Below are positions 1-64,000 of a stretch of DNA of 64,000 nucleotides, one piece after another (the first letter of the stretch is position 1; each line of letters opens with the position of its first letter). Source of the DNA: Candidatus Bathyarchaeota archaeon (GTDB lineage: Archaea > Thermoproteota > Bathyarchaeia > Bathyarchaeales > Bathycorpusculaceae); assembly GCA_963702095.1 (NCBI GenBank), contig OY969706.1:1792001-1856000 (forward strand). Reading direction: 5' to 3'. Position numbers and translations under genes: made by a program. A model generated the notes under the pieces. That model made no database searches, was not told where the DNA came from, and worked only from the letters and a program-made list of their open reading frames with translations.

Positions 1-411
1 GCCGTATCTGCCTGCTTTCCCCGCGGCTACTGCTTTTTGTGCTTGCTGGGTGTTGCAGTTGCATGTGGGGTTTTTGGCTTTGTACATTATCCACACGCCG
101 ATTATGATGGTAACAATCCCAAAAGCAAATGAAGAGTACATTTGAAACGGGGAGAGCATTGCATCGGACACAAAAAACCGCAGCAACCCGCCGAATAACG
201 CAATCAACCCACCAATCAAAGCGTAAGCCAAGATACGTCCACCGTTAAAGATCATGGTGAGTTTCACGCTTTTCTTAAAACCTGAACCAACACCCGCAAC
301 GTAACCCGCCACAATGGGCAAGCATGAGGCAGTGCAAACCGCTAAACCGTAGAGCAAACCGCCGGCTAATGCCCCAAGATACGGATTAGATATTTCAGGT
401 ATCAACGACAT
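1..411 (-). CDS. Membrane protein, DsbD_2/TauE-SafE (cytochrome c biogenesis-like) family; runs off the window
   Basis: Manual translation from ATG at 411: MSLIPEISNPYLGALAGGLLYGLAVCTASCLPIVAGYVAG...FNGGRILAYALIG; CxxxC in a TM helix and GRxxxY motif. Confidence 0.7.
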   Translation of the reverse strand, partial: MSLIPEISNPYLGALAGGLLYGLAVCTASCLPIVAGYVAGVGSGFKKSVKLTMIFNGGRILAYALIGGLIALFGGLLRFFVSDAMLSPFQMYSSFAFGIVTIIIGVWIMYKAKNPTCNCNTQQAQKAVAAGKAGRYG

Positions 412-550
412 GCAGCAGTTTCCTAAATGGAATTATTAAAGCAAATATAAGGTTAGAACATTTAAAGTTTACACATTTTTGGGTTGAAGCGTTTTCTTTG
501 CGTTCGTAGAGGATTAAATTCTGTTTTTGGTTGTTGCCGACCTCATCCTT

Positions 551-685
551 GTTTTTTCTAGTGTTAGAAGAAGAGAGTGTCGCCCTTACTCATCATCTTC
601 CAGTGGGTTTGGCTGTGGCGCCTGTTTTGGCATCTGCGTCTGGTTTGGGTTGCAGGCTGGTTGAGGCGGAGTCCACAAGCAGACC
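551..685 (+). repeat. Dispersed intergenic repeat family B, copy 1 (G/T-rich strand is +)
   Basis: 579-670 is the exact reverse complement of 19516-19607 (92 bp); also aligns with 25141-25275 and 60070-60212. Confidence 0.95.
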
Positions 686-736
686 ACACAAAACTGCCGT
701 TGATCTATTTTAAAGCCCCCATAACACAACCCACAC

Positions 737-1596
737 TTAACACAATACCCATTCAGCCCAAAGCCTATCAAAATAGCCGCGGCAAACTGCAACCAAACCC
801 GTGTGCTTACTCCACAAATCAGGCCCTGTGGTCAAACGAGCAGCCCATCAAAAGTCATAGCCACCTGTGCGCCGTCAAAAACGGCGATGACAGCTGCAGG
901 CGCATTAGGCATCGTCCGCAGCTCAAAAACCGCGCTATCAAGCGCATTTACCCATTTGGAGACGGAATATCGAGACGGTTTCTCAACAACCACACGCACC
1001 CGCACACCCCGCTTAAGAGCAGCCTTCAGCTCACCCTCAAAATGAAAACACAACTGCCTAAACCGCACCCAACTACAAACCAACTCAACACAACCCTGCG
1101 CCGCCTCCAACGCGGCGGCATATTTTTTGCCCCCTTCCCCCTCGCAGACTGCGCCAAAGCAGGGCAGAAGCGACTCCATCACCGATGGGGCTGGCGGGTT
1201 TTGGCTGAATTTCTCCGTAACATGCTTTGCCTTATGAGAAATCACCATTAACTCGCTAGCTCTAACCGCAAACAACGTCTTTACAGCCTCAGGAAACGGC
1301 ACCGCAACATAACTAACAGGAACCGTCAAATTCTTTTGCACCAGCCCCAACTGCTGCAACTCCAAAAGCAAACGATATGCCTCCTGACGAGCTACGCCTG
1401 CTGCGTTTGCAACAGGTCGCGCCCTAGCATCGTCCGCTTTAAGCAGTGCCAGATAGACACGCGCTTGCCGCTCTGAAAGACCCAGACCAATCAAAACCCC
1501 AACCCCCTCCAAACCAGCACGATTAAACGTTTGAGACAGCTTTCGCGGTTTAACTACGTTTGATTGCAATCTATTTTCACCTATAACAATACTCAA
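737..1596 (-). CDS. TrmB-family transcriptional regulator with a frameshift near 844
   Basis: N-terminal wHTH LGLSERQARVYLALL...YRLLLELQQLGLV. The track ORF stops at 832, but the adjacent frame continues ...GPDLWSKHTGLVAVCRGYFDRLW to TAA at 737. Confidence 0.8.
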
Positions 1597-1691
1597 TTAT
1601 TTGAGCATATATAATTTTTCTATCTTTAGCACAAAATAACGAGCATTTATGTTATCTGTGGGTTTAGCTCATAATCAACCAAGGGTTAGAT

Positions 1692-1955
1692 TTGAAGATT
1701 TCACAGATAGTCCAAATACCCAGCGTACGCATAATGCTATGCCTATACGAAAATGGCGACCTAAGACACGCACAACTATCCAAACTAACAACCAGCAGAG
1801 GAACCCTGAGCCTAAGCTTAAGAGAACTCGAACAAGAAGGCTTAATCCAAAGACAACTATTAGACACAAAACCTCTACAAAGCATATACAGCCTAACCGA
1901 AAAAGGAAAAACAATCGCCAAACAACTAAAAGAAATACAACAACTCATCACATAG
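1692..1955 (+). CDS. HxlR/MarR-type winged-helix regulator
   Basis: TLSLSLRELEQEGLIQR...YSLTEKGKTIA; divergent from the TrmB gene. Confidence 0.85.
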   Translation: MKISQIVQIPSVRIMLCLYENGDLRHAQLSKLTTSRGTLSLSLRELEQEGLIQRQLLDTKPLQSIYSLTEKGKTIAKQLKEIQQLIT

Positions 1956-2358
1956 GCTTCATGGGGCGGATGTAGTTGTGGCAGATTTGGTAGCCTTAAA
2001 GAATAGCTGTGTATTTTGGTTATGTTGCGAGTTGTTCTTTCTATACAAGTGCTTTTTTGTGTGGGATTTAGGTTTGGTTGTTCAGTGGGTTTTTTATTGT
2101 TAGGTTGGTGTATTTGTTGGGTTACCTTGACCAAAGACATAACTGATTGTGTGTAAGCGGTTATTGTTCTGTTTTATCCCAGATTGACTTCGTTTTTTCA
2201 GGAGACAGTTTTCGGGTTTGCCTGTTCGTTTGTGCTTAGACTTGATTTATCCTTCGCAGTTCTTCAGTTGGGTCACCTTTTTTGTGAGACGCCATACTTC
2301 TCATAGATTTAAGGAAATGTTTGTATTTAAAATTAGTAAAAAAGAAGAAAAAAGAGGT

Positions 2359-4569
2359 TTAGTTGATGATTCTTGTGTTGTATTGTTGCAGGTAGGCTTG
2401 GTATGCTGGGTCGTTGGGGTAGTGTTCGTCGGTGGTGTAGGGGAAGCCGCTCATCGCTTGGAAAGGCATCGGGTCAACGGTGAAGGTGAAGCCGTATCCC
2501 CATTCTCCCGGCGGGTCCTTGAACCAAGAGGCGACGACGAAGAAGTAGTCGCGTACCATGCCGGGTGCGGGTTCGGTGAGGTTTGCGGCTGGGAACAGCA
2601 GGTTAACTTGGTCGCCTTGTCTCCCTACAACGAACATGTCGTCAGCGTCTTGTAGTAGCGGCAGTACGTCTCCGTAGCGTGTGAATGCGCCTGTGGACTG
2701 TGAGGTTGTGTCCCAGAGTTGACTAAGGACTGCGGAGGATGGGCTGATTATTTGTGTGGTTATGTTTGCTTGGTTGGAAGTGTCGATGCCGATGTAGTCG
2801 TAGGTTACGTTCCAGTAGTTGTTGAATCTGATTTGGTAGTCAGTTACGTCTGGCGGGAAGATGCCTGTTATGTTGACCGTGTAGGTTCTAGCTCTGTAGT
2901 CTGATGGTAGGGGTATGTCTTGGTTAACACGTATCCAAGTGCCGTTGGCGGCTTTAACTTCTAAGTAGGGCGCTGGCGAAATCTCAGTGTTACTGGTGAT
3001 CAGGCCTTGGGCTGCAGCGTCTTTGAAGCTGTCAATCCAGTTATAATACGAATCAGCGGGACCCCAGTCAACGATGCCACGGATGACCAACTTTACTTCG
3101 GATGCCCCGGTCAAATTGCCAAGGTCCAGCGTTAACTGGTTTAAGGTAATATTATTCCATATGCTGTCATAACCGTTAACGCCGGGCGTGAACACACCAT
3201 CTATGCTGCTTAGCTGCGGCAAGACGTTTTCGCCTTTCTCGTTGGTAGCGCTGATTGGCGAGGTGGTAGTTTGGTTGGTAACTGTGTAAACTTTGCCGGT
3301 GGAGCCGTCGCTTAGGTAACTGGTCAGTGACATATAGGCGTCGGTGCCAACAGGATGGTCGACGCATAGCAGAGAGGCTTGGTCTAGGTAGAAGAGTTCG
3401 TTCCACTGCTGCGTAAGGGTGAAGCCGTAGTAACCGTCTTTAGTTTTAAGTAAGCTATTGTCTAACTTGACGTAGTCGAAGGGGTTGCCGTCTTTAAACA
3501 CGATGGTTCCAGCAGGGTCTATGTAGCCGATGTAGCCCAGCCAACCCGAATTGGAAACCTCAGTGACATATTGGTAACCGGTGCCGTTCCAAAAGTACAG
3601 CGACGGACAGCATGCATAGCCGCTGATGAGGGTGTAGGTGGCAACCAAAATCGTGCGTTTATCCACGGTAAAGGTATGGGTCGCGCTTGTTGAGCCATCA
3701 CTCCAATACGAGAACGCCAAGACCCCAGTGCCCACGTCAAAGGGGTTAGGGACCGTCACGGAGTATTCCCCCACGGGCACAAGAGCCATGTAGGTGGTTT
3801 CATGGTTTTCGCCATTGAGCGTAAACGGCAAAGCCTTCGAGCCGCCGCCTGATCTGCCGATTGTAAGGGTGTGGTAACCTTCTTTCACGACGGTATAGGT
3901 GCCGCTTAAGGTGTTTAGTTTAACGTTATGTTTGCCCTCGTTTGACGCGGTGAGGTTAAACACTACTTGTTGGCTGGCACCTGCTTCTAACTCTATCATC
4001 TGTGAATCCACAATGTCGCCGTCATCTGTGACAGTGATCATTAACCGGTCAGTTTCTCCGGAAGGATTGAGTGCATCAGCTGTCACCCTAACGGTTTGGT
4101 TAGGCCAAACCTCATATGGGTCGGATTTATAGTTTGAAAGCACGATTTTACTGGATTCCGGTGGAGCAGGCTTAAGGAGGAAGGACCCCTCTAAATCGCC
4201 GATTTTGACGCTGTAGTTGCCGTCTTTCAATTTAAGAACTGTAAAGTCAATGATCTGGGAATCCCTCAAACCCGCTAAAGTAATGTTCTGCGAATCCTCA
4301 ATAGCCCCGTTAATTTCCAAATTCACCGTAGTATTGCCTTCAACATCCCCTTGGTTGGTCACGTTGACAGTGATGTCGATGCTTTGCCCCACAAAAGCTT
4401 CAAGGGGGCTCACCGTCAAATCCGAATAGGTGAAGGTTGCGGGTTTCGCAGCGCCAGTGATTACGCCCTGACTTTGCAGGTAAAAGTAAACTCCTACCGC
4501 TGCACCAACAATCAATAAATCGATAATCAAAATTGCTTTTAGTTTTACTACAGCAGACCGAGACAGCAT
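2359..4569 (-). CDS. Membrane-anchored extracellular protein with CARDB/Ig-like domains
   Basis: N-terminal TM helix; two CARDB-like repeats (VNVTNQGDVEG, DALNPSGETD); C-terminal domain starting CCPSLYFWNG. Confidence 0.75.
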   Translation of the reverse strand: MLSRSAVVKLKAILIIDLLIVGAAVGVYFYLQSQGVITGAAKPATFTYSDLTVSPLEAFVGQSIDITVNVTNQGDVEGNTTVNLEINGAIEDSQNITLAGLRDSQIIDFTVLKLKDGNYSVKIGDLEGSFLLKPAPPESSKIVLSNYKSDPYEVWPNQTVRVTADALNPSGETDRLMITVTDDGDIVDSQMIELEAGASQQVVFNLTASNEGKHNVKLNTLSGTYTVVKEGYHTLTIGRSGGGSKALPFTLNGENHETTYMALVPVGEYSVTVPNPFDVGTGVLAFSYWSDGSTSATHTFTVDKRTILVATYTLISGYACCPSLYFWNGTGYQYVTEVSNSGWLGYIGYIDPAGTIVFKDGNPFDYVKLDNSLLKTKDGYYGFTLTQQWNELFYLDQASLLCVDHPVGTDAYMSLTSYLSDGSTGKVYTVTNQTTTSPISATNEKGENVLPQLSSIDGVFTPGVNGYDSIWNNITLNQLTLDLGNLTGASEVKLVIRGIVDWGPADSYYNWIDSFKDAAAQGLITSNTEISPAPYLEVKAANGTWIRVNQDIPLPSDYRARTYTVNITGIFPPDVTDYQIRFNNYWNVTYDYIGIDTSNQANITTQIISPSSAVLSQLWDTTSQSTGAFTRYGDVLPLLQDADDMFVVGRQGDQVNLLFPAANLTEPAPGMVRDYFFVVASWFKDPPGEWGYGFTFTVDPMPFQAMSGFPYTTDEHYPNDPAYQAYLQQYNTRIIN

Positions 4570-4759
4570 CCTTTCAACTCACTCAATTACAGTTTATACA
4601 ATGCGAGGTGTACATTAAAACTTTATTGAATACAACATGCAGCGATGTGTGTATTTGGAATTGCAATCCGCATGACTTTTTAATCGATCTCTTAAGGGCT
4701 AAGTGAGCAAAGAAACGGGGAAAGCGGCAAAGTTGGGTGGATCCAGCCAGCCATTATAC

Positions 4760-6224
4760 CTACGTGTACTCAACTCGCCGTAGCTTATTCTTCGCCACCA
4801 CCGCAAACCCCTTGTACAAACCCTTCAGTAGCGAACTGTACCATTTATTTGAAAGAGATGAATCGATCAAGTCATTAACCCATCTGAAGTCGTGTTCAGC
4901 GCATTTAACAAAAAGCTGTTTATGCAGTGGACTTAGTTTTACTTCAGAAAACCAATCTTCTCTGCCCAACTTTCCCAGCGGCACAAAAAACAATGGCACA
5001 ATAAGGCTGCGATAATTTTTTAGATCATCAATTAACTCCATGGTTTTGAGGACGTCAGATTCTTGCTCATCAGGCAACCCAACAATCAACGTACATGCAG
5101 GAACAAGCCGATTGTCATGCATTAAACCCATACCGGCGAAAACCACTTCTCTCCACTGGTTTGGTTTAAACGGATGCGCCTTGGCAGGCATCAGTTTCTC
5201 CACTATCCTCGACGACCCGGTTTCCACTCCTATTTCCGCACCCCAGAAAAGTTGCTTTTGCAGAATAATCTCTGATAACTCTGAGAAAAGTTTTGGATTT
5301 GACGCAACAGCCGCGATTGAACAGTGGCTCCACGCCATGTCTGTGCACTTTTTTGTTACATAATTATGTAGTTCAAGCAGTCTTTCAGAGTTGGGGTATG
5401 TGTTGTTTGACCCGTATAGCATAACATCTTCTGCATGCAGACATGCACCTGTTTCACCTGCAGTCATGTTAACGTTGATTTCACGGTCTATTTTTTCGAT
5501 AGGGTACCATCTTAGTGGTCTTAGGGTTACATTGCAGAATTGGCAGCCTCTACAGCAACCTCTGCCGATTTCAGTTAAACCATTAATTGAACCCCCAACA
5601 ATGTCGGGGATCTCTTCTAAGTGAGGCGTTTCGGCAGCCGCAGCCTCATAATGCGTAGGCAAGTTTTGTCCCCTTAACGCTGCCTCAACAAGTTTACCGA
5701 TGGCTTTTTCCGCTTCACCTTCTACAATGCAATCAACGCCTAAATCTGCCCTGGCTCTCTCGGTAACGGAACTGCCATGCCCCCGGTCCACCAACAACAA
5801 CTTTCAAACCACTTCTTTTCGCCTTTTTAATAGCTGGGTTATTTAGTAAGGACCGGAAATGTTGTGCAAGAAACGGTTCTTTTCGGAAAAAGGAAGCAAA
5901 AGTTGTGGATGCTGGACCTAAACCAAAAGGGTCCATGGCATGTATTCCCAGCACTTTTGCGTCATGTAGAAAACTGCTCAGATAATCTGGGCTCACTACC
6001 TTAACGGTGAAGCCTTCTTTTAGTAACTGGGCTTCTATTTTTCGTAGCCCATAGGGTGCGACAGATAATTCGCCTTTACAGGATTTAAGGGGTGGAAAGA
6101 AAAGGTAGCTGTAGAGCCAGCCCGGGATAATGTTTGGGGGAGCACAAGCGCCAAACCCGGCGAATTCGTTGTTATGGTAATTGCTCATCACGGTTCTGTC
6201 GGCAGTTAAAATTACGTCAACCAT
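4760..6224 (-). CDS. B12-binding-domain radical SAM protein, split by a frameshift near 5757
   Basis: ORF 5733-6224 has APYGLRKIEA and VVVGGPGAWQ; ORF 4760-5800 has EIGRGCCRGCQFC (CxxxCxxC); the junction lies in a GAGAGAG run. Confidence 0.85.
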
Positions 6225-6532
6225 GTGATTCTCGCCTTAAAATGCACCCAAAATACTGGAAAGAACGTAGTGATAGTCAGTAGTTGGGATGCTTTTAAAA
6301 AACGTGTAACTTTTCAATTAATTTCTTGATATAGCCACTAATAAGACTGTGTGGTTGCATTTGACAGCACCTCCTGCGTATGAAACAAAGAAAAGGACTG
6401 CAAGCGGGATAACGCAGCCGCTAAGGTTAGAGGCTTTCTGTGATTGTGCATGCGCAACTACATAGCCATATATATTTTCATCCGCTCTAAAATGAAACGA
6501 GTAAGCAATACCATTTTTAGGAGAAGGTTCGA

Positions 6533-7294
6533 ATGGTTAAACCCCAAAAACCTTTGGCTACCACTTTGCTATTGTCACTGGTAATATTTGCAGCAATAGG
6601 CTTTGCCAACATAAACACCGAGGCACAGGGCACTGCAACCGTTGCATTCCTAGATTCCATCGGCGGCATCACCGACCCAACAGGAACCCAAACCTACGCC
6701 GACGGCACACCCGTACAAATAACCGCAACCGCAACCGACGCCGGCTACATATTCTCGAACTTTATCATTTTAGGCCCGGGTTCGACAACAACCACTACCA
6801 CAGACAGCACAACTACGCTCACAGTTCAAGGCGGAGAAACCTACGTGGTCCAAGCAGTTTTCACTCCACTACAGGCCCCGCCCGGAAGCAATCTGCCGGT
6901 CGCATCAGAAATGGCTAACGCGGCAATCGTTGTTGTTTTGCCATCTGCTGGAGGAACCACAACTCCAATGCCGGGAACCTACGTTTTAGCAAACGCAACC
7001 TCGCTTAACCTCTCTGCAACAGCCGACAGCGGTTGGACATTCTCACATTGGGTAATCTCAGGCGTAAACGTTACAGAAAGTCACGGTGGATACCCGGTTA
7101 ACTTAGAACCAACTGATAATCCGTACAACGTAAATCATGGCTATGGATCAACTTTTGAGTACCAGGCAGTTTTCACTGAAACCAACGCGCCCTCCCCGTC
7201 TATTCCGGAGTATTCGGTAGCAGTAATAGTGGTTGTAGCATTAGCGTTAATCTTCAGTGCAGTAGCGACGATTGTCTATAAGCGGAAAAAATAA
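6533..7294 (+). CDS. Secreted repeat protein with a PEF-CTERM-like C-terminal sorting signal
   Basis: Signal peptide; two GGxTxP...ATADSGWTFSHW-type repeats; C-terminal IPEYS + TM helix + YKRKK. Confidence 0.75.
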   Translation: MVKPQKPLATTLLLSLVIFAAIGFANINTEAQGTATVAFLDSIGGITDPTGTQTYADGTPVQITATATDAGYIFSNFIILGPGSTTTTTTDSTTTLTVQGGETYVVQAVFTPLQAPPGSNLPVASEMANAAIVVVLPSAGGTTTPMPGTYVLANATSLNLSATADSGWTFSHWVISGVNVTESHGGYPVNLEPTDNPYNVNHGYGSTFEYQAVFTETNAPSPSIPEYSVAVIVVVALALIFSAVATIVYKRKK

Positions 7295-7702
7295 TTTCCT
7301 CTCTTTTTCTTTTTTCTCAGTTAAGCCTACTCAAATAGAAACTCGCCACTTGTTTTTAGAAGGGTAATAGTTGTTTCTGCGCCAAGGCCCTCTCTGCAGG
7401 GGTTTCTGCATAACAACGATTATACGTGCTCTACAAATTCAACGAGAATGGGTTTGATGAATTCTAATTTAACAAATCCAGAAGTAGCTCTTTTCTGAAT
7501 TTTTTTCTGTTTAGCATTTGGAAAATCAAATTTCGTTATAGTGATTGGTAGATTGCACATACTTGAATTGGGAACCAATTTTGCATTTACGTTTTATGAA
7601 GTTCTAATCCACAATTAACTCTTGGCGTGACCCAAAGAAATGAGGTTCATGACCTATTGCGGCAACTGTCTATGCCAATCGATCTCAACCGCCACTTGTT
7701 TG

Positions 7703-7735
7703 TTAGTCAAGAAACCTTGATGAAAAACTTTTTAT
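7703..7735 (+). promoter_or_regulatory. Conserved motif TTAGTCAAGAAACC followed by a TATA box
   Basis: Same motif and spacing to TATA at 15386-15399 and 18640-18653 on the minus strand. Confidence 0.75.
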
Positions 7736-7775
7736 CCGCAGTTTTCTCAACGCCTACTGTAGGAAACGGTAAAGT

Positions 7776-10610
7776 ATGAAACGCCAAACTGTACCGGTAA
7801 TTCTTGTTCTGCTTCTACTGGCTTCAATAGTAACAGGGCTAATCTCGCATGATTTAACTTTTGGGAACGCCGAGGCGGCTGACTCAACAGTTACCGACTG
7901 GCCAATGTTTGGCTACAACGCTGCCCACACAGGTTCACCAGACGATGTTGCACCGATAACCCACGACTTGCTCTGGAAATTCGACACGGGAGCGAGTTGC
8001 GATTGGATAATAAGTTCCTCTCCAGTGGTGGTGAACGGCGTTGTCTACATTGGCTCCGACGATGGGGTTTTCTATGCTGTGGATGCTTCGAGCGGAACCC
8101 CTATTTGGAGCCAGAAGGTCGGGGACTTTACGGCGATGACTCCTGCAGTCGTCAACGGGGTGGTTTATGCCTCTACTTGGGAAGGGCATGATTATGCTTT
8201 GAATGCTACTACGGGAGCGGTTATTTGGAACTCCTCTAGAATGTACAGTGCCTCTTCACCTGCAGTCGCCAATGGGCTGCACTACATTTTTTCAGGCAAC
8301 AGCTCTGTGATAGCGCGAAACGCTTCAACAGGAGATACAGTTTGGATCTGTGAAAACATCAGCCTTGGAGGCGAAAGTTCGCCAGTAGTGGTAGATAACA
8401 CCCTTTACGTCACCAGTTATGGCGGTGTCAGCGCAATAGATGCATCAACTGGTGAGCTGAAATGGGGCGGTAATATAGGCTTAGGCTCCACGTATAATTC
8501 TCCCGCCGTCGCCAACGGCATCGTTTATGCCAGCTGCCAAGGCGATGACCTTTGTGCGTTGAATGCCACCACAGGTGCACAGATATGGAATTACCCTATT
8601 GGCCCAAGTGACGCCTGCATGCCATCGGTAGCTGAAGGAATCGTTTATGCAGTTTCTTTAACCAATGGTGTCTATGCTTTAGACGCTGCAACAGGAGCTT
8701 TGGTTTTGAATAATCCCCTTAAAGTTTGGTGCTCTTCTTTGGCTGCTGCAGGCGGACTTGTTTATGCATGTAACAGCGACGGCATCCATGCATTGATTGC
8801 TGATACCGGCGCGGAACAGTGGAGTTATGCCCCAAGCAACATTAACATCAATTCGTGTCCCGCAGTTGCCAATGGCGTTCTCTTTGTTAAAAGTGGAGAC
8901 GGGTATCTGTATGCGTTTGGAAAGGCAAGTCACCCCTCAATTTCTCTCCAGCCAAAGTTTGGTTTTGCAGGCACCCAAGCGAGCGTTTTGGGAAGCGGCT
9001 TTGCGTCTGGCTCAACAGTAACCGTAACTTTCGGTGGAACAACCATTACTCTTAGCAGCTCAGCCGTTGATTCTTTAGGGCATATTGCAGGAGCCTTCAC
9101 AGTTCCAGCGTTAACTTCTGGGGACTACCAAATCTCTGTAACGGACGCCTCAGGCAACGTTGCTTCTGACAATTACTTAATCGTCACCCCTACAGCAATT
9201 ACGTGGCCAATGTACATGCATGACCCCCAACACTCAGGTTCACCCGATAACACAGCCGTAGTGGACAACTCTTTGCTCTGGAAGTTCAGTGTAGATAGAG
9301 CGAACATGATAATCAGGGTGGCTTCGTCAGCTGCAGTAGTCGGTGGCATAGTATACGATGCGTCACAGAACAGCTATGTTTACGCATTGGACGCTTATAC
9401 GGGCACTCGTTATTGGAGGTTTAATTTGGGCGGGTTGGGCACGCTTTCTTCGCCAGTGGTTGTCGACGGCGTAGTTTACATTGGAGGCGACTATGGAATA
9501 TACGCAATTAACGCTCACTCTGGGACCCAAGTTTGGAACAATCCATCACCAAGAGCTGTTGTCACTGCACCAGCCGTGTCGAATGGAGTGGTTTATGTAG
9601 GTTCATTCTTTGATGGAGTATTCGCTTTACGAGCGTCTGATGGTCAGCAGATATGGAGATACTCAGAAATCGGTGAAGTACTCACCTCCCCTACAGTATA
9701 TGGCAGCCTCGTCTATACTGGTTCAGAAGACGGGGACATTTACGCCTTGAACGCAGCAACCGGCACACTGGTTTGGAAATACAACTGCAGTGAAACCTAC
9801 CCCTATAACGGCGTTTCTGCTTCCCCTGTTGTAGCCAACGGAATAGTTTACACGGCATCTGAGAACGGTAACATCTTTGCCTTTAACGCTACAGCGGGCG
9901 ATAAACTCTGGAACCACACCACAGTTCCAGCGTCTTTACCATCTGACCCATCTGTTGCCAAGGGCATAGTCTACATTGAGTCGACTGGCGGTGTTTACGC
10001 TCTTAACGCCGACACAGGCGAAGAAATCTGGCACTCAACCAACGCTACAGGATTTAATGCGCCGGCAATTGCAGGCGGAGTAGTTTACGCAGCATGCAAC
10101 GACGACCACGGAAATCTCTATGCTTTGAATGCTGTTACAGGCGAGAAAATCTGGAATTACTCAATCGATGACTACTTCCGCTCGGCTCCCTCCGTCGCTA
10201 AAGGGGTAATTTACGTCGGAACAGAATTCGGCACCATCTACGCTATTGGTACGCCCCAAACCGTGCCCGACCCAACCCCCACACCAACGCCAACACCGAC
10301 TCAAGCGCCAACACAACCACCAACCACACCGGCTTCCACACAACCGCCTACAACAAGCAGCAAATCAACCGTAACCGATACACCTGCATCCCAACAGGCA
10401 TCTGAGCCCACGCCGACATCCACATCCAACCAGCCATCCACATTCCCCACGGTTAACACTGGCCCACAACAAAACCCCGCGCCATTCCCGGCAACGCTTC
10501 TAATCGCAGCTGGAGCAGGCGGAGCAGTGGCCGTTTTAGGCAGTGTAGGCTTGATCCGCCATAACAGAAGAAAGCTCTATGCGGCAAAGCATCAAAAAGA
10601 GCCTCGATAG
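7776..10610 (+). CDS. Surface protein with two PQQ-like (BamB-type) beta-propeller modules, a Pro/Thr-rich linker and a C-terminal TM anchor
   Basis: Two WPMF/WPMY...H(T/S)GS starts; many SSPVVxxGVVY...YALNAxTGxxxW repeats; PTPTPT linker; TM helix with basic tail. Confidence 0.9.
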   Translation: MKRQTVPVILVLLLLASIVTGLISHDLTFGNAEAADSTVTDWPMFGYNAAHTGSPDDVAPITHDLLWKFDTGASCDWIISSSPVVVNGVVYIGSDDGVFYAVDASSGTPIWSQKVGDFTAMTPAVVNGVVYASTWEGHDYALNATTGAVIWNSSRMYSASSPAVANGLHYIFSGNSSVIARNASTGDTVWICENISLGGESSPVVVDNTLYVTSYGGVSAIDASTGELKWGGNIGLGSTYNSPAVANGIVYASCQGDDLCALNATTGAQIWNYPIGPSDACMPSVAEGIVYAVSLTNGVYALDAATGALVLNNPLKVWCSSLAAAGGLVYACNSDGIHALIADTGAEQWSYAPSNININSCPAVANGVLFVKSGDGYLYAFGKASHPSISLQPKFGFAGTQASVLGSGFASGSTVTVTFGGTTITLSSSAVDSLGHIAGAFTVPALTSGDYQISVTDASGNVASDNYLIVTPTAITWPMYMHDPQHSGSPDNTAVVDNSLLWKFSVDRANMIIRVASSAAVVGGIVYDASQNSYVYALDAYTGTRYWRFNLGGLGTLSSPVVVDGVVYIGGDYGIYAINAHSGTQVWNNPSPRAVVTAPAVSNGVVYVGSFFDGVFALRASDGQQIWRYSEIGEVLTSPTVYGSLVYTGSEDGDIYALNAATGTLVWKYNCSETYPYNGVSASPVVANGIVYTASENGNIFAFNATAGDKLWNHTTVPASLPSDPSVAKGIVYIESTGGVYALNADTGEEIWHSTNATGFNAPAIAGGVVYAACNDDHGNLYALNAVTGEKIWNYSIDDYFRSAPSVAKGVIYVGTEFGTIYAIGTPQTVPDPTPTPTPTPTQAPTQPPTTPASTQPPTTSSKSTVTDTPASQQASEPTPTSTSNQPSTFPTVNTGPQQNPAPFPATLLIAAGAGGAVAVLGSVGLIRHNRRKLYAAKHQKEPR

Positions 10611-10628
10611 AGTGAAACATAAACAAAC

Positions 10629-10808
10629 CAACATACTTCCACACCCACATAGCGGCTGGTTCTGCATGGAGCCATGTTGCGCGTGTGGAGAAAAATGCAC
10701 TTTCCACACCGAAACAGGCATAGAAAAACGTTGCAACCGCAAAAAGCAATTGAGTTCTCAACCATTCTTGTGGCATGCCGTAAACCGCCACCCCACATAA
10801 AGAGAGAA
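10629..10808 (-). repeat. Dispersed intergenic repeat family A, copy 1 (G/T-rich strand is -)
   Basis: Aligns with 23632-23806, 44117-44297, 56058-56238 and 61131-61310; shared CACACCGAAACAG core and CACATAAAGAGA end. Confidence 0.95.
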
Positions 10809-10878
10809 CACCAACAAAACATTTGACCTACAGCTAAATAATGGATGGGCGATGCTAAGAGAGCAGCAAACGCTTCTT

Positions 10879-13311
10879 TTACTTGCGTTTTAACATGTTC
10901 TCAAGCAACGGCTTTAGCTTAGCATTCTCCGCCTGTATCTTTTCTTTGCCCAAGGCTTTGCGCTCTACGTCGATTTCTTTTATGACTTCAGCGTAGTGGA
11001 TACCTTCTGCGGCAGAGATATATTCAACTCGGAAACGCTCTGGACTCATACCCAGCTTAACCAGCATATTCTTCAGCGCATCGGTGCGGGCTTTCATCTT
11101 GTAGTTGCCGTTGATGTAGTGGCAGTCGTAGGGCAAGTGGCATGCACCAACCAAAACCGAACCCGCCCCTAAACGCAGCGCTTCAAGCACGAAGTCTCTG
11201 GCGACCCGTCCGCTGCACATGACGCGGATTGCTCGGACGCTGGCAGGGTAGTCACATCGGCTGATACCTGCCAAATCTGCGCCGGCGTAGCTACACCAGT
11301 TACAGAGTATGGCGAGGATTTTGTCTTCCGGGTTAGTTTCTAAGGCAGCGTGGATTTGAGCCATGACTTGTGCATCGGTGAAGTGCATCTGGGTAATGGC
11401 GTGTTGTGGACATTCGGCGACGCATGTGCCGCAACCGTGGCAGCTGGCGGTGATGATGCTGGCGGGTTGCCCTGGTTCTTGGCGGATAGCACCGTAGGGG
11501 CATTTGTCAACGCAGATGCCGCATTTCTTGCATTTCTCTGAGTCCACAACGCTAATGATGGGTTCGATTTTCCATTTCGGTTTACTGATAACTGTGGCTG
11601 CACGTGAAGCAGCTCCGCTGCCCTGAGAGACACTGTAAGGAATGTCTTTGAGTCCTGCACAAGCGCCCGCATAGAAGACGCCGTCGGTTGGGGCGTCCAT
11701 GGGTTTGAGTTTGGGGTGGGCTTCCATGAAGAAGCCGTTGGAGTCACGGCTGAGGTTGAGGATGCGGGCGACTTCTTCGCTGCCTTTTTTGGGGATGGAT
11801 GCTGTGGCGAGGACGACCATGTCGGCTTCGACTTCGATGGGTTGCCCAAGCAAGCTGTCTTCGCTGTGCACAGTTAAGTTATGGGTCTTGGGATCTTCGT
11901 CTATGCGGCTTACACGTCCACGGATAAAGTTGACGCCCCTCTCCCTTGCACGGTCATAGAATTCCTCATAGCCTTTGCCAGGGCTGCGTATGTCCATGTA
12001 GAAAACGTAGACTTCCACGTCTTCTTTGTACTTCTCTTTAAGCTGCACCACGTGTTTGAGGGTGTACATGCAGCAGAAGTTGCTGCAGTAGGGGTAATGC
12101 TGCTTGTCTCGGCTGCCGACGCATTGGATGAATACGATGCGGTGGGGTTTCTGCCCGTCACTTTGCCGTATGACTTTGCCTCCGGTGGGTCCCGCCGCCA
12201 GAATCAGCCGTTCAAACTCCATGCTGGTGATGACGTTGGGGTATTTGCCGTAACCCAAAAGTGGCATGTCATAGGGCTCATAAACGTCGAAGCCTGTGGA
12301 AACGATGATGGCGCCGACTTCAATGTCTACTTCCTCGGGTTTTTGGTCGAAGTCTATGGCGTCGCGGTCTCCGCAGGCATCAGTACATTTGAAACATTCG
12401 ATGCAGTAGTCCTTGTTGATGCTGTAAATCAATGGAACCGTCTGGTCGAAGGGTACAGAAATTGCTTTCCGAGTGCCCAAGTTCATATCCCATTCGTTTG
12501 GGTACTCGATGGGGCAAGCGTCTTTGCATTCGCCGCACCCCGTACATTTTTCTGGGTTGACAAAGCGGGGGTTTTTGCGGATTTTAACTTTAAAGTTGCC
12601 AATGTAGCCCTCGCATTTGACGAGGTCGCTGTTGGCGAATATGGTGATGTTTGAGTGGCGGGCGCAATCCACCATTTTGGGGCCCTCGATGCAGATGCTG
12701 CAGTCCAGTGTGGGGAAGGTTTTGTCCAGCGCCGCCATGTGGCCGCCGATGCTCTGCGAAGTCTCAAGCATGTAAACTTTGAAGCCTTGCTCAGCTAAGT
12801 CGAGGGCGGCGTTCATGCCTGCTATGCCCCCGCCGATTATGAGTGCCTTGTTGGTGACTGGCACCTCTATGGTTTGCAGCGGCTGCATGAGGCGTACTTT
12901 GGCGACTGCCATCTTTACGGTGTCTTTGGCACGTTCCGTCGCTGCAACTGGGTCGCTTTGGTGGCACCAAGAGGCGAATTCACGGATGTTTGCCATTTCG
13001 TAGAGGAAGGGGTTTAAGCCTGCTTCGGAGACTGTGCGGCGAAAAGTGGGTTCGTGCATGCGTGGAGAGCAAGCGGCGATGACTACGCGGTTGAGTTTTT
13101 TTTGGCGGATTGCTTTGCGGATTTCTTCTTGACCCGGGTCGGCGCAGGTGTAGCGGTTTTCTTTGACGTAGACGACGTCAGGTATGGTTTTGGCGTATTC
13201 CGCAACTGCATGTACATCTACAGTTCCGGCGATGTTGAGTCCACAGTGGCATACAAAGACGCCAACACGGAGTTCTTCAGGTTTAGTTTGATTTGGATTG
13301 GGAGTGCTCAT
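10879..13311 (-). CDS. hdrA: Heterodisulfide reductase subunit A fused to an MvhD-like C-terminal domain
   Basis: GVFVCHCGLNIAG, ACSPRMHE, FAD motif GGGIAG, QCVGSRD, CSNFCCMY, ferredoxin motifs; C-terminal CNWCSYAGAD...RVMCSGRV...CHYINGN is MvhD-like. Confidence 0.95.
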   Translation of the reverse strand: MSTPNPNQTKPEELRVGVFVCHCGLNIAGTVDVHAVAEYAKTIPDVVYVKENRYTCADPGQEEIRKAIRQKKLNRVVIAACSPRMHEPTFRRTVSEAGLNPFLYEMANIREFASWCHQSDPVAATERAKDTVKMAVAKVRLMQPLQTIEVPVTNKALIIGGGIAGMNAALDLAEQGFKVYMLETSQSIGGHMAALDKTFPTLDCSICIEGPKMVDCARHSNITIFANSDLVKCEGYIGNFKVKIRKNPRFVNPEKCTGCGECKDACPIEYPNEWDMNLGTRKAISVPFDQTVPLIYSINKDYCIECFKCTDACGDRDAIDFDQKPEEVDIEVGAIIVSTGFDVYEPYDMPLLGYGKYPNVITSMEFERLILAAGPTGGKVIRQSDGQKPHRIVFIQCVGSRDKQHYPYCSNFCCMYTLKHVVQLKEKYKEDVEVYVFYMDIRSPGKGYEEFYDRARERGVNFIRGRVSRIDEDPKTHNLTVHSEDSLLGQPIEVEADMVVLATASIPKKGSEEVARILNLSRDSNGFFMEAHPKLKPMDAPTDGVFYAGACAGLKDIPYSVSQGSGAASRAATVISKPKWKIEPIISVVDSEKCKKCGICVDKCPYGAIRQEPGQPASIITASCHGCGTCVAECPQHAITQMHFTDAQVMAQIHAALETNPEDKILAILCNWCSYAGADLAGISRCDYPASVRAIRVMCSGRVARDFVLEALRLGAGSVLVGACHLPYDCHYINGNYKMKARTDALKNMLVKLGMSPERFRVEYISAAEGIHYAEVIKEIDVERKALGKEKIQAENAKLKPLLENMLKRK

Positions 13312-14243
13312 TTCTTCTTCATCTCTTCCACTTCAAAGCGGTGTGCAACCAGTTCACGTCTGGTCTTTGCTGCATGCTCCTTGAACTCTTTAACTGCATC
13401 TGTGGGGCTGGTGATGCGCTCCAAAGTTTTGTTCCATGCACCCGAGTGGATGGGGGTATGGTGAACTTTTGTGCGGTGAACTGTCAACGCTTCAGGTTGG
13501 GGGCAAACGTTTTTGCATGCGCCGCAGAAAGTGCAGGTTTGCTCGTTAACGTAAACTTTTTTGTCGTCGCCAAGCACCAGCGTGTCGGTTATGGGGCAGA
13601 CGTCAAGGCAGTCTTTGCAGCCAGGCGGACACTTGTCTTGGTCGATGTGTAGGTTGCCTTCGAAGGCTTTTTTTACTCTTATGGCGCCTGGAGGGCATTT
13701 GAATTCGCAGACGCGGCATGTGGGACAATGTTGTTTATCGATGTCTACGGTGACTTGGACGCGTTTTTGTCCCATCGGCGAAAGCGTAGATATGTCGGTG
13801 ACGGGTTTGCCGTCATAAGCCACCTTTGAGACTTTGATTAGCTGGAGTGGACAGGCGGTTTCGCATTCGACGCAGGCTTTGTCGCCTTTACGTGTGTCCA
13901 CCACTATATCCCTGATTAGTTCTGGGTAGCTGTCTTTGGATAAGATGTTTAGATCATGGCTGCCGTTGTGGGTGACGGTTATGGCGCCGTAGGGGCAGGT
14001 GACGTCGCAGATGCCGCAGAAATTGCATTTCTCCAAATCCACATCCACCTTCACCCGCTGCGCGGCATCGCCGACTTTGGGTTGTTTCTGGTGGGTGATG
14101 GCTTGTTTGGGGCAGGCATTCATGCAGATTTGGCAGCCTACGCAATGTTTGCGGTCGAGGCGCAGTTTGTAGTTTTTAACTTGCAAAACCCATTCTAACT
14201 CTAAAGCGTCTGCCGCATCTTTCTTTGTTTTCTTAAACGGCAT
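13308..14243 (-). CDS. Polyferredoxin (FwdF/MvhB-like)
   Basis: Six CxxCxxCxxxCP-type motifs (one degenerate); ATGA overlap with hdrA. Confidence 0.9.
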   Translation of the reverse strand: MPFKKTKKDAADALELEWVLQVKNYKLRLDRKHCVGCQICMNACPKQAITHQKQPKVGDAAQRVKVDVDLEKCNFCGICDVTCPYGAITVTHNGSHDLNILSKDSYPELIRDIVVDTRKGDKACVECETACPLQLIKVSKVAYDGKPVTDISTLSPMGQKRVQVTVDIDKQHCPTCRVCEFKCPPGAIRVKKAFEGNLHIDQDKCPPGCKDCLDVCPITDTLVLGDDKKVYVNEQTCTFCGACKNVCPQPEALTVHRTKVHHTPIHSGAWNKTLERITSPTDAVKEFKEHAAKTRRELVAHRFEVEEMKKK

Positions 14244-14532
14244 CTATTTTTTCACCCAATACATGGTGGAGCCAAATTCTCCAGCATATAAGCGAATTAT
14301 ATGAACTGTTTGAATGGGTCATTTATGTTATAAATATTGCTTGAAAAAAGAATGGTTCCATCATTGCAAAACTGGCAAAAACACGTCACTTTTTGTTCGT
14401 TAATACTTGGAGTTAGCAAGTAAATGCAGGGTTGAGATGGGCTTATCCGCCCAATAATCCCTAAACAGAACCGCCGTCACCCCAATGGCTTCAACAGTCG
14501 CCCCACGGAAAAGCGATAACCAAACATTACAC

Positions 14533-15342
14533 CTACACAAGCGAGGTATTCTTTTTTCTACGCATAATTACTATGATTGCAAAAAGCACTATTATAACTC
14601 CTAGTGCTGCGAACAAGCCAATTTCTGTCCAATCGACGCCGCCTTTGCTTGTAGGCACCCCAACTTCTGGCAAGTATGGGGTTGCTGTGGGGTTTTCTGG
14701 CGTTGTCGGAGTGGGTGATACTGATTCACTGCGGCCAGGTATGGTTAGAGTTTGCGTGTTGCTCCAGTCGCTTGTCTGGCCTGTGAAAACCCAGGGCCAC
14801 ATTAAAATTTGAACTGTTTGACTAGGATCATATTCTCGATGGCCATACCCGATTAATGCTTGCACTTGAAAATCAATTTGTCCACCAGGGATAATTTGGG
14901 GGCTTCTACAATCCGAAAAAGCCCCGAATGTTAATACGGTAAATGTTGAATTCGAATGTTTTGGATAAGGACTCTCCACATAATAAGTAACTACCCACTC
15001 ATTGGTAAAATGACCTTTAAAACGAACATTGTAATATAGGTCAGCCATCCAATCAGCGGTCCCCTCTTTGGTCTCTATCGCCGTGAACGGTTGATTTTTG
15101 ATTGCTAGTTCCACTGTGTAGTTCTGGACGTGGTACCCTTTGTTGGTTACACTTTGACCGGTATATGGGTCGGTTGAAGTAGTTGTGGCTACGTCGTAGG
15201 AGTGGTCGACAAACTTTGCAGTGAATTCTGGTACCGATGGCTTAGGAATCTGCTGTGCAGACGCCGTTTGGATGAGCATTAAACTGGCGACTGCCAAAAT
15301 CAGTACAAGAATTAGCGATGTGAACTTGTTTTGGTATGCCAT
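14533..15342 (-). CDS. Secreted, C-terminally membrane-anchored hypothetical protein
   Basis: Signal peptide, PKPSVPEFT, Pro/Thr linker, TM helix + RRKK. Confidence 0.8.
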   Translation of the reverse strand: MAYQNKFTSLILVLILAVASLMLIQTASAQQIPKPSVPEFTAKFVDHSYDVATTTSTDPYTGQSVTNKGYHVQNYTVELAIKNQPFTAIETKEGTADWMADLYYNVRFKGHFTNEWVVTYYVESPYPKHSNSTFTVLTFGAFSDCRSPQIIPGGQIDFQVQALIGYGHREYDPSQTVQILMWPWVFTGQTSDWSNTQTLTIPGRSESVSPTPTTPENPTATPYLPEVGVPTSKGGVDWTEIGLFAALGVIIVLFAIIVIMRRKKNTSLV

Positions 15343-15366
15343 AGGTCAGGGTGTGTTTGGTTTTGC

Positions 15367-15410
15367 TTTAAAGCGTTCTTGTATAGGTTTCTTGACTAAG
15401 TTTAGTCAAG
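15367..15410 (-). promoter_or_regulatory. Palindrome CTTGACTAA-GT-TTAGTCAAG containing the conserved motif, plus TATA box
   Basis: Perfect 9-bp inverted repeat at 15391-15410; TTTAAA at 15367-15372. Confidence 0.75.
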
Positions 15411-15930
15411 GTTTATCGACAAGGTTCTCGCAGTGGGTTCGAAAAAGCTCCTGTAGAGTATTCCAGTTTCCGGCGATGAATAGCTTGCTTTTTAAGGCGT
15501 CTATTTTTGGCAGCAGTTCAGTGAGTTGTTTAAACTGCTCTTCAGTGGGTGCAAACTTGGATTCGAAGTCCGGGCTTAAAATCGTAAACTTGGATTTACG
15601 ACCTGCCATCAGCCTGACCGCCTCAATCTCGCCGTAAGTGTAGTAGCAGCTTTTATTGCTGAGCCGCAAGAGGTCATCTAGGCGCCAGTCCTTGATTTCC
15701 TCATCAATCGACCCTTTCGGCTTCTCCTCCCCGCCTGATTGTAGGGGCGGAGGCACCCCAAACGCCGAAGTTACAACGGAAATATCCTCATGCGACTCGA
15801 AACGGCTTGATTTGCCCAAACAAACGATCGCAATCCGCTTATCAGTAAAATATAGGTCGTAACGGCTGTTGATGTCAACGGGTAAAATGACGTCTCGGAT
15901 TATTCCTATCTGTTTCTCTGCGCTTGCCAA
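15406..15930 (-). CDS. Hypothetical protein (possibly PH-like fold)
   Basis: 174-aa ORF with YDLYFTDKRI; fits gene packing. Confidence 0.65.
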   Translation of the reverse strand: MASAEKQIGIIRDVILPVDINSRYDLYFTDKRIAIVCLGKSSRFESHEDISVVTSAFGVPPPLQSGGEEKPKGSIDEEIKDWRLDDLLRLSNKSCYYTYGEIEAVRLMAGRKSKFTILSPDFESKFAPTEEQFKQLTELLPKIDALKSKLFIAGNWNTLQELFRTHCENLVDKP

Positions 15931-16069
15931 CCTTATGCCTCTACCTGCTTATTTGTTTGCGCTCTTTAAGGGCTTTACGCTGCAGTAGGATTAAAAAGAA
16001 GAATCCTATCAAAAATTTAATAGGAATTTTTTTATGGTAGGACACTCGCCTATTTAGTGGGGAACAATC

Positions 16070-16309
16070 ATGCAGACAACTGACCACAACATTGTTAAAG
16101 TAACCAGACGCGGCCAAACAACAATACCCCAAAATCTGCGCAAACGATTCAACATCAAAGAAGGGGACCGCCTAATCGTAGAAGCCACAGAAAACGGCAT
16201 ACTATTCAAACCTGTCCCCAACATCTTGGATATGGTAGGCATCGATGCAGGATACGCAACAGTTGAGCAAGTTAACAAAATGATCGATAAACTCCGAGAA
16301 GAATACTAA
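16070..16309 (+). CDS. vapB: AbrB/MazE/SpoVT-family antitoxin (VapB)
   Basis: VKVTRRGQTTIPQNLRKRFNIKEGD; directly upstream of a PIN gene. Confidence 0.9.
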   Translation: MQTTDHNIVKVTRRGQTTIPQNLRKRFNIKEGDRLIVEATENGILFKPVPNILDMVGIDAGYATVEQVNKMIDKLREEY

Positions 16310-16310
16310 C

Positions 16311-16709
16311 TTGAAAGAAGTCCTCGACACCCGCTTTTTGAGGGAATACTTGTACTCTAACCAAGACACGCCAAAACAGAAACTGGCAAGGAAACTCGAT
16401 GCACTTATAGCCACAAACGAGGGCATACTGCCAACAATAGTCCTGGCCGAAATAACCCAAATCACCTGTGCACTGCGGGGTAAAGATATGGCACATAGCC
16501 GCTGCCAAGCCCTAATCCAAAGCGGACTCCAAATCCAAGAATTAACACCTCAAATCGCCGAGCAAGCCGGATTATTCAAATGCCAATACAGCAACCTGCC
16601 AATGGGCGACTGCATAATCGCAGCAACAGCGCTGATAACTCACGCGAGGGTGCTCTCTGACGACCCCCATTTTGACGCCATCAAAGAAATAAAACGCATC
16701 TGGATATAG
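16311..16709 (+). CDS. vapC: PIN-domain toxin (VapC)
   Basis: Acidic PIN residues in VLDTRF, VLAEI, MGDCIIAATA, LSDDPHF. Confidence 0.9.
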   Translation: MKEVLDTRFLREYLYSNQDTPKQKLARKLDALIATNEGILPTIVLAEITQITCALRGKDMAHSRCQALIQSGLQIQELTPQIAEQAGLFKCQYSNLPMGDCIIAATALITHARVLSDDPHFDAIKEIKRIWI

Positions 16710-16715
16710 CACCCT

Positions 16716-16955
16716 TTATCTGCCCTGTTCGGCTTGAACTGCACTCTGCCTAAGTTCCTCAGTCGCGTAAAGCTCCACTTTGCAGCAGTTGGGACACACA
16801 AACACGTACATGGGAATCATGGATTCTCCGAGTTCGCCCCACTCGCCGATTAACAGGTTGATTCCGCCGCTGGTGCCGCCGACACGGAAGGGGGCAGTGT
16901 AGAGGTACTGTGCGTTTTGACCGCAGAAGGTACATTTCCTTGTATTTCCACTCAA
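16716..16955 (-). CDS. Small zinc-ribbon protein
   Basis: CTFCG ... VFVCPNCCKVELY. Confidence 0.75.
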   Translation of the reverse strand: MSGNTRKCTFCGQNAQYLYTAPFRVGGTSGGINLLIGEWGELGESMIPMYVFVCPNCCKVELYATEELRQSAVQAEQGR

Positions 16956-17039
16956 GTGATTCAGCCTCTAACCCATTAGGCGATCACAAACTAAAGCATT
17001 TACTCAAGAGGAGGGTAAGTGCCACCATAGAAAAGTGGC

Positions 17040-18587
17040 TTAACTTGTTTTTTTGTGCTTCCTAAATAAAAATAAACAAAGAGTTATGACAATTATCGCT
17101 GCTACAACAGTTGCAGTAACAAGTGACAAGGTTGAGACTGTTCCTGCAAAGATTGATTCTACTGTAAAGTTGATTGTAGAACTACCTGTATTATAATAAG
17201 TATCGCTTGAGTAGACTGTCAGATTATGTGCTCCTGTTGATAAGTTGCTAAGAGTGATATTCCCGTTTATAGTGATGTTGTTTTGTCCATCCAAACTATA
17301 GCCAGTCCACACTGTTTGCTTGTTAACTACAAAATCCAATGTAATTGCTCCCGTGGGATATGTGGATTGAGGATTAATCAGTTGTATGGCTGAAGCCTGC
17401 GCCCAATCGGGTATTAAATTAGGCGCATTCGAGATGTTGAACAGTGTCATCAATGGGTAGCGGTCCGAGCGGTTTGCGTCAATAACGTAGGGAGTATCGC
17501 CAATGCCGTCACCGTTTGAATCTGTACCATGGTAGTCACTCCAATAGTTTCCTCCTTTCTCGTTATCAAAGTAATCCGACTTAGCGGAAAACAGCGTGTT
17601 AACTTGATAAGTATTATCAACAAAATTGTTATCGTATAGCAGACTACCGCTTAAAGTGCCATCACCGTTAGGGCCTATAGTAATACCGTCTTTGCCAATT
17701 GCACCAGTGTCTAACCCCCATGCGTTATTAGTTATTTGGTTTGCGTAAAGAGTGTTATTTGCACCTGGGAGAAGTCCTTCGCCACAATCAGTGATCGTGT
17801 TTTTTAGGATGGTGTTGTTCGACCCGCTTGCGGACAATCCGTATGCAAAGTGGTCGATGGTGTTGTCATCCACTATGTTGCTATTGCCGCTTAGAATAAA
17901 GAATGATCCGCTTGCTCCAGTGATTGTGTTGTGTGCTAAATAACTTAAAGCGGTGCTGACGTAAACCCCTGATCCAGATATGGCGTTGTTTGTAATTATA
18001 TTGTATTGACCATCGAAGCTTATGCCGTTATAGTTAACACTGTTCTGGAAGGTGTTTCCTCTAATCGTTGAATAACTTGCGTTTACGCTTGAGTCTTTGC
18101 AGAAGAAGTTCCGTTCAATATCCAAGTAATCTCCGAATGCAGCAAAAACTGGTGTAATTGAGCTGTCCGTGATTTGCGTCTTGTCGCCTGTAACTACGAT
18201 GTTTCCGCCATTAGAGGTTACTGTTAATTTAGACAGCGAAAAGTCGTTGGCGGTTATGTTAATGGCAGGGTCATAAAAAGGGGTCTTATGCCCCAAAATA
18301 TCTAGTATTATCTCAAAACTGTGGGATTTTAGGTTGATTATGGTGTTTTGTGAGCCTTCACCTACAATTGTGAGGCTCTTGGCTGTGTAGATGGCGCTGT
18401 CTTCATAGGTTCCGCTTTTGATCAGTATTGTGTCGCCATCTGCTGCATTACCGACAGCAGAAGTTAGGGTTGGGTAGTCATCGGGGACAATGATTGTTTC
18501 TGGTTGTGCTTTTACGGTTGCTAATGGAAGGATAACTATTGAACCCACAAACAGGAGAATAAACAGTACGGCTAATTTCTTTCCCAT
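17040..18587 (-). CDS. Secreted NosD/right-handed beta-helix protein with C-terminal TM anchor
   Basis: Signal peptide; IIVPDDYPTL..AV..A.DGDTI.IKSGTY; GNYWSDYHGTDSNGDGIGDTPY; C-terminal TM helix. Confidence 0.9.
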   Translation of the reverse strand: MGKKLAVLFILLFVGSIVILPLATVKAQPETIIVPDDYPTLTSAVGNAADGDTILIKSGTYEDSAIYTAKSLTIVGEGSQNTIINLKSHSFEIILDILGHKTPFYDPAINITANDFSLSKLTVTSNGGNIVVTGDKTQITDSSITPVFAAFGDYLDIERNFFCKDSSVNASYSTIRGNTFQNSVNYNGISFDGQYNIITNNAISGSGVYVSTALSYLAHNTITGASGSFFILSGNSNIVDDNTIDHFAYGLSASGSNNTILKNTITDCGEGLLPGANNTLYANQITNNAWGLDTGAIGKDGITIGPNGDGTLSGSLLYDNNFVDNTYQVNTLFSAKSDYFDNEKGGNYWSDYHGTDSNGDGIGDTPYVIDANRSDRYPLMTLFNISNAPNLIPDWAQASAIQLINPQSTYPTGAITLDFVVNKQTVWTGYSLDGQNNITINGNITLSNLSTGAHNLTVYSSDTYYNTGSSTINFTVESIFAGTVSTLSLVTATVVAAIIVITLCLFLFRKHKKTS

Positions 18588-18620
18588 ACTTGACCAAGTT
18601 CAAAGGTGATAGACTTTTCA

Positions 18621-18664
18621 ATAAAAACTTATTCGTCAAGGTTCCTTGACTAAACTTGGCTAAG
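18621..18664 (-). promoter_or_regulatory. Conserved motif TTAGTCAAGGAACC followed by a TATA box
   Basis: Motif at 18640-18653, TTTTTAT 12 nt downstream on the minus strand; includes inverted repeat GTCAAGG-TT-CCTTGAC. Confidence 0.75.
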
Positions 18665-18683
18665 TTTAGACCAAAAAACTGTT

Positions 18684-18761
18684 TGGTGGACGAGGCGGGA
18701 TTTGAACCCGCGGCCTCTGCAATGCCAATGCAGCGTTCATACCAAGCTGGACTACTCGCCC
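18684..18761 (-). tRNA. tRNA-Ala(GGC), CCA encoded, no intron
   Basis: GGGCGAG/CTCGTCC acceptor stem with G3:U70; anticodon arm CTGCA-TTGGCAT-TGCAG; T arm GCGGG-TTCAAAT-CCCGC; ends ACCA. Confidence 0.97.
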
Positions 18762-18963
18762 ACTTTTTTGCCTGGCTTCTGAGATTTACTCCATCTCGTT
18801 TAATAAGCATTTCTTTATGCAGCGGCTGAAGCATCCACAGAAGCCACGAATGTGCTTCAAAACTGTCGGTTGAGCATTGAAAACTTGGTTTTTTGACGGT
18901 GACACTAAAATAGGATGTTTCCCCATGAAATAGTATCTTCGTTTATTCCGTTTTATAGGTAAA

Positions 18964-19479
18964 TTGGGAGATGATTTGTTGAGAGTAGAAATCGTTCGTG
19001 CTGTAACCAAACCAATCTGCTCCTTTAGGGAGCATTTCAAGAATTTCGAGGACATTGATGCCGTGCAAAAAATATTCGGCGGCAAAACACAACATGTAAT
19101 CGAGAACTTGGAAGTTGAATTCACCGATAACACACTCTACATGAGCGTCGACTACGACGGACGCTTACAAGTCAACCCCAACTACTTAGCAACCGGCAAC
19201 TTCGCCGACTTATACCTTGACATCATCCATGAACTTGTCCATGTACGGCAGGTGCTAAACGGCAAGAACTGCAACCATGCATTGCCCTATGTGGAGCGTC
19301 CCCTCGAAATTGAGGCTTACCGAACTGCAGTTGACGAAGCCAGAGCGTTAGGGTGGGATGAGAGCCGAATACTATGCTACTTGGATTCTGATTTGATTAA
19401 CGCTGAAGAATTCCGCAAGCTGGCGGCGGCGTTGGAACTCACCGTGGAAGAGGAGCCGCTAAGAGAAGAGAACGATTAA
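18964..19479 (+). CDS. Zincin-like metalloprotein (HExxH)
   Basis: IIHELVHVRQ ... PYVERPLEIEAY. Confidence 0.7.
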   Translation: MGDDLLRVEIVRAVTKPICSFREHFKNFEDIDAVQKIFGGKTQHVIENLEVEFTDNTLYMSVDYDGRLQVNPNYLATGNFADLYLDIIHELVHVRQVLNGKNCNHALPYVERPLEIEAYRTAVDEARALGWDESRILCYLDSDLINAEEFRKLAAALELTVEEEPLREEND

Positions 19480-19502
19480 TGCTTAAGCTGGTCAGCGTCG
19501 GC

Positions 19503-19632
19503 GTTGCTTGCGGAATCCGCCTCAACCAGCCTGCAACCCAAACCAGACGCAGATGCCAAAACAGGCGCCACAGCCAAACCCACTGGAAGATGATGAGTAA
19601 GGGCGACTCCCTCTTCTTCTTAAACTATAAAA
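19503..19632 (-). repeat. Family B repeat, copy 2 (G/T-rich strand is -)
   Basis: 92 bp identical (reverse complement) to 579-670. Confidence 0.95.
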
Positions 19633-19909
19633 TTGTCTCCAAAGGCTCAAAAGGCCAGAGGCAACCCTAAAATCCTGCCTTGGGAGCGCAGAAAACCAGG
19701 ATGTTCTAAGCCAACCAACACCGTAAATGGCATCCCCAGAAAATGGAGACGCAGTCTGCATGTACGAAAGGTTCTTAAGGTATATGGTATTCTTCTACAC
19801 GGCAAGAAATCGGCATATCACTGCCAATTCAGGTAACAACCAGCTTCAATTTTGGAGCAGGTTAGACCAACATAAAAGAATAAATAGTCCGATGAAGAGG
19901 TGAAAAGGT

Positions 19910-20230
19910 ATGGAAAACATTTACGCAGCAATGCTCCTTCACAAGGCAAGTAAAGAAATCAACGAAGAATCCGTAACCAAAGTCCTAAACGCAGCAGGAA
20001 TCACAGTGGACGCAGTTCAAATCAAAGCACTCGTAGCTTCACTAAGCGAAGTAAACATCGATGAAGCAATCAAAGCAGCCCCAACCATGATGGCAGCAGC
20101 ACCAGTTGCAGCACCAGCAGGCGGCGAAGCAAAACCAGCAGCTCCAGTAGAAGACAAGAAGAAGAAAGCTGAAGAGGAAAAAGCCAAAGAAGAAGCAGCA
20201 TTAGAAGGATTAGGCGCCCTATTCGGGTAA
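19910..20230 (+). CDS. rpl12: 50S ribosomal stalk protein L12 (aP1)
   Basis: MENIYAAMLLHKASKEINEE...Ala-rich hinge...EGLGALFG; GAGGTGA ribosome-binding site. Confidence 0.97.
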   Translation: MENIYAAMLLHKASKEINEESVTKVLNAAGITVDAVQIKALVASLSEVNIDEAIKAAPTMMAAAPVAAPAGGEAKPAAPVEDKKKKAEEEKAKEEAALEGLGALFG

Positions 20231-20357
20231 ACAAGCCTCACATTTCTTATTTTTAACCATTTTTCCCCAAATTATTTATTCTACTTCTGACTAGCCTTGA
20301 TTTTACCTGAAAATTCTTTGATATTTAGTAAGAGATTGCCGAGGGAAATTCTATTCG

Positions 20358-21503
20358 CTATAATGGAGTTGCCGTTGGCTGAGCAGCCTGCTCTGCAGTT
20401 GTTGCTGGAGCAGGCGGTTTAATCTTGTTTCTTGTGCTAAAGATTTTCCACGCAGCCACAGGCAACCAACCGGTGATGATGCAGACAGTCGCGGGGAAGC
20501 CTTTGATGCCAAAGTAACCGGTTATTTCAGGTAGAAAAGCTTCCCATATACCAAAGGACAATGCAATTGCGGCAGCCGCTATTAAACCGGCGCGTACATC
20601 AAATTTCTTGTAAGTTTGTGTAACCAAGATTCCCGCAAAGAAGAAATCACCTAATCCCAGACCGCGAAGCCCAATTTCACCCGCCTGAGTCAAAACCAAA
20701 GGCAGGTTAGGCAAATAAACCAGTACCGGAAGACCTAGACCGGTGAAGGTTTGGGCTGCAGCCACCATTGGTCCAGTGAAAACTAAGATTACGTCGATTA
20801 TTGGCAGGACGGCGGCGAAGATCCAGGTTGTCTTCCAACTGAACAGGGATGAGAGGTAGAGGATGATGAGGATGGCGAAGGTGAAGGCGAAGACATCCAT
20901 TAATATGGGGAACCAAACGTTGAAGGCGCCATTGTATATTGCTGCGAAAAAGAGAAACAGGAGCACGAACAGGGCTGGCGGCTGAGCAGCGAGGTACCAT
21001 CTCGGCTTTGTGATGCTGTATTTCTGTTCAAACGCCACTGCGGCAAAGCAGAGGCCTGAGAGGACAAAAAACGCTATTGCCCTATAGATTGTGTATTCGT
21101 CGGTGAATGGCGCGGCAAAGCTGGAGAACCCTGCGATTAATGCGCTGACGCCGAAGGCGGTGGAGATGATTTGTGCACGTACCCTAGTCAGGTTGGTGAA
21201 GACATAGGAGAATGTGAAGAGCAGCATGGTGTAGGATGCTAGGAATAAGAGCAGTAGAAGGTTTGGCACTAAGCCGCTTGGGTTAACGGTGGATGTATAG
21301 CCGATAACTACAACCATAATTACGATGAAAGCCGCAAGTGCAAGTATATCGCGTGTCTTGAACTCTTTCTGTTCAACCGTTGCCACCAACTTTTTTTCAA
21401 CACGCATGTTGAGGAACATAGCTACCGTTATCACTATGAAGAGCGCTATGGGCATGGCAAGGTCAAGAGTCGGCATAGGCTTCACAATAACCAAAAGAAA
21501 CAT
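20358..21503 (-). CDS. GxGD intramembrane aspartyl protease (presenilin/signal-peptide-peptidase-like)
   Basis: Multiple TM helices; IIDVILV, GLGLGDFFF and FPAT motifs. Confidence 0.75.
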   Translation of the reverse strand: MFLLVIVKPMPTLDLAMPIALFIVITVAMFLNMRVEKKLVATVEQKEFKTRDILALAAFIVIMVVVIGYTSTVNPSGLVPNLLLLLFLASYTMLLFTFSYVFTNLTRVRAQIISTAFGVSALIAGFSSFAAPFTDEYTIYRAIAFFVLSGLCFAAVAFEQKYSITKPRWYLAAQPPALFVLLFLFFAAIYNGAFNVWFPILMDVFAFTFAILIILYLSSLFSWKTTWIFAAVLPIIDVILVFTGPMVAAAQTFTGLGLPVLVYLPNLPLVLTQAGEIGLRGLGLGDFFFAGILVTQTYKKFDVRAGLIAAAAIALSFGIWEAFLPEITGYFGIKGFPATVCIITGWLPVAAWKIFSTRNKIKPPAPATTAEQAAQPTATPL

Positions 21504-21544
21504 TTATTCCTTTAGCCAAAATCCCCAAAACTTAAGCAGAAGGC

Positions 21545-22414
21545 TCAATAGGGGAAATAAACGTTAAAAATGGCTAAAGTAGCCAAAAGCGCCTCTTCAG
21601 TGCGAACGGTAACTGTACCCTGATTGGGAACCGTGTTCACCATAAAATCTGATAGCTCAGACAAATTTAGAGATTCATCTTCGACAATCTCATGGAGTCC
21701 ACGTGAGGGTGCGCCAAAAGCTACCAAAACATGGTTGCTGCCAAGCCATCTCTGGCTGATTTTGTCTAAAACATCGGTAAAGTTGTCGCCGACTCTGGCA
21801 GTAGCAATTTTCAAATCAAAAGCAGAATCCTTCAAAAGCTGCCCAGCGGAGCGTTTTTCAACGTGCACGGTGTAGCCCCAGTACAGCGGCACCTCGTCGC
21901 GGCTAACAGTTTGCACCTCCACATGGTCGCCTATGTTAACCACCTGCACAGTTAACCGCTCGCCGACACGATACTGTGTTTGCCTTAGAAGCGCAGACTG
22001 CTGAACGCCAATGTCTACCAGTAAACCTTCTTTGCCCCCAGACTGCACTAAGCCTTCGCGGTACTCGCCGATTTTAAGATGCTTGGTTTTGCCGCTCAAC
22101 GGGTGATGGGGCGTGCGTAGCGGCGGCAGAATCCCCGCGTATTGCAGGTCAGGCTCCAGTTTGAAGAGTGTTTTTCGGAGGTACTGGGGTGTTTCTATGT
22201 AGTTTAGGAGTAGGGCGATGAGGTCGAGGTCTTGGCGTTGATTGATTTTGGCGTTGTCTGGGTAAACTATGATTTGGTTTACACGGAAAATCGCTGCGGA
22301 CCGGGCGATTAAGCCGATTTTGGCGGTTTTTTCCCGCAGGTGAGGCGTGTCAGAGATAACTGAGGCTGGAATGGCGATTGAGAGCTTAACTTTATTCATG
22401 CTAACTCTATCCAT
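21545..22414 (-). CDS. SPOUT-family RNA methyltransferase (MTH1/SPOUT1-like)
   Basis: SIAIPAS, YIETPQYLRK, LPPLRTPHH, YWGY, NTVPNQGTVTVRTEEA. Confidence 0.92.
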   Translation of the reverse strand: MDRVSMNKVKLSIAIPASVISDTPHLREKTAKIGLIARSAAIFRVNQIIVYPDNAKINQRQDLDLIALLLNYIETPQYLRKTLFKLEPDLQYAGILPPLRTPHHPLSGKTKHLKIGEYREGLVQSGGKEGLLVDIGVQQSALLRQTQYRVGERLTVQVVNIGDHVEVQTVSRDEVPLYWGYTVHVEKRSAGQLLKDSAFDLKIATARVGDNFTDVLDKISQRWLGSNHVLVAFGAPSRGLHEIVEDESLNLSELSDFMVNTVPNQGTVTVRTEEALLATLAIFNVYFPY

Positions 22415-22450
22415 GCGCTTTTTTGTCTGCGTTGAGCTTAAAAGGCGGGA

Positions 22451-23590
22451 TTGAGATATAAAACTGCGGGTTGTTTGGAGGACACAGAGTTGGTTAAACC
22501 CATTTTAGATGATATGGAAAAGATTCTTGCAGTAGATAAAAGCGGAACCATAAACTACTATGTTGATTCGCCCAAGCATTACAGAACGGCACTGGAAATT
22601 GCAAAGGACATCACGGTTAACTATCCCAAACCAGGCAACATCGTCGTGGCTGGTATGGGCGGCTCAGCCATCGGCGGCGACCTACTCAAAGACTGGACAA
22701 AAGACAAACTGCGTGTCCCCATAGAAGTCAACCGAGAATACCAACTACCCCAATACGCCGGCGAAAAAACCCTCGTGGTAGCTTCAAGTTACTCCGGCGA
22801 CACCGAAGAAACCCTCAGTGCCTTCCTAGACGCCCTCAAACGGGGGTGCATGGTGTTCTGCATAACCAGCGGCGGCGCACTACTGGAAGCCGCTAAAAAA
22901 CACAAGGTGCCGCATCTGCAGGTTCCCGGCGGTATGCCTCCACGGGCAGCGTTACCCTACATGTTTGTTCCTACACTTGTCCTCTTGGAGAAGCTTGGTT
23001 TGGTTGAAGGCGTCGAAGACGAGGTAAAAGAAGCTTATTTGCTGCTTGAGAAAATCGTCGAGGAGAATGGACCCCAAAAGCCGGCGGTCGAGAACTTTGC
23101 CAAGAACACCGCATACCACATCGGTGATTCTGCGCCGGCGGTGTATGGTTTTGGCGTTTACCGCAGTGTGGCACAGAGGTTTAAGCAGCAGTTTAATGAG
23201 AACAGTAAATCCGCCGCTAAATGGGAAGTTTTCCCCGAACTTGACCACAACGAAATCGTGGGCTGGTCAGGTAGAGGCGAGCAATGCCGCTTTTTCTCGG
23301 TAATCTTCATCCGCGATAGTGCTGAGCCGGTTGAAATCGAGGCGCGGATTGAAACCACTAAGAGCATTATGGAGCGGGTGGGCTTAATCACGTTTGAACT
23401 TGACACACAGGGCACAAGCCTGCTGGCGAAGATTATATCCACTATAGTTGTAGGTGACTTCCTCAGCGTGTATTTGGCTGTGATGCGTGGAGTCGACCCC
23501 ACACCTGTCCCAACCATAGACTACCTTAAAAACTCGTTAAAAGAGAATGGGTTTAGGGAGAAAGTTGTGGCTGAGCTAGAAAAAGCCTAA
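22451..23590 (+). CDS. Bifunctional phosphoglucose/phosphomannose isomerase; true start probably slightly downstream
   Basis: GMGGSAIGGD, SYSGDTEET, PPRAAL, QFNENSK, PELDHNEI. Confidence 0.95.
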   Translation: MRYKTAGCLEDTELVKPILDDMEKILAVDKSGTINYYVDSPKHYRTALEIAKDITVNYPKPGNIVVAGMGGSAIGGDLLKDWTKDKLRVPIEVNREYQLPQYAGEKTLVVASSYSGDTEETLSAFLDALKRGCMVFCITSGGALLEAAKKHKVPHLQVPGGMPPRAALPYMFVPTLVLLEKLGLVEGVEDEVKEAYLLLEKIVEENGPQKPAVENFAKNTAYHIGDSAPAVYGFGVYRSVAQRFKQQFNENSKSAAKWEVFPELDHNEIVGWSGRGEQCRFFSVIFIRDSAEPVEIEARIETTKSIMERVGLITFELDTQGTSLLAKIISTIVVGDFLSVYLAVMRGVDPTPVPTIDYLKNSLKENGFREKVVAELEKA

Positions 23591-23631
23591 CAGCCTCTTT
23601 TTCTGAAGTGAACAACTTTTTGTTATTTGCC

Positions 23632-23806
23632 TTTTTTTCTCTTTATGTGAGGTGGCGTTTTGTGGGGTGCTCCAGGACTGTAACTGGTGGCGGCTGCTTT
23701 TTTGGGTTGCAACTGTTTTTGGCGTCTGTTTCGGTGTGGGATATCCGATTTTTTCCACATGCCATACATGGCTCCATGTTGGATTGGCCATGGTGTGGAT
23801 GTGGAG
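23632..23806 (+). repeat. Family A repeat, copy 2 (G/T-rich strand is +)
   Basis: Reverse complement aligns without gaps to 10666-10800. Confidence 0.95.
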
Positions 23807-24020
23807 CAACATACCTCCCAAAAAAACTAGTTCATGTACAAAAAAGTAACACGGAAAAAAGGTAAAACAAACAATAGTTGGTTACTTGTAAATCATGGTG
23901 TTTACAGGTTTAGAATGTTTTTCGGGCGGAGACGGGTATGAGGCTATCGGGCTTGGCTGTTGAGGGTAAGCTCTAGCAACAGGGGCTATATAGCAAAAAG
24001 CATTAAATGAAAAGGGAAAG

Positions 24021-25073
24021 TTAAGCCAAGAATTTTTTGAATTCCGCTTCCACAGTTTCCATTGGCAACATTTTAGGCGGATGCTTAAATCCATAAGCGC
24101 AAACCGCTTCGACTGCGCCCTTCTGCTTCCTTGACAGCGCCAACTTAACAGCTCGGACCACGTCGAGGAGGACGCTGCCCGCGTTGGGGGCATCGATGGT
24201 TTGGAATTTAAGGTCGATTTTAAGCGGTGTATTGCAGAAGTAGACGCCGCTTATGAAAAAGTAGCTATCCCGTTTGTTCTGCAGGAAATCCACATAGTCA
24301 GTGGAGCCTGCCACAACCTCGGTTTTGTATGGAAGCGCAGATGCGACGGATTGGGTTTTGATGTTGCGTTTGGTGTCGCGGGTGCGTTCCATGGTGTCGA
24401 CGGATTCTGTTCCTCCGCCCACGTCAAGCTGGTAGGTTTCGTTGATGTGGACGCCGCTGTCACTTAACAGTTTGAGAAGGGTTTTGTGGAGGGCGGTTGA
24501 GCCGACTTGGTCCACTAAGTCGTCGCCGACAACGGGTAAGTTTGCGTCTTCAAACTGCGCTGCCAATGAGGGTTCGCTTGCAACGAAGTTGGGTGTCGCG
24601 TTTATGAATGCGCAGTTAGCCGCTATGGCTTGTATAGCGTAGAATTGGGTGGCGTTGGTTGCGCCGCTTGGGAGCAGGTTAATGACGATTTCTGCGCCTG
24701 CTTTCATGAGGACTGCCGTGACGTTTGCGTCGGGTGCGGTGCTTAATTCAACGAGTGCTTTTGTTGATTCGCCGATACCGTCGAAGAGTGGACCTTTGGA
24801 GACTTTAACGCCCTGTTCTGGTACATCGGAGACTTTGGGGGCGTTGTTGGGTTTGGCGAAGATGGCTTCGGAGAGGTCGTAGCCGACTTTGCGTGCGTCA
24901 ACGTCGAATGCAGCCACTACCTCGATATTTAGAGGAGTCAAACCCGCCAGTAGGGGGTTGCGTAGTCCAAGGGTGTCTTGGGGGTTGGTTGTTTTGCTGT
25001 AGTATTGGATGCCTTGGATGAATGATGAGGCGCAGTTGCCTACGCCGATTAATGCTACTTTGACTTTGGGCAT
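24021..25073 (-). CDS. ino1: myo-inositol-1-phosphate synthase
   Basis: KVALIGVGNCASS, VAAFDVDARKVG, VGDD, TYQLDVGG, DAPNAGSV. Confidence 0.9.
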   Translation of the reverse strand: MPKVKVALIGVGNCASSFIQGIQYYSKTTNPQDTLGLRNPLLAGLTPLNIEVVAAFDVDARKVGYDLSEAIFAKPNNAPKVSDVPEQGVKVSKGPLFDGIGESTKALVELSTAPDANVTAVLMKAGAEIVINLLPSGATNATQFYAIQAIAANCAFINATPNFVASEPSLAAQFEDANLPVVGDDLVDQVGSTALHKTLLKLLSDSGVHINETYQLDVGGGTESVDTMERTRDTKRNIKTQSVASALPYKTEVVAGSTDYVDFLQNKRDSYFFISGVYFCNTPLKIDLKFQTIDAPNAGSVLLDVVRAVKLALSRKQKGAVEAVCAYGFKHPPKMLPMETVEAEFKKFLA

Positions 25074-25140
25074 ACTTTATGGCACCTTGCTTGGCATGCT
25101 TATGTAGTGTTACCTTATAAAAGCTACGCACCTGCCTGAA

Positions 25141-25275
25141 CTTGTTTTTAGTATTAGAAGAAGGCAGAGACCGCCTTACTCATCATCTTCTCGGGGGCTT
25201 AGTGGACAGCTTCTTTTTTGGTTCCGCGTCAGGTTTGGATTGACAGCTGGTTGTGGCGAATTCCGCAAGCAGATG
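25141..25275 (+). repeat. Family B repeat, copy 3 (diverged)
   Basis: TTAGAAGAAG...CCTTACTCATCATCTTC...GCGTCAGGTTTGG...GCTGGTTGTGGCGAATTCCGCAAGCAGA aligns with copy 1. Confidence 0.9.
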
Positions 25276-25389
25276 CATGTCGGTTGAAGCGGGGACTTCA
25301 CGTCTCCGATTAAGAAAACCTCTGTGTATTCAATAACGCTTATCTTTATGGTGTTCTTCAACAATGCGGATAACTAGGGTAAGATTAAC

Positions 25390-26349
25390 ATGGGAAACAT
25401 TACCGTCGCCGTTTTAGGCGCATTGGACTACAGTAGCGGCATAGGCAAAAAAGGCACCTCTACAGACATCACACTTTTTGACCTCAAAAAAGGCGAAACC
25501 ACCATTACAATGATTGAGCCCACACGTTACCCTGAACGGTTGGCACCCCTGTTCTATGCATGCGCATTAGCCACCAAAGCACTGGTCGTAGTAGACGAGT
25601 TATCCGCGACCTTGGGCGAGCAATTGGTTATGCTGCAATGCAGCGGCATCCAAAGCGGCTACTTCGTACTCCGCAACTACATCCCCAAAGAAAAAATCGC
25701 ACCCCTAATCAAAGGCACACCACTCGAAAACTTTGAGTTCCTCCCAGACGACCCTAACTTGATACGGGAGAAGCTGCTGGCTGAGGCTGCACAGGTTAAA
25801 CCAGTCGGTGACGCACAAGTGGGAACGGTGCCGGTGGACCATGCTTTCAACGTTAAAGGCGTCGGCGTCGTCATATTGGGCATAGTCGTCTACGGTTCAG
25901 TCCAGAAACACGCTATCCTCAAAGTGCTTCCCGGCTCCAAAACTGCTCAGGTGCGCTCCATACAGAAGCATGACGACGAATTCGAAGACGCCTCTATTGG
26001 CGACCGCGTCGGATTCGCTCTTAAAAACGTTGAAGTTGAAGACCTGGACCGCGGCGCAGTCTTAACCAATGACCCAGCCGTCAAAACAGAAAACAAACTC
26101 CAAACCACCGCTGAGCTGGTCAAGTACTGGCAGACCCCCATCAAAGCAGGCATGGTGATGCATGTTGGCCACTGGGCTCAGTTCGTAACCGCCAAGGTGG
26201 AAGCGGCGTCTGAGGGCGGCGACTTAAGAAAACCCACTTTGACGCTGGCGTTGGATAAGCCGTTGGTTTACCGTGCAGGCGACAGAGCGATTTTGATGTA
26301 TCTTGAGGGTACCAAGCTGCGGGTGGCTGGAACACTTGAGCTACCCTAA
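25390..26349 (+). CDS. Archaeal SelB-like protein (aSelBL) with a degenerate G domain
   Basis: GKKGTSTDIT N-terminus with no GxxxxGKT; EF-Tu/SelB domain II signature VDHAFNVKGVGVVILG...VRSIQKHD...GDRVGFALK. Confidence 0.88.
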   Translation: MGNITVAVLGALDYSSGIGKKGTSTDITLFDLKKGETTITMIEPTRYPERLAPLFYACALATKALVVVDELSATLGEQLVMLQCSGIQSGYFVLRNYIPKEKIAPLIKGTPLENFEFLPDDPNLIREKLLAEAAQVKPVGDAQVGTVPVDHAFNVKGVGVVILGIVVYGSVQKHAILKVLPGSKTAQVRSIQKHDDEFEDASIGDRVGFALKNVEVEDLDRGAVLTNDPAVKTENKLQTTAELVKYWQTPIKAGMVMHVGHWAQFVTAKVEAASEGGDLRKPTLTLALDKPLVYRAGDRAILMYLEGTKLRVAGTLELP

Positions 26350-26396
26350 AGTAGCTGCCTGAGTTCATTGTTGATTCTGGATAAACAAGGTTTATT

Positions 26397-26980
26397 ATGC
26401 TTCACGTTAGGCTCAAATCAGTGGGTCCTCTGAAGGCAAGAAACCGCGACGGCATACGTGCCAATGTACATTTGCCGAAACCTAACATAGGCTTCACAGG
26501 CGCATTGGAAAATAAACTGCCTTTTCTGGTTGCTTTCTCAGTGGTTTACGGCTTGGTCTTCATAAACTACATTGACATTGCGTCGTCAGGGTTAAACTAC
26601 GGCTACCACATGTGGCTGGTCGTTATGTATTTTTTGCCGTTTGCGGGGTTTTCGATGCTTAACATGAGAAACTGGAGCCTCACGCTGGGCTTAGGATTGG
26701 TTGCTTCGCTTATGAACGATGTCTTCTATGGCGCCGTCAAGTACCTTGCCGGTATCCCATGGGATTTGGCCGCTACTACAGCTTATGGTTGATACCGCAG
26801 GGTAATCACCTATTCAACTTGAACTTGGGCTCCACCATAATCCCAGTGTACTCTTGGATGATGGCGACTTCGATTTATCTGCGGATAGCGGCGGTTGTGG
26901 GTTTGCTTTGGGTTTGGCGGCGAAGCCAGAGGCAGCAAGTGGATAAGCAGACGGCGCGGTTTCCGCATTGGAGCTCTTAA
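26397..26980 (+). CDS. Membrane protein split by a frameshift near 26770; start uncertain
   Basis: ORFs 26397-26792 and 26759-26980 join as ...PWDL/GRYYSLWLIPQG... into one multi-TM protein. Confidence 0.65.
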
Positions 26981-27093
26981 ACTTCGGCGCAAGAATAGTG
27001 GTTGTATCTTTGTTGTAGCATTGACTTTTATATCCCGCTACTCCTAGTTTGCTTGATATTTTTAAAAAAGAATAAAATGGAGAATGAATTGTT

Positions 27094-27639
27094 TTGACAG
27101 AAACAAGAACTTCTGGTGGTTACCGAGCACTTGAAATAATTTTGGGCATAATCGCGTTAGTTGCTGGTTTCTTGGCGCTGTTTTATCCTACTGCAGTCGT
27201 AGTCACTTTGGTTGTGTTCTTCGGCATCATAATTTTGGTTATCGGCATTTTGCGGTTGGCAACTGCTGGCTCGTCAAGTTGGCTTCCGGGAGGGTCGCGG
27301 GGAACAAACGCCGCCATAGGCATCATACTAATCATCATTGGCTTGCTGATTCTGTTCTTTCCCCTGCCGGCGACGGTTACAATCGCAATTCTGTTAGGCA
27401 TCGGCTTGCTGATTTACGGCATCGGGCGCATCGTAGTCGGCATCGGCGCAAAAAACATGAACGGCGGAGTGCGGGCATTGCTAATCCTCTTAGGCATTTT
27501 GATAGCGGTGTTTGGGTTGATAGCAATTTTCTTCCCAGTGATAGGCGTCTACACGTATGCGTTCTTTGTCTCCATCGCTTTCATCCTAATCGGAATCGAC
27601 GCTTTAGCCGCTGGCGCTACTGGAACAAAGATGCTTTAG
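27094..27639 (+). CDS. HdeD/DUF308 membrane protein
   Basis: Repeated helical hairpins GIIALVAG..ALFYP, GIILIIIG..ILFFP. Confidence 0.85.
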   Translation: MTETRTSGGYRALEIILGIIALVAGFLALFYPTAVVVTLVVFFGIIILVIGILRLATAGSSSWLPGGSRGTNAAIGIILIIIGLLILFFPLPATVTIAILLGIGLLIYGIGRIVVGIGAKNMNGGVRALLILLGILIAVFGLIAIFFPVIGVYTYAFFVSIAFILIGIDALAAGATGTKML

Positions 27640-28352
27640 GTGCTTTGCCCCGACCAAACAACGTAGGAACCCGCCAAAAACCCGACGGCTACCAATGCCA
27701 TGATGACGCCCAGTAGCCAACGGTTTTTGCCGGCGCTTTGCCCAAGCTGAATGCCATACCATGTGACCCAAGCGACACCGAAAAAGTTTGATATAAACCA
27801 CGCCAACAGCTTATCTGGAAAAACCAGAAAAGGCAAAGCCATCAAAAAACCCACCGTCAAATAAATGCCAACTATGGATAGCCAGCCCAAAATTTCCTCT
27901 TTTGTTAGAACCCTACTATTTTCTTCCAGTTTTGCGTCTGAAACATAATTCATTATGTCCTTTGCAACCGCGTTTTTGCCTTCTTCGCTAAAGGTTGCAA
28001 GAAAAGTGTCGTCTAAACTGGTTTTTACCTGCTCAAGGATATCGGGGGCTTTGAGGCACCCTTTGAGCGTTATGAGTTTGTTACGGGTGTTGTTTCTCTC
28101 CATGGAGCTTGATACTGCGTAGATTAACCCGTCGATGACGCCCCAGCCAAGGCACGCGCCTAAATTCACCGCCACAATGTAGACGAATCCCGTGTTGAGG
28201 TTTGAGAGGGCAACATAGCCGTTGATGATTATAACCATAAGGACAGCGAACGCTATTTCGCCTGTGCGGTCAGTGTAGGAGAGGTATTTAGAGAACAAAA
28301 AATCGCCAAGTACACACATGTTAAAGGGGCAAATAACGCTATCGGAAGCCAA
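27636..28352 (-). CDS. Membrane protein, VIT1/CCC1-like
   Basis: DRTGEIAFAVLM...NLGACLGWGVIDGLIY; C-terminal ALPFLV helices. Confidence 0.65.
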   Translation of the reverse strand: MASDSVICPFNMCVLGDFLFSKYLSYTDRTGEIAFAVLMVIIINGYVALSNLNTGFVYIVAVNLGACLGWGVIDGLIYAVSSSMERNNTRNKLITLKGCLKAPDILEQVKTSLDDTFLATFSEEGKNAVAKDIMNYVSDAKLEENSRVLTKEEILGWLSIVGIYLTVGFLMALPFLVFPDKLLAWFISNFFGVAWVTWYGIQLGQSAGKNRWLLGVIMALVAVGFLAGSYVVWSGQST

Positions 28353-28965
28353 AGCTGCCGTCCTTGGGGTAATATACTACGCCGTGGGAAACCTCCACTT
28401 CTGAGACCTGTTTGCCCTTGCCCCTGCACTCTGCAACACTGCTGTCGAGGTCCGCTTCAAACTTCGCCCACTCCTCCTCAGACCAATCTTCCTTCTGCTT
28501 GAGCTTTGCCAGCAACTCCTCCCGGGAATGGGGGCCCAACATTTTGCGGCGAAGTGCCCCACCCATCATCTTACGGTAACTGTAGCCCTCGAAGAGATAG
28601 GGGGCACCTGAAAAACCCATGCCGCGCAGAGCCTCCGCCACGGCGCTTGGAAGCACACTCCAGTCGGGGTAGGCTAAGAACTCGTAGGGTTCAGGCACAT
28701 CGCCTTTTCTTTTGGGTTTTGGGGTTCGCCAGACCCAAGGCGCATGGTTGGGGAACTCGCCGGCTGATTCTTCGGTTTCCGGTTCGACAGTTGATTTTAT
28801 TTTGCCCTGCTCGGGTTCAAACACGTCGCCCTTTCGGAGAAGGAAGCGGACTGCGTTCTGGTCGGGGATTTTGGCGATTTCAACCATGCCACCGCTTGTT
28901 CTCTGCTTATTCTGAATCCATTTCAGCGTTTCTTTGCCGCGTTCGGTAATCGATTTTTCAGACAT
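28339..28965 (-). CDS. Hypothetical protein
   Basis: 208-aa ORF co-oriented with its neighbours. Confidence 0.5.
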   Translation of the reverse strand: MSEKSITERGKETLKWIQNKQRTSGGMVEIAKIPDQNAVRFLLRKGDVFEPEQGKIKSTVEPETEESAGEFPNHAPWVWRTPKPKRKGDVPEPYEFLAYPDWSVLPSAVAEALRGMGFSGAPYLFEGYSYRKMMGGALRRKMLGPHSREELLAKLKQKEDWSEEEWAKFEADLDSSVAECRGKGKQVSEVEVSHGVVYYPKDGSFGFR

Positions 28966-29053
28966 TGCCTATTCCGTCTCCCAAGGACTGTTAAGTTCTC
29001 TGTTTGGGTTAGATTCTTTCAGATAAATAAAGAGGTATTATCAGCCGCCACCA

Positions 29054-31492
29054 CTACGACTCGCCGTTTCCATGCTTTAAGAGCTTATAGAACGCCACCT
29101 TTGCAAAGTCCGTTACAACAAACAAGACCAAAGCGTAAGCCCACACGATTAGCGCCAGTCCCCAGCCCATGGCTGGAAGCAATATACCGTATACCGTGAT
29201 GAGTGTAGCCACCAACTGTGTACCGATAACCGCCAACAAAAGCGGCGTTGCTGGCCTCACCGACCAGAAATGCCCCTTAGTTCTCGCAACAAATACGGTC
29301 AGGTGCCCCGCTACTGAGAGCTTAAGGTAGATAAACGACTGTAGCACCAGCGGGTCCAGTTTAAGCACTTCTGTTCCTATGTAGAGGATACCAAAAGAAG
29401 AGAACACCCCAATAACGCCCAAAAAAGTTGCAACAGACAGCAGGACTCGCATGTTCCATTTTTCGGGTTTGTTTGAATATATCACGTTGTCGTAGGCAAT
29501 GGTCATTATGGGCAAATCGTTGAGGAGCGCCAGCAACACAATCATTAGCGCCGTAACAGGGTAAAACTGGAAGACAATGATCGATGCAGTGATGAAGAGG
29601 AGGACTCTTATGGTTTCTGCAATGCGGTAGATTCCATAGTTATTCATGCGCTGGAAAATCTTTCGGCTCTCCTTAATCGCATCAATAATCACTGACAAAC
29701 CCGACTTTGTGAGCACGATGTCAGCCGCTGATTTAGCCGCATCAGTTGCACCCGCCACCGCTATTCCCGCGTCGGCTTTTTTGAGTGCAGGAGCATCGTT
29801 AACGCCGTCGCCGGTCATACCGACGATGTGCCCTTTGTTCTGCAGAAGCTCCACGATGTGGTATTTGTGCTCGGGGAAAACTTCGGCAAACCCGTCTGCT
29901 TCCTCAACCGCTTTAACTGCGTCTCTTTCATGTTTCTCTATGAATTCTGAGGGCAAAACAATGTTTGTCCCTAACCCGACTTGCTTGGAGATTTCTTTGG
30001 CGATGGCGATGTGGTCGCCAGTTACCATCTTCACTTCGACACCCATCGACTGAGCGGTCTTGATGGTTTGCGCTGAATCCATCCTCGGCGGGTCATAGAG
30101 GCCGATTAGTCCTACAAAACGCCATTTGCCGTCTTTGTCGGTGGCTGCTACTCCCAGCGCCCGGTTTCCAGTTTTGGCGAAGCTGGCAACTTCATCTCCT
30201 ACTTGCGTAGCTAGGGCTTTGTTTTTCTCCGCGAGTCCCAAAATCACCTGTGGCGCACCCTTGGTGACCTTAAAACTGCCTCCGTCGACTTCGGCTACTG
30301 ACGCTTCAGTTCTTTTGGCGACGGGGTCGAAGGGTTTGAAGTTGCTTACCGAGTATTTGGAGACGCTTTCGGTTATGGCTGCGATGCTTTTGGCCTGTTT
30401 TACTATGGCTTTGTCGATTGGATCGGGGTCTTCCTCTCTTGAAGATAACATCCCAAACAGCAGCGCATGATTCTCTGTGAAGCCACTGAAGGTTTTCACT
30501 GACCCCACGGTCAATTGGTTTTCGGTTATGGTTCCTGTTTTGTCTGAACACAGTATGTCCATGCCCGCCATCTCTTCGATTGCCACCAGTTTGCTGACTA
30601 TGGCTTCCTTCTTGGCTAGGGCAATGGCGCCTATAGCCATGGTAACTGAGAGGACTGCTGGAAGCGCCGCAGGAATCGCTGCAACCGTCAAAACCAAGGC
30701 AAACTGAACTAACTCAAGGATGTTTTGCCCCCTAAAGATGGAAACCAAAAAAATCACGATTACCAGCATAACGGCTAAAACGATGAGGTAATCGCCGATT
30801 TTGACAATTGCTTTTTGGAAGTGGCTCCGCGTTTGCGCTGACTCAACAAGCTTTGTGGTTTTTCCGAAGAAGGTTTTGGTGCCTGTGTTGACCACTAAAG
30901 CGTCCATTTCGCCCTGCCGCACGATGGAACTGGCGTAGCCCACATCAGAAGAGTGTTTCTCAACAGGCAAAGATTCGCCGGTTAAGGCCGATTCGTCAGT
31001 GAGCAGGTAGTCGCCTTCAACGAGTTTCACGTCGGCAGGTATGATTTCCCCTAGACGCAACCGCACAATGTCGCCGGGCACAAGGTTCTTTGCAGGCGCC
31101 TCCTTCCAGACACCGTCCCGCAGAACCCGCGCGGTCAGCGCCAGTTTTTGCTTGAGCAGTTCTATGGCGTTGTCAGCTTTGTGCTCCTGCCAGAACCCAA
31201 CGACCGCGTTAACCAGCAAAAGCATCAAGATAATCCCAAAATCCGACCAGTGCTGGATGACCGCAGACATGATGATTGCGGCTTCAATCATGAAGGGGAT
31301 TGGTCCGGTGAAGTAGGTTAGGAATTTTTTGATGGGGTTGACTTTTTTCTCTTCTATTTCGTTTAAGCCGTACTCTTTGAGGCGGTTCTCTGCCTCCAGG
31401 GTTGAGAGGCCCTTCTGAGTAGTCGACAGTTTAGACATTAAATCTTGGACGTCTGCTTTTTTTGCTTCTTCAGTGCTTAGATTTTTACTCAC
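29054..31492 (-). CDS. P3A-type plasma-membrane H+-ATPase
   Basis: LTGES, IPAALP, CSDKTGT, KGAPQ, MTGDGVNDAPALKKA, ALLNDLPI. Confidence 0.95.
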   Translation of the reverse strand: MSKNLSTEEAKKADVQDLMSKLSTTQKGLSTLEAENRLKEYGLNEIEEKKVNPIKKFLTYFTGPIPFMIEAAIIMSAVIQHWSDFGIILMLLLVNAVVGFWQEHKADNAIELLKQKLALTARVLRDGVWKEAPAKNLVPGDIVRLRLGEIIPADVKLVEGDYLLTDESALTGESLPVEKHSSDVGYASSIVRQGEMDALVVNTGTKTFFGKTTKLVESAQTRSHFQKAIVKIGDYLIVLAVMLVIVIFLVSIFRGQNILELVQFALVLTVAAIPAALPAVLSVTMAIGAIALAKKEAIVSKLVAIEEMAGMDILCSDKTGTITENQLTVGSVKTFSGFTENHALLFGMLSSREEDPDPIDKAIVKQAKSIAAITESVSKYSVSNFKPFDPVAKRTEASVAEVDGGSFKVTKGAPQVILGLAEKNKALATQVGDEVASFAKTGNRALGVAATDKDGKWRFVGLIGLYDPPRMDSAQTIKTAQSMGVEVKMVTGDHIAIAKEISKQVGLGTNIVLPSEFIEKHERDAVKAVEEADGFAEVFPEHKYHIVELLQNKGHIVGMTGDGVNDAPALKKADAGIAVAGATDAAKSAADIVLTKSGLSVIIDAIKESRKIFQRMNNYGIYRIAETIRVLLFITASIIVFQFYPVTALMIVLLALLNDLPIMTIAYDNVIYSNKPEKWNMRVLLSVATFLGVIGVFSSFGILYIGTEVLKLDPLVLQSFIYLKLSVAGHLTVFVARTKGHFWSVRPATPLLLAVIGTQLVATLITVYGILLPAMGWGLALIVWAYALVLFVVTDFAKVAFYKLLKHGNGES

Positions 31493-31561
31493 TCAAGCTT
31501 TGCCTCTATGGAGTTATCTGGGTATCTTCTGAGGTGACTTTTAGCCACTTTCCAATGGGTG

Positions 31562-32023
31562 CTACTCGTAGTTGATGCCCCAAATGTTTAGCTGCGATAC
31601 GTTGCCCTCTTTAAGATGCTGTATTAGTTCAAGAGTTAACTTTTTGTGGAGATGCGTCAACACATAGAAGCTTTCGATCAAGAAGAGGTGTACGCCCAAG
31701 GTCTCGAAACCTGCGATTTCAAAATCTCTAAGCGCCTTGAAGTAGCTCTTGGGCATGGCGATTCCATAGTCTGTCCAGGCTCCCCGTTCCCGCATTCGCT
31801 TCACGATTTTTCCGATTGCATAAGTGATGCTCTGCTCAGGGGGCTGGTCGGTTTCCCATATGCCCTCGATTAGGAATGTTTCGCGTCCCTTCTTAGCGGT
31901 TATTTCCACGCTCAACGCGTACTTGTCTTCTTGGTGGGTAACGGAGTAACCTTTGATTTCTAAGTGTTGTCTGATGCTTGAAATAACATCGCCTATAGTT
32001 AAACTCAAATCAGGCTTCACCAT
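31562..32023 (-). CDS. Hypothetical protein, possible PD-(D/E)xK fold
   Basis: HLEIKGY...VEITAKKG..FLIE pattern; catalytic residues look degenerate. Confidence 0.55.
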   Translation of the reverse strand: MVKPDLSLTIGDVISSIRQHLEIKGYSVTHQEDKYALSVEITAKKGRETFLIEGIWETDQPPEQSITYAIGKIVKRMRERGAWTDYGIAMPKSYFKALRDFEIAGFETLGVHLFLIESFYVLTHLHKKLTLELIQHLKEGNVSQLNIWGINYE

Positions 32024-32271
32024 CCAAACAATCCTTGACTCCTCAGCTCCTCTTGGAGGTCAAGAGTCAAAGCTTCTTGTAAAACCTATGAGGGTGTACT
32101 GCTTTTTTAGTCTATTGCTTGTGTAAGGTCGGCTCTTGGCTGCTTGATGGGCAAGCGTCACTGTTTTCAAATGAAATTTGTAGCTCCACTTTATTCTACA
32201 TTAAAAAATGCATTTAGCATGCTTCGGGCGGTTTTTGCCGCCTTGGATGCAATAATCCATATATCGCCGCT

Positions 32272-33447
32272 GTGCCCCATCCAGCGTTGATTGTGATGTA
32301 CCGTTCTGGCACTGCTGTTCTACCATTGCATGGTGGCAAAGCGCCCTCATGGCTTACGGGGCGCATGCGTGGGCTCGCCCGAGGAATCGCCGATGTCTTC
32401 ATCGACGAGTACGGCGCCGCCAAATTCATCGCGCGACTATCCGACCCTTACTGGTTCCAAGCGCTCGGATGCGTCTTGGCTTATGACTGGCACAGCAGCG
32501 GCGTAACCACAGTTGTCACCGGCGTCCTCAAAACCGCCCTGTCGCCAGAAGAGCACGGCGTCGCGGTCTGCGGCGGCAAAGGTAAAACCAGCCGCAAAAC
32601 ACCCAGCGACATCCAGTTTATCGGCGAAAAATGGGGTTTCTCAGAAGAAAAAATCGACGACCTCCTCCATACAAGCCGCATGACAGCCAAAGTCGACAAC
32701 GCCGCTGTGCAGGATGGCTACCAACTCTACCACCACGCGTTCCTCCTCACGGCGGAGGGCGAGTGGGCGGTTGTGCAGCAGGGCATGAGCGGCGCAGAGC
32801 GGAGTGCTCGGCGGTATCATTGGCTGAGCAGCAGCACCCAAAGCTTCACTGAGGATCCCCGCAACGCAGTCGCCTGTGACGTCACACGGGAAAAGGCGCT
32901 CAACATGGTTGCCCGTGAAAGCCAAGAAGCACGGAAAGCCTCGGTTGACCTTGCGAAGGAGCCGCCGAAGAAACTGTTTAACCTCATCCAATCCACGACT
33001 AAGCCCCCCAACCAAGCGTCGCTGCAAACGTGGCTGCCCCAAACAGACTACCCCTGGACACAAACCCAAACCACCCTCAACATGCCCCGTCACATCAACT
33101 GGGACACACTCAGCCGCCTATACGAGTTCCAACCCCGCAACTACGAGGAATTCTTAAGCGTCAAAGGCGTCGGACCCGCAACCGTCCGAGGCTTAGCCCT
33201 CGTCGCCGAACTCATCTACGGCGAAGAACCCAGCTGGCAAGACCCCGTCAAATTCAGCTTCGCCTACGGTGGCAAAGACGGCGTACCCTTTCCCGTCGAC
33301 CGCAAAGCTATGGATGAATCTATTGAAATCCTCAGAAAGTCAGTTGAGGAAGCTAAAATAGACGAAAAAGACAGGCTGCAATCGCTGCAGAGGCTGAGGC
33401 GGTTTGTGCCCCAGACCACAAACTCTAAACGGGCAATCGCCAAATAA
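32272..33447 (+). CDS. DUF763 family protein; probable start ATG 32297
   Basis: LPLHGGKAPSWL, DPYWFQA, DWHSSGVTT, AKVDNAAVQDGYQLYHH, GGKDGVPFPVD. Confidence 0.92.
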   Translation: MPHPALIVMYRSGTAVLPLHGGKAPSWLTGRMRGLARGIADVFIDEYGAAKFIARLSDPYWFQALGCVLAYDWHSSGVTTVVTGVLKTALSPEEHGVAVCGGKGKTSRKTPSDIQFIGEKWGFSEEKIDDLLHTSRMTAKVDNAAVQDGYQLYHHAFLLTAEGEWAVVQQGMSGAERSARRYHWLSSSTQSFTEDPRNAVACDVTREKALNMVARESQEARKASVDLAKEPPKKLFNLIQSTTKPPNQASLQTWLPQTDYPWTQTQTTLNMPRHINWDTLSRLYEFQPRNYEEFLSVKGVGPATVRGLALVAELIYGEEPSWQDPVKFSFAYGGKDGVPFPVDRKAMDESIEILRKSVEEAKIDEKDRLQSLQRLRRFVPQTTNSKRAIAK

Positions 33448-33452
33448 CCACT

Positions 33453-34049
33453 GTGAGCAAAATGACTAAACCCGCCCAGATTGGAGCAATCGCAGGAATC
33501 ATCGCCCCCATAGTTGCCTTCACCTGCATCCTAACCGCCATCGCGTCTTATCCAGCGTTTAGCTGGACAAACAACGCGTTGAGTGACCTAGGCGTAGTCG
33601 GAGGCGCAACCAGCATAATCTTCAATTCTGGGCTCGTCACCGCGGGGGTGTTGGCGTTTGTCTTTGCCGTTTTAGGCGTGTACTCATACGTTGGAAGGCA
33701 ATTGGTAGGAAAGGTGGGCGTTGCGGTTTTTGCTGCTGCAACGGTTGCGTTGGTCTGCATTGGCATCTTCAACGAGCACTTTGTGCCGACGCATTACATG
33801 GTTTCGGTGGCGTTTTTTGTTTTGGCGCCGATTGGCTTTTTCAATTTGACCTGTGCTTTTTGGCTGGGTGGACGCCGCAGTTTGGCTGTGTTTAGTCTGG
33901 TGCTCGGCGTGATTGCTGCTTTACCCTGGATTTTTGAGTTCACAATATACTATGCGCCAAACGTTGCCATACCCGAAACAGTGTCTGCGCTGGCAATTGC
34001 GGCTTGGGCTATTGTGCTCTCAAAACTGATTCTTACCCAAAAACGCTAG
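33453..34049 (+). CDS. DUF998 membrane protein
   Basis: FSWTNNALSDLG, IFNSGL, GIFNE..H. Confidence 0.85.
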   Translation: MSKMTKPAQIGAIAGIIAPIVAFTCILTAIASYPAFSWTNNALSDLGVVGGATSIIFNSGLVTAGVLAFVFAVLGVYSYVGRQLVGKVGVAVFAAATVALVCIGIFNEHFVPTHYMVSVAFFVLAPIGFFNLTCAFWLGGRRSLAVFSLVLGVIAALPWIFEFTIYYAPNVAIPETVSALAIAAWAIVLSKLILTQKR

Positions 34050-34261
34050 TCTGAGGCTGAGGAGGAACTCCACTTCTTAACCATCCTATACCCCGCATAA
34101 GCTATAACCGCAAACACCACAACGATGCCGACGATCCCGATTACTTCGCCTGCTAAACTTGCTCCGTCCGCTGTGTTGGAGGCCTGTGTTGCCTCCGCAC
34201 TAGCCAAGGTAAGTGTTGAGAAACAAAGCAAAACTGCGAGTGCAGCGACAGCTTTTAGCAT
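34046..34261 (-). CDS. Small secreted/membrane protein
   Basis: Signal peptide plus one TM helix; GAGGT ribosome-binding site upstream. Confidence 0.6.
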   Translation of the reverse strand: MLKAVAALAVLLCFSTLTLASAEATQASNTADGASLAGEVIGIVGIVVVFAVIAYAGYRMVKKWSSSSASD

Positions 34262-34294
34262 TTTATCCCCAACCTCATTGGTTGGTTTAGGCGT

Positions 34295-35308
34295 TTAAAA
34301 CCTTTGGTTCACCGCTTTACCGCCAACATCCGAGCCCACTTGGGCACAGCAACACGGCGAAAAAACCGTTTGGAACCCCCTGTTTTTGGCGTATTCAACA
34401 GCTTTTTCACTTGGAAACGCCACCCCATCCACGCCGGCTTTTAGCGCCAAAACGTCGGTTTCCCCGCGCAGTTTGCCTTTGGGGCGCATGCAACCCAGCA
34501 CCAGTGGGGTGTGGGGGAACATTTGGCGGGCTGCGGCGGCGACTTTGGCGATGTCGAGGGGTTGAGGCGGCGGGGTTTTAGCCATTTCTGTGCCTTGGAT
34601 GGGCATAAATGCGATGATGACCACAGCAGAGGGTGTGCTGTTTTCTTTGATGGTTTCCAGCGCGTGGAGTTCGCCGTCGAGTTTGCCCCCGTTTAAGCCG
34701 ACGATGACATGGGGCACCACGTTTAGGCGGGCTTCTGTGAGGGCTTTTAGCGACTGGGCATAGTCTCTGACGCCGACTTTAAGGTTCAACGTATGCTGCA
34801 TTGTTTCTTCGGAGCCCAACACATCGATTAACGTAGCGTCTACCCCCGCCTTTTTTAGCAAAAAAGCGGATTCTCCACGCACAATTCCCGTGTGGACAAA
34901 CACCGTTAACCCCAACTCATGCTTAAGCCGCCCCAAAACCGCTGTGAACCCATCGATGGGCACGGAGCCGTCGGGTAAGCAACCGCCGCTTACCAGCACA
35001 CCTTTGGCGCCTTCACGCTTAAGCTTCACCGCCAACTCAAACAGAGCCTCAGGCGACTGGGCTGCCTGCATGGTTTCGAGCACTTTGCCGCCGCAGTGCT
35101 TGCAGTTCAATGCGCAGTTGTTGCCGGTGACGGATATGGTGGGAAACTCTTTGGTTGAGGTGCAGAAGTACTTGGTTTTGCAGTAAGTGAAGCTGGGCGC
35201 GTAGAAGTGGATGGTGTTGCTTGTGGGTTTTAGGGTGCCTGAATTTAGCAGTGTGTTGAGTTCTGTTGGGTTTAGGTTCCAAATGGTCTGAGGGGCAATG
35301 TTTTCCAT
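34295..35308 (-). CDS. Biotin-synthase-like radical SAM protein (archaeal LipS1/LipS2-type family)
   Basis: ISVTGNNCALNCKHC, LVSGG, PHVIVGL, LGCMRP, C-terminal CC. Start set at ATG 35308 because the longer track ORF reads through a family A repeat. Confidence 0.8.
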   Translation of the reverse strand: MENIAPQTIWNLNPTELNTLLNSGTLKPTSNTIHFYAPSFTYCKTKYFCTSTKEFPTISVTGNNCALNCKHCGGKVLETMQAAQSPEALFELAVKLKREGAKGVLVSGGCLPDGSVPIDGFTAVLGRLKHELGLTVFVHTGIVRGESAFLLKKAGVDATLIDVLGSEETMQHTLNLKVGVRDYAQSLKALTEARLNVVPHVIVGLNGGKLDGELHALETIKENSTPSAVVIIAFMPIQGTEMAKTPPPQPLDIAKVAAAARQMFPHTPLVLGCMRPKGKLRGETDVLALKAGVDGVAFPSEKAVEYAKNRGFQTVFSPCCCAQVGSDVGGKAVNQRF

Positions 35309-35352
35309 GGTCTTCAAAATAGGATTCCCGGCTCTTAATAGTTTAATCCCGC

Positions 35353-35470
35353 TGTGGCGTGTGGAAGAAATCGCATGCCCCCAACAGACAAGAAAAAATG
35401 CAACCCAAAGACAGCCGCACCCAGCTACAGACTTCTGGCACCCCATAAACCAGCACACCACAAAAGAGGC
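35353..35470 (-). repeat. Family A repeat, partial and degenerate
   Basis: GGCGTGTGGAAGAAA...AACAGAC...TGCAACCCAAAGACAGCCGC...TGGCACCCCATAAACCAGCACACCACAAAAGAG. Confidence 0.8.
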
Positions 35471-35584
35471 AAAGAGACACTTACGATTTAGACGTTTATA
35501 GGGGGAGGGGCAGGTCTGAAAAGCAATTAAAAGAGAACGAAAGGCCGAGGGAAAGCCCAAATAAAGGGGTAGAGCCAGTCCCTC

Positions 35585-38398
35585 TTAGTGTTCTGTGTGG
35601 TCGTGTTTGACTATGTCTTCGCCTTTCTTTGTGAAGAAGTGGCGGACGAAGAGTTTGCGGACCTCGTCAGCGAGTATAACCACAACCGCCAAAAACAGCA
35701 GGAACACCCAGTCCATCCAGCCCAACGCTACAGTGCCGAACACATCTTGCATTAAGGGCACGTAGATCAATACGGCAAGGATGCTTAGTTGCGCGATTAT
35801 GCCCCAGACGATCCACTTGTTTGTGGCTAAGCTGGTTCTGAAGATGGATTGTTTGCTGGTGCGGCATGCTAAGACGTTTCCTGCTTGGGCAACGACTATG
35901 CCTGCGAACATCATCGTGACACCTTTCAAATAGATTGGGTCAGGAGTGATGCCGGGAACGCCGAATTGCCAGTTGGCTGGTACAGGCATGCCGATGTGCC
36001 ATCCGCCTGTAGCCCAGACGTTTAGGCATCCGATTAGGGCGCCGATAGCAATGATTATGCCGATGTAGAGGGACCGGGAGAAGACTTTGCCTGTGAAGAG
36101 GCGTTCTTTGGCGCTTCTAGGAGGCTCCTCCATGATGCCAGCTTCTGGCGGTTCACGGCTCAACGCTAAACTGGGGATGACGTCGATGGCTAAGTCGATG
36201 GCTAATATTTGAACCACCAACAGCGGCAATGGGAAACCCACTAACGCATAAAGGACGAAGGGGATGAGTTCCGCCCAGTTGTGGGCGAACACGTAAACGA
36301 TGAATTTGCGGATGTTCTCATAGATGGCGCGTCCTGACTCGACGGCTTTAACTATGCTGGCGAAGCTGTCGTTTAGGAGCACTATGTCGGCTGCTTCGCG
36401 GGCAACGTCTGTGCCTGAAGCACCCATGGCGACGCCTATGTCGGCTTCTTTAAGTGAGGGCGCGTCGTTGGCGCCGTCTCCGGTGACCGCGACGATTTCG
36501 CCGCTTTTCTTAAGCACCTTGACTATACGGAGTTTCTGTTCAGGTGAAACCCTTGCAAAGATGACGTCGCCTTTTTTGACTTCGTCCACTATGGCTTGGT
36601 CGCTTAAATCTTCAAGGTCAATGCCGCGGATGACTTGGCAGCAATTTTTAGCGACGATTCCTACTTCCTGTGCGATAACCTGTGCTGTTGGGCCATAGTC
36701 GCCGGTGATGATGACGGTTTTTATGCCGGCTTGTCTAGCTTTTTCCACGGCGTCTTTTACTTCCATTCTTGGGGGGTCACGCATGCCTGCTAACCCGACA
36801 AAAATCAGGTCTTTTTCTAGGTTTTCGCAGTTTTCGCCTTTTTTGTATTCGGATTTAGGCATGCATTTGTACGCCATCGCTATAACACGTAAGCCTTCGT
36901 TGGCGAACTCGTGAAGTCTTGCTTCTATCCAATCCTCGTTTTCTTTAGTTAGGGGTTCCTCTACTCCGTCAACGAAGACGCGATTGCAATTATCCAGAAG
37001 TATGCGTGGCGCGCCTTTGGTGAAGATTGCAACTTCATCGCCAAGATCATGCACTGTGCTCATACGTTTGCGTTCATAACTGAAAGGCAATATGTCAACT
37101 GTGGGTTTCTCGTTTGCTGATTCGTCGATAACTTGGCCGTATTTGAGTGCGCAAACCAGCAGTGCTCCGTCAGTTGGGTCGCCGATGACGCTCCAGTTTC
37201 GGTTTCGGTCATTGGGAGGCTCAATTTTGGCGCCGTTGCAGAGCGCGGCAATCTCTAGGAGTCTGTCAAGCGATTTTGTTTCTCCAGCATGTAGCGGCTC
37301 ACCGTTTATGGTAAAGTCGCCCACTGGCATATAGCCTAAACCTGAAACTTCGATAACACGGTCTTTTACCCAGAGCTTGTTAACGGTCATTTCGCCTTTG
37401 GTGATGGTGCCTGTTTTGTCAGTGCAGATCACCGTGACACTGCCCAATGTTTGCACGGCGGATAAGCGTTTAACCAACACGTTTTGACGCACCATTTTGA
37501 GCACGTTGATGGCTAACGCGCTGGAAACAGTGACCTGTAAACCTTCAGGGACACAAGCCACCATGACACCGATCATGAAGAGGAAACTTGTGCCGGGTGG
37601 TATGTGAAGGAAAAGAAAACTTGCGGCAAAAAAGGATATCCCAACGAGGACTGCAATGATAAAGTCAAACTTTGCCATGGACGCAATTTCTTTTTCGAGT
37701 GGACTGTCTTCTTCTTGGATTGTTTGGGTTAAACTGGCGATTCTGCCAAACTGTGTGCCCATGCCAGTGGCGTATGCGACTGCTTTACCCTGACCTTTTG
37801 CCACGCTGGTGCTCATGAACACAAGGTTAGGAGCATAGAGGTAGGCTTTTTCAACCACCTTTGCGGTTTCAGCGACGCGTGGTTGGGGTTCCGATTCTCC
37901 TGTGAGGGGCACGTTGTTCGTCCATAAATCAAAGGCTTCGATTATCCGTGCATCGGCGGGGACGCGGTCGCCTTCCTCAAGCGCGATTATGTCGCCTGGA
38001 ACTATCTCTGAAACAGAGATTTTCTTGAGTTCCCCGTCGCGAATAACTTTTGCATATTCAGGCATCCAGCTTTTCAATGTTGCCATGGCTTTTTCAGCAC
38101 GTGACTCCTGGAATATGCTGACTAAGATGTTAACAAAAACTACGGCTAAGATGATGAAGCCAAGTGAGGGGTCGTCGCTTACAAAGGATAAGATAGCTGC
38201 GAAGATGAGAAGTATGCCGAAAAGGTCGCGGAGGTGCTTGATGAATTTGTGTATTAAGGGCAGTTGCCTGCGCTCGGAAAGTTTGTTGTAACCGTATTTT
38301 TTGAGGCGTAATTTAGCCTCTTGGCTTGACAAGCCCTCCGAAGTTGTTTGCAGGTCCTCGAAAACCGTTTCAATCGGCATAGAAGCAGCTTTTTCCAA
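35585..38398 (-). CDS. P2-type cation-transporting ATPase
   Basis: LTGES, CVPEGL, CTDKTGT, KGAP, DPPR, TGDGANDAPSLK. Confidence 0.95.
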   Translation of the reverse strand: MEKAASMPIETVFEDLQTTSEGLSSQEAKLRLKKYGYNKLSERRQLPLIHKFIKHLRDLFGILLIFAAILSFVSDDPSLGFIILAVVFVNILVSIFQESRAEKAMATLKSWMPEYAKVIRDGELKKISVSEIVPGDIIALEEGDRVPADARIIEAFDLWTNNVPLTGESEPQPRVAETAKVVEKAYLYAPNLVFMSTSVAKGQGKAVAYATGMGTQFGRIASLTQTIQEEDSPLEKEIASMAKFDFIIAVLVGISFFAASFLFLHIPPGTSFLFMIGVMVACVPEGLQVTVSSALAINVLKMVRQNVLVKRLSAVQTLGSVTVICTDKTGTITKGEMTVNKLWVKDRVIEVSGLGYMPVGDFTINGEPLHAGETKSLDRLLEIAALCNGAKIEPPNDRNRNWSVIGDPTDGALLVCALKYGQVIDESANEKPTVDILPFSYERKRMSTVHDLGDEVAIFTKGAPRILLDNCNRVFVDGVEEPLTKENEDWIEARLHEFANEGLRVIAMAYKCMPKSEYKKGENCENLEKDLIFVGLAGMRDPPRMEVKDAVEKARQAGIKTVIITGDYGPTAQVIAQEVGIVAKNCCQVIRGIDLEDLSDQAIVDEVKKGDVIFARVSPEQKLRIVKVLKKSGEIVAVTGDGANDAPSLKEADIGVAMGASGTDVAREAADIVLLNDSFASIVKAVESGRAIYENIRKFIVYVFAHNWAELIPFVLYALVGFPLPLLVVQILAIDLAIDVIPSLALSREPPEAGIMEEPPRSAKERLFTGKVFSRSLYIGIIIAIGALIGCLNVWATGGWHIGMPVPANWQFGVPGITPDPIYLKGVTMMFAGIVVAQAGNVLACRTSKQSIFRTSLATNKWIVWGIIAQLSILAVLIYVPLMQDVFGTVALGWMDWVFLLFLAVVVILADEVRKLFVRHFFTKKGEDIVKHDHTEH

Positions 38399-39032
38399 TC
38401 TTATACCGCCAAAATTTCAAGAGACCGAATTTGAAAACAACCCCGATGAAAACTTAATGCGAGGGGCGCTTGGGCTCTGTAGACTAATATGTTAATCGCC
38501 TGCAATAAGACTTTTTGAATCTGCATTCGGATCCTCAGCGTATTTCTGTGCCTATTTCTGTGTCACAGTGAGAGTTTAGTTTTTGGTTAGTATAGGATGT
38601 TGAATTTAAAGCAATCGGGTTTAAAGAGTCTTTTAATCGCGAAAAACTCTGTTTCTGGCGCGTATTGTTCGCAAGCGTATATGTATCCATTAGGCTCCCC
38701 TCGAAACTTTTTCTTCACTCATAGAACCCAGTGTTAATTTATTCTTTTTTGCGAAATAGGGTTAACTAAAATGCAAACTCCAGTAAGCGCTATCTTTCAT
38801 GGTGAAAGAAAGCTTGTAACGGTTGGAAACTCTCTGAGGGCACTGTTTGAGCTAAGTTTTGGGGTTGTTTTCATCACAATTGATTCCAAAAAATATTGCC
38901 ATAAAGTTAATAGGCTACAAATTCAATTTCCCTGTAGTCTCACCGTATTTCCATGGTAGATTAAATGCTTCAAATAATCAAAAATACACATTTGAAGATA
39001 CTATTTCAAAGATAATGGAGAAAGAATAGTTT

Positions 39033-41249
39033 ATGGCGCGATATAGACAAACAGACGAAATCGTCAAATTGATGGATAATCCAACTATCATACGTAACAC
39101 CAGCATCATCGCACACGTTGACCACGGCAAAACCACCCTCTCAGACAGCCTCCTCGCCGCCGCAGGCATCATCAGCACCCAAACCGCTGGGCAAAAACTG
39201 TTTTTGGACAGTTGGGACCTTGAGCAGAAACGCCAAATGACCGTTTTCGCCTCCAACGTCAGCTTAGTCCACACCTACAACAACCAAGACTACCTCATCA
39301 ACCTCATCGACACCCCCGGCCACATTGACTTCTCAGGCGCAGTCACCAGAAGCCTAAGAGCCGTCGACGGCGCCCTAGTCGTCGTAGACGCAGTTGAGGG
39401 TCCCATGACTCAAACTGAAACCGTCTTGATGCAGGCGCTACGTGAACGTGTCAAGCCACTGTTATTCATCAACAAAGTTGACCGATTAATCAAAGAAATC
39501 AAGTTGACCCCCGCGGAAATCCAAAAGAAATTCGCAAAGATCCTTCTAAGAGTCAACACCTTAATCGAAAAATATGCTCCGCCAGAACACAAACAGGACT
39601 GGCAAGTGAAAATCGAGGACAGCCGCGTTGCCTTCGGTTCAGCACTGCACAAATGGGGCTTAAACCTTGACCACATGAAACTAAAGAAAATTAGTTTCCA
39701 AGACATCATCGACGCTTACAGCGGCGAAGCAACCGAAGTAGGCAGAAAAGTTGATGAACTAAGCAAGAGAGCGCCCCTGCCAGAACCAATCCTTGACATG
39801 TTCTGCCAGCACCTTCCAAACCCATTCCAAGCACAACCGTACCGTCAACCACAGATTTGGCCAGGCGACGTCAACAGCGCAGTCGGCCAAGGCATGGCAA
39901 AAGTAGACCCCAACGGACCACTACTCATGTGCATCTCCACAATCGAAGTTGACCCACACAGCGGCACAGTCGCCATCGGCAGAATCTTCAGTGGCGCCAT
40001 CACCAAAGGAAAAGAAGTCCAACTAGTCAGCGCAGGCCAAAAAGGAGTCATACAGCAGGTTTTCATGAGTATGGCAACTGACCGTGTCTTCATTGACCGT
40101 GTCCCCGCAGGCAACATCGGCGCAATCTCAGGTTTACCCGCACTGCACGTCGGTGAAACCGTCGGTGAAGCAGGCATGGAAATCCACAGTTTCGAAGGTC
40201 TCCGATACGTTTCTGACCCAGTCGTCACCGTAGCAGTTGAACCCGAAGACGTCAAAGACCTACCGCTCTTCGACAAAGTCATGCATAAACTCACAACCGA
40301 AGACCCCAACCTGCACTTCATCATGAACAAAGAATCAGGCGAATTCCTCCTAAGCGGCATGGGCGAATTGCACCTTGAAATCACCGCTTACCGCATGCAG
40401 GAAGCAGGCCTTAAAGTTAAACTCAGCAAACCCATCGTCATCTTCAGAGAAACCATCGGCCACGATTACAAGGGTCCAGCTATCATGGGTAAAAGCCCCA
40501 ACAAACACAACAAACTCTGGATAACCATTGAGAAGCTATCCGACGAAGTCATCGAAGCCATCAAATCTGATAAAATCTCTGACATGCAAAGCAAAGACGA
40601 ACGCACAAAGCTTCTCCGCACCATGGGTTGGGACCCAGACGATGCCAAAGGCGCAGTCGCCGTTGAAGAAAACTGCATCCTATGCAACCGCATCCGCGGA
40701 CGCCAATACGTAGAAGAAATCATCGACCACATAAAAACAGGGTTCCGCGAAGCAGTCCACACTTCACCCTTAGCTAAAGAGCCAGCTTACGGACTGAAAA
40801 TAAACTTAGAAGACATAACAATGCACGAGGACCCAGTCCACAGAGGCCCCGCACAAGCTATCCCCATGACTTGGAGACCAATCTACTGTTGCATATTGCT
40901 AAGCAACCCCAAACTGCTTGAGCCACTGATGAGTTTCGAATGCAAAGTTCCAAGCGAATACGTCAGCGCCGTCATTACAATGCTTAACAAACGCCGAGGA
41001 AAAATCCTTGACATGCCCTCAGAAGAAGACATGATCACCGTTAAAGCTGAAATGCCAGTTTCTGAAAGCTTCGGTATAGCTGACGAGTTGCGTGGTTCAA
41101 CTTCAGGCAGGGCTTTCTGGGCGACACAGTTCAGCAGATGGGCATATGTGCCAGAACAGATGCAGGCGGACACAATCAAAAAGATTCGCGAGCGCAGAGG
41201 TTTACCACCAGTCCCGCCAAAGCCAGAAGAATACTTCGAGAGCGAATAA
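39033..41249 (+). CDS. fusA: Archaeal elongation factor 2, probably the paralog aEF-2p
   Basis: AHVDHGKTT, DTPGHIDF, NKVD, SPNKHN, diphthamide loop HEDPVHRGPAQ; switch I reads RQMT; no rps12/rps7 nearby. Confidence 0.92.
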   Translation: MARYRQTDEIVKLMDNPTIIRNTSIIAHVDHGKTTLSDSLLAAAGIISTQTAGQKLFLDSWDLEQKRQMTVFASNVSLVHTYNNQDYLINLIDTPGHIDFSGAVTRSLRAVDGALVVVDAVEGPMTQTETVLMQALRERVKPLLFINKVDRLIKEIKLTPAEIQKKFAKILLRVNTLIEKYAPPEHKQDWQVKIEDSRVAFGSALHKWGLNLDHMKLKKISFQDIIDAYSGEATEVGRKVDELSKRAPLPEPILDMFCQHLPNPFQAQPYRQPQIWPGDVNSAVGQGMAKVDPNGPLLMCISTIEVDPHSGTVAIGRIFSGAITKGKEVQLVSAGQKGVIQQVFMSMATDRVFIDRVPAGNIGAISGLPALHVGETVGEAGMEIHSFEGLRYVSDPVVTVAVEPEDVKDLPLFDKVMHKLTTEDPNLHFIMNKESGEFLLSGMGELHLEITAYRMQEAGLKVKLSKPIVIFRETIGHDYKGPAIMGKSPNKHNKLWITIEKLSDEVIEAIKSDKISDMQSKDERTKLLRTMGWDPDDAKGAVAVEENCILCNRIRGRQYVEEIIDHIKTGFREAVHTSPLAKEPAYGLKINLEDITMHEDPVHRGPAQAIPMTWRPIYCCILLSNPKLLEPLMSFECKVPSEYVSAVITMLNKRRGKILDMPSEEDMITVKAEMPVSESFGIADELRGSTSGRAFWATQFSRWAYVPEQMQADTIKKIRERRGLPPVPPKPEEYFESE

Positions 41250-41283
41250 ACGCTCCTTCTTTATTTTTATTTTTTAACGTTTT
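41250..41283 (+). terminator. T-rich archaeal terminator-like tract
   Basis: TCTTTATTTTTATTTTTTAA directly after the EF-2 stop codon. Confidence 0.5.
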
Positions 41284-41294
41284 AAAAGGGAATT

Positions 41295-41654
41295 TTACGT
41301 TTCTACATTCCGGCATTCAACTTTAGTTTCTGACCTTGGTTGAACATTTGGGGAATTGTCGCTTTCCATCGTTACCCGTGTTTCCCCCACATTGTAAGCG
41401 CCCATCGACGCCGAACCCTTGTAGACGGCATATGCCTTGTCGATGTCCTCTTGGAGCCTTCGCAGTTCAACGTCGGTTTCAGCCCTTATCTTATCAGCGG
41501 TCCAGCCGTCCTCCATCCGGACTTGCACGCGCTCCGCAACTTCTGCCGCCACACGCTCCGGTAACCCAGCCGCTTTCAAGTCGCCTTCAACCATTTTAAC
41601 ATCAAAAGTGGCTTCGGCTCCATCTTTATTGACTATTTTAACCACTAAACGCAC
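41295..41654 (-). CDS. ATP-cone-like domain protein
   Basis: VKIVNKDG....FD..M...L.AAG...VA..VA..V pattern; GGAGG ribosome-binding site. Confidence 0.7.
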   Translation of the reverse strand: MRLVVKIVNKDGAEATFDVKMVEGDLKAAGLPERVAAEVAERVQVRMEDGWTADKIRAETDVELRRLQEDIDKAYAVYKGSASMGAYNVGETRVTMESDNSPNVQPRSETKVECRNVET

Positions 41655-41785
41655 CTCCTAAAGCAGAAAACGCAATCAATTGAGTGATGCTTCAAAGAAA
41701 CATAAAGATGTGTGACTGCTCAACCACACCAACTTCGCCTGCTCTACCATTTTTGGGGCTCTTTTCCTAATTTCTAGGGTATTGC

Positions 41786-41834
41786 TTGCAATCTTGTGGC
41801 ACCTCGTAAACTGCCACACCCACATAAAGAGAAA
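41786..41834 (-). repeat. Family A repeat, terminal fragment
   Basis: TTGCAATCTTGTGGCACCTCGTAAACTGCCACACCCACATAAAGAGAAA matches the end of the full copies. Confidence 0.85.
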
Positions 41835-41892
41835 GCCGTTTTGGGGTAAGGCTTTAATGTGGAGTATAAGTTAACGTTTAACTGGTTACTCT

Positions 41893-42483
41893 ATGATTGT
41901 GGGAATCAGCGGTAGTCCAAGAAAACAAGCCACAGAATACGTTCTCGAACAAGCCCTAAACATGCTAAAAGAGAAGGGCCATGAAACCAAGCTCTGGACA
42001 GTCCGCGGCAAATGGATGGAGTACTGCATCCACTGCGACTACTGCTTAACAAACAAGGTCTGCACCTTCCAAGATGACCTAGAAGAACTCTACGAAGCCC
42101 TCGCCAAATCCCAAGGCATCATCTTCGCAACCCCCGTCTACAACGGCGGAGTCAGCGCACAACTCAAAACCGTCATGGACCGAACCCGCTCACTGGCGGC
42201 TGCGGACATAAACTTTTTCAAAGGAAAAATCGGCATGGGCATAACTGTGGGAGGCGACCGAGCGGGCGGCCAAGAGTTGGCGATGCAGCAAATCCACACC
42301 TTCTACATCATCAACGGCATGATTCCAGTGGGCGGCGGACCCTTCGGCGCGAATTTAGGGGCAAACCTCTGGAGCAAAGACACGCTTGAAGGCTTAAAGG
42401 CGGATGAGGAAGGGTTTAGGAGTTTGAGGAAGACGGTTAAACGGTTTGCTGAGGCCATAGAGTTTTACCATTGTAAAAAGTAA
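41893..42483 (+). CDS. Iron-sulfur flavoprotein (Isf, flavodoxin-like)
   Basis: GISGSPR, CIHCDYCLTNKVC, ATPVYNG, GGQE. Confidence 0.9.
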   Translation: MIVGISGSPRKQATEYVLEQALNMLKEKGHETKLWTVRGKWMEYCIHCDYCLTNKVCTFQDDLEELYEALAKSQGIIFATPVYNGGVSAQLKTVMDRTRSLAAADINFFKGKIGMGITVGGDRAGGQELAMQQIHTFYIINGMIPVGGGPFGANLGANLWSKDTLEGLKADEEGFRSLRKTVKRFAEAIEFYHCKK

Positions 42484-42484
42484 G

Positions 42485-43078
42485 GTGAATTGTATGGGTG
42501 AAGTCAAAGTCAAGAAGCTCAAGGTTGCCTGGGGCATAACGGGTGCAGGCGACAAAATAGAGGAAATCGTCGAAACCATGAAGACGCTCAAACAGCAGTC
42601 TGAAGGCAAAGTGGACTTCGACGTTTACATCTCCAAAAACGCTGACACCATGCTCAAGTTTTACCGCCTCAACGAAGAAGTCAAACGGAGCTTCCCAAAA
42701 GTTTCTGTTGAAGCCAACTCGAATTCGCCTTTTTTGGCGGGTATGGTGCAGAGCCAAAAATACGAGTTCCTCCTCATTATGCCTGCCTCGTCCAATACCG
42801 TGGCCAAAATCGTGAACAGCATAAGCGACACGTTGCTCACCAACGCTGCATTGATGGCTCTGAAGGCGTTTGTGGAGGTTTGGATTATGCCTGTGGATTT
42901 CAAAGAAAGCGTCATTTACACTAAGCTGCCAAACGGCAAAGAGATGAAGCTGCGGGTCCGCAAAGAAGAGGCGGCGCAGGTGCGGCGGCTGGAAACCACC
43001 GAGGATGTGCGTGTGTTTGAGAGCCCAAAAAAGGTGGCGGAGGCCTTCTCCGAGTGGCTAAAAACCACCGAACCCTGA
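42485..43078 (+). CDS. Archaeal flavoprotein (AfpA-like); probable start ATG 42494
   Basis: KVAWGITGAG, EANSNSP, PASSNTVAKIV..ISDTL. Confidence 0.88.
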   Translation: MNCMGEVKVKKLKVAWGITGAGDKIEEIVETMKTLKQQSEGKVDFDVYISKNADTMLKFYRLNEEVKRSFPKVSVEANSNSPFLAGMVQSQKYEFLLIMPASSNTVAKIVNSISDTLLTNAALMALKAFVEVWIMPVDFKESVIYTKLPNGKEMKLRVRKEEAAQVRRLETTEDVRVFESPKKVAEAFSEWLKTTEP

Positions 43079-43156
43079 TTTGTGGTTGTATAGGGGCAAC
43101 AACAAACCCTTTTATTCTTCCGCGGAAACCCTCTTTTTTTAAAAGTGTACCTAAAA

Positions 43157-43282
43157 ATGGTTAGTTGTCCTAAATGCGGGAAAACCCTTACGAAACCGGA
43201 GCGGAAGATCGAAAACGCCAGCTTCTGCATTGAACGCTACAAATGTGACCGCTGCGGCTACACTTTTAAACGTTTTACTTAA
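43157..43282 (+). CDS. 41-aa zinc-ribbon microprotein (not in the ORF track)
   Basis: Manual translation MVSCPKCGKTLTKPERKIENASFCIERYKCDRCGYTFKRFT*. Confidence 0.75.
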   Translation: MVSCPKCGKTLTKPERKIENASFCIERYKCDRCGYTFKRFT

Positions 43283-43571
43283 GGTTGTAAACGATAACTT
43301 CGTCTGCGTTGTCTTTGACTGTGAGGTTACGTTTTTTAGCTATTTCTTTGAGGGCTGTTTTATCCGTTTCATGCATGTTGCCTCTTATGTGGACACGGTA
43401 GCCTACGGAGTCGCCGCCTTTGGGCTGTTCAAACGAGACCGCGTTTGGGGAGAGGTCGTTGCATTGAGTAAAAAGTTCTTTGAGGTAAGCGACTGCCTCC
43501 TGTCGGTCCATAGACATCTCCAATGTCATATCTTCTGTGTCAATATATATGGTTTTATGTGGCAGCTTCAA
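43275..43571 (-). CDS. Hypothetical protein; start probably further downstream
   Basis: MDRQEAVAYLKEL...GYRVHI...IAKKRNL reads as a small alpha/beta protein. Confidence 0.65.
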   Translation of the reverse strand: MKLPHKTIYIDTEDMTLEMSMDRQEAVAYLKELFTQCNDLSPNAVSFEQPKGGDSVGYRVHIRGNMHETDKTALKEIAKKRNLTVKDNADEVIVYNLK

Positions 43572-43932
43572 GTTAATCCATCAGCTTGATGCCTTCTTCT
43601 GCACATACGTTTTGCTTGATAAAAGGCAAAGTCAGCCCACCCCCCGTATTTTTAAGGAAAAATAAACATTTACCCTTCTTATTTTTACCCAAAACCGCCT
43701 TTTCCCTTCACAATTTGTTGCATCAACCTGTAACCAACAACGCTTTATATCACTAAATCGGGTTAGCTGTTGTATGGAATGCAAGGGATAGCCAACAAAG
43801 TTAGGCGGGTTAGCTGCTGCGAAAGGAGAAGGCTTGCCCACCTGCTACTTTTAAGCATCTGCTTTTGTAGCACAGGGCTTGGTCCGCTTAACTCAACCTT
43901 TTTCCCCTCCCTTAATACAGTAGACAAAACGA

Positions 43933-44050
43933 TCTGCTTGCGGTTTGCTCCACAACCAACAAACAACCCGCATCCGTTGCAGAACGCAAAACACAGCCAC
44001 CTACACAACCCCTAAGAAGATGAGTAGGGAGCGCTTTGCCGCCGAATGGA
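43933..44050 (-). repeat. Family B repeat, copy 4 (diverged), adjacent to a family A copy
   Basis: TCTGCTTGCGG...CCACAACCA...CAACCC...GCAGA...GAAGATGAGTAGGGAGCG aligns with 19503-19610. Confidence 0.75.
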
Positions 44051-44116
44051 CTATGCTAGTGCCCGCCTGTATTGCGCTGACCGTTGCCGTTCACTGCTAC
44101 CCTAAGAAAACAAACT

Positions 44117-44297
44117 ATACATGCTTTCGCACACATCCCGACCGTCCCTGCATGGAACCATGTATGGCGTGTGGAGAAAAATCCCTATCCCACACCGAAA
44201 CAGACGCAGAAAACCAATGCAATCCCAAAAAACAATCGCATTCAATTGCAGTCTTGTAACACCCCATAAAACACCACACCACATAAAGAGAAAAAAA
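44117..44297 (-). repeat. Family A repeat, copy 3
   Basis: 44183-44295 is identical to 56126-56238 (113 bp). Confidence 0.97.
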
Positions 44298-44418
44298 GGC
44301 GCCCATTAGAACTGAGAGGGCTAGGCAGCAGAACCATCTCTTTTCGGCAAGCAAACGGTGAGTTTTCCCATACATTTTTAAAATAGCACAGGTTCCTTTT
44401 TAGTCGTTAACCATCAAC

Positions 44419-45693
44419 ATGTCAGGACTGGTTTGTTTGCAGGTTACATTTTTGGGCGGCGCAAGAGAAGTCGGAAGAATCGGAATCCTAGTTAAGTCAG
44501 CGAAGACGCAGGTAATCATCGACTACGGCGTGATGCTGGATAACGAACCGGGGTTTCCAATGCATGTGCCGCCAAAAGACGTGGACGCCCTCATCTTAAC
44601 CCACAGCCACCTCGACCATTCAGGCGCACTACCCATTTTCTACATCAACGACAAAAAACCCCTCTACACAAACAAACTCAACCTCGAACTCTCACAGCTC
44701 CTCATCCAAGACTTCATCCACCTATCCAGCTACTATTTGCCCTTTGAATATCTTGAACTCAAAACAATGGCGCGCAGCAACCGCCACCTTGAATTCGGTC
44801 AAACAGAACAACTAGGCGACATGAAAATCACCCTCTTCAACGCCGGCCACACACCGGGCAGCGCACAGATCCTCATCGAAGCCGACGGCAAACGCTTCCT
44901 CTACACCGGCGACTTCAACACCGAAGAAAGCAAACTCCTCGCAGGCGCCTCGATGGACTACGGCGACCTAGACTGCGTTGTCACGGAAAGCACTTACGCA
45001 AATGCCGACCACACTGAACGCGGCGAACTTGAGAGGCAGTTCGTTGACAGTTGCAACGCCGTCGTCGAAACAGGCGGAACCGTGTTGGTGCCCAGTTTCG
45101 GTGTGGGACGTGCGCAGGAGATGGCGTGTATCTTGGCGGCGAACCATTTTGAGCATCCCATGGTGCTTGACGGTATGGCAAGGGAAGCCAGCCGAATCAT
45201 AATGAACTACAGAGAATTCCTCAAAGACCCGAAGCTTTTCATGAACGCCATGCACAGCTGCGAATGGGTCGAAGGCTGGCGCGACCGACGCAAAGCACTC
45301 AAAAGCCCGGGCGTCATCATATCCACTGCTGGCATGCTCAAAGGCGGCCCCGCAGCGTTCTACATGTCTAAGCTGGGCAAAAAAGCCATAAACGCCGTCT
45401 ACTTAGTCAGCTACCAAATTCCCGGCACACCCGGACGCGAATTAATGGAGAAAGGAGTCTGCACCCTAGATGGTAAAGTCCGAAAAATCAAAGCCTCCTA
45501 CCACCACTTCGACTTCAGCAGCCACTGTGGCGCAAGCCAACTAAAAGAAGCCCTCGTCAAACTCGGTGGCAAACCCAAAGTGTGTGTTGTCCACGGCGCA
45601 GAAGGCAACTGCGAGTTGTTTGCGAATTGGGCACATACCGAGTTGGGGTTGGACGCTGTTGCTCCCCGCACTGGTGATTCTTTTCAAATCTAA
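44419..45693 (+). CDS. MBL-fold beta-CASP ribonuclease (aCPSF2-like)
   Basis: FLGGAREVGR, THSHLDHSG, AGHTPGS, YTGDF, ESTY, FSSH, VHG; no KH domains. Confidence 0.92.
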   Translation: MSGLVCLQVTFLGGAREVGRIGILVKSAKTQVIIDYGVMLDNEPGFPMHVPPKDVDALILTHSHLDHSGALPIFYINDKKPLYTNKLNLELSQLLIQDFIHLSSYYLPFEYLELKTMARSNRHLEFGQTEQLGDMKITLFNAGHTPGSAQILIEADGKRFLYTGDFNTEESKLLAGASMDYGDLDCVVTESTYANADHTERGELERQFVDSCNAVVETGGTVLVPSFGVGRAQEMACILAANHFEHPMVLDGMAREASRIIMNYREFLKDPKLFMNAMHSCEWVEGWRDRRKALKSPGVIISTAGMLKGGPAAFYMSKLGKKAINAVYLVSYQIPGTPGRELMEKGVCTLDGKVRKIKASYHHFDFSSHCGASQLKEALVKLGGKPKVCVVHGAEGNCELFANWAHTELGLDAVAPRTGDSFQI

Positions 45694-46256
45694 TGGAGTT
45701 AGCTATGAAAGTTGCTGTTTTAGGGATTGGGCAGATTGCGCCTGAATTGTTAGCTGCAGTACAGCATGGTTTAGTCCGCGTTCTGCCTGACACTGCGTGT
45801 TCTTTTTTCAGTGAAGCCTTTGCAATGCCTGAGCATGCTTACGACCGAAAACGCAGCCAATACATATCCACCTTGATCCTAGATGACTTAGACTCTTATG
45901 CCGAAGGGTTGCGGGGCTTCGACAGGGTACTGGGCGTTGTAAACGCGGATGTTTATGCTGCTGGGCTTAACTATGTGTTTGGGGAGGCTTATGCGCCTGG
46001 GCGGGCAGGGTTGATTTCTCTTTGGCGCCTGCACCCGGAATTCTACGGTGAAGCAGCAAATTCTAAGGTGCTTTCTGCCCGTATCGTCAAGGAAGCGGTG
46101 CATGAGGTTGGACATACCATAGGCTTGTCGCATTGTTCCCGTAACTACTGTGTAATGCATTTTTCTAACAGCATCTTTGAGGTAGATAAAAAACAAAGCT
46201 TATTCTGTGACCAATGCTATCTAAATGCTTCAACAGCAATACTTAACATGGGATAA
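45693..46256 (+). CDS. amzA: Archaemetzincin Zn metalloprotease
   Basis: KEAVHEVGHTIGLSHC...CVMHFSNS...VDKK...CDQC. Confidence 0.92.
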   Translation: MELAMKVAVLGIGQIAPELLAAVQHGLVRVLPDTACSFFSEAFAMPEHAYDRKRSQYISTLILDDLDSYAEGLRGFDRVLGVVNADVYAAGLNYVFGEAYAPGRAGLISLWRLHPEFYGEAANSKVLSARIVKEAVHEVGHTIGLSHCSRNYCVMHFSNSIFEVDKKQSLFCDQCYLNASTAILNMG

Positions 46257-46261
46257 CCGCC

Positions 46262-47146
46262 ATGACAACGCCCCAGCCACCAACAGAGCAACCTCCAGCA
46301 AAACCTGAAACCGCAGAAGACAAATTCAAATTTCAAGTCATCTACCTGTTGCCCATACTGGCAAGCATACTTTTTGGTTTAGTCTGCGCTTGGGTACTCC
46401 TATCCCAACCAGCCTCAGTCATACCCGTCACGCCAATCCCTGAAAGCACCCCTGGCGCCCCATTCGGCAATGCACTGTACTTTGTGGTTTTAATCGCCAT
46501 AAGCGCCACTATGTTCTACATATTGCTCAAGCGCCGCAATAAACGCATCATCAAAGGCTTAATCATAGTCGCATTGACCACTGCGTCGATGCTGCTCTCG
46601 CTTGTGTACCTCTCCGCTTTAGCTTCATATGTGCCCCAAATTGGAGACTGGCTAATCATCATTCCAATATCCATCGTCATAACCATCCTCTTCGACTTAG
46701 CCATCTTCAAATTCGGCAGCGCCGCCAGAAACACCGCAGTCATCCTCATCGGAGGCGCCCTCGGCATATTCTTCGGCTGGGCCATTCCCCTGTGGAGTGC
46801 AATCGTGATTTTGGCGTTCCTCGCAGTCTACGATGTCATCGCCGTCTATAAGGGTCCAGTCGGAAAAATCGCTCAGACGGGGCTTGATGAACTGCAGGGG
46901 TTGAGTTTCAGCTTCAAAGACATTCAGATGGGACTCGGCGACCTTGTCTTCTACTCAATGCTTACTGGGGCCATGCTGTTCAACTTCGTGCCCAGTTTCT
47001 TCCCAGTTATTGCGGCAACAATCGGTATAATGGCTGGCTCGATTGTGACTTTCTTTATGCTGGAGAAAAAAGGCATCTTCCCCGGCTTACCCTTCCCTAT
47101 CCTGCTGGGCTTGGTTTTCGGGTTAGCAGTAGGCTTTCTACTGTAA
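46262..47146 (+). CDS. Presenilin-family intramembrane aspartyl protease
   Basis: LAVYDVIAV, MGLGDLVFY, PGLPF. Confidence 0.9.
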   Translation: MTTPQPPTEQPPAKPETAEDKFKFQVIYLLPILASILFGLVCAWVLLSQPASVIPVTPIPESTPGAPFGNALYFVVLIAISATMFYILLKRRNKRIIKGLIIVALTTASMLLSLVYLSALASYVPQIGDWLIIIPISIVITILFDLAIFKFGSAARNTAVILIGGALGIFFGWAIPLWSAIVILAFLAVYDVIAVYKGPVGKIAQTGLDELQGLSFSFKDIQMGLGDLVFYSMLTGAMLFNFVPSFFPVIAATIGIMAGSIVTFFMLEKKGIFPGLPFPILLGLVFGLAVGFLL

Positions 47147-47192
47147 ACGTTTAAACCGTCCCTTACCTAGAGAAATAGTGTGGTGTTTTTAG

Positions 47193-48035
47193 TTGGAGCA
47201 ATCAAAGGTAGCAATTGTTCATGGCGAACGTGGAGTAGAACCCGTTTTCGAAGCATTAGACCTCATTGATTACCGAACCGCTTTGGAGGGCTTCAAAAAA
47301 GTCCTCATCAAAGTCAACTTCATCACAACCATGACCTGGGACACAGGCGCAACAACCGACCCCATCGTCGTAGAAGCCCTAATCCAGCGGCTAAAACAGT
47401 TCCCAGTCGAAATCTACGTGGTTGAATCCGACGCCACAATGACCAATGCTGACAAAGCCTTCGCCGCCACAGGTATGGCAGAACTCTGTGACCGATATGG
47501 CGTAGAACACCTCAACCTCCGCTACGCCAAAGACAAAGTTAAACTTAAAATCCCCGATGGCGACGCATTAAAGAACATAACTGTGCCCCGCATTGTCACT
47601 GAATCCGCCATCGTATCTGCCGCCAAAATGAAAACTCACATGGCAACCAAGGTCACTTTGGGCATGAAGAACATGTTCGGCATGTTGCCTGACAAACTAA
47701 AAATGAAGTACCACGCTATGGGCATAAGCAAAGTCATCGTCGACATAAACACCGTTATAAAACCGCACCTGACAGTTATCGACGGTTTTGTAGCGATGGA
47801 GGGTCGTGGACCCACAGATGGTTCACCGCTTAAGATGGATTTGATTTTTGCAGGCAAGGACCCCGTCGCCACCGACGCCACCTGCGCAAGGGTCATGGGC
47901 ATTGACCCGCATGAAATCAGCCACATAAGAGGCGCCTACAAAAAGGGCCTGGGCAACATAGACGACATAGAAGTTGTAGGCTCAAAAATAGAAGACGTAA
48001 AAAGGGGCTTTCAGCAGGGCCACTTCAGGAGATAA
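47193..48035 (+). CDS. DUF362 family protein
   Basis: VLIKVN, TTDP, KMKTH, TLGMKN, IDG..AMEGRGP, DPVATD. Confidence 0.9.
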   Translation: MEQSKVAIVHGERGVEPVFEALDLIDYRTALEGFKKVLIKVNFITTMTWDTGATTDPIVVEALIQRLKQFPVEIYVVESDATMTNADKAFAATGMAELCDRYGVEHLNLRYAKDKVKLKIPDGDALKNITVPRIVTESAIVSAAKMKTHMATKVTLGMKNMFGMLPDKLKMKYHAMGISKVIVDINTVIKPHLTVIDGFVAMEGRGPTDGSPLKMDLIFAGKDPVATDATCARVMGIDPHEISHIRGAYKKGLGNIDDIEVVGSKIEDVKRGFQQGHFRR

Positions 48036-48203
48036 GGGAAGACGAATAATCGGTGCCGCATCTCGGATGCATCTGTCCATAAAGCCCTTGTTTGTTGCGT
48101 CAATTTGTTGCCACATTGGTTTAATTGGGGCAGATTGCTTCTTGACATTTGTCAGCGAAGCCACATGAAGGGGCTTTTGCTCTACGCTTTTAGGTGAGAA
48201 AAA

Positions 48204-48596
48204 ATGGCGCATACAGACACAGATTCTGAGGAGATGCTCCTAAGCGGCTTATATAACCAGATGAGGAAGATTTTGGATTCTACGGGGCAGCCGGTTTTCA
48301 TCTACCTAGATGATGACCATAAAGTGTGTAATCAGCGGTTCGCAGATTTTTTAGGGTACAAGTCGCCGCAGGATTGGTCCAGAATCCCCGGTTTCATCGA
48401 AATATTCGTTGATGAACCAAGCCGAAACGCGTTTATGTCAGCGTATTGGAGCGCAGTGAATAACATGAACGCTTCAACGATACAGGTAACTTGGAAGAGA
48501 AGAGATAAAACCAAAGTAGAGTCAACGATGATTCTTTTACCTATGGCGTTTGAAGGACACATCATATCAGTTAATTTTATAATCAACTCAAAATAA
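48204..48596 (+). CDS. Stand-alone PAS-like domain protein
   Basis: ILDSTGQPVFIY...CNQRFADFLGY. Confidence 0.75.
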   Translation: MAHTDTDSEEMLLSGLYNQMRKILDSTGQPVFIYLDDDHKVCNQRFADFLGYKSPQDWSRIPGFIEIFVDEPSRNAFMSAYWSAVNNMNASTIQVTWKRRDKTKVESTMILLPMAFEGHIISVNFIINSK

Positions 48597-48773
48597 GGGT
48601 CGGCCACAACAGGGCAAGGTTTTCATGTTCCCAGGCGTCCAACGCGTAGTTTTATTGAAGTGGTTTTGTACCGTCTTTTGAGTACAGTCGAGGAACCGAA
48701 GAACCCTTCACGTAGTTGCTGACTTGTTTCTCCAAACATTTATTTTCCAATTACGCGCCTATACGTTAAAACA

Positions 48774-49241
48774 GTGAATCCCATGCAAACAAAAACTAAA
48801 CTACTCAGCATCCTCTTACTCTTCACCTTAGCAGCCATACCCCTCTTAGCAGTAAACGCGGAACCCACCATCTCCCTAAGCCTATACAAGGACAACGGCT
48901 ACGGCTGGGGCAACGACATGGCTGGGCAGTGGACGGTCAACACGCAGGTCTCAGCCGACGTCACATCCGTGGAATTCTATCTTGACCATCAACTCCAACA
49001 AAAAGACACCTCAGCACCCTTCAGCTGGCAATTCAACACAAACAACTACACCACGGGCGAACACACCATAAAAGCAGTAGCCTACGACAACCAAAGCAGC
49101 AGCCAAACCGCACAGATAACCCGCAACTTCGTCGAAGACAACACCAACACCATCCTTGTCACCATAATCGTTGCCGTCGCCGCTGTCTTTGCTGTTTTGG
49201 TAGGAGTTGCAGTATACAGGATTAAAAAATCAAAGAAGTAA
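48774..49241 (+). CDS. Secreted Ig-like domain protein with TM anchor
   Basis: VTSVEFYLD...DTSAPFSW...GEHTIKAVAYD. Confidence 0.85.
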   Translation: MNPMQTKTKLLSILLLFTLAAIPLLAVNAEPTISLSLYKDNGYGWGNDMAGQWTVNTQVSADVTSVEFYLDHQLQQKDTSAPFSWQFNTNNYTTGEHTIKAVAYDNQSSSQTAQITRNFVEDNTNTILVTIIVAVAAVFAVLVGVAVYRIKKSKK

Positions 49242-49246
49242 CTTCG

Positions 49247-49789
49247 CTACTTTTCCTGTTTTCTGTCATTGTTTTTAAGCAACGCTTTGGCTTTTTCAGT
49301 GTAGGGGTTATTGAACGCCTCGTTCTCCAACTTGTTGCCCTCAGAGAAGAAATCATCTATTCCCTTGCCCATGGCTTTGCCCCGTGCCGTATGCATATCC
49401 AACGCGAACTCTGGAATCGGCGGATACTTGCCCTGTTCCCTCTCAGCGGTGACCACGTTTAAGAGGTCGTCAGTGACTCTGCTTTTCTGGCTAAAACACA
49501 GACAAACCACCGCATCGGCAAGATAGAGGCTGGCGTTGTTTTCGCCCAGCTTAGATTTCTCAGCCAAGTAATTCTTCTGCAACACGTCAATGAGGGTGGG
49601 CATCTGGGGGTTTGCGGGGCCAACGTCTTCGGCGGCGACGACTTTTAAGCGGTTCCAAAGCATCGTCGGATTAAACTCTTCTAGTTCCACGGCGAAGTGG
49701 ACTGCCTCGTACTCCATGCCCCGCCTGATACACTTCTGCAATGCACTGAGCAACTCGTAGTGGTCAAAGCCATGCTTAGTATTAGCCAA
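49247..49789 (-). CDS. Stand-alone MgsA/RarA C-terminal-like helical domain
   Basis: SALQKCIRRG, WNRLKVVAAEDVG, IPEFALDMHT; no Walker motifs. Confidence 0.75.
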   Translation of the reverse strand: MANTKHGFDHYELLSALQKCIRRGMEYEAVHFAVELEEFNPTMLWNRLKVVAAEDVGPANPQMPTLIDVLQKNYLAEKSKLGENNASLYLADAVVCLCFSQKSRVTDDLLNVVTAEREQGKYPPIPEFALDMHTARGKAMGKGIDDFFSEGNKLENEAFNNPYTEKAKALLKNNDRKQEK

Positions 49790-49872
49790 AGTCCTTCATC
49801 TTTAGGCTAAATTGAGTATTATTCACTAAAAAAGTTTCAGTCACTGCACCTGCCAAAACGTGCAATCTTGCT

Positions 49873-50136
49873 CTAAAGCTGAATCTGCTGCTTTTGGGGG
49901 CTCTTATGCAGTGAAGTTCGATGACCCTTCAGAAACGCCGCCAACTCGTGTCTCTTCCAAAGCACCATGGAAATGGTTGACGACGCAATCAGCAACAGGT
50001 AAAACGCTGTTGAGCCGAAGCCGAAAACTGCAGTGCCAAATAGCGCTGTGGCTAACACGTCATCGAGGGGGCTAACAATAAAGACTGCTAATGCGATAGC
50101 CAAAACTGAGTGTCTCTTAAGTTTGTTTGCTTTCAC
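49873..50136 (-). CDS. Small membrane protein
   Basis: Two hydrophobic segments with SPLDD; GGGGTGA ribosome-binding site upstream. Confidence 0.6.
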   Translation of the reverse strand: MKANKLKRHSVLAIALAVFIVSPLDDVLATALFGTAVFGFGSTAFYLLLIASSTISMVLWKRHELAAFLKGHRTSLHKSPQKQQIQL

Positions 50137-50155
50137 CTGAATTCACCCCTTTCTT

Positions 50156-50593
50156 TTAAATGTGGCTAACATAGGCGAATGTGTTTTGGTCTGCCGTCTC
50201 CATAGCGTCTGCCGACTGGGACTTCTTGTAGAGCCTATAGAAGCCGCCAAGGTTGACGAAGCTGAGGCATCTTTTGCACTGGAATATCAACTCGTTGAGT
50301 TCGCCGTTTCTCTGAACGATGTCGCAGATGGTGTAGGTGGCTTCTGTGTGGTCGTCTGGAGAGATTCTCGCGCCACAGTTGGGGCATTGGAATGTGCCGT
50401 CTCTGTTGGTTTGGGATATGTCAATCTTGTAGGCTTTGATTTGCTGTGTTGTTTTTCGCTTCAATTTTGTTTCCTCGATTCTCTCCAAGTCAGCTACAAT
50501 ATAAAGGGATTTTTCAGAATTATACTCAAATATACCCCAAATTAAAACCAACAAAAGAGTCAACTTGCTACAAAACAAAGCCCTTGAATGCAA
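50156..50593 (-). CDS. Zinc-ribbon protein; start probably downstream
   Basis: FQCPNCGARISPDD ... FQCKRC. Confidence 0.7.
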   Translation of the reverse strand: MHSRALFCSKLTLLLVLIWGIFEYNSEKSLYIVADLERIEETKLKRKTTQQIKAYKIDISQTNRDGTFQCPNCGARISPDDHTEATYTICDIVQRNGELNELIFQCKRCLSFVNLGGFYRLYKKSQSADAMETADQNTFAYVSHI

Positions 50594-50623
50594 TGAGGGT
50601 TCCCTATAGAAAAAAGATGGTGC

Positions 50624-50812
50624 CTAAGCTTCTGTTTTCGCCTTGGCCTTAAAATGCGGACAAGCTGTTTCTTCAGGGTTCACATTAGTGAAATGAGCTA
50701 TCTTGCATGCTCCATTATCAAAATTGGCGCATTCTTCATGCGTATGCTTGTAAAAATCCAGTTTTCGCCGCAGGGCATTTTTTAGACCTATTTTCTGCAC
50801 CTTCTGTATCAA
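50624..50812 (-). CDS. Small Cys/His-rich protein
   Basis: HEECANF..GAC...ACPHFKAK. Confidence 0.5.
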   Translation of the reverse strand: MIQKVQKIGLKNALRRKLDFYKHTHEECANFDNGACKIAHFTNVNPEETACPHFKAKAKTEA

Positions 50813-51144
50813 TTTACTGAGTTCTACAGCAGATGAGATAATTATGTTTCGATGCCAAACAAGAGAAACGTACTTTGTCTTACTATTGTTTATAAACTTT
50901 AAAGCTTAGGTGGCTACTGCTCTATTAAGAAGGATGATGTCGCCGTCCCAGCCTTAGGGCAAAGTAATTTTTGATAACGAGTTTTCACTCTTTTACTTGA
51001 TATTTATGATGGGAATTTATATAAAAAAGCAAAATAAGTATTTTATGCGAACTTACAGTCACTACAGAATATCTCATTAAATCTTAAATTTATGCTTCAT
51101 CATTTGTTGACAGTGCGCACTTAGGGTTCTAACTCTTTAAAATT

Positions 51145-51513
51145 CTATCTCGTTGTATAAGCGCTATTGATAGAGCCGTAAGGATTCTTGTTTTCCCTTT
51201 TCAAAGCAGCATCTTTCATTTTTTCAACGTCCTTAACTATGCTTGTTTCCGATGACAAGTCGCCTATGACGACTAAACGAGACAATAACTCAACTTTCGG
51301 ATTATTTGTTTTGTACTTAACCTCTGAAATCTTAATTTTCCTTGAGGAACTATAAAGTTCTATTATGCAATCTTTTGGACGCTGCTCAGGAACCCCCCTG
51401 ACAAGTATTAAGTAATAAGCATTTTTTCCCCTTGCAGAGAGGCTTCCGTCTGAATCAATTTTAGTCCAATTCAGCACACGTTGTAGCTCTATGCGCCGAT
51501 AAGGCGGCTTCAA
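51145..51513 (-). CDS. Hypothetical protein
   Basis: Overlaps the stop of the upstream PRC-barrel gene. Confidence 0.45.
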   Translation of the reverse strand: MKPPYRRIELQRVLNWTKIDSDGSLSARGKNAYYLILVRGVPEQRPKDCIIELYSSSRKIKISEVKYKTNNPKVELLSRLVVIGDLSSETSIVKDVEKMKDAALKRENKNPYGSINSAYTTR

Positions 51514-51863
51514 TCAGTGCATTCCACAATTTCTTGAGAGGATTCCAGTTCTTCAACTGTTCTGGAAATTGTAACTACATGGGCAACTGCTTGAACCATA
51601 CTAACAGGTATGCATATTTTGGAACTTCTAAATCTCTTTTTCATTCCAAGACTCTCTGCTGCCTCGCCAGTGAGCTTCACATTTAAGAATTTTATTTCCC
51701 AAGAAGTGGTATCAAGTTTTGCACCTTTCACTTGTCCAATTATTTTTGCTCCTGAAGTTACTACATCTAAACCCATAATTTCTTCAAAATTTATCAAGAT
51801 TACACCCGAATCAACTAACTCGCTTCCTAAATATAATCCTTCGCTCGCCTTACTCTCTCTCAA
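51510..51863 (-). CDS. PRC-barrel domain protein; probable start TTG 51797
   Basis: EIMGLDVVTSGAKIIGQV....DTTSWEI...IPVSMVQAVAHVV. Confidence 0.85.
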   Translation of the reverse strand: MRESKASEGLYLGSELVDSGVILINFEEIMGLDVVTSGAKIIGQVKGAKLDTTSWEIKFLNVKLTGEAAESLGMKKRFRSSKICIPVSMVQAVAHVVTISRTVEELESSQEIVECTD

Positions 51864-52800
51864 AATGAATCGGCGGAAAACCAGTCACGTTGATAGTCGC
51901 CGAAGCAATTTTAATTCTTTCAGACTTCGCAATTTCAGTTAGAATCAAACGACCTATCCTATTATGCAGTTCTCGCCGACTTCTAACATCAGTCACATAC
52001 CTAATACCAAATGTTATCCAGTTATCTGTTAAACTCAAAAATATAGAAGGCTCAAGCGAGCGTCTTGTAAAATAATATTTCCCCTCTATACGCTCCATCG
52101 TCTTTTGAGCATTGACAATTACGTCACTAGTTTCTGTTTTTACAATTTCAAGAAATTTTTTAGCAGCTTCGTTCCAATCGCTATCATAAGTTATAGGAAT
52201 GGTCATTTCATCCCAAATAAAGTCAAAATCCCTAGTATAATTCTGAATAGTTCCAGCGAGAACCACACTATTAGGAATAATTGTTAATCTACCCGTTACT
52301 TGGTCACCAGAAACCCACTTGCGAGTTTCCATAAGCGTAGTGTTAAAAATACCAATGTCGATTACGTCCCCAAATTTGTCGTCAATCTCTATTCGGTCAC
52401 CTACACGGTAAACGCCGTTAACAAAAAGAAGTATGCCGCCGATGAAGTTTTTGAATATGTCTTGAAGCGCAAAAGCTATTGCTGCACCAATGAGACCAAA
52501 TGCAATTAGAATGTTTTGAGTCTCGGTTATCCAAATTATAAGCAGGGACAAAAGAGCGGTACCAAGGCTAACGATTGAAAGGACTTTTCGGAAGGTGTAG
52601 CGAGTTTTTGAGTCTCTAAAGTGTTTGGTTGCGTATTCGTCTAAAAATATTTGAAATAAAAGGTATGCTACTGTGATTGCAATTGTTGAGTAAAGAATTT
52701 TTCCGAGGTATAAATTTGGGTATTCCAGATTGGCAGCAAAAAAGGTAAAAGTGGCGGCTATTAATACGGTTGCAGTTAATGCCTTTGACCTATTAACCAT
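51850..52800 (-). CDS. mscS: Small-conductance mechanosensitive channel (MscS family)
   Basis: AIAFALQDIFKNFIGG, YRVGDRIEI, GDVIDIG, IPNS. Confidence 0.92.
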   Translation of the reverse strand: MVNRSKALTATVLIAATFTFFAANLEYPNLYLGKILYSTIAITVAYLLFQIFLDEYATKHFRDSKTRYTFRKVLSIVSLGTALLSLLIIWITETQNILIAFGLIGAAIAFALQDIFKNFIGGILLFVNGVYRVGDRIEIDDKFGDVIDIGIFNTTLMETRKWVSGDQVTGRLTIIPNSVVLAGTIQNYTRDFDFIWDEMTIPITYDSDWNEAAKKFLEIVKTETSDVIVNAQKTMERIEGKYYFTRRSLEPSIFLSLTDNWITFGIRYVTDVRSRRELHNRIGRLILTEIAKSERIKIASATINVTGFPPIHFERE

Positions 52801-52986
52801 TCTTGCTTCAAGAGTAAGAACAAGTTAGGGTATATTTAACAATATTTGTGACAGGAAAGGGCTAAGATAATGACTCTTTCCCCGAAGTGTTTCTACTTAT
52901 GCTTTCTGGGATAGTCTCAAACGTGTTGTTTGAATATAGAAAAATATTATTTAGCGAACTAGCGGATAACAACGTGAGGCTCAGAA

Positions 52987-53214
52987 ATGAACAAGAAATT
53001 ACCGCTTTTATCTCTGCTGATTACATCGATGTTTCTTTATTCTTCTATAGAACCTGCCCTTTGCAACATAACGGCTAATCCATTCCAACAGACGTCGATT
53101 GCCATTCTTGGAGGCATGGTTTTCTTTGCGGTTCTTATAGGGTGGCTAATAATAAGAACGCTTATTCGTAATAAGAAAAAGAAAGAGATCGAACCCAAGA
53201 ATGAAGCACAATAA
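52987..53214 (+). CDS. Small secreted/membrane protein
   Basis: Signal peptide + TM helix + basic tail. Confidence 0.55.
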   Translation: MNKKLPLLSLLITSMFLYSSIEPALCNITANPFQQTSIAILGGMVFFAVLIGWLIIRTLIRNKKKKEIEPKNEAQ

Positions 53215-53246
53215 ACCAATGTTTACTCGCTTGTGAATCCCCCAGT

Positions 53247-53622
53247 ATGTTTGATGCCATCGAGAGTTTTTTCGTCGCCTTCGCACTAACCTTTATCCTC
53301 GAATGGGGTGTTATCTTCTTATTCGGGCTCAGAGCGAAGTCGGATTTGCTTGCAGTCCTCGCAATAAACCTGATCACCAACCCCTTGATGAATTACTTTA
53401 TTTCAATGGCTCAGAGCCTAAAACTGGTCACTTTTGATTTTTTTTAGCGTATTGCTTCTGGAGTTAGTTGTTGTCGTTATCGAGTGGCGACTGTTAGTTG
53501 TTTTGGTACCGGCGAACCCGAAGAAACTGCTGGTTATTTCGTTGGCTATGAACATGTTCTCTTTTTGTTGCGGTTTATTCTTTTCCTTTTTCTTCAGTCC
53601 GCCCTTCATGCGGTTTTTCTAG
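53247..53622 (+). CDS. Four-TM membrane protein split by a frameshift in a T8 run
   Basis: LTFILEW...INLITNPLMN joins LELVVVVIEW...SLAMNMFSF across the T run at 53438-53445. Confidence 0.7.
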
Positions 53623-53827
53623 AAATGTTCTTGGAACAAGATTTTTTTCGGGGTAATATTCGGTAGCCAAAGAAGTCGATATTTCAACAATGGAATCACT
53701 TGTAACGCTTAAATGGTTGTTTTGGTGAAATTTTACCACCTGCCTGGTTATTGATTACCGTTAACGCGGCATTATAAGCCATTTTTGTATCATACGTTAG
53801 TGATAACTCAATTCGGCACATACTTGG

Positions 53828-54229
53828 TTGCTAAATGAGGTCGCCAAGTTGGAAAAGCTTTCTTTCGACGAACTATACTTCAACGCGCAGCTCATTTGGG
53901 GTCAAAAAGTCCTCGCTCAACTCATTGCTTCAGAATGCTGTTATATCATAGGCAAGGTTGAGAAACGAAACAAACCTTTCTTTAGCGGCAAAAGACCAAG
54001 CGCTCTTGTTGGCGGCTTGTTCTATCTGTTGGGTTATAGATTTGGAGTTCCAATAAATCAAAATGAGATAGCTAAAAAACTTCATACAACAGATGTCACA
54101 ATCCGATTGTCTTATAGGAAGTGGTTGAGGGAGTTTCCTGATTTATTTGTTGATGTCATTGGTACACTAGCCCAACATGAGAGCTTGAAATACTTTGTTT
54201 TGCTTGACCTCAAACATTTAGAGCATTAG
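53828..54229 (+). CDS. Protein consisting of a single TFB/TFIIB C-terminal cyclin-HTH repeat
   Basis: GKRPSALVGGLFYL...INQNEIAKKL.TTDVTIRLSYR resembles TFB GKxPxxxAAAxxY...TQxEIA....TEVTIRxRY. Confidence 0.7.
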   Translation: MLNEVAKLEKLSFDELYFNAQLIWGQKVLAQLIASECCYIIGKVEKRNKPFFSGKRPSALVGGLFYLLGYRFGVPINQNEIAKKLHTTDVTIRLSYRKWLREFPDLFVDVIGTLAQHESLKYFVLLDLKHLEH

Positions 54230-54233
54230 TTAG

Positions 54234-54800
54234 CTATCGAATGGTTTGAGGTGGCACTATTATCGGTTCATTTAATTGGCTTTCTATAATATCCGTATCG
54301 AACGGGGTAGGGTCTGCTTTCTCACAAATAAATTTTATATCAATGGATAGGCCGGTTACACTGTAACTTTCTAAAATGTTTTTGATGTCAGATATTGTTT
54401 CACCCACTCTATCTGCTTCGCATAAAGCAATTGCAACAACATTATGTTCTCCGAATGACCTAAAAACATACTTTACTCTGCTGTATTCCTTGAGCTTTTC
54501 TACAAGTTCATCTTGGAATTTCTGCCCAACATTTAGGGCAATACCGATGTTTTTTAGATGGAGCTTCTGATAGTTTATCGTTCCACGAGTTATGCCTATT
54601 ATTACTCCGCTTTCTTCTAATAACTTGAATCTACGGTATATTGTGTTTCGTGAAGTATTGCATTCTCTGGCGAGTTCTTGATAAGATGTTATTCCCTGAC
54701 TAAGCCGATTGAGTATCTGCTTATCGAGTTGGTCCAAATTGACCATGGATTTAAATCGTCGATGATTGTATATAAAATCTTCCTGATTCATATTCGACAA
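54234..54800 (-). CDS. Lrp/AsnC family regulator
   Basis: LDQLDKQILNRL...SYQELA...YRRFKLLEESGVI; GEHNVV. Confidence 0.85.
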   Translation of the reverse strand: MSNMNQEDFIYNHRRFKSMVNLDQLDKQILNRLSQGITSYQELARECNTSRNTIYRRFKLLEESGVIIGITRGTINYQKLHLKNIGIALNVGQKFQDELVEKLKEYSRVKYVFRSFGEHNVVAIALCEADRVGETISDIKNILESYSVTGLSIDIKFICEKADPTPFDTDIIESQLNEPIIVPPQTIR

Positions 54801-55228
54801 CTTTTCGAGATCTGCTTATCATATATTAAGATTCATGTTGATCTACGCAACAAGTTTAACTAATTCTGACTCATCATTCCATTTTTAACACAATCTTAAC
54901 CTAAACGGGGATAATATTTAAAAAAAAAGTGGTTCCTTGCAAAGGGGCGGGCAAGTGCATAAGCATAGTCGTGTCCGCTTGCGAAGTGTCTTACTCTATA
55001 CCCTCTATTGTGGGGGTGAAAAGCGATTTTTTCACCAGTTTTGGAGGTCTCTTGAGTTTTCTTTAGCGTCTTTGCTCATTAGACGATTCATAGAAACATA
55101 ATGGATTTTAGGCAAACAGCTAACAACGAAAAGCTTGGCACAGTGCATTGACGATAGATTTTAGATGCACTTATTGGCCCGCAACTCGACAACTAAGTCA
55201 TAAACGATTAGAAAATAGCTGATTATTG

Positions 55229-55354
55229 TTATTTCTCAGATTTAACTTTTAAGAGAGCCTTCGGTTTTGGAATTTGCATTCCCCAGCTTTTCTCGAGTGC
55301 ATGTTTGCATTGTTCTGCAAAGTTATTTTCGTCGTAACTCCTTTCTGTTATCAA
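55229..55354 (-). CDS. Putative 41-aa microprotein
   Basis: AGGTGA ribosome-binding site, then TTG start; MITERSYDENNFAEQCKHALEKSWGMQIPKPKALLKVKSEK*. Confidence 0.4.
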   Translation of the reverse strand: MITERSYDENNFAEQCKHALEKSWGMQIPKPKALLKVKSEK

Positions 55355-55379
55355 TTCAATCACCTAAAGCATAGTATTT

Positions 55380-55475
55380 TTATTTGGCTAAGATCAGATA
55401 GCCTACATAGCCCATGACACAAAAGACTATACCTGTACCAATCAATCCCAATACTGCTTTAGCTGTATCACACAT
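55380..55475 (-). CDS. Putative 31-aa single-TM microprotein
   Basis: AGGTGA 8 nt upstream; MCDTAKAVLGLIGTGIVFCVMGYVGYLILAK*. Confidence 0.55.
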   Translation of the reverse strand: MCDTAKAVLGLIGTGIVFCVMGYVGYLILAK

Positions 55476-56057
55476 TTTCCATTTCACCTTTATCTGTAGC
55501 AAACCAAGACCTTGAAAGATGATATAAGCAAAGTTTCTGAAAAAACAACATATCAATCCAACAGAATATATCGAAAAGGGAAGCTGAACACGTTTTCAGC
55601 GGAATATACTTGTACAGAGTAGAAATAACAGAAGGGACGCTGAAAATGATGTTACAGCTAATTCTGCCTTAATTGAATCGGTTAGACGCATAGTTTTTGC
55701 CTCTCTTGCAAAAATGGCTTTTTAAGAATATAAGTAACGTTTCAACTCCAAGATTATGTCAATTTAAAAATGTTTCAAGTATTTCGCATACAACCTATGG
55801 GCTATAGGTTTGCCCTTAAGCGAGGGATGCATGCTACACGGGCTTTTTTGTTGGGTATCAAGGGGTGTGTTTGATGGTATGCCGCAATCAGCCGCAACCT
55901 GTTGGGTCCCTTATGACGAAAAGCTGTTTGTTTTTAAAAAAAGTACGGATTGATTATTAATCATGGAAAACCGGGGCCATAATCTGCTCCTTGAAAAAAA
56001 TTCCTGTTAGGAGGACTGTATTGCGGGGATATTAGAGGCACAACTGCAGAGGTAACC

Positions 56058-56238
56058 CAACATGCTTCCACATGCACACTATGTCGGTTTCAACATAGAG
56101 GCATGTATGGCATGTGGAGAAAAACCCCTATCCCACACCGAAACAGACGCAGAAAACCAATGCAATCCCAAAAAACAATCGCATTCAATTGCAGTCTTGT
56201 AACACCCCATAAAACACCACACCACATAAAGAGAAAAA
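56058..56238 (-). repeat. Family A repeat, copy 4
   Basis: 113 bp identical to copy 3. Confidence 0.97.
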
Positions 56239-56288
56239 GCTGGACAAATAGGCATTAAAAAAAGAAAAAAAAGAGAAAGCGGCTGATT

Positions 56289-56960
56289 TTAAACGGAGGT
56301 TGGTGGCGGTGCAGGTGAATATGCGGTTGCTGGTGGCTGGGTTGCGGTTGGCTCAGTGGGTTTAAGCTGGAAGAAAGCGATTGCTAAAAGCAGGAAACCT
56401 ATCCAGATCAGGAGATACCCGATCGCGATGACTGCTAAGAATCCGCCGATGAGTATAAGTAATCCAGCGGTTCCGAATAGGCCAGTAGTTGATTTGTTAG
56501 CGACTGTTACTAGAGAGCGCCGTAGGAAGAAAGTTGAAATTATAGCTATAATCCATGCTCCTACCCAGAGAGTTGCGAGGGCACCAATGATTGGTAACCA
56601 ATCAGAGATGTTCACGTTGTTGAAAGCGTTGGGGTCAGGGGTCATTCCTTGTAGAGTGCTCCAGTTGCCATCCCAACCTGGATATATTTGATGAAGTATT
56701 GTGGAAGCATTTGCAAAAAGAACAGTAAATGCCAAGACCGCTACGATGATTGTGCCCACAATTAAAACAATAACTGCGATGAGTGCATTGTTAAGAATTC
56801 CGCGTTCCCTAAGATAGCCGCTTAAGCCGTATAAGCCTACTAAAACAAGAATTGCGCCGACGAGGTCTATAATGCCGAAGTAGTTGATTACGGGGAAGAC
56901 TCCTATGAAAAGCAAGATTGCGCCTATGCCACCCAATGTTTTACTTGATTCAAGATTCAT
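56289..56960 (-). CDS. DUF996 membrane protein
   Basis: KTLGGIGAIL, LVGLYGLS, LFGTAGL..LIG..L. Confidence 0.88.
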   Translation of the reverse strand: MNLESSKTLGGIGAILLFIGVFPVINYFGIIDLVGAILVLVGLYGLSGYLRERGILNNALIAVIVLIVGTIIVAVLAFTVLFANASTILHQIYPGWDGNWSTLQGMTPDPNAFNNVNISDWLPIIGALATLWVGAWIIAIISTFFLRRSLVTVANKSTTGLFGTAGLLILIGGFLAVIAIGYLLIWIGFLLLAIAFFQLKPTEPTATQPPATAYSPAPPPTSV

Positions 56961-57064
56961 TTGTTTTCCTCTAATTTTTGGAAGAAGAACTAAGAATAAA
57001 AGCTTTTTCTTAGCTTATGAGCGCTTGGGGCAAAATCAACATAACACCAACCAAAAAACCCAAA

Positions 57065-57397
57065 TTAGGAGGTTTCGGCTTCGCCGCTTTCAAGTTGACC
57101 CTGGAGGATACGGTAGTAGGTTTGCAGATAGGTTTTGCCATCGGCAGTTATCGTGTACACTTTGCGGGCGCGTCCGTCTTTTTGCTGTTTCTTGCTCTCC
57201 ACAAACCCCTTCTCCTCAAGCATATTTAGGGTAGGGTAGAGGGCGCCGTGGCGCAGTTTGATGTTGAAGTCGGTTTCAACCTGCTTTTTTATCTTGTAAC
57301 CCCATGTGGGTTGAGCTTGGATGATGCGGAGCAATTGGATATCGAGTAGATTTCTGACTATGTGTTGTACAATTTCTTTTTTGTAGTTTTCAGACAT
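57065..57397 (-). CDS. PadR-family regulator
   Basis: PTWGYKI...GALYPTL..LEEKGFV...RARKVYTIT..G. Confidence 0.92.
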   Translation of the reverse strand: MSENYKKEIVQHIVRNLLDIQLLRIIQAQPTWGYKIKKQVETDFNIKLRHGALYPTLNMLEEKGFVESKKQQKDGRARKVYTITADGKTYLQTYYRILQGQLESGEAETS

Positions 57398-57558
57398 GCA
57401 TTGTTACCTTGAGGGGGTTGTTAATGTATGGTTTGATGTTTGGATTTATTTAGCTTTATGTTAACTCTTGAGGTTGGTGGTATGCCGAATTATGTTTTGG
57501 TATGCTTGGGTTATGTATCAAGCTTTATATTCGCGTGTATTGTTACTCTGTAATTAAG

Positions 57559-57609
57559 ATATGTCCGAAGAAGGACATATTGTATACAAGTCGAACAGAA
57601 GAACTGTTC
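57559..57609. promoter_or_regulatory. Three adjacent inverted repeats between divergent padR genes
   Basis: ATATGTCC-GAAGAA-GGACATAT; TTGTATACAA; GAACAG-AAGAA-CTGTTC. Confidence 0.6.
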
Positions 57610-57637
57610 AACAAAAATACAAACGGGGAAGAAAAAA

Positions 57638-58042
57638 ATGTTCAAACCAAGCTCACAAAAAGAGGTCTCAACCAAACTCATGAAAGGACTACTCGACATG
57701 ATTATCCTACAATTCCTCAGCAGCGAACCCATGCACGGATATCAAATCATCACCAAAATCCGTAAAAACTTCGGCGTATACTTCGGACCAAGCACCATCT
57801 ACCCGCTCCTTGGTACACTAGAAAAGAAAGGCTTTGTCGCCAGCACATGGAACATGAACTTCGAGCGCCCAAGAAAAGTTTACAGTCTAACCAAAGACGG
57901 CCAAAGCATGCTTAACTTCACTGGAGAATCACTCAACCTTATTTGCCGAAAAATCACCATCGTAAACCCGGAATCAACCTCACCGACCGTAGGCATCATA
58001 ACATCAAAAAACAGAAACGACCTAACCCTCATCGTACCCTAA
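57638..58042 (+). CDS. PadR-family regulator
   Basis: KGLLDMIIL..L..EPMHGYQII...STIYPLL..LEKKG...RPRKVYSLT. Confidence 0.92.
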   Translation: MFKPSSQKEVSTKLMKGLLDMIILQFLSSEPMHGYQIITKIRKNFGVYFGPSTIYPLLGTLEKKGFVASTWNMNFERPRKVYSLTKDGQSMLNFTGESLNLICRKITIVNPESTSPTVGIITSKNRNDLTLIVP

Positions 58043-58218
58043 AGCGGCAAGCCTTTTTTTGAAGCTTGTCAATTTTCTGATTCATAAGGAGCATCAATCT
58101 TACAAGATCTATGCAAGCTCTAAACGGCACCTTCTATATTTTTAGGCATTTATCAGCGTTTTAAAAATCAGTTCTTAAATATGGCACTCATCATCTTTAT
58201 TGGCACTAGGTTGAAGCA

Positions 58219-59934
58219 TTGAAACAGCAAAACAGCGGCGATAATCGCGATTTAACGGAGCAAATTCTCGATTTTTCTACACATATCGCTGGGCAAGCCA
58301 AAATAGCGGCGGTTGCCTTGGTTGACAGTTATGCTGTTAAACCCTCAGATGAGCGGGCAATCCACGCCGTCATGGTTATTATCCATGATTTTCAACCCAG
58401 ACTGATGAGTTACCTAAAACGCGTAAGAAACAAAACCTTGTTCGTTTTCGCCGTTGACCAATGGGTTTTTGAGCGGGACGTTGACCGGGGATTGCTGGGT
58501 GATGCCATCGCGAGCAAACTCGTTTTTCCCTACATTGCGCTCAAAGGTGACGCTTATTTGCGTGAGGAAGAAGTTGCGTTAAAGAAGCGTCTGGTTTCTG
58601 AGTTACTTGAGAACTTAGTTATAAACTTCCCAGAGTTGGCGTCAAGCATTCAAATTCTGCCACAATACTTCATGTACGAGGTATTCTCTAACCGCGTCCG
58701 AGTTTTTCCGTTGTTGGCTTATGATTTGATCGAGTTAAACGGCAGTTTGGCGCAGAAAGAAAGCCAATCCCTTGCCAGCTACAAAATCGCTCTCCAGCAG
58801 CTTGAAGCCGAAGAAAAAGTGAGAATGAAAGACGAATATGTTGTCGTCACCAAGAAGTTTATAGCAAAGTGCCAAAATCCTAGACTGCGATTCATCAACC
58901 TCTCGAAAAATGCGCCCAGAACCCTTTTTACCTCGCTTTTTGGTGTCATCCCTCAACTGATGAACATTGTCTCCCAAAACGCGGAGGAGTTTTTGCGGAC
59001 TCAGAAAATAAATTGGGTTACGTTCCCAAATCATGCGGTTAACTTTATTGACCCGCAGAAGTACGTATTTTTCCCAACTTCGGAAGGGCTGGTTTCACTG
59101 TCGGACAAAATAGACATCAAAGGGTACACGCAGAGGATGCTGCTTAAAGGAGAAAACGTCGACGTGGATGTTGAACCCATCGGCGGTGTATTAAACGACG
59201 TGTACTTAATCAACGCTTACGGAGCTAACAGCGATACGAAGGTTTTGGTTAAACGCTTTAAAGATTGGTCTGGGTTTAAGTGGTTTCCCCTTACGCTTTG
59301 GTCGTTTGGGGCACGTTCCTTTGCAGTTGCGGGGCAGGCACGGCTGGCTAAGGAGATTGCGGCAAGCGAGTTTCTACGAAGCCAAGGATTCAATGTGCCA
59401 AAGATTTTGCATGTGAGTAACGCGGAACGCATAGTTTTCATGGAGTACATCGAAGGAGAAGGCTTAAACCAAGCTATCAAACGTTATTCGACCGCTTTGA
59501 ACGGAGAAGTTGCTTCTGGCGTCTTGGGAGCGGTTGAAGGATTCGGGGAAATCCTAGCGCGTGTCCACGGGTACAATGTCGCTCTGGGAGACACAAAACC
59601 TGATAATGTGCTCGTAAAACCTGATGGCACCCTCTACCTTATCGATTTTGAGCAGGCACTTCGGGGCGGCGACAAAGCATGGGACATAGCGGTTTTCCTC
59701 TATTACTGTGGACATTACCTGCAACCGTTTGAAAGCACCGTCAAAGCCGAATCCATCGCTGTTGCATTCATTGAGGGGTACCTGAGGGCAGGAGGAACCT
59801 TGGAGAACATTCACAAGGCTGCTTTGCCCAAGTACACGCGGGTGTTTAGCATTTTTACTATGCCTCCAGTTATGAGTGCAATTTCTAACGCATGCCGAAA
59901 AGCAGAATTACCCTATGTAGACCCTAAGGTCTAG
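58219..59934 (+). CDS. Protein-kinase-like (RIO/Bud32/Kdo-type) domain fused to a degenerate nucleotidyltransferase-like N-terminus
   Basis: IGGVLNDVY, VLVKRF, FMEYIEG, LGDTKPDN, LIDFEQ. Confidence 0.8.
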   Translation: MKQQNSGDNRDLTEQILDFSTHIAGQAKIAAVALVDSYAVKPSDERAIHAVMVIIHDFQPRLMSYLKRVRNKTLFVFAVDQWVFERDVDRGLLGDAIASKLVFPYIALKGDAYLREEEVALKKRLVSELLENLVINFPELASSIQILPQYFMYEVFSNRVRVFPLLAYDLIELNGSLAQKESQSLASYKIALQQLEAEEKVRMKDEYVVVTKKFIAKCQNPRLRFINLSKNAPRTLFTSLFGVIPQLMNIVSQNAEEFLRTQKINWVTFPNHAVNFIDPQKYVFFPTSEGLVSLSDKIDIKGYTQRMLLKGENVDVDVEPIGGVLNDVYLINAYGANSDTKVLVKRFKDWSGFKWFPLTLWSFGARSFAVAGQARLAKEIAASEFLRSQGFNVPKILHVSNAERIVFMEYIEGEGLNQAIKRYSTALNGEVASGVLGAVEGFGEILARVHGYNVALGDTKPDNVLVKPDGTLYLIDFEQALRGGDKAWDIAVFLYYCGHYLQPFESTVKAESIAVAFIEGYLRAGGTLENIHKAALPKYTRVFSIFTMPPVMSAISNACRKAELPYVDPKV

Positions 59935-60069
59935 TTTTTGCTGTTGATTTGTTGCTATTTGTTTGTGTTAGATTTTTTGCCTGCTTTTTTAGTAAGTTCA
60001 AGTACAACTTAATGCCTCTGCTTTTTCACAGTTCTGTTTTTATTTAGTTGTTGCCTAAGGCTCCGCGCC

Positions 60070-60212
60070 TTTTTTATTTTGTTTTTCTAGTGTTAGATGA
60101 AGGAGAAACGCTCCTTACTCTTCTTCTTCCTGTGGACTTTGTGAGCGATTGCGTTTTTGTGTCTGCGTCTGGGTTGGGTTGCAGGCTGGTTGTGAACAAA
60201 TCCTCAAGCAGA
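60070..60212 (+). repeat. Family B repeat, copy 5
   Basis: TTTTTCTAGTGTTAGA...CCTTACTC...TCTGCGTCTGGGTTGGGTTGCAGGCTGGTTG...CAAGCAGA; similarity to copy 1 extends back to TTCTGTTTTT near 60032. Confidence 0.93.
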
Positions 60213-60274
60213 ATTCGGTTGCTAGTAGAGATAAGCTCCAAAGATTTTTTACCTAAAAAAGCATCTTATAATAT

Positions 60275-60547
60275 GTGGATTTTATGACCCAATTCTACTA
60301 CAAAGGCCTCTACAAAGTCAAAGTCGTAACCGAAAGCGAAGGCTACTGGATAGTGGAAGCCCAAGAACAATTTGAAGATGTTGAGGACGACAAAAAAGTC
60401 ACAGTTAAAACTGGCGAGCAACGCATCGTGCAACCCAGTGAACTGCACAAGAAAAAAGTGCTTGCCCCACCTGTTCCAGAGCACGTGTATGAGCGTAAGC
60501 TCGAGAAAAAGGTCAAACACATTGTAGAAGAAGCAGAAAAGAAATAA
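60275..60547 (+). CDS. Small hypothetical protein (SH3-like beta pattern); probable start 60284
   Basis: Beta-strand pattern and codon usage typical of expressed genes. Confidence 0.7.
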   Translation: MDFMTQFYYKGLYKVKVVTESEGYWIVEAQEQFEDVEDDKKVTVKTGEQRIVQPSELHKKKVLAPPVPEHVYERKLEKKVKHIVEEAEKK

Positions 60548-60623
60548 GCGTTCTGTGCCCAGTGGTTGTTGCTACCCGCATGTAACCACATAGACCTTAA
60601 AGAGCCTTCAACAACTGTTTGGG

Positions 60624-61058
60624 ATGGTGAATTTTTTGGGTTTAGGACAGAAACTCTTTGAAGGCAAAGGCAAAAGCGGATCAAGCTTCATCAAAGATGT
60701 GAGCATGGAGGGCGTGCGGCAGATTTATTCGTGGTCGGCTCAAGTTAAAGGCGCAGGAAGAGCGGCGGGCGTTGACTGCTTCATCACGGTGACAGCTAAG
60801 GGCATGACGCCGCCAAAAGGGCTTGGAGTAGCAAAGGACCAGGGTATCTTTAGGACTTCAACCGGCGATATGGGAACCGTAAAAGGCTTTGACGTTGCAA
60901 AGATGGTGGCGGGCAAAAACATGAGTGTTGGACTCTGGACTTTCATGACAATGTCGGACAGTCTTGCTTGGCTCAACGACACGATAGCCATCGTGACTTT
61001 TGAGGGCTTGGACCCGATGTGGCAGGAGTTTAAGATGGAAATTTGGGAGTGGACTTAG
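60624..61058 (+). CDS. Hypothetical protein
   Basis: 144-aa ORF ending LAWLN...EIWEW. Confidence 0.7.
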   Translation: MVNFLGLGQKLFEGKGKSGSSFIKDVSMEGVRQIYSWSAQVKGAGRAAGVDCFITVTAKGMTPPKGLGVAKDQGIFRTSTGDMGTVKGFDVAKMVAGKNMSVGLWTFMTMSDSLAWLNDTIAIVTFEGLDPMWQEFKMEIWEWT

Positions 61059-61130
61059 CGGGTTAACCCATTTTTCTCTTATTTTTTGTTTAATTAAAAA
61101 AATTTTTCGAGTGGGGTTGCTGTAGTTCGT

Positions 61131-61310
61131 TTGTCTCTTTTTGTGGGTGTGGTGGTTTGTGGGGTGCCACAAGACGGCAACTGAGGACGGTTGTGTTTTG
61201 GGGTTGCAATGGTTTTTGGCGTCTGTTTCGGTGTGGCATAACTGTTTTTTTCCATACCCCCTGCATGTCTTCATGTTGGCTGGGTCAGGTGTGGATGTGG
61301 GGGTATGTTG
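61131..61310 (+). repeat. Family A repeat, copy 5 (G/T-rich strand is +)
   Basis: GGGTTGCAATGGTTTTTGGCGTCTGTTTCGGTGTGG core is nearly identical to copy 2. Confidence 0.95.
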
Positions 61311-61496
61311 AGTCTTCTTGAATTCACTTGTCGTCAAGGAACTGCACAAGATAACTGTACTCCAAAAATGAGGTTACAATTACTTAGCTAAAAAACTCCA
61401 AGAAACGTATGGTTTAACCGCACCTGCCCTTCCCTTATATGGCTATAAAAAAAGCTCATGCGCCCCATTTTAATTATGTGCTAAAAAATAATTGGT

Positions 61497-62033
61497 CTAT
61501 ATACTAAGATGGGTTTTGAATTGTCTAGGCTGCGGGGGCGGCGGAGGTATTTGAGTCTCTTGGAATAACTTTTCTTTGTCCCTATAACTTCTCGCTAAAT
61601 AGACTGCCGAAAGAATAATATTGCCAGCAACACAAAACAAAACAATTACAAAAGTACCATTAATGTAAGGGTAAGTTTTGATTGTGCCATCAATGTTTGC
61701 TTGCATGTTTAAGATAAAAAGGCTCCAAGACCCACTTAACCCGAAATCGCTTACAAAGCCCTCAAAAAGTTGCTTATCCATATCTATGAAAAGATTCACA
61801 ATCAATAAATTCACAATAACCGTGGACAGTATGGGTATGATGACCTGTTTGCACTTCCTAGTTTGCTGCTTAAACAATGCGCCTTCTGCTACACTCCAAA
61901 GTACCAATCCAAAAACTGCAATTATCATTGCCCAACCAGACAAATAAATAGAGAGAAAACTAACCGCAAATATTGCCACTAGAAAACCGATAACTGCGAA
62001 GGCGATTCCGACAAGAATTGTTGTCGTATTCAT
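61497..62033 (-). CDS. Membrane protein with a C-terminal poly-Pro tail
   Basis: Four hydrophobic segments; IPPPPPQP. Confidence 0.65.
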   Translation of the reverse strand: MNTTTILVGIAFAVIGFLVAIFAVSFLSIYLSGWAMIIAVFGLVLWSVAEGALFKQQTRKCKQVIIPILSTVIVNLLIVNLFIDMDKQLFEGFVSDFGLSGSWSLFILNMQANIDGTIKTYPYINGTFVIVLFCVAGNIILSAVYLARSYRDKEKLFQETQIPPPPPQPRQFKTHLSI

Positions 62034-62125
62034 ATTTTCTTTTAATAAGGCAATTTAGTTTTAAGTTTTGCCATCGCTTTCTTTTCTAGAGCTTCTCAAA
62101 TTGTTTTTCGCTTTATATCAGGTTA

Positions 62126-63487
62126 TTATCCTGCAGTGCCGTAGCCGCTCACTGACACCGACGCATCAGTTGATGCTGTGCTGACTTTGGCATCAACGAG
62201 AATTGCCCAGATTATGCTCTGTGAGGCGTAGAGTTGCATCATTTCGTCGTCGTTTAGCCATGCAGATCCGCCGGAGGTAAAGATGCGGGTGACTGTGCTG
62301 GAGATGGTGTTATCGATGTATTCTATTCTGATTCGCACAGTTACGGTTTCGTTGTGGCTGAAGCTGCCTGATACAGTGATTTCTGGTTTGAAATTAAAGA
62401 TTTTTAGCGGTTTATCCTCTATGCTTACGTTACCGCCATATTGTCCATTGACGCCAACGGGGACTGAGACGCCACTGCGTTCAAAGACGCTGCCGACACC
62501 TAAAATCCATGTGCCGTAGGGGTTGTGGATTCGGGCGGTCCAGTTGCCGAGGAAGCTTACGCCGCCGTCGAGGATGGGTGCGGGGTCGCAGGTTTTGCCT
62601 ATGTCGATGGCGAACATATAGATGGGGTCGTTTGTGAAGGATTCGAAGACTACTCCGAAGAGCAAGGTTTGGTACATGGAGCCGTCTACTTGCAGGGCGG
62701 TTTGGTTGGCGCGCCCATTTTCACCCATCCAGAAACGGACATCTTGGATTTGACTGTCCGAGAATTCTGCTTTAGCTTCAACTTTTATGCCGACACAAAA
62801 ATTGGGGATGTTGAAGCTGCAGCGTTCGATTATGGAGCTTGCGTAGGAGCCTGTGGCTTGGCCTGTTTGGTTCTGCGGGGTCCGGAAGGCGATGCCTTCG
62901 GTGTCGTTGATGAATTGGCAGTTTTCGATTTTGTTGTATTCGCTCCATGTGTTGCTGTTTTGGAATTCGATGCCTGTAGTGGAGTTAATGAATTTTGTGT
63001 CGGTTATGGTTGTGGCGAACGAGTTTTCAACCCTGACCGTGGCGTTGTTTAAGGTTAGACCCGAAATAAGAGTGTACTGTGAAGCTGTATAATTGTCGCC
63101 ATAGATGACGATTTTGTGTCCGTTGCCGTTTATGGTTGCGCCGTCGCTGACGAGTTTGGCGTTTAGCTTGTTGGTGATGTATACGTCGTCGGTTAAGGTG
63201 TAGGTGCCGGGGTTGAGGTAGACCGATTTGCCCTCTGACATCGCCGAGTTAATGGCGGAAGATGCACTGGCGGGCTGGTCCACGACGTAGCCTGTGACCA
63301 TGTTTTTGAGTCGGTAGTTGCCGCCGTCTTGGCTAAGCACATAGTCGTAGTTTACTACGTTGGTGCTCATTGCTTGGTGGGTGCTGTCCAAAATGAGGTA
63401 TGTGTTGAGGACACAGAGTACAAGCACAACTAAGAGAACAACTGCGATGGCACGTGTGGAAAACAGTTTCTTTAGGGAACTTTTCAT
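62126..63487 (-). CDS. Membrane-anchored right-handed beta-helix (pectin-lyase-like) protein
   Basis: N-terminal TM helix; AINSA....VYLNPGTY; repeated IENC.F / IERCSF strands. Confidence 0.75.
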   Translation of the reverse strand: MKSSLKKLFSTRAIAVVLLVVLVLCVLNTYLILDSTHQAMSTNVVNYDYVLSQDGGNYRLKNMVTGYVVDQPASASSAINSAMSEGKSVYLNPGTYTLTDDVYITNKLNAKLVSDGATINGNGHKIVIYGDNYTASQYTLISGLTLNNATVRVENSFATTITDTKFINSTTGIEFQNSNTWSEYNKIENCQFINDTEGIAFRTPQNQTGQATGSYASSIIERCSFNIPNFCVGIKVEAKAEFSDSQIQDVRFWMGENGRANQTALQVDGSMYQTLLFGVVFESFTNDPIYMFAIDIGKTCDPAPILDGGVSFLGNWTARIHNPYGTWILGVGSVFERSGVSVPVGVNGQYGGNVSIEDKPLKIFNFKPEITVSGSFSHNETVTVRIRIEYIDNTISSTVTRIFTSGGSAWLNDDEMMQLYASQSIIWAILVDAKVSTASTDASVSVSGYGTAG

Positions 63488-63661
63488 TTTTCCTGATCCA
63501 AGGGGAGTTTAGTTAGATGTACCAAGCAACGTTAATTAAATTTATTGATAAACCGCTCAGGCAGCGCTTATCCCTATAACCTCCTTTCCAAGGCATCCTG
63601 CCGCTAATTTTTACCTCATACACAAACCATGGAAACTGCGCTCAAAAAAGGGATATTTGAA

Positions 63662-63904
63662 TTAGCGTTTTAGGAAGGATCGGATCTCGCGTTGATAGAA
63701 GTAGAGGAAATACATTACGGTGAATCCGGTCAAACATAACTCGAGCGTAAGGATAGCTGAGTTATTCTCTATCGCCCTGAAGTAGCCTTGCTGAAGTATG
63801 TTAGTGAACACTAGAACTTGAATGAAGATTGCTCCACCTAGGCAGCTTAAGCCTACACTGTGGAATACAAGGCGCAACCTGTTTAATGTGGTGTTAGTCA
63901 TCAT
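63662..63904 (-). CDS. Small two-TM membrane protein
   Basis: Two hydrophobic helices; GGTGAGG ribosome-binding site upstream. Confidence 0.6.
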   Translation of the reverse strand: MMTNTTLNRLRLVFHSVGLSCLGGAIFIQVLVFTNILQQGYFRAIENNSAILTLELCLTGFTVMYFLYFYQREIRSFLKR

Positions 63905-64000
63905 AACTTATCAACCTCACCATAAATATTGAGATACAAGACAAAAATACATATAGCTTGTTAGCGGCAAAACATAATTCAGCCTACAGATCAAAACTAA

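Follow-up and report, generated by a model that had tools for sequence, protein, structure and literature searches.

A dispersed intergenic repeat of Bathyarchaeia is very probably a MITE once moved by an ISH3-like transposase

Bathyarchaeia are an abundant, uncultured archaeal group. In this study we focus on a 64,000-nucleotide stretch of one bathyarchaeal genome (the window), where five copies of a short intergenic repeat, Family B, raise the question of what kind of sequence has been scattered between the genes. A preliminary description proposed two readings, structured RNA and non-autonomous mobile element; the second is retained here and the first is not.

All five copies described, at 551, 19503, 25141, 43933 and 60070, were recovered near those places by nhmmer, with E-values in the range of 1e-22 to 5e-38, and no sixth copy was found in the window even at E<=10. 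Copy c551 (+ strand, core 552-686, subfamily A, nhmmer E 2.3e-36) probably belongs to a full element at 505-711, with decayed termini that are weak, by-eye readings: CGTAGAGGATTAAA at about 505 on the 5' side and, on the 3' side, GTTGATCTAT, which ends at about 710 with four mismatches and is followed by TTTAAAG. Copies c19503 (19503-19632, - strand, nhmmer E 5.8e-34, termini not recognisable), c25141 (25145-25275, + strand, nhmmer E 1.5e-31) and c60070 (60080-60213, + strand, nhmmer E 1e-33) also fall in subfamily A and are represented by their cores only. The spacer of c25141 lies between divergent genes annotated by Pfam, one for an inositol-1-phosphate synthase-like protein (24021-25073, - strand) and one for an EF-Tu-domain-2 protein (25390-26349, + strand). 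Copy c43933 (43918-44040, core 43931-44040, - strand, nhmmer E 5.7e-21) is truncated at its 5' end and covers model positions 24-136; its 3' terminus is recognisable at 43918-43930 as CAGTAGACAAAAC, reading inward with three mismatches, and outside it lie TATT and AAGGGAGGGG. A different repeat, at 44047-44296, adjoins this copy. Four of the five window copies have eroded termini at best.

Genome-wide, the nhmmer search suggested in the preliminary description returned 181 matches, far beyond chance, in the 2.94-Mb home genome, of which they make up 0.79%; 164 are near full-length, with a mean pairwise identity of 62%. The copies are chiefly intergenic (162 lie mostly outside crude ORF calls), with a median gap of about 100 nt to a gene end. 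Both divergent and tandem spacers had been reported to hold the repeat, and this extends to the genome, where 45 copies lie in divergent, 53 in convergent and 83 in tandem spacers, without any orientation bias relative to the neighbouring genes being found among the 181.

Such copies could be genes of a multicopy structured sRNA family in which selection maintains the hairpin. Indeed, the 5' hairpin is real: it is stabler than shuffled sequence (mean z = -2.2, with 75% of the 164 copies below the shuffle mean minus 1 sd), 71.4% of its cells are paired against 65.2% after shuffling, a value reached by 0 of 500 shuffles, and two subfamilies keep pairing with different stems (106 copies with GAAGAAG/CTTCTTC, 55 with GTTGTTGTTG/CAACAACAAC). 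The covariation claimed for it, however, is essentially one A-U to U-A swap between these two subfamilies, the double changes being concentrated in the two pairs that separate them (72 AU vs 33 UA, and 51 vs 28). Moreover, the hairpin arms are triplet repeats, and for this reason the pairing is nearly as good (66.6%) when the partner is slid by -3 columns. The inner helix previously drawn as AAGGAG/CTCCTT and similar sequences is not sustained, since only 57% of its cells are paired and pairing fails at two of the six positions in 78-79 of 111 copies, and neither is the mid-element T-rich loop closed by GC stems, the middle region having a z of -0.06. The remainder of the element outside the 5' hairpin is no more stable than shuffles, RNAalifold returned no consensus structure and no pairs, and a hybrid copy (L201) lacks the outer stem. 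Two candidate stems of the 3' module, GTTCTGC/GCAGAAC and TTGTGGA/TCCACAA, were rejected for their many mismatches and lack of covariation. Rfam gave only tRNA in the window at the gathering threshold and, at E<=0.1 in nine element-holding loci, only 5S rRNA and a chance miRNA match. No conserved promoter was found for Family B and its orientation is not fixed; in addition, as set out below, orthologous copies are no better kept than their flanks, and the dispersal is accounted for by termini, duplications and a partner insertion sequence (IS). The sRNA-gene reading is thus already largely refuted and we regard it as very improbable; the structured-RNA option of the preliminary description is, on the same results, not supported.

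Family B is also non-coding. No reading frame stays open across the family (44 of 142 at best), and coding on either strand, hinted at by reverse frames that end in EDDE*, was rejected. Among the conserved blocks listed earlier, TTAGAWGAAG, CCCTTACTCATC, GGTTGCAGGCTGGTTG and CAAGCAGA do form the best-conserved columns, whereas GCGTCWGGKTTGG is weakly conserved across the family. The spacing between anchors varies between 73, 74 and 75 nt. A transposition model alone does not account for how strongly the interior blocks are conserved between subfamilies and between species, a point against the MITE reading.

The evidence for mobility lies at the edges. The unit of about 130 bp first described is incomplete: the element continues for some 20-35 bp beyond it on either side, up to terminal inverted repeats. 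Well-kept copies end in the inverted repeats CAGTAGATCAAAA...TTTTGATCTACTG and are flanked by 4-bp duplications, for example TTAA, TTAT or ATAA. A complete copy measures about 175-200 bp, young elements of the related genomes G050 and G103 174-180 bp, and home-genome copies with both termini mostly 162-182 bp (range 137-224). A terminus weight matrix, seeded by 33 of the home-genome termini that it then scored, reached at least 10 bits in 42 of the 5' flanks and 36 of the 3' flanks of the 181 copies, with both ends scoring in 17 copies and either end in 61 of 181. These termini always face inward; in the controls, 1-2 of 181 were wrongly oriented, and among 400 random windows there were 0. No terminus of at least 10 bits was found at either end of the other 120 of 181 home copies, which counts against reading Family B as a MITE; roughly neutral decay of relics would explain why most copies lack recognisable termini. 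An exact 4-bp duplication is present in 5 of 18 home-genome cases against 1.6 in shuffled pairings (p=0.009). 'Empty palindrome' pairs of termini less than 140 bp apart were not found.

The young elements of G050 and G103 are better preserved: all six have a perfect 13-bp CAGTAGATCAAAA on either side and lie between matching 4-bp repeats (TTAA in five, the non-palindromic TTAT in one), and two of the six contain the B core (E 1.9e-22 and 2.7e-12). In G050, contig starts join to a short element of roughly 420 bp, not to an IS, and three unpaired termini (L204, L205 and L208) were discarded, ordinary host genes coming next. Next to a GGGAGGGG-type motif, elements and IS copies occur at a frequency far above chance. 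A recurring outside flank (CTGTTGCTCTGCCG...) has no match within the window.

The same termini bound an autonomous IS. At three loci (L211, L214 and L215, spanning 1113, 1317 and 1127 bp), exact Family B termini were found on both sides in 3/3 cases, with the duplications TTAT/TTAT, ATAA/ATAA and ATAA/ATAA, respectively, and each IS contains one ORF of 343-347 aa. This ORF scores above the cut-off for Pfam DDE_Tnp_1, and its best NCBIfam match is ISH3 (NF033541, E 4e-51 to 2e-53), over 2-296 of the 298 profile positions and with 173-181 bits against an equivalog cut-off of 225. Judged from its sequence, the partner transposase appears to be a divergent relative of ISH3 rather than a curated member. 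The partner IS is present in the sister species G103, G113, G047 and G104, and in G047 and G104, too, the transposase stands beside the same terminus. No such transposase turned up in the home genome (90% complete), nor in G007 or G050, though many copies or termini occur in these two; mobilisation in the three would therefore be historical or mediated by unassembled or foreign copies, and the home copies would be decayed relics. The short elements have only 13-17 bp in common with the IS and no interior similarity, and the putative link between IS and MITE rests on the termini, the type of duplication and the co-occurrence in the genus. Other candidates for the partner were set aside: the long multicopy repeats of the home genome are ordinary paralogs, among them a radical SAM enzyme and HTH regulators, and the termini that go with the 289-aa DDE_Tnp_1 genes in G005 and G076 are different (GGTGTGCAYAATT). 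Viral contigs gave a single hit to the search pattern, which was no element. DDE_Tnp_4 was seen only in G106.

The subterminal hairpin could also suggest a hairpin-dependent (PATE/REP-like) element of the IS200/IS605 type, or a MITE of the IS630/Tc1 type with a TA duplication, the termini starting with CAGT next to TA, which resembles Tc1/IS630 ends; under a TA-only duplication model, 11 of 18 cases fit against 8.3 expected. IS200/IS605 elements, however, have hairpin ends and are not known to have inverted-repeat termini or to make a duplication, and IS630 elements are known to duplicate TA only, whereas Family B shows clear terminal inverted repeats and non-palindromic 4-bp duplications (TTAT, ATAA). 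Moreover, the IS carrying these termini encodes an ISH3-like DDE_Tnp_1 enzyme, and a search of the home genome and 10 relatives gave no IS630-type DDE_3 domain (PF13358). Partner IS and duplication length already refute this reading, to which we assign next to no probability.

Comparison of orthologous loci, also suggested in the preliminary description, revealed presence/absence differences in both directions between the home genome (G000) and its closest relative, G007. Copy c60070 is absent from the G007 spacer between the same two genes, which measures about 36 nt (BLAST coordinates) against about 332 nt here; one G007 copy is in turn absent from G000, an occupied/empty pair (L032) without clear duplication. 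At the c19503 site, G007 contains a second, T-type copy nested precisely from terminus to terminus: G000 reads TAGTTTAAGAAG, and G007 reads TAGTTTAG[CAGTAGATCAAA...TTTTATCTACTG]TTAAGATGG. The target was TTTAA in the 5' hairpin of c19503, where the TTAA is unoccupied in G000; the left duplicate is TTAG rather than TTAA, which counts against the MITE reading. A search for paralogous empty sites inside the home genome gave one ambiguous case only, and four public DNA runs yielded fragmented contigs of relatives, without a usable joint at two elements. Within the genus Family B is patchily distributed, and a survey of 16 genomes from other genera yielded no copy. Where copies are shared, their cores show no extra conservation over the flanks at either of the two loci measured (neighbouring intergenic DNA 73-93% identical): the c551 ortholog in G007 is 71% identical in the core against 86% in the left intergenic stretch, and the c25141 ortholog 79% (106/135) against 93% and 88% in the flanking intergenic DNA.

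Terminal inverted repeats, 4-bp duplications, an autonomous IS with the same termini and an exact occupied/empty site all bear out the mobile-element option, and we conclude with high confidence that Family B is a bathyarchaeal MITE that was once moved in trans by the transposase of an ISH3-like IS. The preliminary description had itself named identification as a decayed fragment of a known transposon as counting against its reading, and membership of a transposon family is in effect what was found. In a complete copy, the 13-bp inverted repeat CAGTAGATCAAAA closes off either end of the non-coding interior, which holds a triplet-repeat 5' hairpin and the conserved 3' block GGTTGCAGGCTGGTTG...CAAGCAGA; on both sides of the copy stands a duplicated 4-bp stretch of an AT-rich target (T-T-A-W). 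The ISH3-like DDE transposase of the 1.1-1.3-kb IS would act in trans, presumably binding the 13-bp termini, making a staggered 4-bp cut at the target and inserting the element. The roughly 181 home copies would then be immobile relics, decaying at about the neutral rate.

Some copies of the MITE may nevertheless have acquired a function, if the host co-opted the interior as a terminator (T-run and hairpin) or as a protein-binding 3' block. Oligo-T is an archaeal termination signal, and in the home lineage a G-interrupted T-run, TTTTTGTTTTTT, precedes the hairpin on its 5' side; the interior blocks are well kept across subfamilies and species, and the copies adjoin gene ends. However, the upstream gene reads into the T-run end in 88 of 181 copies and does not in 93, the T-run is wholly absent in G103 copies, and at 2/2 loci measured the orthologous cores have diverged no more slowly than the flanking spacers. 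We consider co-option unlikely. Speculative too, and unlikely, is the idea that the conserved interior (GGTTGCAGGCTGGTTG...CAAGCAGA with the triplet-repeat hairpin) is functional cargo, a protein-binding or regulatory module recruited by the host and spread by the ISH3-like transposase; the termini erode, whereas the interior block and hairpin persist in at least three subfamilies and in several species. If this were true, the MITE would have rewired many promoters or terminators in Bathy-6 archaea.

Family B, read as a MITE, resembles known prokaryotic MITEs in its small size, terminal inverted repeats, short duplication, lack of a transposase gene, many intergenic copies, termini shared with an IS of related genomes and lineage-specific distribution. 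MITEs are defined in PMC11602168. Of the features of a MITE (50-800 bp, inverted repeats of at least 10-15 bp, duplication of 2-10 bp), we found the size and absence of coding, the termini, the duplication, dispersed polymorphic copies and an autonomous IS with matching termini. The archaeal MITEs listed in PMC10969869 come from Sulfolobus, Halobacterium, Haloquadratum and Desulfurococcus; Family B differs from those listed in its bathyarchaeal host, an interior unrelated to the IS, mostly eroded termini and a transposase not found at home. The main text of PMC11602168 contains 0 mentions of Bathyarchae, and a literature search on Bathyarchaeota and MITE gave no report on the subject by title or abstract. 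The partner IS is like ISH3, a family of archaeal insertion sequences, in its single DDE transposase, length of 1.1-1.3 kb, short inverted repeats and 4-bp duplications, whereas Family B carries only the termini. The ISH3 family typically makes a duplication of 4-5 bp. Family B is like REP and other structured intergenic repeats and small-RNA families in being short, dispersed and intergenic and in having a stable hairpin; in contrast to them it ends in inverted repeats, is flanked by duplications and has a DDE partner, and it has no consensus RNA structure, Rfam family or extra ortholog conservation.

Our work puts a concrete, ordinary explanation in the place of a possible new structured RNA and, as far as the literature searched shows, provides the first worked IS/MITE system in Bathyarchaeia, composed of an ISH3-like IS and at least three MITE families with one common 13-bp terminus. 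Family B, at roughly 180 copies per genome, accounts for contig breaks in related assemblies, and the copies should be masked when these genomes are searched for regulatory motifs or small RNAs. Family B copies are also markers of strain and species history, and a genome with many MITEs in which the transposase was not found offers a clean natural setting in which to date how stranded elements decay.

All five copies of the dispersed intergenic repeat listed in the preliminary description, here called Family B, were recovered in the window by nhmmer: c551 at 552-686 (+), c19503 at 19503-19632 (-), c25141 at 25145-25275 (+), c43933 at 43931-44040 (-, without model positions 1-23) and c60070 at 60080-60213 (+). 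A permissive search found no sixth copy there. The original observation was real but incomplete; iterated nhmmer retrieved 181 copies, 164 of them near full length, from the home genome, a single contig of 2,937,366 bp with 46.8% G+C. Their cores sum to 23,317 bp (0.79% of the genome) and show a mean pairwise identity of 62%. Family B is not a gene and is not tied to genes. A coding role, suggested by several open frames in the first few copies, was rejected, at most 44 of the 142 anchored copies being open in any one frame; the distance between anchors in these copies is 73, 74 or 75 nt. On a crude ORF map the copies lie mostly outside ORFs (162/181), and neighbouring genes are convergent at 53 copies, divergent at 45 and tandem at 83 (48 + 35) relative to the repeat strand, so the orientation is not fixed. 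DNA beyond the ends is unrelated from copy to copy. Archaeal genes in the window include those for ribosomal protein P1, aEF-2, TrmB and an HdrA-MvhD fusion, the last an 810-aa ORF (10879-13311, -) in which HdrA-like FAD/4Fe-4S domains are joined to a C-terminal MvhD/FlpD domain. About 740 bp separate c19503 from a tRNA gene (18687-18761, -; Rfam 60.3 bits).

When anchored on CTAG and GCAGA, many copies reach matching ends, 5' ...TTAACAGTAGATCAAAATTTGGG... and 3' ...CCCTTTGATCTACTGTTAA..., with similarity between the left and right arms over about 35-40 nt in a consensus judged by eye. A terminus weight matrix, seeded by 33 of the scored termini, reached at least 10 bits in 42/181 5' flanks and 36/181 3' flanks (both ends in 17 copies, either in 61), always in inward-facing orientation; controls gave 1-2/181 in the wrong orientation and 0/400 random windows. 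Recognisable termini cluster genome-wide at the Family B 3' end (37) and at the 5' ends of two subfamilies, A (32) and T (11). Another short repeat, 250-330 bp long, accounts for six more with its ends, the 194 leftover singletons look like chance, and the search of the home genome yielded no short "empty palindromes" of the terminus. Among the 18 copies that show both termini, a duplication of 4 bp directly outside CAG fits best, with 5 exact matches vs 1.6 in shuffled pairings (p=0.009) and an identity of 0.67 vs 0.54 (p=0.002), these p-values belonging to the best of 30 models tried, one suggested beforehand by eye.

Young elements with the same ends are present in related genomes. With no more than 1 mismatch allowed in 16 nt, the terminus was detected in 27 of the 101 genomes from the genus, with 26 sites in G050, 26 in G103 and 12 in G106, and none in the backwards-read control for these three. 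All six complete short elements from G050 and G103 carry perfect 13-bp termini and matching 4-bp flanks (TTAA in five, TTAT in one); they measure 174-180 bp, or 276 bp for another family, and two of the six contain the Family B core. A Pfam DDE_Tnp_1 search in terminus-bearing genomes detected transposase genes adjoining terminus sites. At 3/3 loci of this partner IS (L211, L214 and L215, spanning 1113, 1317 and 1127 bp), one ORF of 343-347 aa lies between exact inward-facing CAGTAGATCAAAA. The duplications there, TTAT/TTAT, ATAA/ATAA and ATAA/ATAA, are non-palindromic and are therefore true direct repeats, not extensions of the inverted repeats. The transposase scores above the Pfam cut-off for DDE_Tnp_1, and its closest NCBIfam is the ISH3 family (E 4e-51 to 2e-53, positions 2-296 of 298); the match of 173-181 bits falls below the equivalog cut-off of 225, which points to a divergent ISH3-like enzyme. 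Its relatives were found in 11/101 genomes of the genus, and a transposase also stands beside the same terminus in G047 and G104. The short elements and the IS have only 13-17 bp in common, with no interior likeness. In G113, broken ISH3-like copies with several in-frame stops (C20:263074-264087, C15:305391-306420 and C15:157815-158342) accompany three intact ones, so the IS itself is decaying in part of this genome. A 289-aa DDE_Tnp_1 unit at two loci (L183, G005:C7; L184, G076:C18), with termini GGTGTGCAYAATT, was rejected because those termini are unrelated to the ones of Family B; it is a different, roughly 1-kb, IS-like unit.

Mobility is directly visible in comparison with the closest relative, G007, which shares about 82-88% nucleotide identity with the home genome over syntenic stretches. 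At the c19503 locus, G007 carries a T-type copy with intact termini nested in an older A-type copy; the site reads TAGTTTAAGAAG in the home genome and TAGTTTAG[CAGTAGATCAAA...TTTTATCTACTG]TTAAGATGG in G007. The termini therefore mark the exact limits of the nested insertion, and the TTAA duplication beside it is one base off on the left. Another G007 copy (L032) is missing in the home genome, where the flanks are 86-89% identical and 19 nt apart, with no clear duplication visible at that site; conversely, c60070 is missing in G007. The preliminary description had offered either a structured RNA or a non-autonomous mobile element, and this exact insertion, together with the presence/absence pattern, bears out the latter. 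In an initial draw of 24 further genomes from the genus, Family B was detected in 6, three of these by a single weak match; it was detected in 0/16 genomes from other genera of the order. Searched as an exact pattern with one genome per species, the 3' block occurs almost only in records labelled Bathyarchaeia, Bathyarchaeota or uncultured archaeon, several being Bathy6. Among the matches listed, 20 of 80 are scattered bacterial records; with 18 specified bases, we estimate that chance alone would produce about 17 matches.

Searches of the home genome (90% complete) found neither DDE_Tnp_1 nor the partner transposase, nor any IS-like multicopy long repeat, and the queries used found no partner transposase in G007, G005, G014 or G050. 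Cores at two orthologous loci of the home genome and G007 are 79% (106/135) and 71% (99/139) identical, the adjoining intergenic DNA 93%, 88%, 86% and 73%. With divergence of about 20-30%, roughly three changes should fall within a 13-bp terminus. The window contains 23 matches with 3 mismatches or fewer vs 22.7 expected, so such termini are indistinguishable from background, which accounts for the 120/181 copies that show no terminus while the 135-bp core is still detectable. Given this terminus decay, the home-genome copies read as stranded relics, and we infer from the two loci that they decay roughly neutrally.

The preliminary description reported a covarying hairpin. In the mutual information across all pairs of columns, a single signal prevails: two subfamilies, with 106 and 55 of the 164 copies, are unlike at many linked positions in their 5' parts; the hairpin arms are GAAGAAG/CTTCTTC in one and GTTGTTGTTG/CAACAACAAC in the other, and a third form, a hybrid, is present in other species. 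When each copy is folded, the 5' region alone is more stable than shuffles (mean z -2.2; 75% of copies more than 1 sd below the shuffle mean); neither the middle (z -0.06) nor the 3' module (z -0.9) is more stable than shuffles. RNAalifold predicted no structure, either for 111 distinct hairpin regions from several species or for the home-genome alignment. In the 111 regions, a helix derived from RNAfold has 71.4% paired cells vs 65.2% after shuffling, a value reached by 0/500 shuffles; since the arms consist of triplet repeats, a partner slid by -3 still reaches 66.6%. Double changes occur mostly at two pairs that tell the subfamilies apart (72 AU vs 33 UA; 51 vs 28). The inner helix proposed earlier was not confirmed, with 57% of cells paired and two positions unpaired in 78-79/111 copies, and candidate stems in the 3' half contain mismatches, with no covariation found. 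Thus the 5' hairpin is real and was kept through a stem swap between lineages, but it reflects few independent events and comes without overall RNA structure, which leaves a structured RNA unsupported.

Conservation of the interior blocks is strong in all subfamilies and species compared, which would fit constraint on active source elements. A flank motif, read outward as the C-rich GGGAGGGG, sometimes followed by AGGT..GGCAGAGCAACAG, lies within 25 nt outside 27/88 termini of the home genome vs 64/2000 random 25-mers; it also adjoins each of the six young elements (L198-L203) and the three IS copies. Genome-wide, its octamer shows no excess (48 observed vs 61 expected), and the motif may reflect either a preferred target or the border of another repeat. 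Just outside the duplication, the motif also reads outward as the G-rich (A)TAAGGGAGGGG, as at about 43896-43917, beyond the 3' terminus of c43933.

The window also contains a second dispersed repeat, about 180-330 bp long and probably the "Family A" of the preliminary description, at 10623-10817 (with a terminus-like site nearby at 10821-10833), 44047-44296, 56044-56240 and 61126-61341; further copies lie at 808023, 1282500, 1724368, 2128436, 2631767 and 2692769 in the home genome. It has many matches in G007, G005 and G076, at least some copies end in a CAGTAGATCAAAA-type terminus, and G103 has a complete 276-bp copy (L203) flanked by a TTAA duplication. This repeat is probably a sister MITE family, mobilised by the transposase of the partner IS. 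A third interior family in G050 (L198, L199 and L200; 177-180 bp) also carries the perfect termini and TTAA duplications, and its members face either way with respect to the flank motif. Several G050 contigs start (L189-L194) or end (L206, L207) inside these short elements, and where the end of C16 overlaps the start of C45, the two join into an element of roughly 420 bp, so these repeats appear to interrupt the assembly.

MITEs are usually defined (PMC11602168) as elements of 50-800 bp with terminal inverted repeats no shorter than 10-15 bp, a 2-10-bp duplication and no transposase, and Family B shows every one of these features that can be tested in silico. The assignment to non-autonomous mobile elements is right. 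Archaeal MITEs are known from Sulfolobus, Halobacterium, Haloquadratum and Desulfurococcus (PMC10969869). Among the papers listed in literature searches, none was found on MITEs in Bathyarchaeia, and the string "Bathyarchae" is absent from the main text of PMC11602168, whose supplementary catalogues may hold such entries. Family B is an element of an ordinary kind.

What the first reader, a model, noticed from the sequence alone, without database searches (positions are those of the whole stretch)
10629..61310. Family A: ~180-bp dispersed intergenic element with structure conserved on one strand
Seen: full copies at 10629-10808, 23632-23806, 44117-44297, 56058-56238 and 61131-61310; partial copies at 35353-35470 and 41786-41834. 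All are intergenic. One strand is G/T-rich and starts with a T-rich TCTCTTTATGTG-like end. On that strand, homologous stems survive sequence change: TGTGGCA/TGCCACA (41.8k), TGTGGTG/TGCCACA (61k), TGTGGTG/TGTTACA (44k); GCGAT/ATTGC (44k), GCGGC/GTTGC (23k), CAAT/GTTG (10k); AGACGgCAA/TTGgCGTCT (61k), AGACtGCA/TGCGTCT (44k); GTGTGG paired with CCACAC, CCACAT or CCATAC; and CATG-N4-CATG. Many variants are G-U pairs on this strand but A-C mismatches on the other. In 5 of 7 copies the G/T strand begins about 40-115 nt after the stop codon of a co-oriented gene. No terminal inverted repeats or target duplications are visible. Inference: a structured ncRNA/3'-UTR element, or a REP-like mobile unit acting as a single strand. 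I do not recognise the family. Caveat: G/T-rich sequence forms wobble stems easily.
Basis: partly seen in the sequence, partly recalled or inferred. Interest (0 to 1): 0.9.

Follow-up and report, generated by a model that had tools for sequence, protein, structure and literature searches.

The report
Dispersed archaeal DNA repeat, not strand-specific RNA
Family A is a real, roughly 200-360-base repeat scattered more than a hundred times between the genes of a Bathyarchaeia archaeon, and it looks like a poorly understood mobile or recombining DNA element, not an RNA whose fold is preserved on one strand.

Summary
The repeat family is real. The host genome holds 116-126 copies. The host is an archaeon: an exact 20-mer from the element hits only Bathyarchaeia/Bathyarchaeota MAGs. 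The element was found in 19 of 119 other species of the genus and in 0 of 16 genomes from other families of the order.

There is no Rfam match, no terminal inverted repeat and no target duplication.

The claim of structure conserved on one strand fails:
- Covariation equals shuffles.
- RNAalifold on cross-species alignments gives about -2 kcal/mol.
- Both strands fold equally well against shuffles.
- The G-U excess is a general C>T/A>G bias that also holds in unpaired columns.
- Co-orientation with the upstream gene is 65 of 116.

Copies are old, about 20% from consensus. They lose parts by deletion and swap segments with nearby copies. They also sit at most synteny breaks against the closest species.

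No known transposase or reverse transcriptase goes with the family.

Best reading: a TIR-less, TSD-less interspersed DNA repeat whose mobilising enzyme is unknown.

The parts
10628..10810 (-). Family A copy, core only (short form)
   Evidence: nhmmer profile positions 4-186 of 244 and 6-187 of 382. It lies between a PQQ beta-propeller ORF (7776-10610) and an FlpD/Fer4 ORF (10879-13311). Homology with the closest species G007 starts at window 10787.
23632..23835 (+). Family A copy, core with the 'CAACATACC...AAAAAA' 3' variant
   Evidence: Profile positions 3-204. It lies between convergent PGI-like and inositol-1-phosphate-synthase-like ORFs. G007 has a copy at the same place that lacks profile positions 20-58. 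In several more distant species the two genes lie 6-18 bp apart.
35355..35471 (-). Family A fragment (5' part only)
   Evidence: Profile positions 6-135. G007 has unrelated DNA of similar length at this colinear junction.
41785..41835 (-). Family A fragment (first ~50 nt)
   Evidence: Profile positions 5-55. It holds the exact 20-mer used for the collection scans. It sits at a G000/G007 synteny break, 41719|41814.
44026..44297 (-). Family A copy, long form (core plus part of the tail module)
   Evidence: Profile positions 3-243 of 244 and 5-280 of 382. The tail part, 43932-44030, matches several G007 loci. There is no element at the colinear G007 site. The first 120 aligned columns are 93-100% identical to the 56k copy, then identity falls to 75, 50 and 33%.
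56050..56239 (-). Family A copy, core only (short form)
   Evidence: Profile positions 3-193. The G007 block starts at window 56233, and G007 keeps only profile positions 134-211 there.
61128..61353 (+). Family A copy, core plus a short 3' extension
   Evidence: Profile positions 4-225. G007 has a full copy at the same place. Identity there is 65.4% for the element (136 of 208), 92.0% for the adjacent coding gene, 80.7% at third codon positions and 63.1% for the spacer.

Best explanation
Family A is an interspersed, non-coding DNA repeat of one Bathyarchaeia genus. It is a non-autonomous mobile element in the broad sense.

SHOWN.
- It has a sharply conserved 5' end: a T run followed by TCTCTTTATGTGGGTGTGGCGG.
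- It has a core of about 200 nt made of conserved blocks that hold short inverted repeats (TGTGGC/GCCACA, GTGTGG/CCACAC, ACATGG/CCATGT), separated by free-running segments.
- Its 3' modules are interchangeable and bring long forms to about 360 nt.
- It lies between genes in either orientation, with no terminal inverted repeats and no target duplications.
- Resident copies lose parts by deletion and exchange segments with other copies, mostly nearby ones.
- Copies coincide with most breaks of gene order against the closest species.
- Its hairpin potential is ordinary Watson-Crick palindromy, present equally on both strands.

INFERRED.
- It spread by a copy-making mechanism whose enzyme is neither in this genome nor of a known type.
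- The conserved blocks are the cis sites that this enzyme, or some other DNA-binding protein, recognises.
- It is not a fold kept for an RNA of the G/T strand.
For: - Copy number and spread: 116-126 copies in a 2.94-Mb single-contig genome.
- Patchy, genus-limited distribution: found in 19 of 119 other species, with many copies in about a dozen, and in 0 of 16 genomes from other families of the order. The exact 20-mer occurs only in Bathyarchaeia-type MAGs.
- Position and orientation: all three intergenic classes are used (convergent 33, divergent 27, tandem 56), both orientations occur (65 vs 51), and there is no replichore bias. Flanking genes are functionally unrelated.
- Presence or absence at matched loci: the 44k and 35k loci have no copy in G007. 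The 23k gene pair is 6-18 bp apart in several more distant species, against 430 bp here.
- Decay: copies at the same sites in G007 lack profile positions 20-58 or 3-133. Of 126 hits, 109 keep the 5' end and 17 lack it, and 13 of the 109 stop before position 140.
- Age: median 20% from consensus.
- Sequence exchange: 9 of 4095 pairs are mosaic, and 6 of those 9 lie within 50 kb of each other, against 3.3% of all pairs (p=1e-7). The 44k and 56k copies are also mosaic.
- Rearrangement: 5 of 6 G000/G007 block ends in the window lie at copies. By a stricter automatic rule it is 4 of 6, p=0.003. A 3.3-kb segment between two inverted, near-identical copies is inverted in G007.
- Symmetric palindromy: RNAalifold z is -4.4 on the G/T strand and -5.8 on the C/A strand against column shuffles.
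Against: - No mobilising enzyme was found, and no clean empty or filled pair with identical flanks was seen. The closest genome is only about 86% identical. Movement is therefore inferred, not shown.
- Copies at the same locus in two species keep family-conserved columns at 84-92% identity while variable columns sit at 34-40%. The locus partner ranks only 70th, 74th and 11th of 91 in similarity. Simple neutral decay of a dead element does not predict this. It needs gene conversion, re-insertion at the same spots, or selection on resident copies.
- G007 is a 150-contig MAG. Some 'breaks' are contig ends, or could be assembly joins at repeats.
- Against a complete but more distant genome, only 2 of 4 broad break intervals hold a copy.
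- Only a limited set of transposase families was tested, and the Y2 search was uninformative because its control did not ring.
Confidence: 0.55

Rival explanations
1. Host-used double-stranded DNA module. The conserved blocks with short inverted repeats would be binding sites for a dimeric DNA-binding protein, such as a regulator, a chromatin protein or a site-specific recombinase. Selection would keep them in place at each locus.
For: - In three same-locus pairs across species, the 74 family-conserved columns stay 84-92% identical while the 65 variable columns are at 34-40%.
- The 5' block is identical in many species whose genes are only about 75% identical.
- Palindromy is symmetric on both strands.
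- The genome carries 7 tyrosine-recombinase matches, 5 above the Pfam cut-off.
- Copies sit at synteny breaks and flank an inverted segment.
Against: - The element is present in only 19 of 119 species of the genus.
- Same-locus copies carry large deletions.
- There is no link to gene function or orientation.
- The same identity pattern (conserved columns 92.5%, variable 43.7%) holds for random non-allelic pairs. Gene conversion explains that without any host function.
Confidence: 0.2
2. One reading: a structured non-coding RNA or 3'-UTR element transcribed from the G/T-rich strand, with its fold kept by compensatory and wobble changes.
For: - Conserved short stems exist, and their loops vary.
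- When the upstream gene is co-oriented, the element starts a median of 55 nt after its stop.
- A few copies show a full swap, GCAAC/GTTGC to GCTTG/CAAGC (read).
- RNAalifold on 91 same-genome copies beats column shuffles on the G/T strand (z=-4.4).
Against: - Covariation is not above shuffles.
- The cross-species consensus energy is -2.2 and -1.6 kcal/mol.
- The C/A strand does as well or better: alifold z=-5.8, and single-copy z-scores are -1.0 to -2.7 against -0.1 to -2.9 for the G/T strand.
- MFE folds differ between copies.
- The G-U excess equals the background substitution bias.
- Co-orientation is 65 of 116.
- The G/T strand carries several runs of five or more T. From general knowledge of archaeal termination, these would stop transcription inside the element.
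- There is no Rfam family.
Confidence: 0.1
3. A single-strand-mobilised element of the IS200/IS605 or REP/RAYT kind: a palindrome-associated element moved by a Y1 HUH transposase that has since been lost.
For: - It has no TIR and no TSD.
- Short hairpin-forming repeats lie near the 5' end and, in medium and long forms, near the 3' end.
- The substitution spectrum is strand-asymmetric and deamination-like: C>T is 2x G>A, and A>G is 3x T>C.
- Y1 transposases circulate in the genus, in 42 of 119 genomes.
Against: - The host has no Y1 and no TnpB.
- Only 5 of 19 element-bearing genomes have Y1, against 42 of 119 overall.
- None of 14 loci around Y1 genes holds element-like sequence at E<=1.
- There is no conserved target word beyond the element's own T run.
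- Orientation shows no skew along the chromosome.
Confidence: 0.07
4. A retroposon-like (SINE-like) element, copied through an RNA of the C/A strand that ends in the A-rich tail, with incomplete copying giving ragged far ends.
For: - One end is constant in 109 of 126 hits while the other end is ragged.
- On the C/A strand the constant end reads ...CATAAAGAGAAAAA.
- The C/A strand lacks T runs.
Against: - There is no reverse transcriptase in the host, nor in any of the 19 other element-bearing genomes. RVT_1 is in 17 of 119 genomes of the genus, none of them element-bearing.
- There are no target duplications.
- Much of the raggedness is due to distinct 3' subfamilies and to a tail module that also occurs alone.
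Confidence: 0.03

Closest known systems
Prokaryotic MITEs (for example the Sulfolobus SM elements and others listed in the review PMC10969869; I read passages only)
   Same: Small (about 200-360 nt), non-coding, multi-copy, mostly intergenic, taxon-restricted, variable in length and truncated in some copies.
   Different: MITEs are defined by terminal inverted repeats of at least 10-15 bp and target duplications of 2-10 bp (passage in PMC11602168). Both were tested here and not found. No parent insertion sequence with shared ends exists in the genome.
REP/BIME elements with RAYT, and IS200/IS605-derived palindrome-associated elements (features recalled from general knowledge)
   Same: No TIR, no TSD, hairpin-forming repeats, intergenic, high copy number.
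   Different: - REPs are 20-40 nt, whereas this element is 200 nt or more.
- No Y1 enzyme is in the host or linked to the element in the genus.
- The structure shows no strand specificity.
ERIC / Correia-type enterobacterial and neisserial repeats (recalled from general knowledge)
   Same: Repeats of 100-200 nt that sit beside genes, can be co-transcribed, recombine and mark rearrangements.
   Different: Those are imperfect palindromes with inverted ends, and Correia elements have TA duplications. Family A has neither, and it is archaeal.
Rfam RNA families
   Same: Nothing.
   Different: In the window, only a tRNA reaches a gathering score. The best permissive hits on a copy have E of 1.1-4.9 at 10-16 bits, against gathering scores of 55-70.

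Membership tests
MITE (sensu stricto) | Terminal inverted repeats of at least 10-15 bp | tested here: not met
   Local alignment of the 5' 55 nt against the reverse complement of the last 150 nt in 10 long copies gave scores of 14-26. Shuffled means were 17-22 and shuffled maxima 28-38.
MITE (sensu stricto) | Target-site duplications of 2-10 bp flanking each copy | tested here: not met
   In 96 copies the longest shared word between the two flanks has the same distribution as with swapped partners. Duplications of 2-4 bp cannot be excluded by this test.
MITE (sensu stricto) | A parent insertion sequence with the same ends | tested here: not met
   A self-comparison of the genome finds only 2-3-copy repeats of 0.4-2.9 kb. 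Their largest ORFs are not transposases. DDE_Tnp_1 gave 0 matches and rve gave 2 sub-threshold matches.
MITE (sensu stricto) | Small, non-coding, multi-copy, mainly intergenic | tested here: met
   116-126 copies of about 50-380 nt. The window copies lie between ORFs. No conserved ORF follows the element.
IS200/IS605-derived or REP/RAYT elements | A Y1 HUH transposase (TnpA/RAYT) in the genome or co-occurring with the element | tested here: not met
   PF01797 gave 0 matches in the host. It is present in 5 of 19 element-bearing genomes, against 42 of 119 in the genus.
IS200/IS605-derived or REP/RAYT elements | Ends shared with a resident IS200/IS605 copy | tested here: not met
   The element profile found nothing at E<=1 in 14 loci of 3.3-5.4 kb around Y1 genes from 12 genomes.
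IS200/IS605-derived or REP/RAYT elements | Insertion next to a fixed 4-5-nt target word; orientation tied to replication | tested here: inconclusive
   The base profile upstream of the T run is near background. Cumulative orientation shows no replichore pattern, but the replication origins are unknown.
Structured RNA family (Rfam-type) | Match to a curated covariance model | tested here: not met
Structured RNA family (Rfam-type) | Base pairs supported by covariation | tested here: not met
   (one helix was mis-registered there). RNAalifold gave -2.17 and -1.61 kcal/mol.
Structured RNA family (Rfam-type) | A discrete transcript | not testable with these tools
   No RNA run was listed for this organism.
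SINE-like retroposon | A reverse transcriptase available in the cell | tested here: not met
   PF00078 gave 0 matches in the host and in 0 of the 19 other element-bearing genomes.
IS91 / rolling-circle elements | A Y2 HUH transposase | tested here: inconclusive
   PF04986 gave 0 matches, but the control genomes did not ring either.

The most novel reading that the evidence does not exclude
Family A, and the second ~135-nt family in the same genome, could represent an undescribed way of spreading and maintaining short DNA elements in archaea. In this reading there are no inverted ends, no target duplication, and none of the tested transposase or reverse-transcriptase families in the genomes that carry it. 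The conserved blocks would be kept intact in resident copies across species, and the copies would act as the points where gene order is reshuffled. That would point to a dedicated, still unknown recombinase or binding protein, possibly one of the tyrosine recombinases, which uses the blocks as its sites.
Probability: 0.15. Interest if true: 0.7.

Novelty: new variant of a known kind. Interest (0 to 1): 0.4.

Why it matters
Bathyarchaeia are abundant and uncultured, and their mobile DNA is almost undescribed. Two full-text searches found nothing on repeats in this group: 'Bathyarchaeota'+'MITE' and 'Bathyarchaeia'+'transposable elements'. The large prokaryotic MITE census (PMC11602168; I read passages only) does not mention the group, and by its stated TIR-based method it could not have found an element like this.

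A repeat of 100 or more copies with no inverted ends and no duplications shows that TIR-based surveys miss part of the archaeal repeat content. In practice such repeats break MAG assemblies and mark rearrangement points, so they matter for genome reconstruction and synteny analysis in this group.

The case is also a worked warning. In G/T-rich repeats, apparent wobble-preserving 'compensation' can come wholly from composition and a strand-biased substitution spectrum.

Tried and rejected
- Expression: no RNA holder was listed for the stretch. Laying four wetland DNA runs gave only short contigs of relatives, and none bridged or skipped an element.
- Small ORF behind the long form: 17 downstream ORFs were inspected and are unrelated to one another.
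- Coding potential of the core: single-base indels between copies break any reading frame (alignments). This was not tested formally.
- Mutual information with APC: the top pairs are linked subfamily variants, not base pairs.
- Scan for stacked pairings: about a hundred alternative 'helices' with 75% or more pairing, mostly G-U. The method is uninformative in this composition.
- Autonomous partner beside 5'-only or 3'-only fragments in six foreign loci: only ordinary ORFs were found.
- Viral, plasmid and phage origin: 0 viral contigs, no phage match and no plasmid match.
- Earlier notes of this scan: nothing, either by place or by sequence.
- Strain-level empty sites: the best foreign loci are 85% identical or less over gene-length stretches, with one short stretch at 92%, so exact ends and the target could not be read.
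- The first count of structure pairs had helix 4 shifted by one column. It was repeated correctly.
- A terminal-inverted-repeat idea raised by eye from the tail module was tested and dropped.

Full report
WHAT IS THERE.
Aligning the five full copies as given showed that they lie in mixed orientation. Once put on the G/T-rich strand they align along about 200 nt, and the two partial copies align with the 5' part.

I laid the whole genome: 2.94 Mb, one contig, 46.8% G+C. BLAST with the five copies found 111 loci, 86 of them 170 nt or longer. An nhmmer profile of 244 positions found 116 hits, and a longer profile of 382 positions found 126.

The flanking ORFs carry unrelated Pfam domains: PQQ propeller, FlpD/ferredoxin, PGI, inositol-phosphate synthase, beta-CASP, an HTH regulator and DUF996. 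The copies are therefore intergenic and not tied to one kind of gene.

THE HOST.
An exact 20-mer from the conserved 5' end, scanned over one genome per prokaryotic species, hit 19 loci. All are in MAGs titled Bathyarchaeia, Bathyarchaeota or uncultured archaeon. The element is therefore archaeal.

By BLAST it is found in 7 of 24 sampled species of the host's genus and in 0 of 16 genomes from 11 other families of the order. Over the whole genus it is in 19 of 119 other species at E<=1e-5, about a dozen of them with many copies. It is absent from the viral contigs and from the phage and plasmid collections. It occurs on six metagenome contigs.

ANATOMY.
- On the G/T strand the element begins with a run of about six T's, then TCTCTTTATGTGGGTGTGGCGG. 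The base profile returns to background about eight bases upstream of TCTTTATG.
- The core is a chain of well-kept blocks separated by free-running segments.
- Several blocks form short inverted repeats: TGTGGC/GCCACA about 12 nt apart, GTGTGG/CCACAC 15 nt apart, and ACATGG/CCATGT 2 nt apart.
- The 3' side comes in several versions. In the long form it continues through a tail to about position 360.
- The tail also occurs on its own at five places, so long forms may be composites of two elements.
- Of 126 hits, 109 keep the 5' end and 17 lack it.

1. Covariation. On 24 copies (with one helix mis-registered), on 106 copies helix by helix and on 49 copies from many species, paired fractions and double changes are the same as when 3' partners are shuffled. 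In one search the covariation score is 0.133 against 0.124+-0.006, with 33 of 500 shuffles as high.
2. Consensus folding of the cross-species alignments gives only 8 and 5 pairs, at -2.17 and -1.61 kcal/mol.
3. Strand comparison. For five copies, z-scores against dinucleotide shuffles are -2.86, -0.07, -0.85, -1.17 and -2.66 on the G/T strand. On the other strand they are -2.65, -1.86, -2.22, -1.04 and -1.69. The minimum-energy folds differ from copy to copy.
4. On 91 same-genome copies RNAalifold beats 40 column shuffles on both strands, with z=-4.4 for G/T and z=-5.8 for C/A. The palindromic content is real but symmetric.
5. The excess of G-U over A-C reflects a general bias. Relative to the consensus, C>T is about twice G>A both in paired columns (0.116 vs 0.061) and in unpaired ones (0.148 vs 0.073). 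A>G is three times T>C in unpaired columns.
6. A scan for stacked pairings found about a hundred alternative 'helices', most made of TGTG-type wobble pairs.
7. There is no Rfam family.

The stems exist as conserved sequence. Nothing shows that they are kept as a fold, or on one strand.

POSITION AND ORIENTATION.
I used crude ORF calls, with ORFs that arise inside the element removed. The upstream gene is co-oriented for 65 of 116 copies (p=0.23). Copies lie in convergent (33), divergent (27) and tandem (56) intergenic regions, roughly in proportion to the length of those regions (p=0.06). Orientation shows no trend along the chromosome. Copies start closer to gene ends (median 55 nt) than to gene starts (median 133 nt), as expected if insertions near promoters are lost.

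MOBILITY FEATURES.
- There is no target duplication and no terminal inverted repeat, even in long forms.
- The genome has no high-copy insertion sequence, and its few multi-copy genes are not transposases.
- Pfam searches of the six-frame genome gave 0 matches for TnpB, Y1_Tnp, RVT_1, IS110, resolvase and DDE_Tnp_1.
- Two sub-threshold rve matches and seven tyrosine-recombinase matches were found. The Y2 search was uninformative.
- Across the genus, Y1 is in 42 of 119 genomes but in only 5 of the 19 that carry the element. RVT_1 is in 17 of 119 and in none of the 19.
- No element-like sequence lies within 14 loci around Y1 genes.

HISTORY.
Copies are a median 20% from the consensus. The nearest copy is a median 81% identical, and 10 of 91 have a partner at 95% or more.

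Against the closest species G007 (genes 83-90% identical), the window copies compare as follows:
- The 23k, 56k and 61k copies have a counterpart at the same place. Two of the three counterparts have large deletions.
- The 44k and 35k loci hold unrelated DNA in G007.
- In several more distant species the genes that flank the 23k copy lie only 6-18 bp apart.

At the 61k locus the element is 65% identical between the two species. The neighbouring gene is 92% identical, its third codon positions 81%, and the spacer 63%.

In three same-locus pairs, family-conserved columns are 89, 84 and 92% identical and variable columns 34, 37 and 40%. The locus partner ranks 70th, 74th and 11th among 91 copies. 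Random non-allelic pairs give the same figures: 92.5% and 43.7%. Point mutation since the species split cannot explain this degree of difference in the variable columns, so copies must have been overwritten or replaced.

Direct signs of such exchange exist. The 44k and 56k copies are 93-100% identical over the first 120 aligned columns and then fall to 75, 50 and 33%. Nine of 4095 pairs are mosaic in this way, and six of those nine lie within 50 kb of each other, against 3.3% of all pairs.

REARRANGEMENTS.
The blocks of G007 that match the window end at 10787, 23649|23967, 41719|41814, 48596|48717, 55761|56233 and 61299|62126. Five of these six places are Family A copies. A stricter automatic rule counts four of six, p=0.003. 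The two copies that lie inside colinear blocks are the two that G007 lacks.

Elsewhere, a 3.3-kb segment carrying a MoxR-type ATPase and a VWA protein lies between two inverted, near-identical copies and has the opposite orientation in G007.

Caveats apply. G007 is a 150-contig MAG. In a third region several block ends are simply contig ends. Against a complete but more distant genome, only two of four broad break intervals hold a copy.

READING.
The element behaves like a family of selfish or semi-selfish dispersed DNA repeats. It is patchy within one genus, lies between genes in any orientation, varies in length, loses parts by deletion, and takes part in gene conversion and rearrangement. 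It is not a MITE in the strict sense, because it has no TIR and no TSD (definitions from a passage of PMC11602168). It is not linked to any tested transposase family.

Two things remain unexplained: which enzyme made the copies, and why the conserved blocks stay intact in resident copies across species. Gene conversion among 100 or more copies, with selection only on the source copies, can account for the second. Host use of the blocks as protein-binding sites cannot be excluded, and I give that reading 0.2.

The strand-asymmetric, deamination-like substitution spectrum is a real oddity. It hints that the G/T strand spends time unpaired, during transcription or copying. I could not take this further.

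LITERATURE.
- 'Bathyarchaeota'+'MITE' returned 10 papers, none on repeats of this group judging from the search listing.
- 'Bathyarchaeia'+'transposable elements' returned 3 papers, none relevant judging from the listing.
- I read passages only of PMC11602168 (MITE definition, TIR-based census, no mention of Bathyarchaeia) and of PMC10969869 (list of archaeal MITEs).
- Supplementary files of these papers, which list the archaeal MITE sequences, could not be seen. They might in principle contain this family, although the census required TIRs.

Noticed in passing
window 553-683, 19505-19632 (-), 25142-25273, 60077-60213: A second dispersed repeat family of about 135 nt, also G/T-rich on one strand. 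It has 114 BLAST hits in the host genome (median 76% identity) and many hits in G007. It is not usually adjacent to Family A (median distance 9.6 kb).
   Followed up: partly
window 43932-44059, and host genome positions about 1145153, 1402201, 1482573, 2011714, 2332167 (outside the window): The 'tail' module of long Family A copies (…CAGTGAACAGCAATGAACAGCGCAATGCAAGCGGGCACTAGCATGGCCCA… ending with CCTATAAGCAATTTTGGCAAACAAAAAGC, a TATA-like motif) also occurs alone at five sites. It may therefore be a separate element that often sits beside the core.
   Followed up: partly
L123:868-1079 (-) and L123:4372-4582 (+) (host genome 1628868 and 1632372, outside the window): Two inverted, near-identical copies flank a 3.3-kb segment carrying a MoxR-type AAA ATPase and a VWA protein. 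The segment is inverted in the closest species G007. This looks like a repeat-mediated inversion.
   Followed up: partly
all Family A copies (host genome): The substitution spectrum is strand-asymmetric relative to the consensus. On the G/T strand, C>T is about 2x G>A and A>G about 3x T>C, in paired and unpaired columns alike. The pattern is deamination-like and its cause is unexplained.
   Followed up: partly
host genome 1899089-1899166 (+) and 1933697-1933807 (+), outside the window: A 5' fragment (profile positions 5-83) and a 3' fragment (93-204) lie on the same strand 34.6 kb apart. They might be one copy split by a large insertion or rearrangement.
   Followed up: no
window 23591-24020: The spacer between the convergent PGI-like and inositol-phosphate-synthase-like genes is 430 bp here, made of the element plus 185 nt of unique DNA. 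It is 6-18 bp in several species of the genus and 160-1450 bp of unrelated DNA in others. This is a fast-turnover spot.
   Followed up: partly
window 18687-18761 (-): A tRNA gene, the only Rfam match in the window at gathering score.
   Followed up: no
host genome (L116-L122): Seven tyrosine-recombinase (Phage_integrase) matches, several in ORFs of about 500 aa. Two of them lie next to 1-kb segments present in two copies. They may be integrated elements and were not examined.
   Followed up: no
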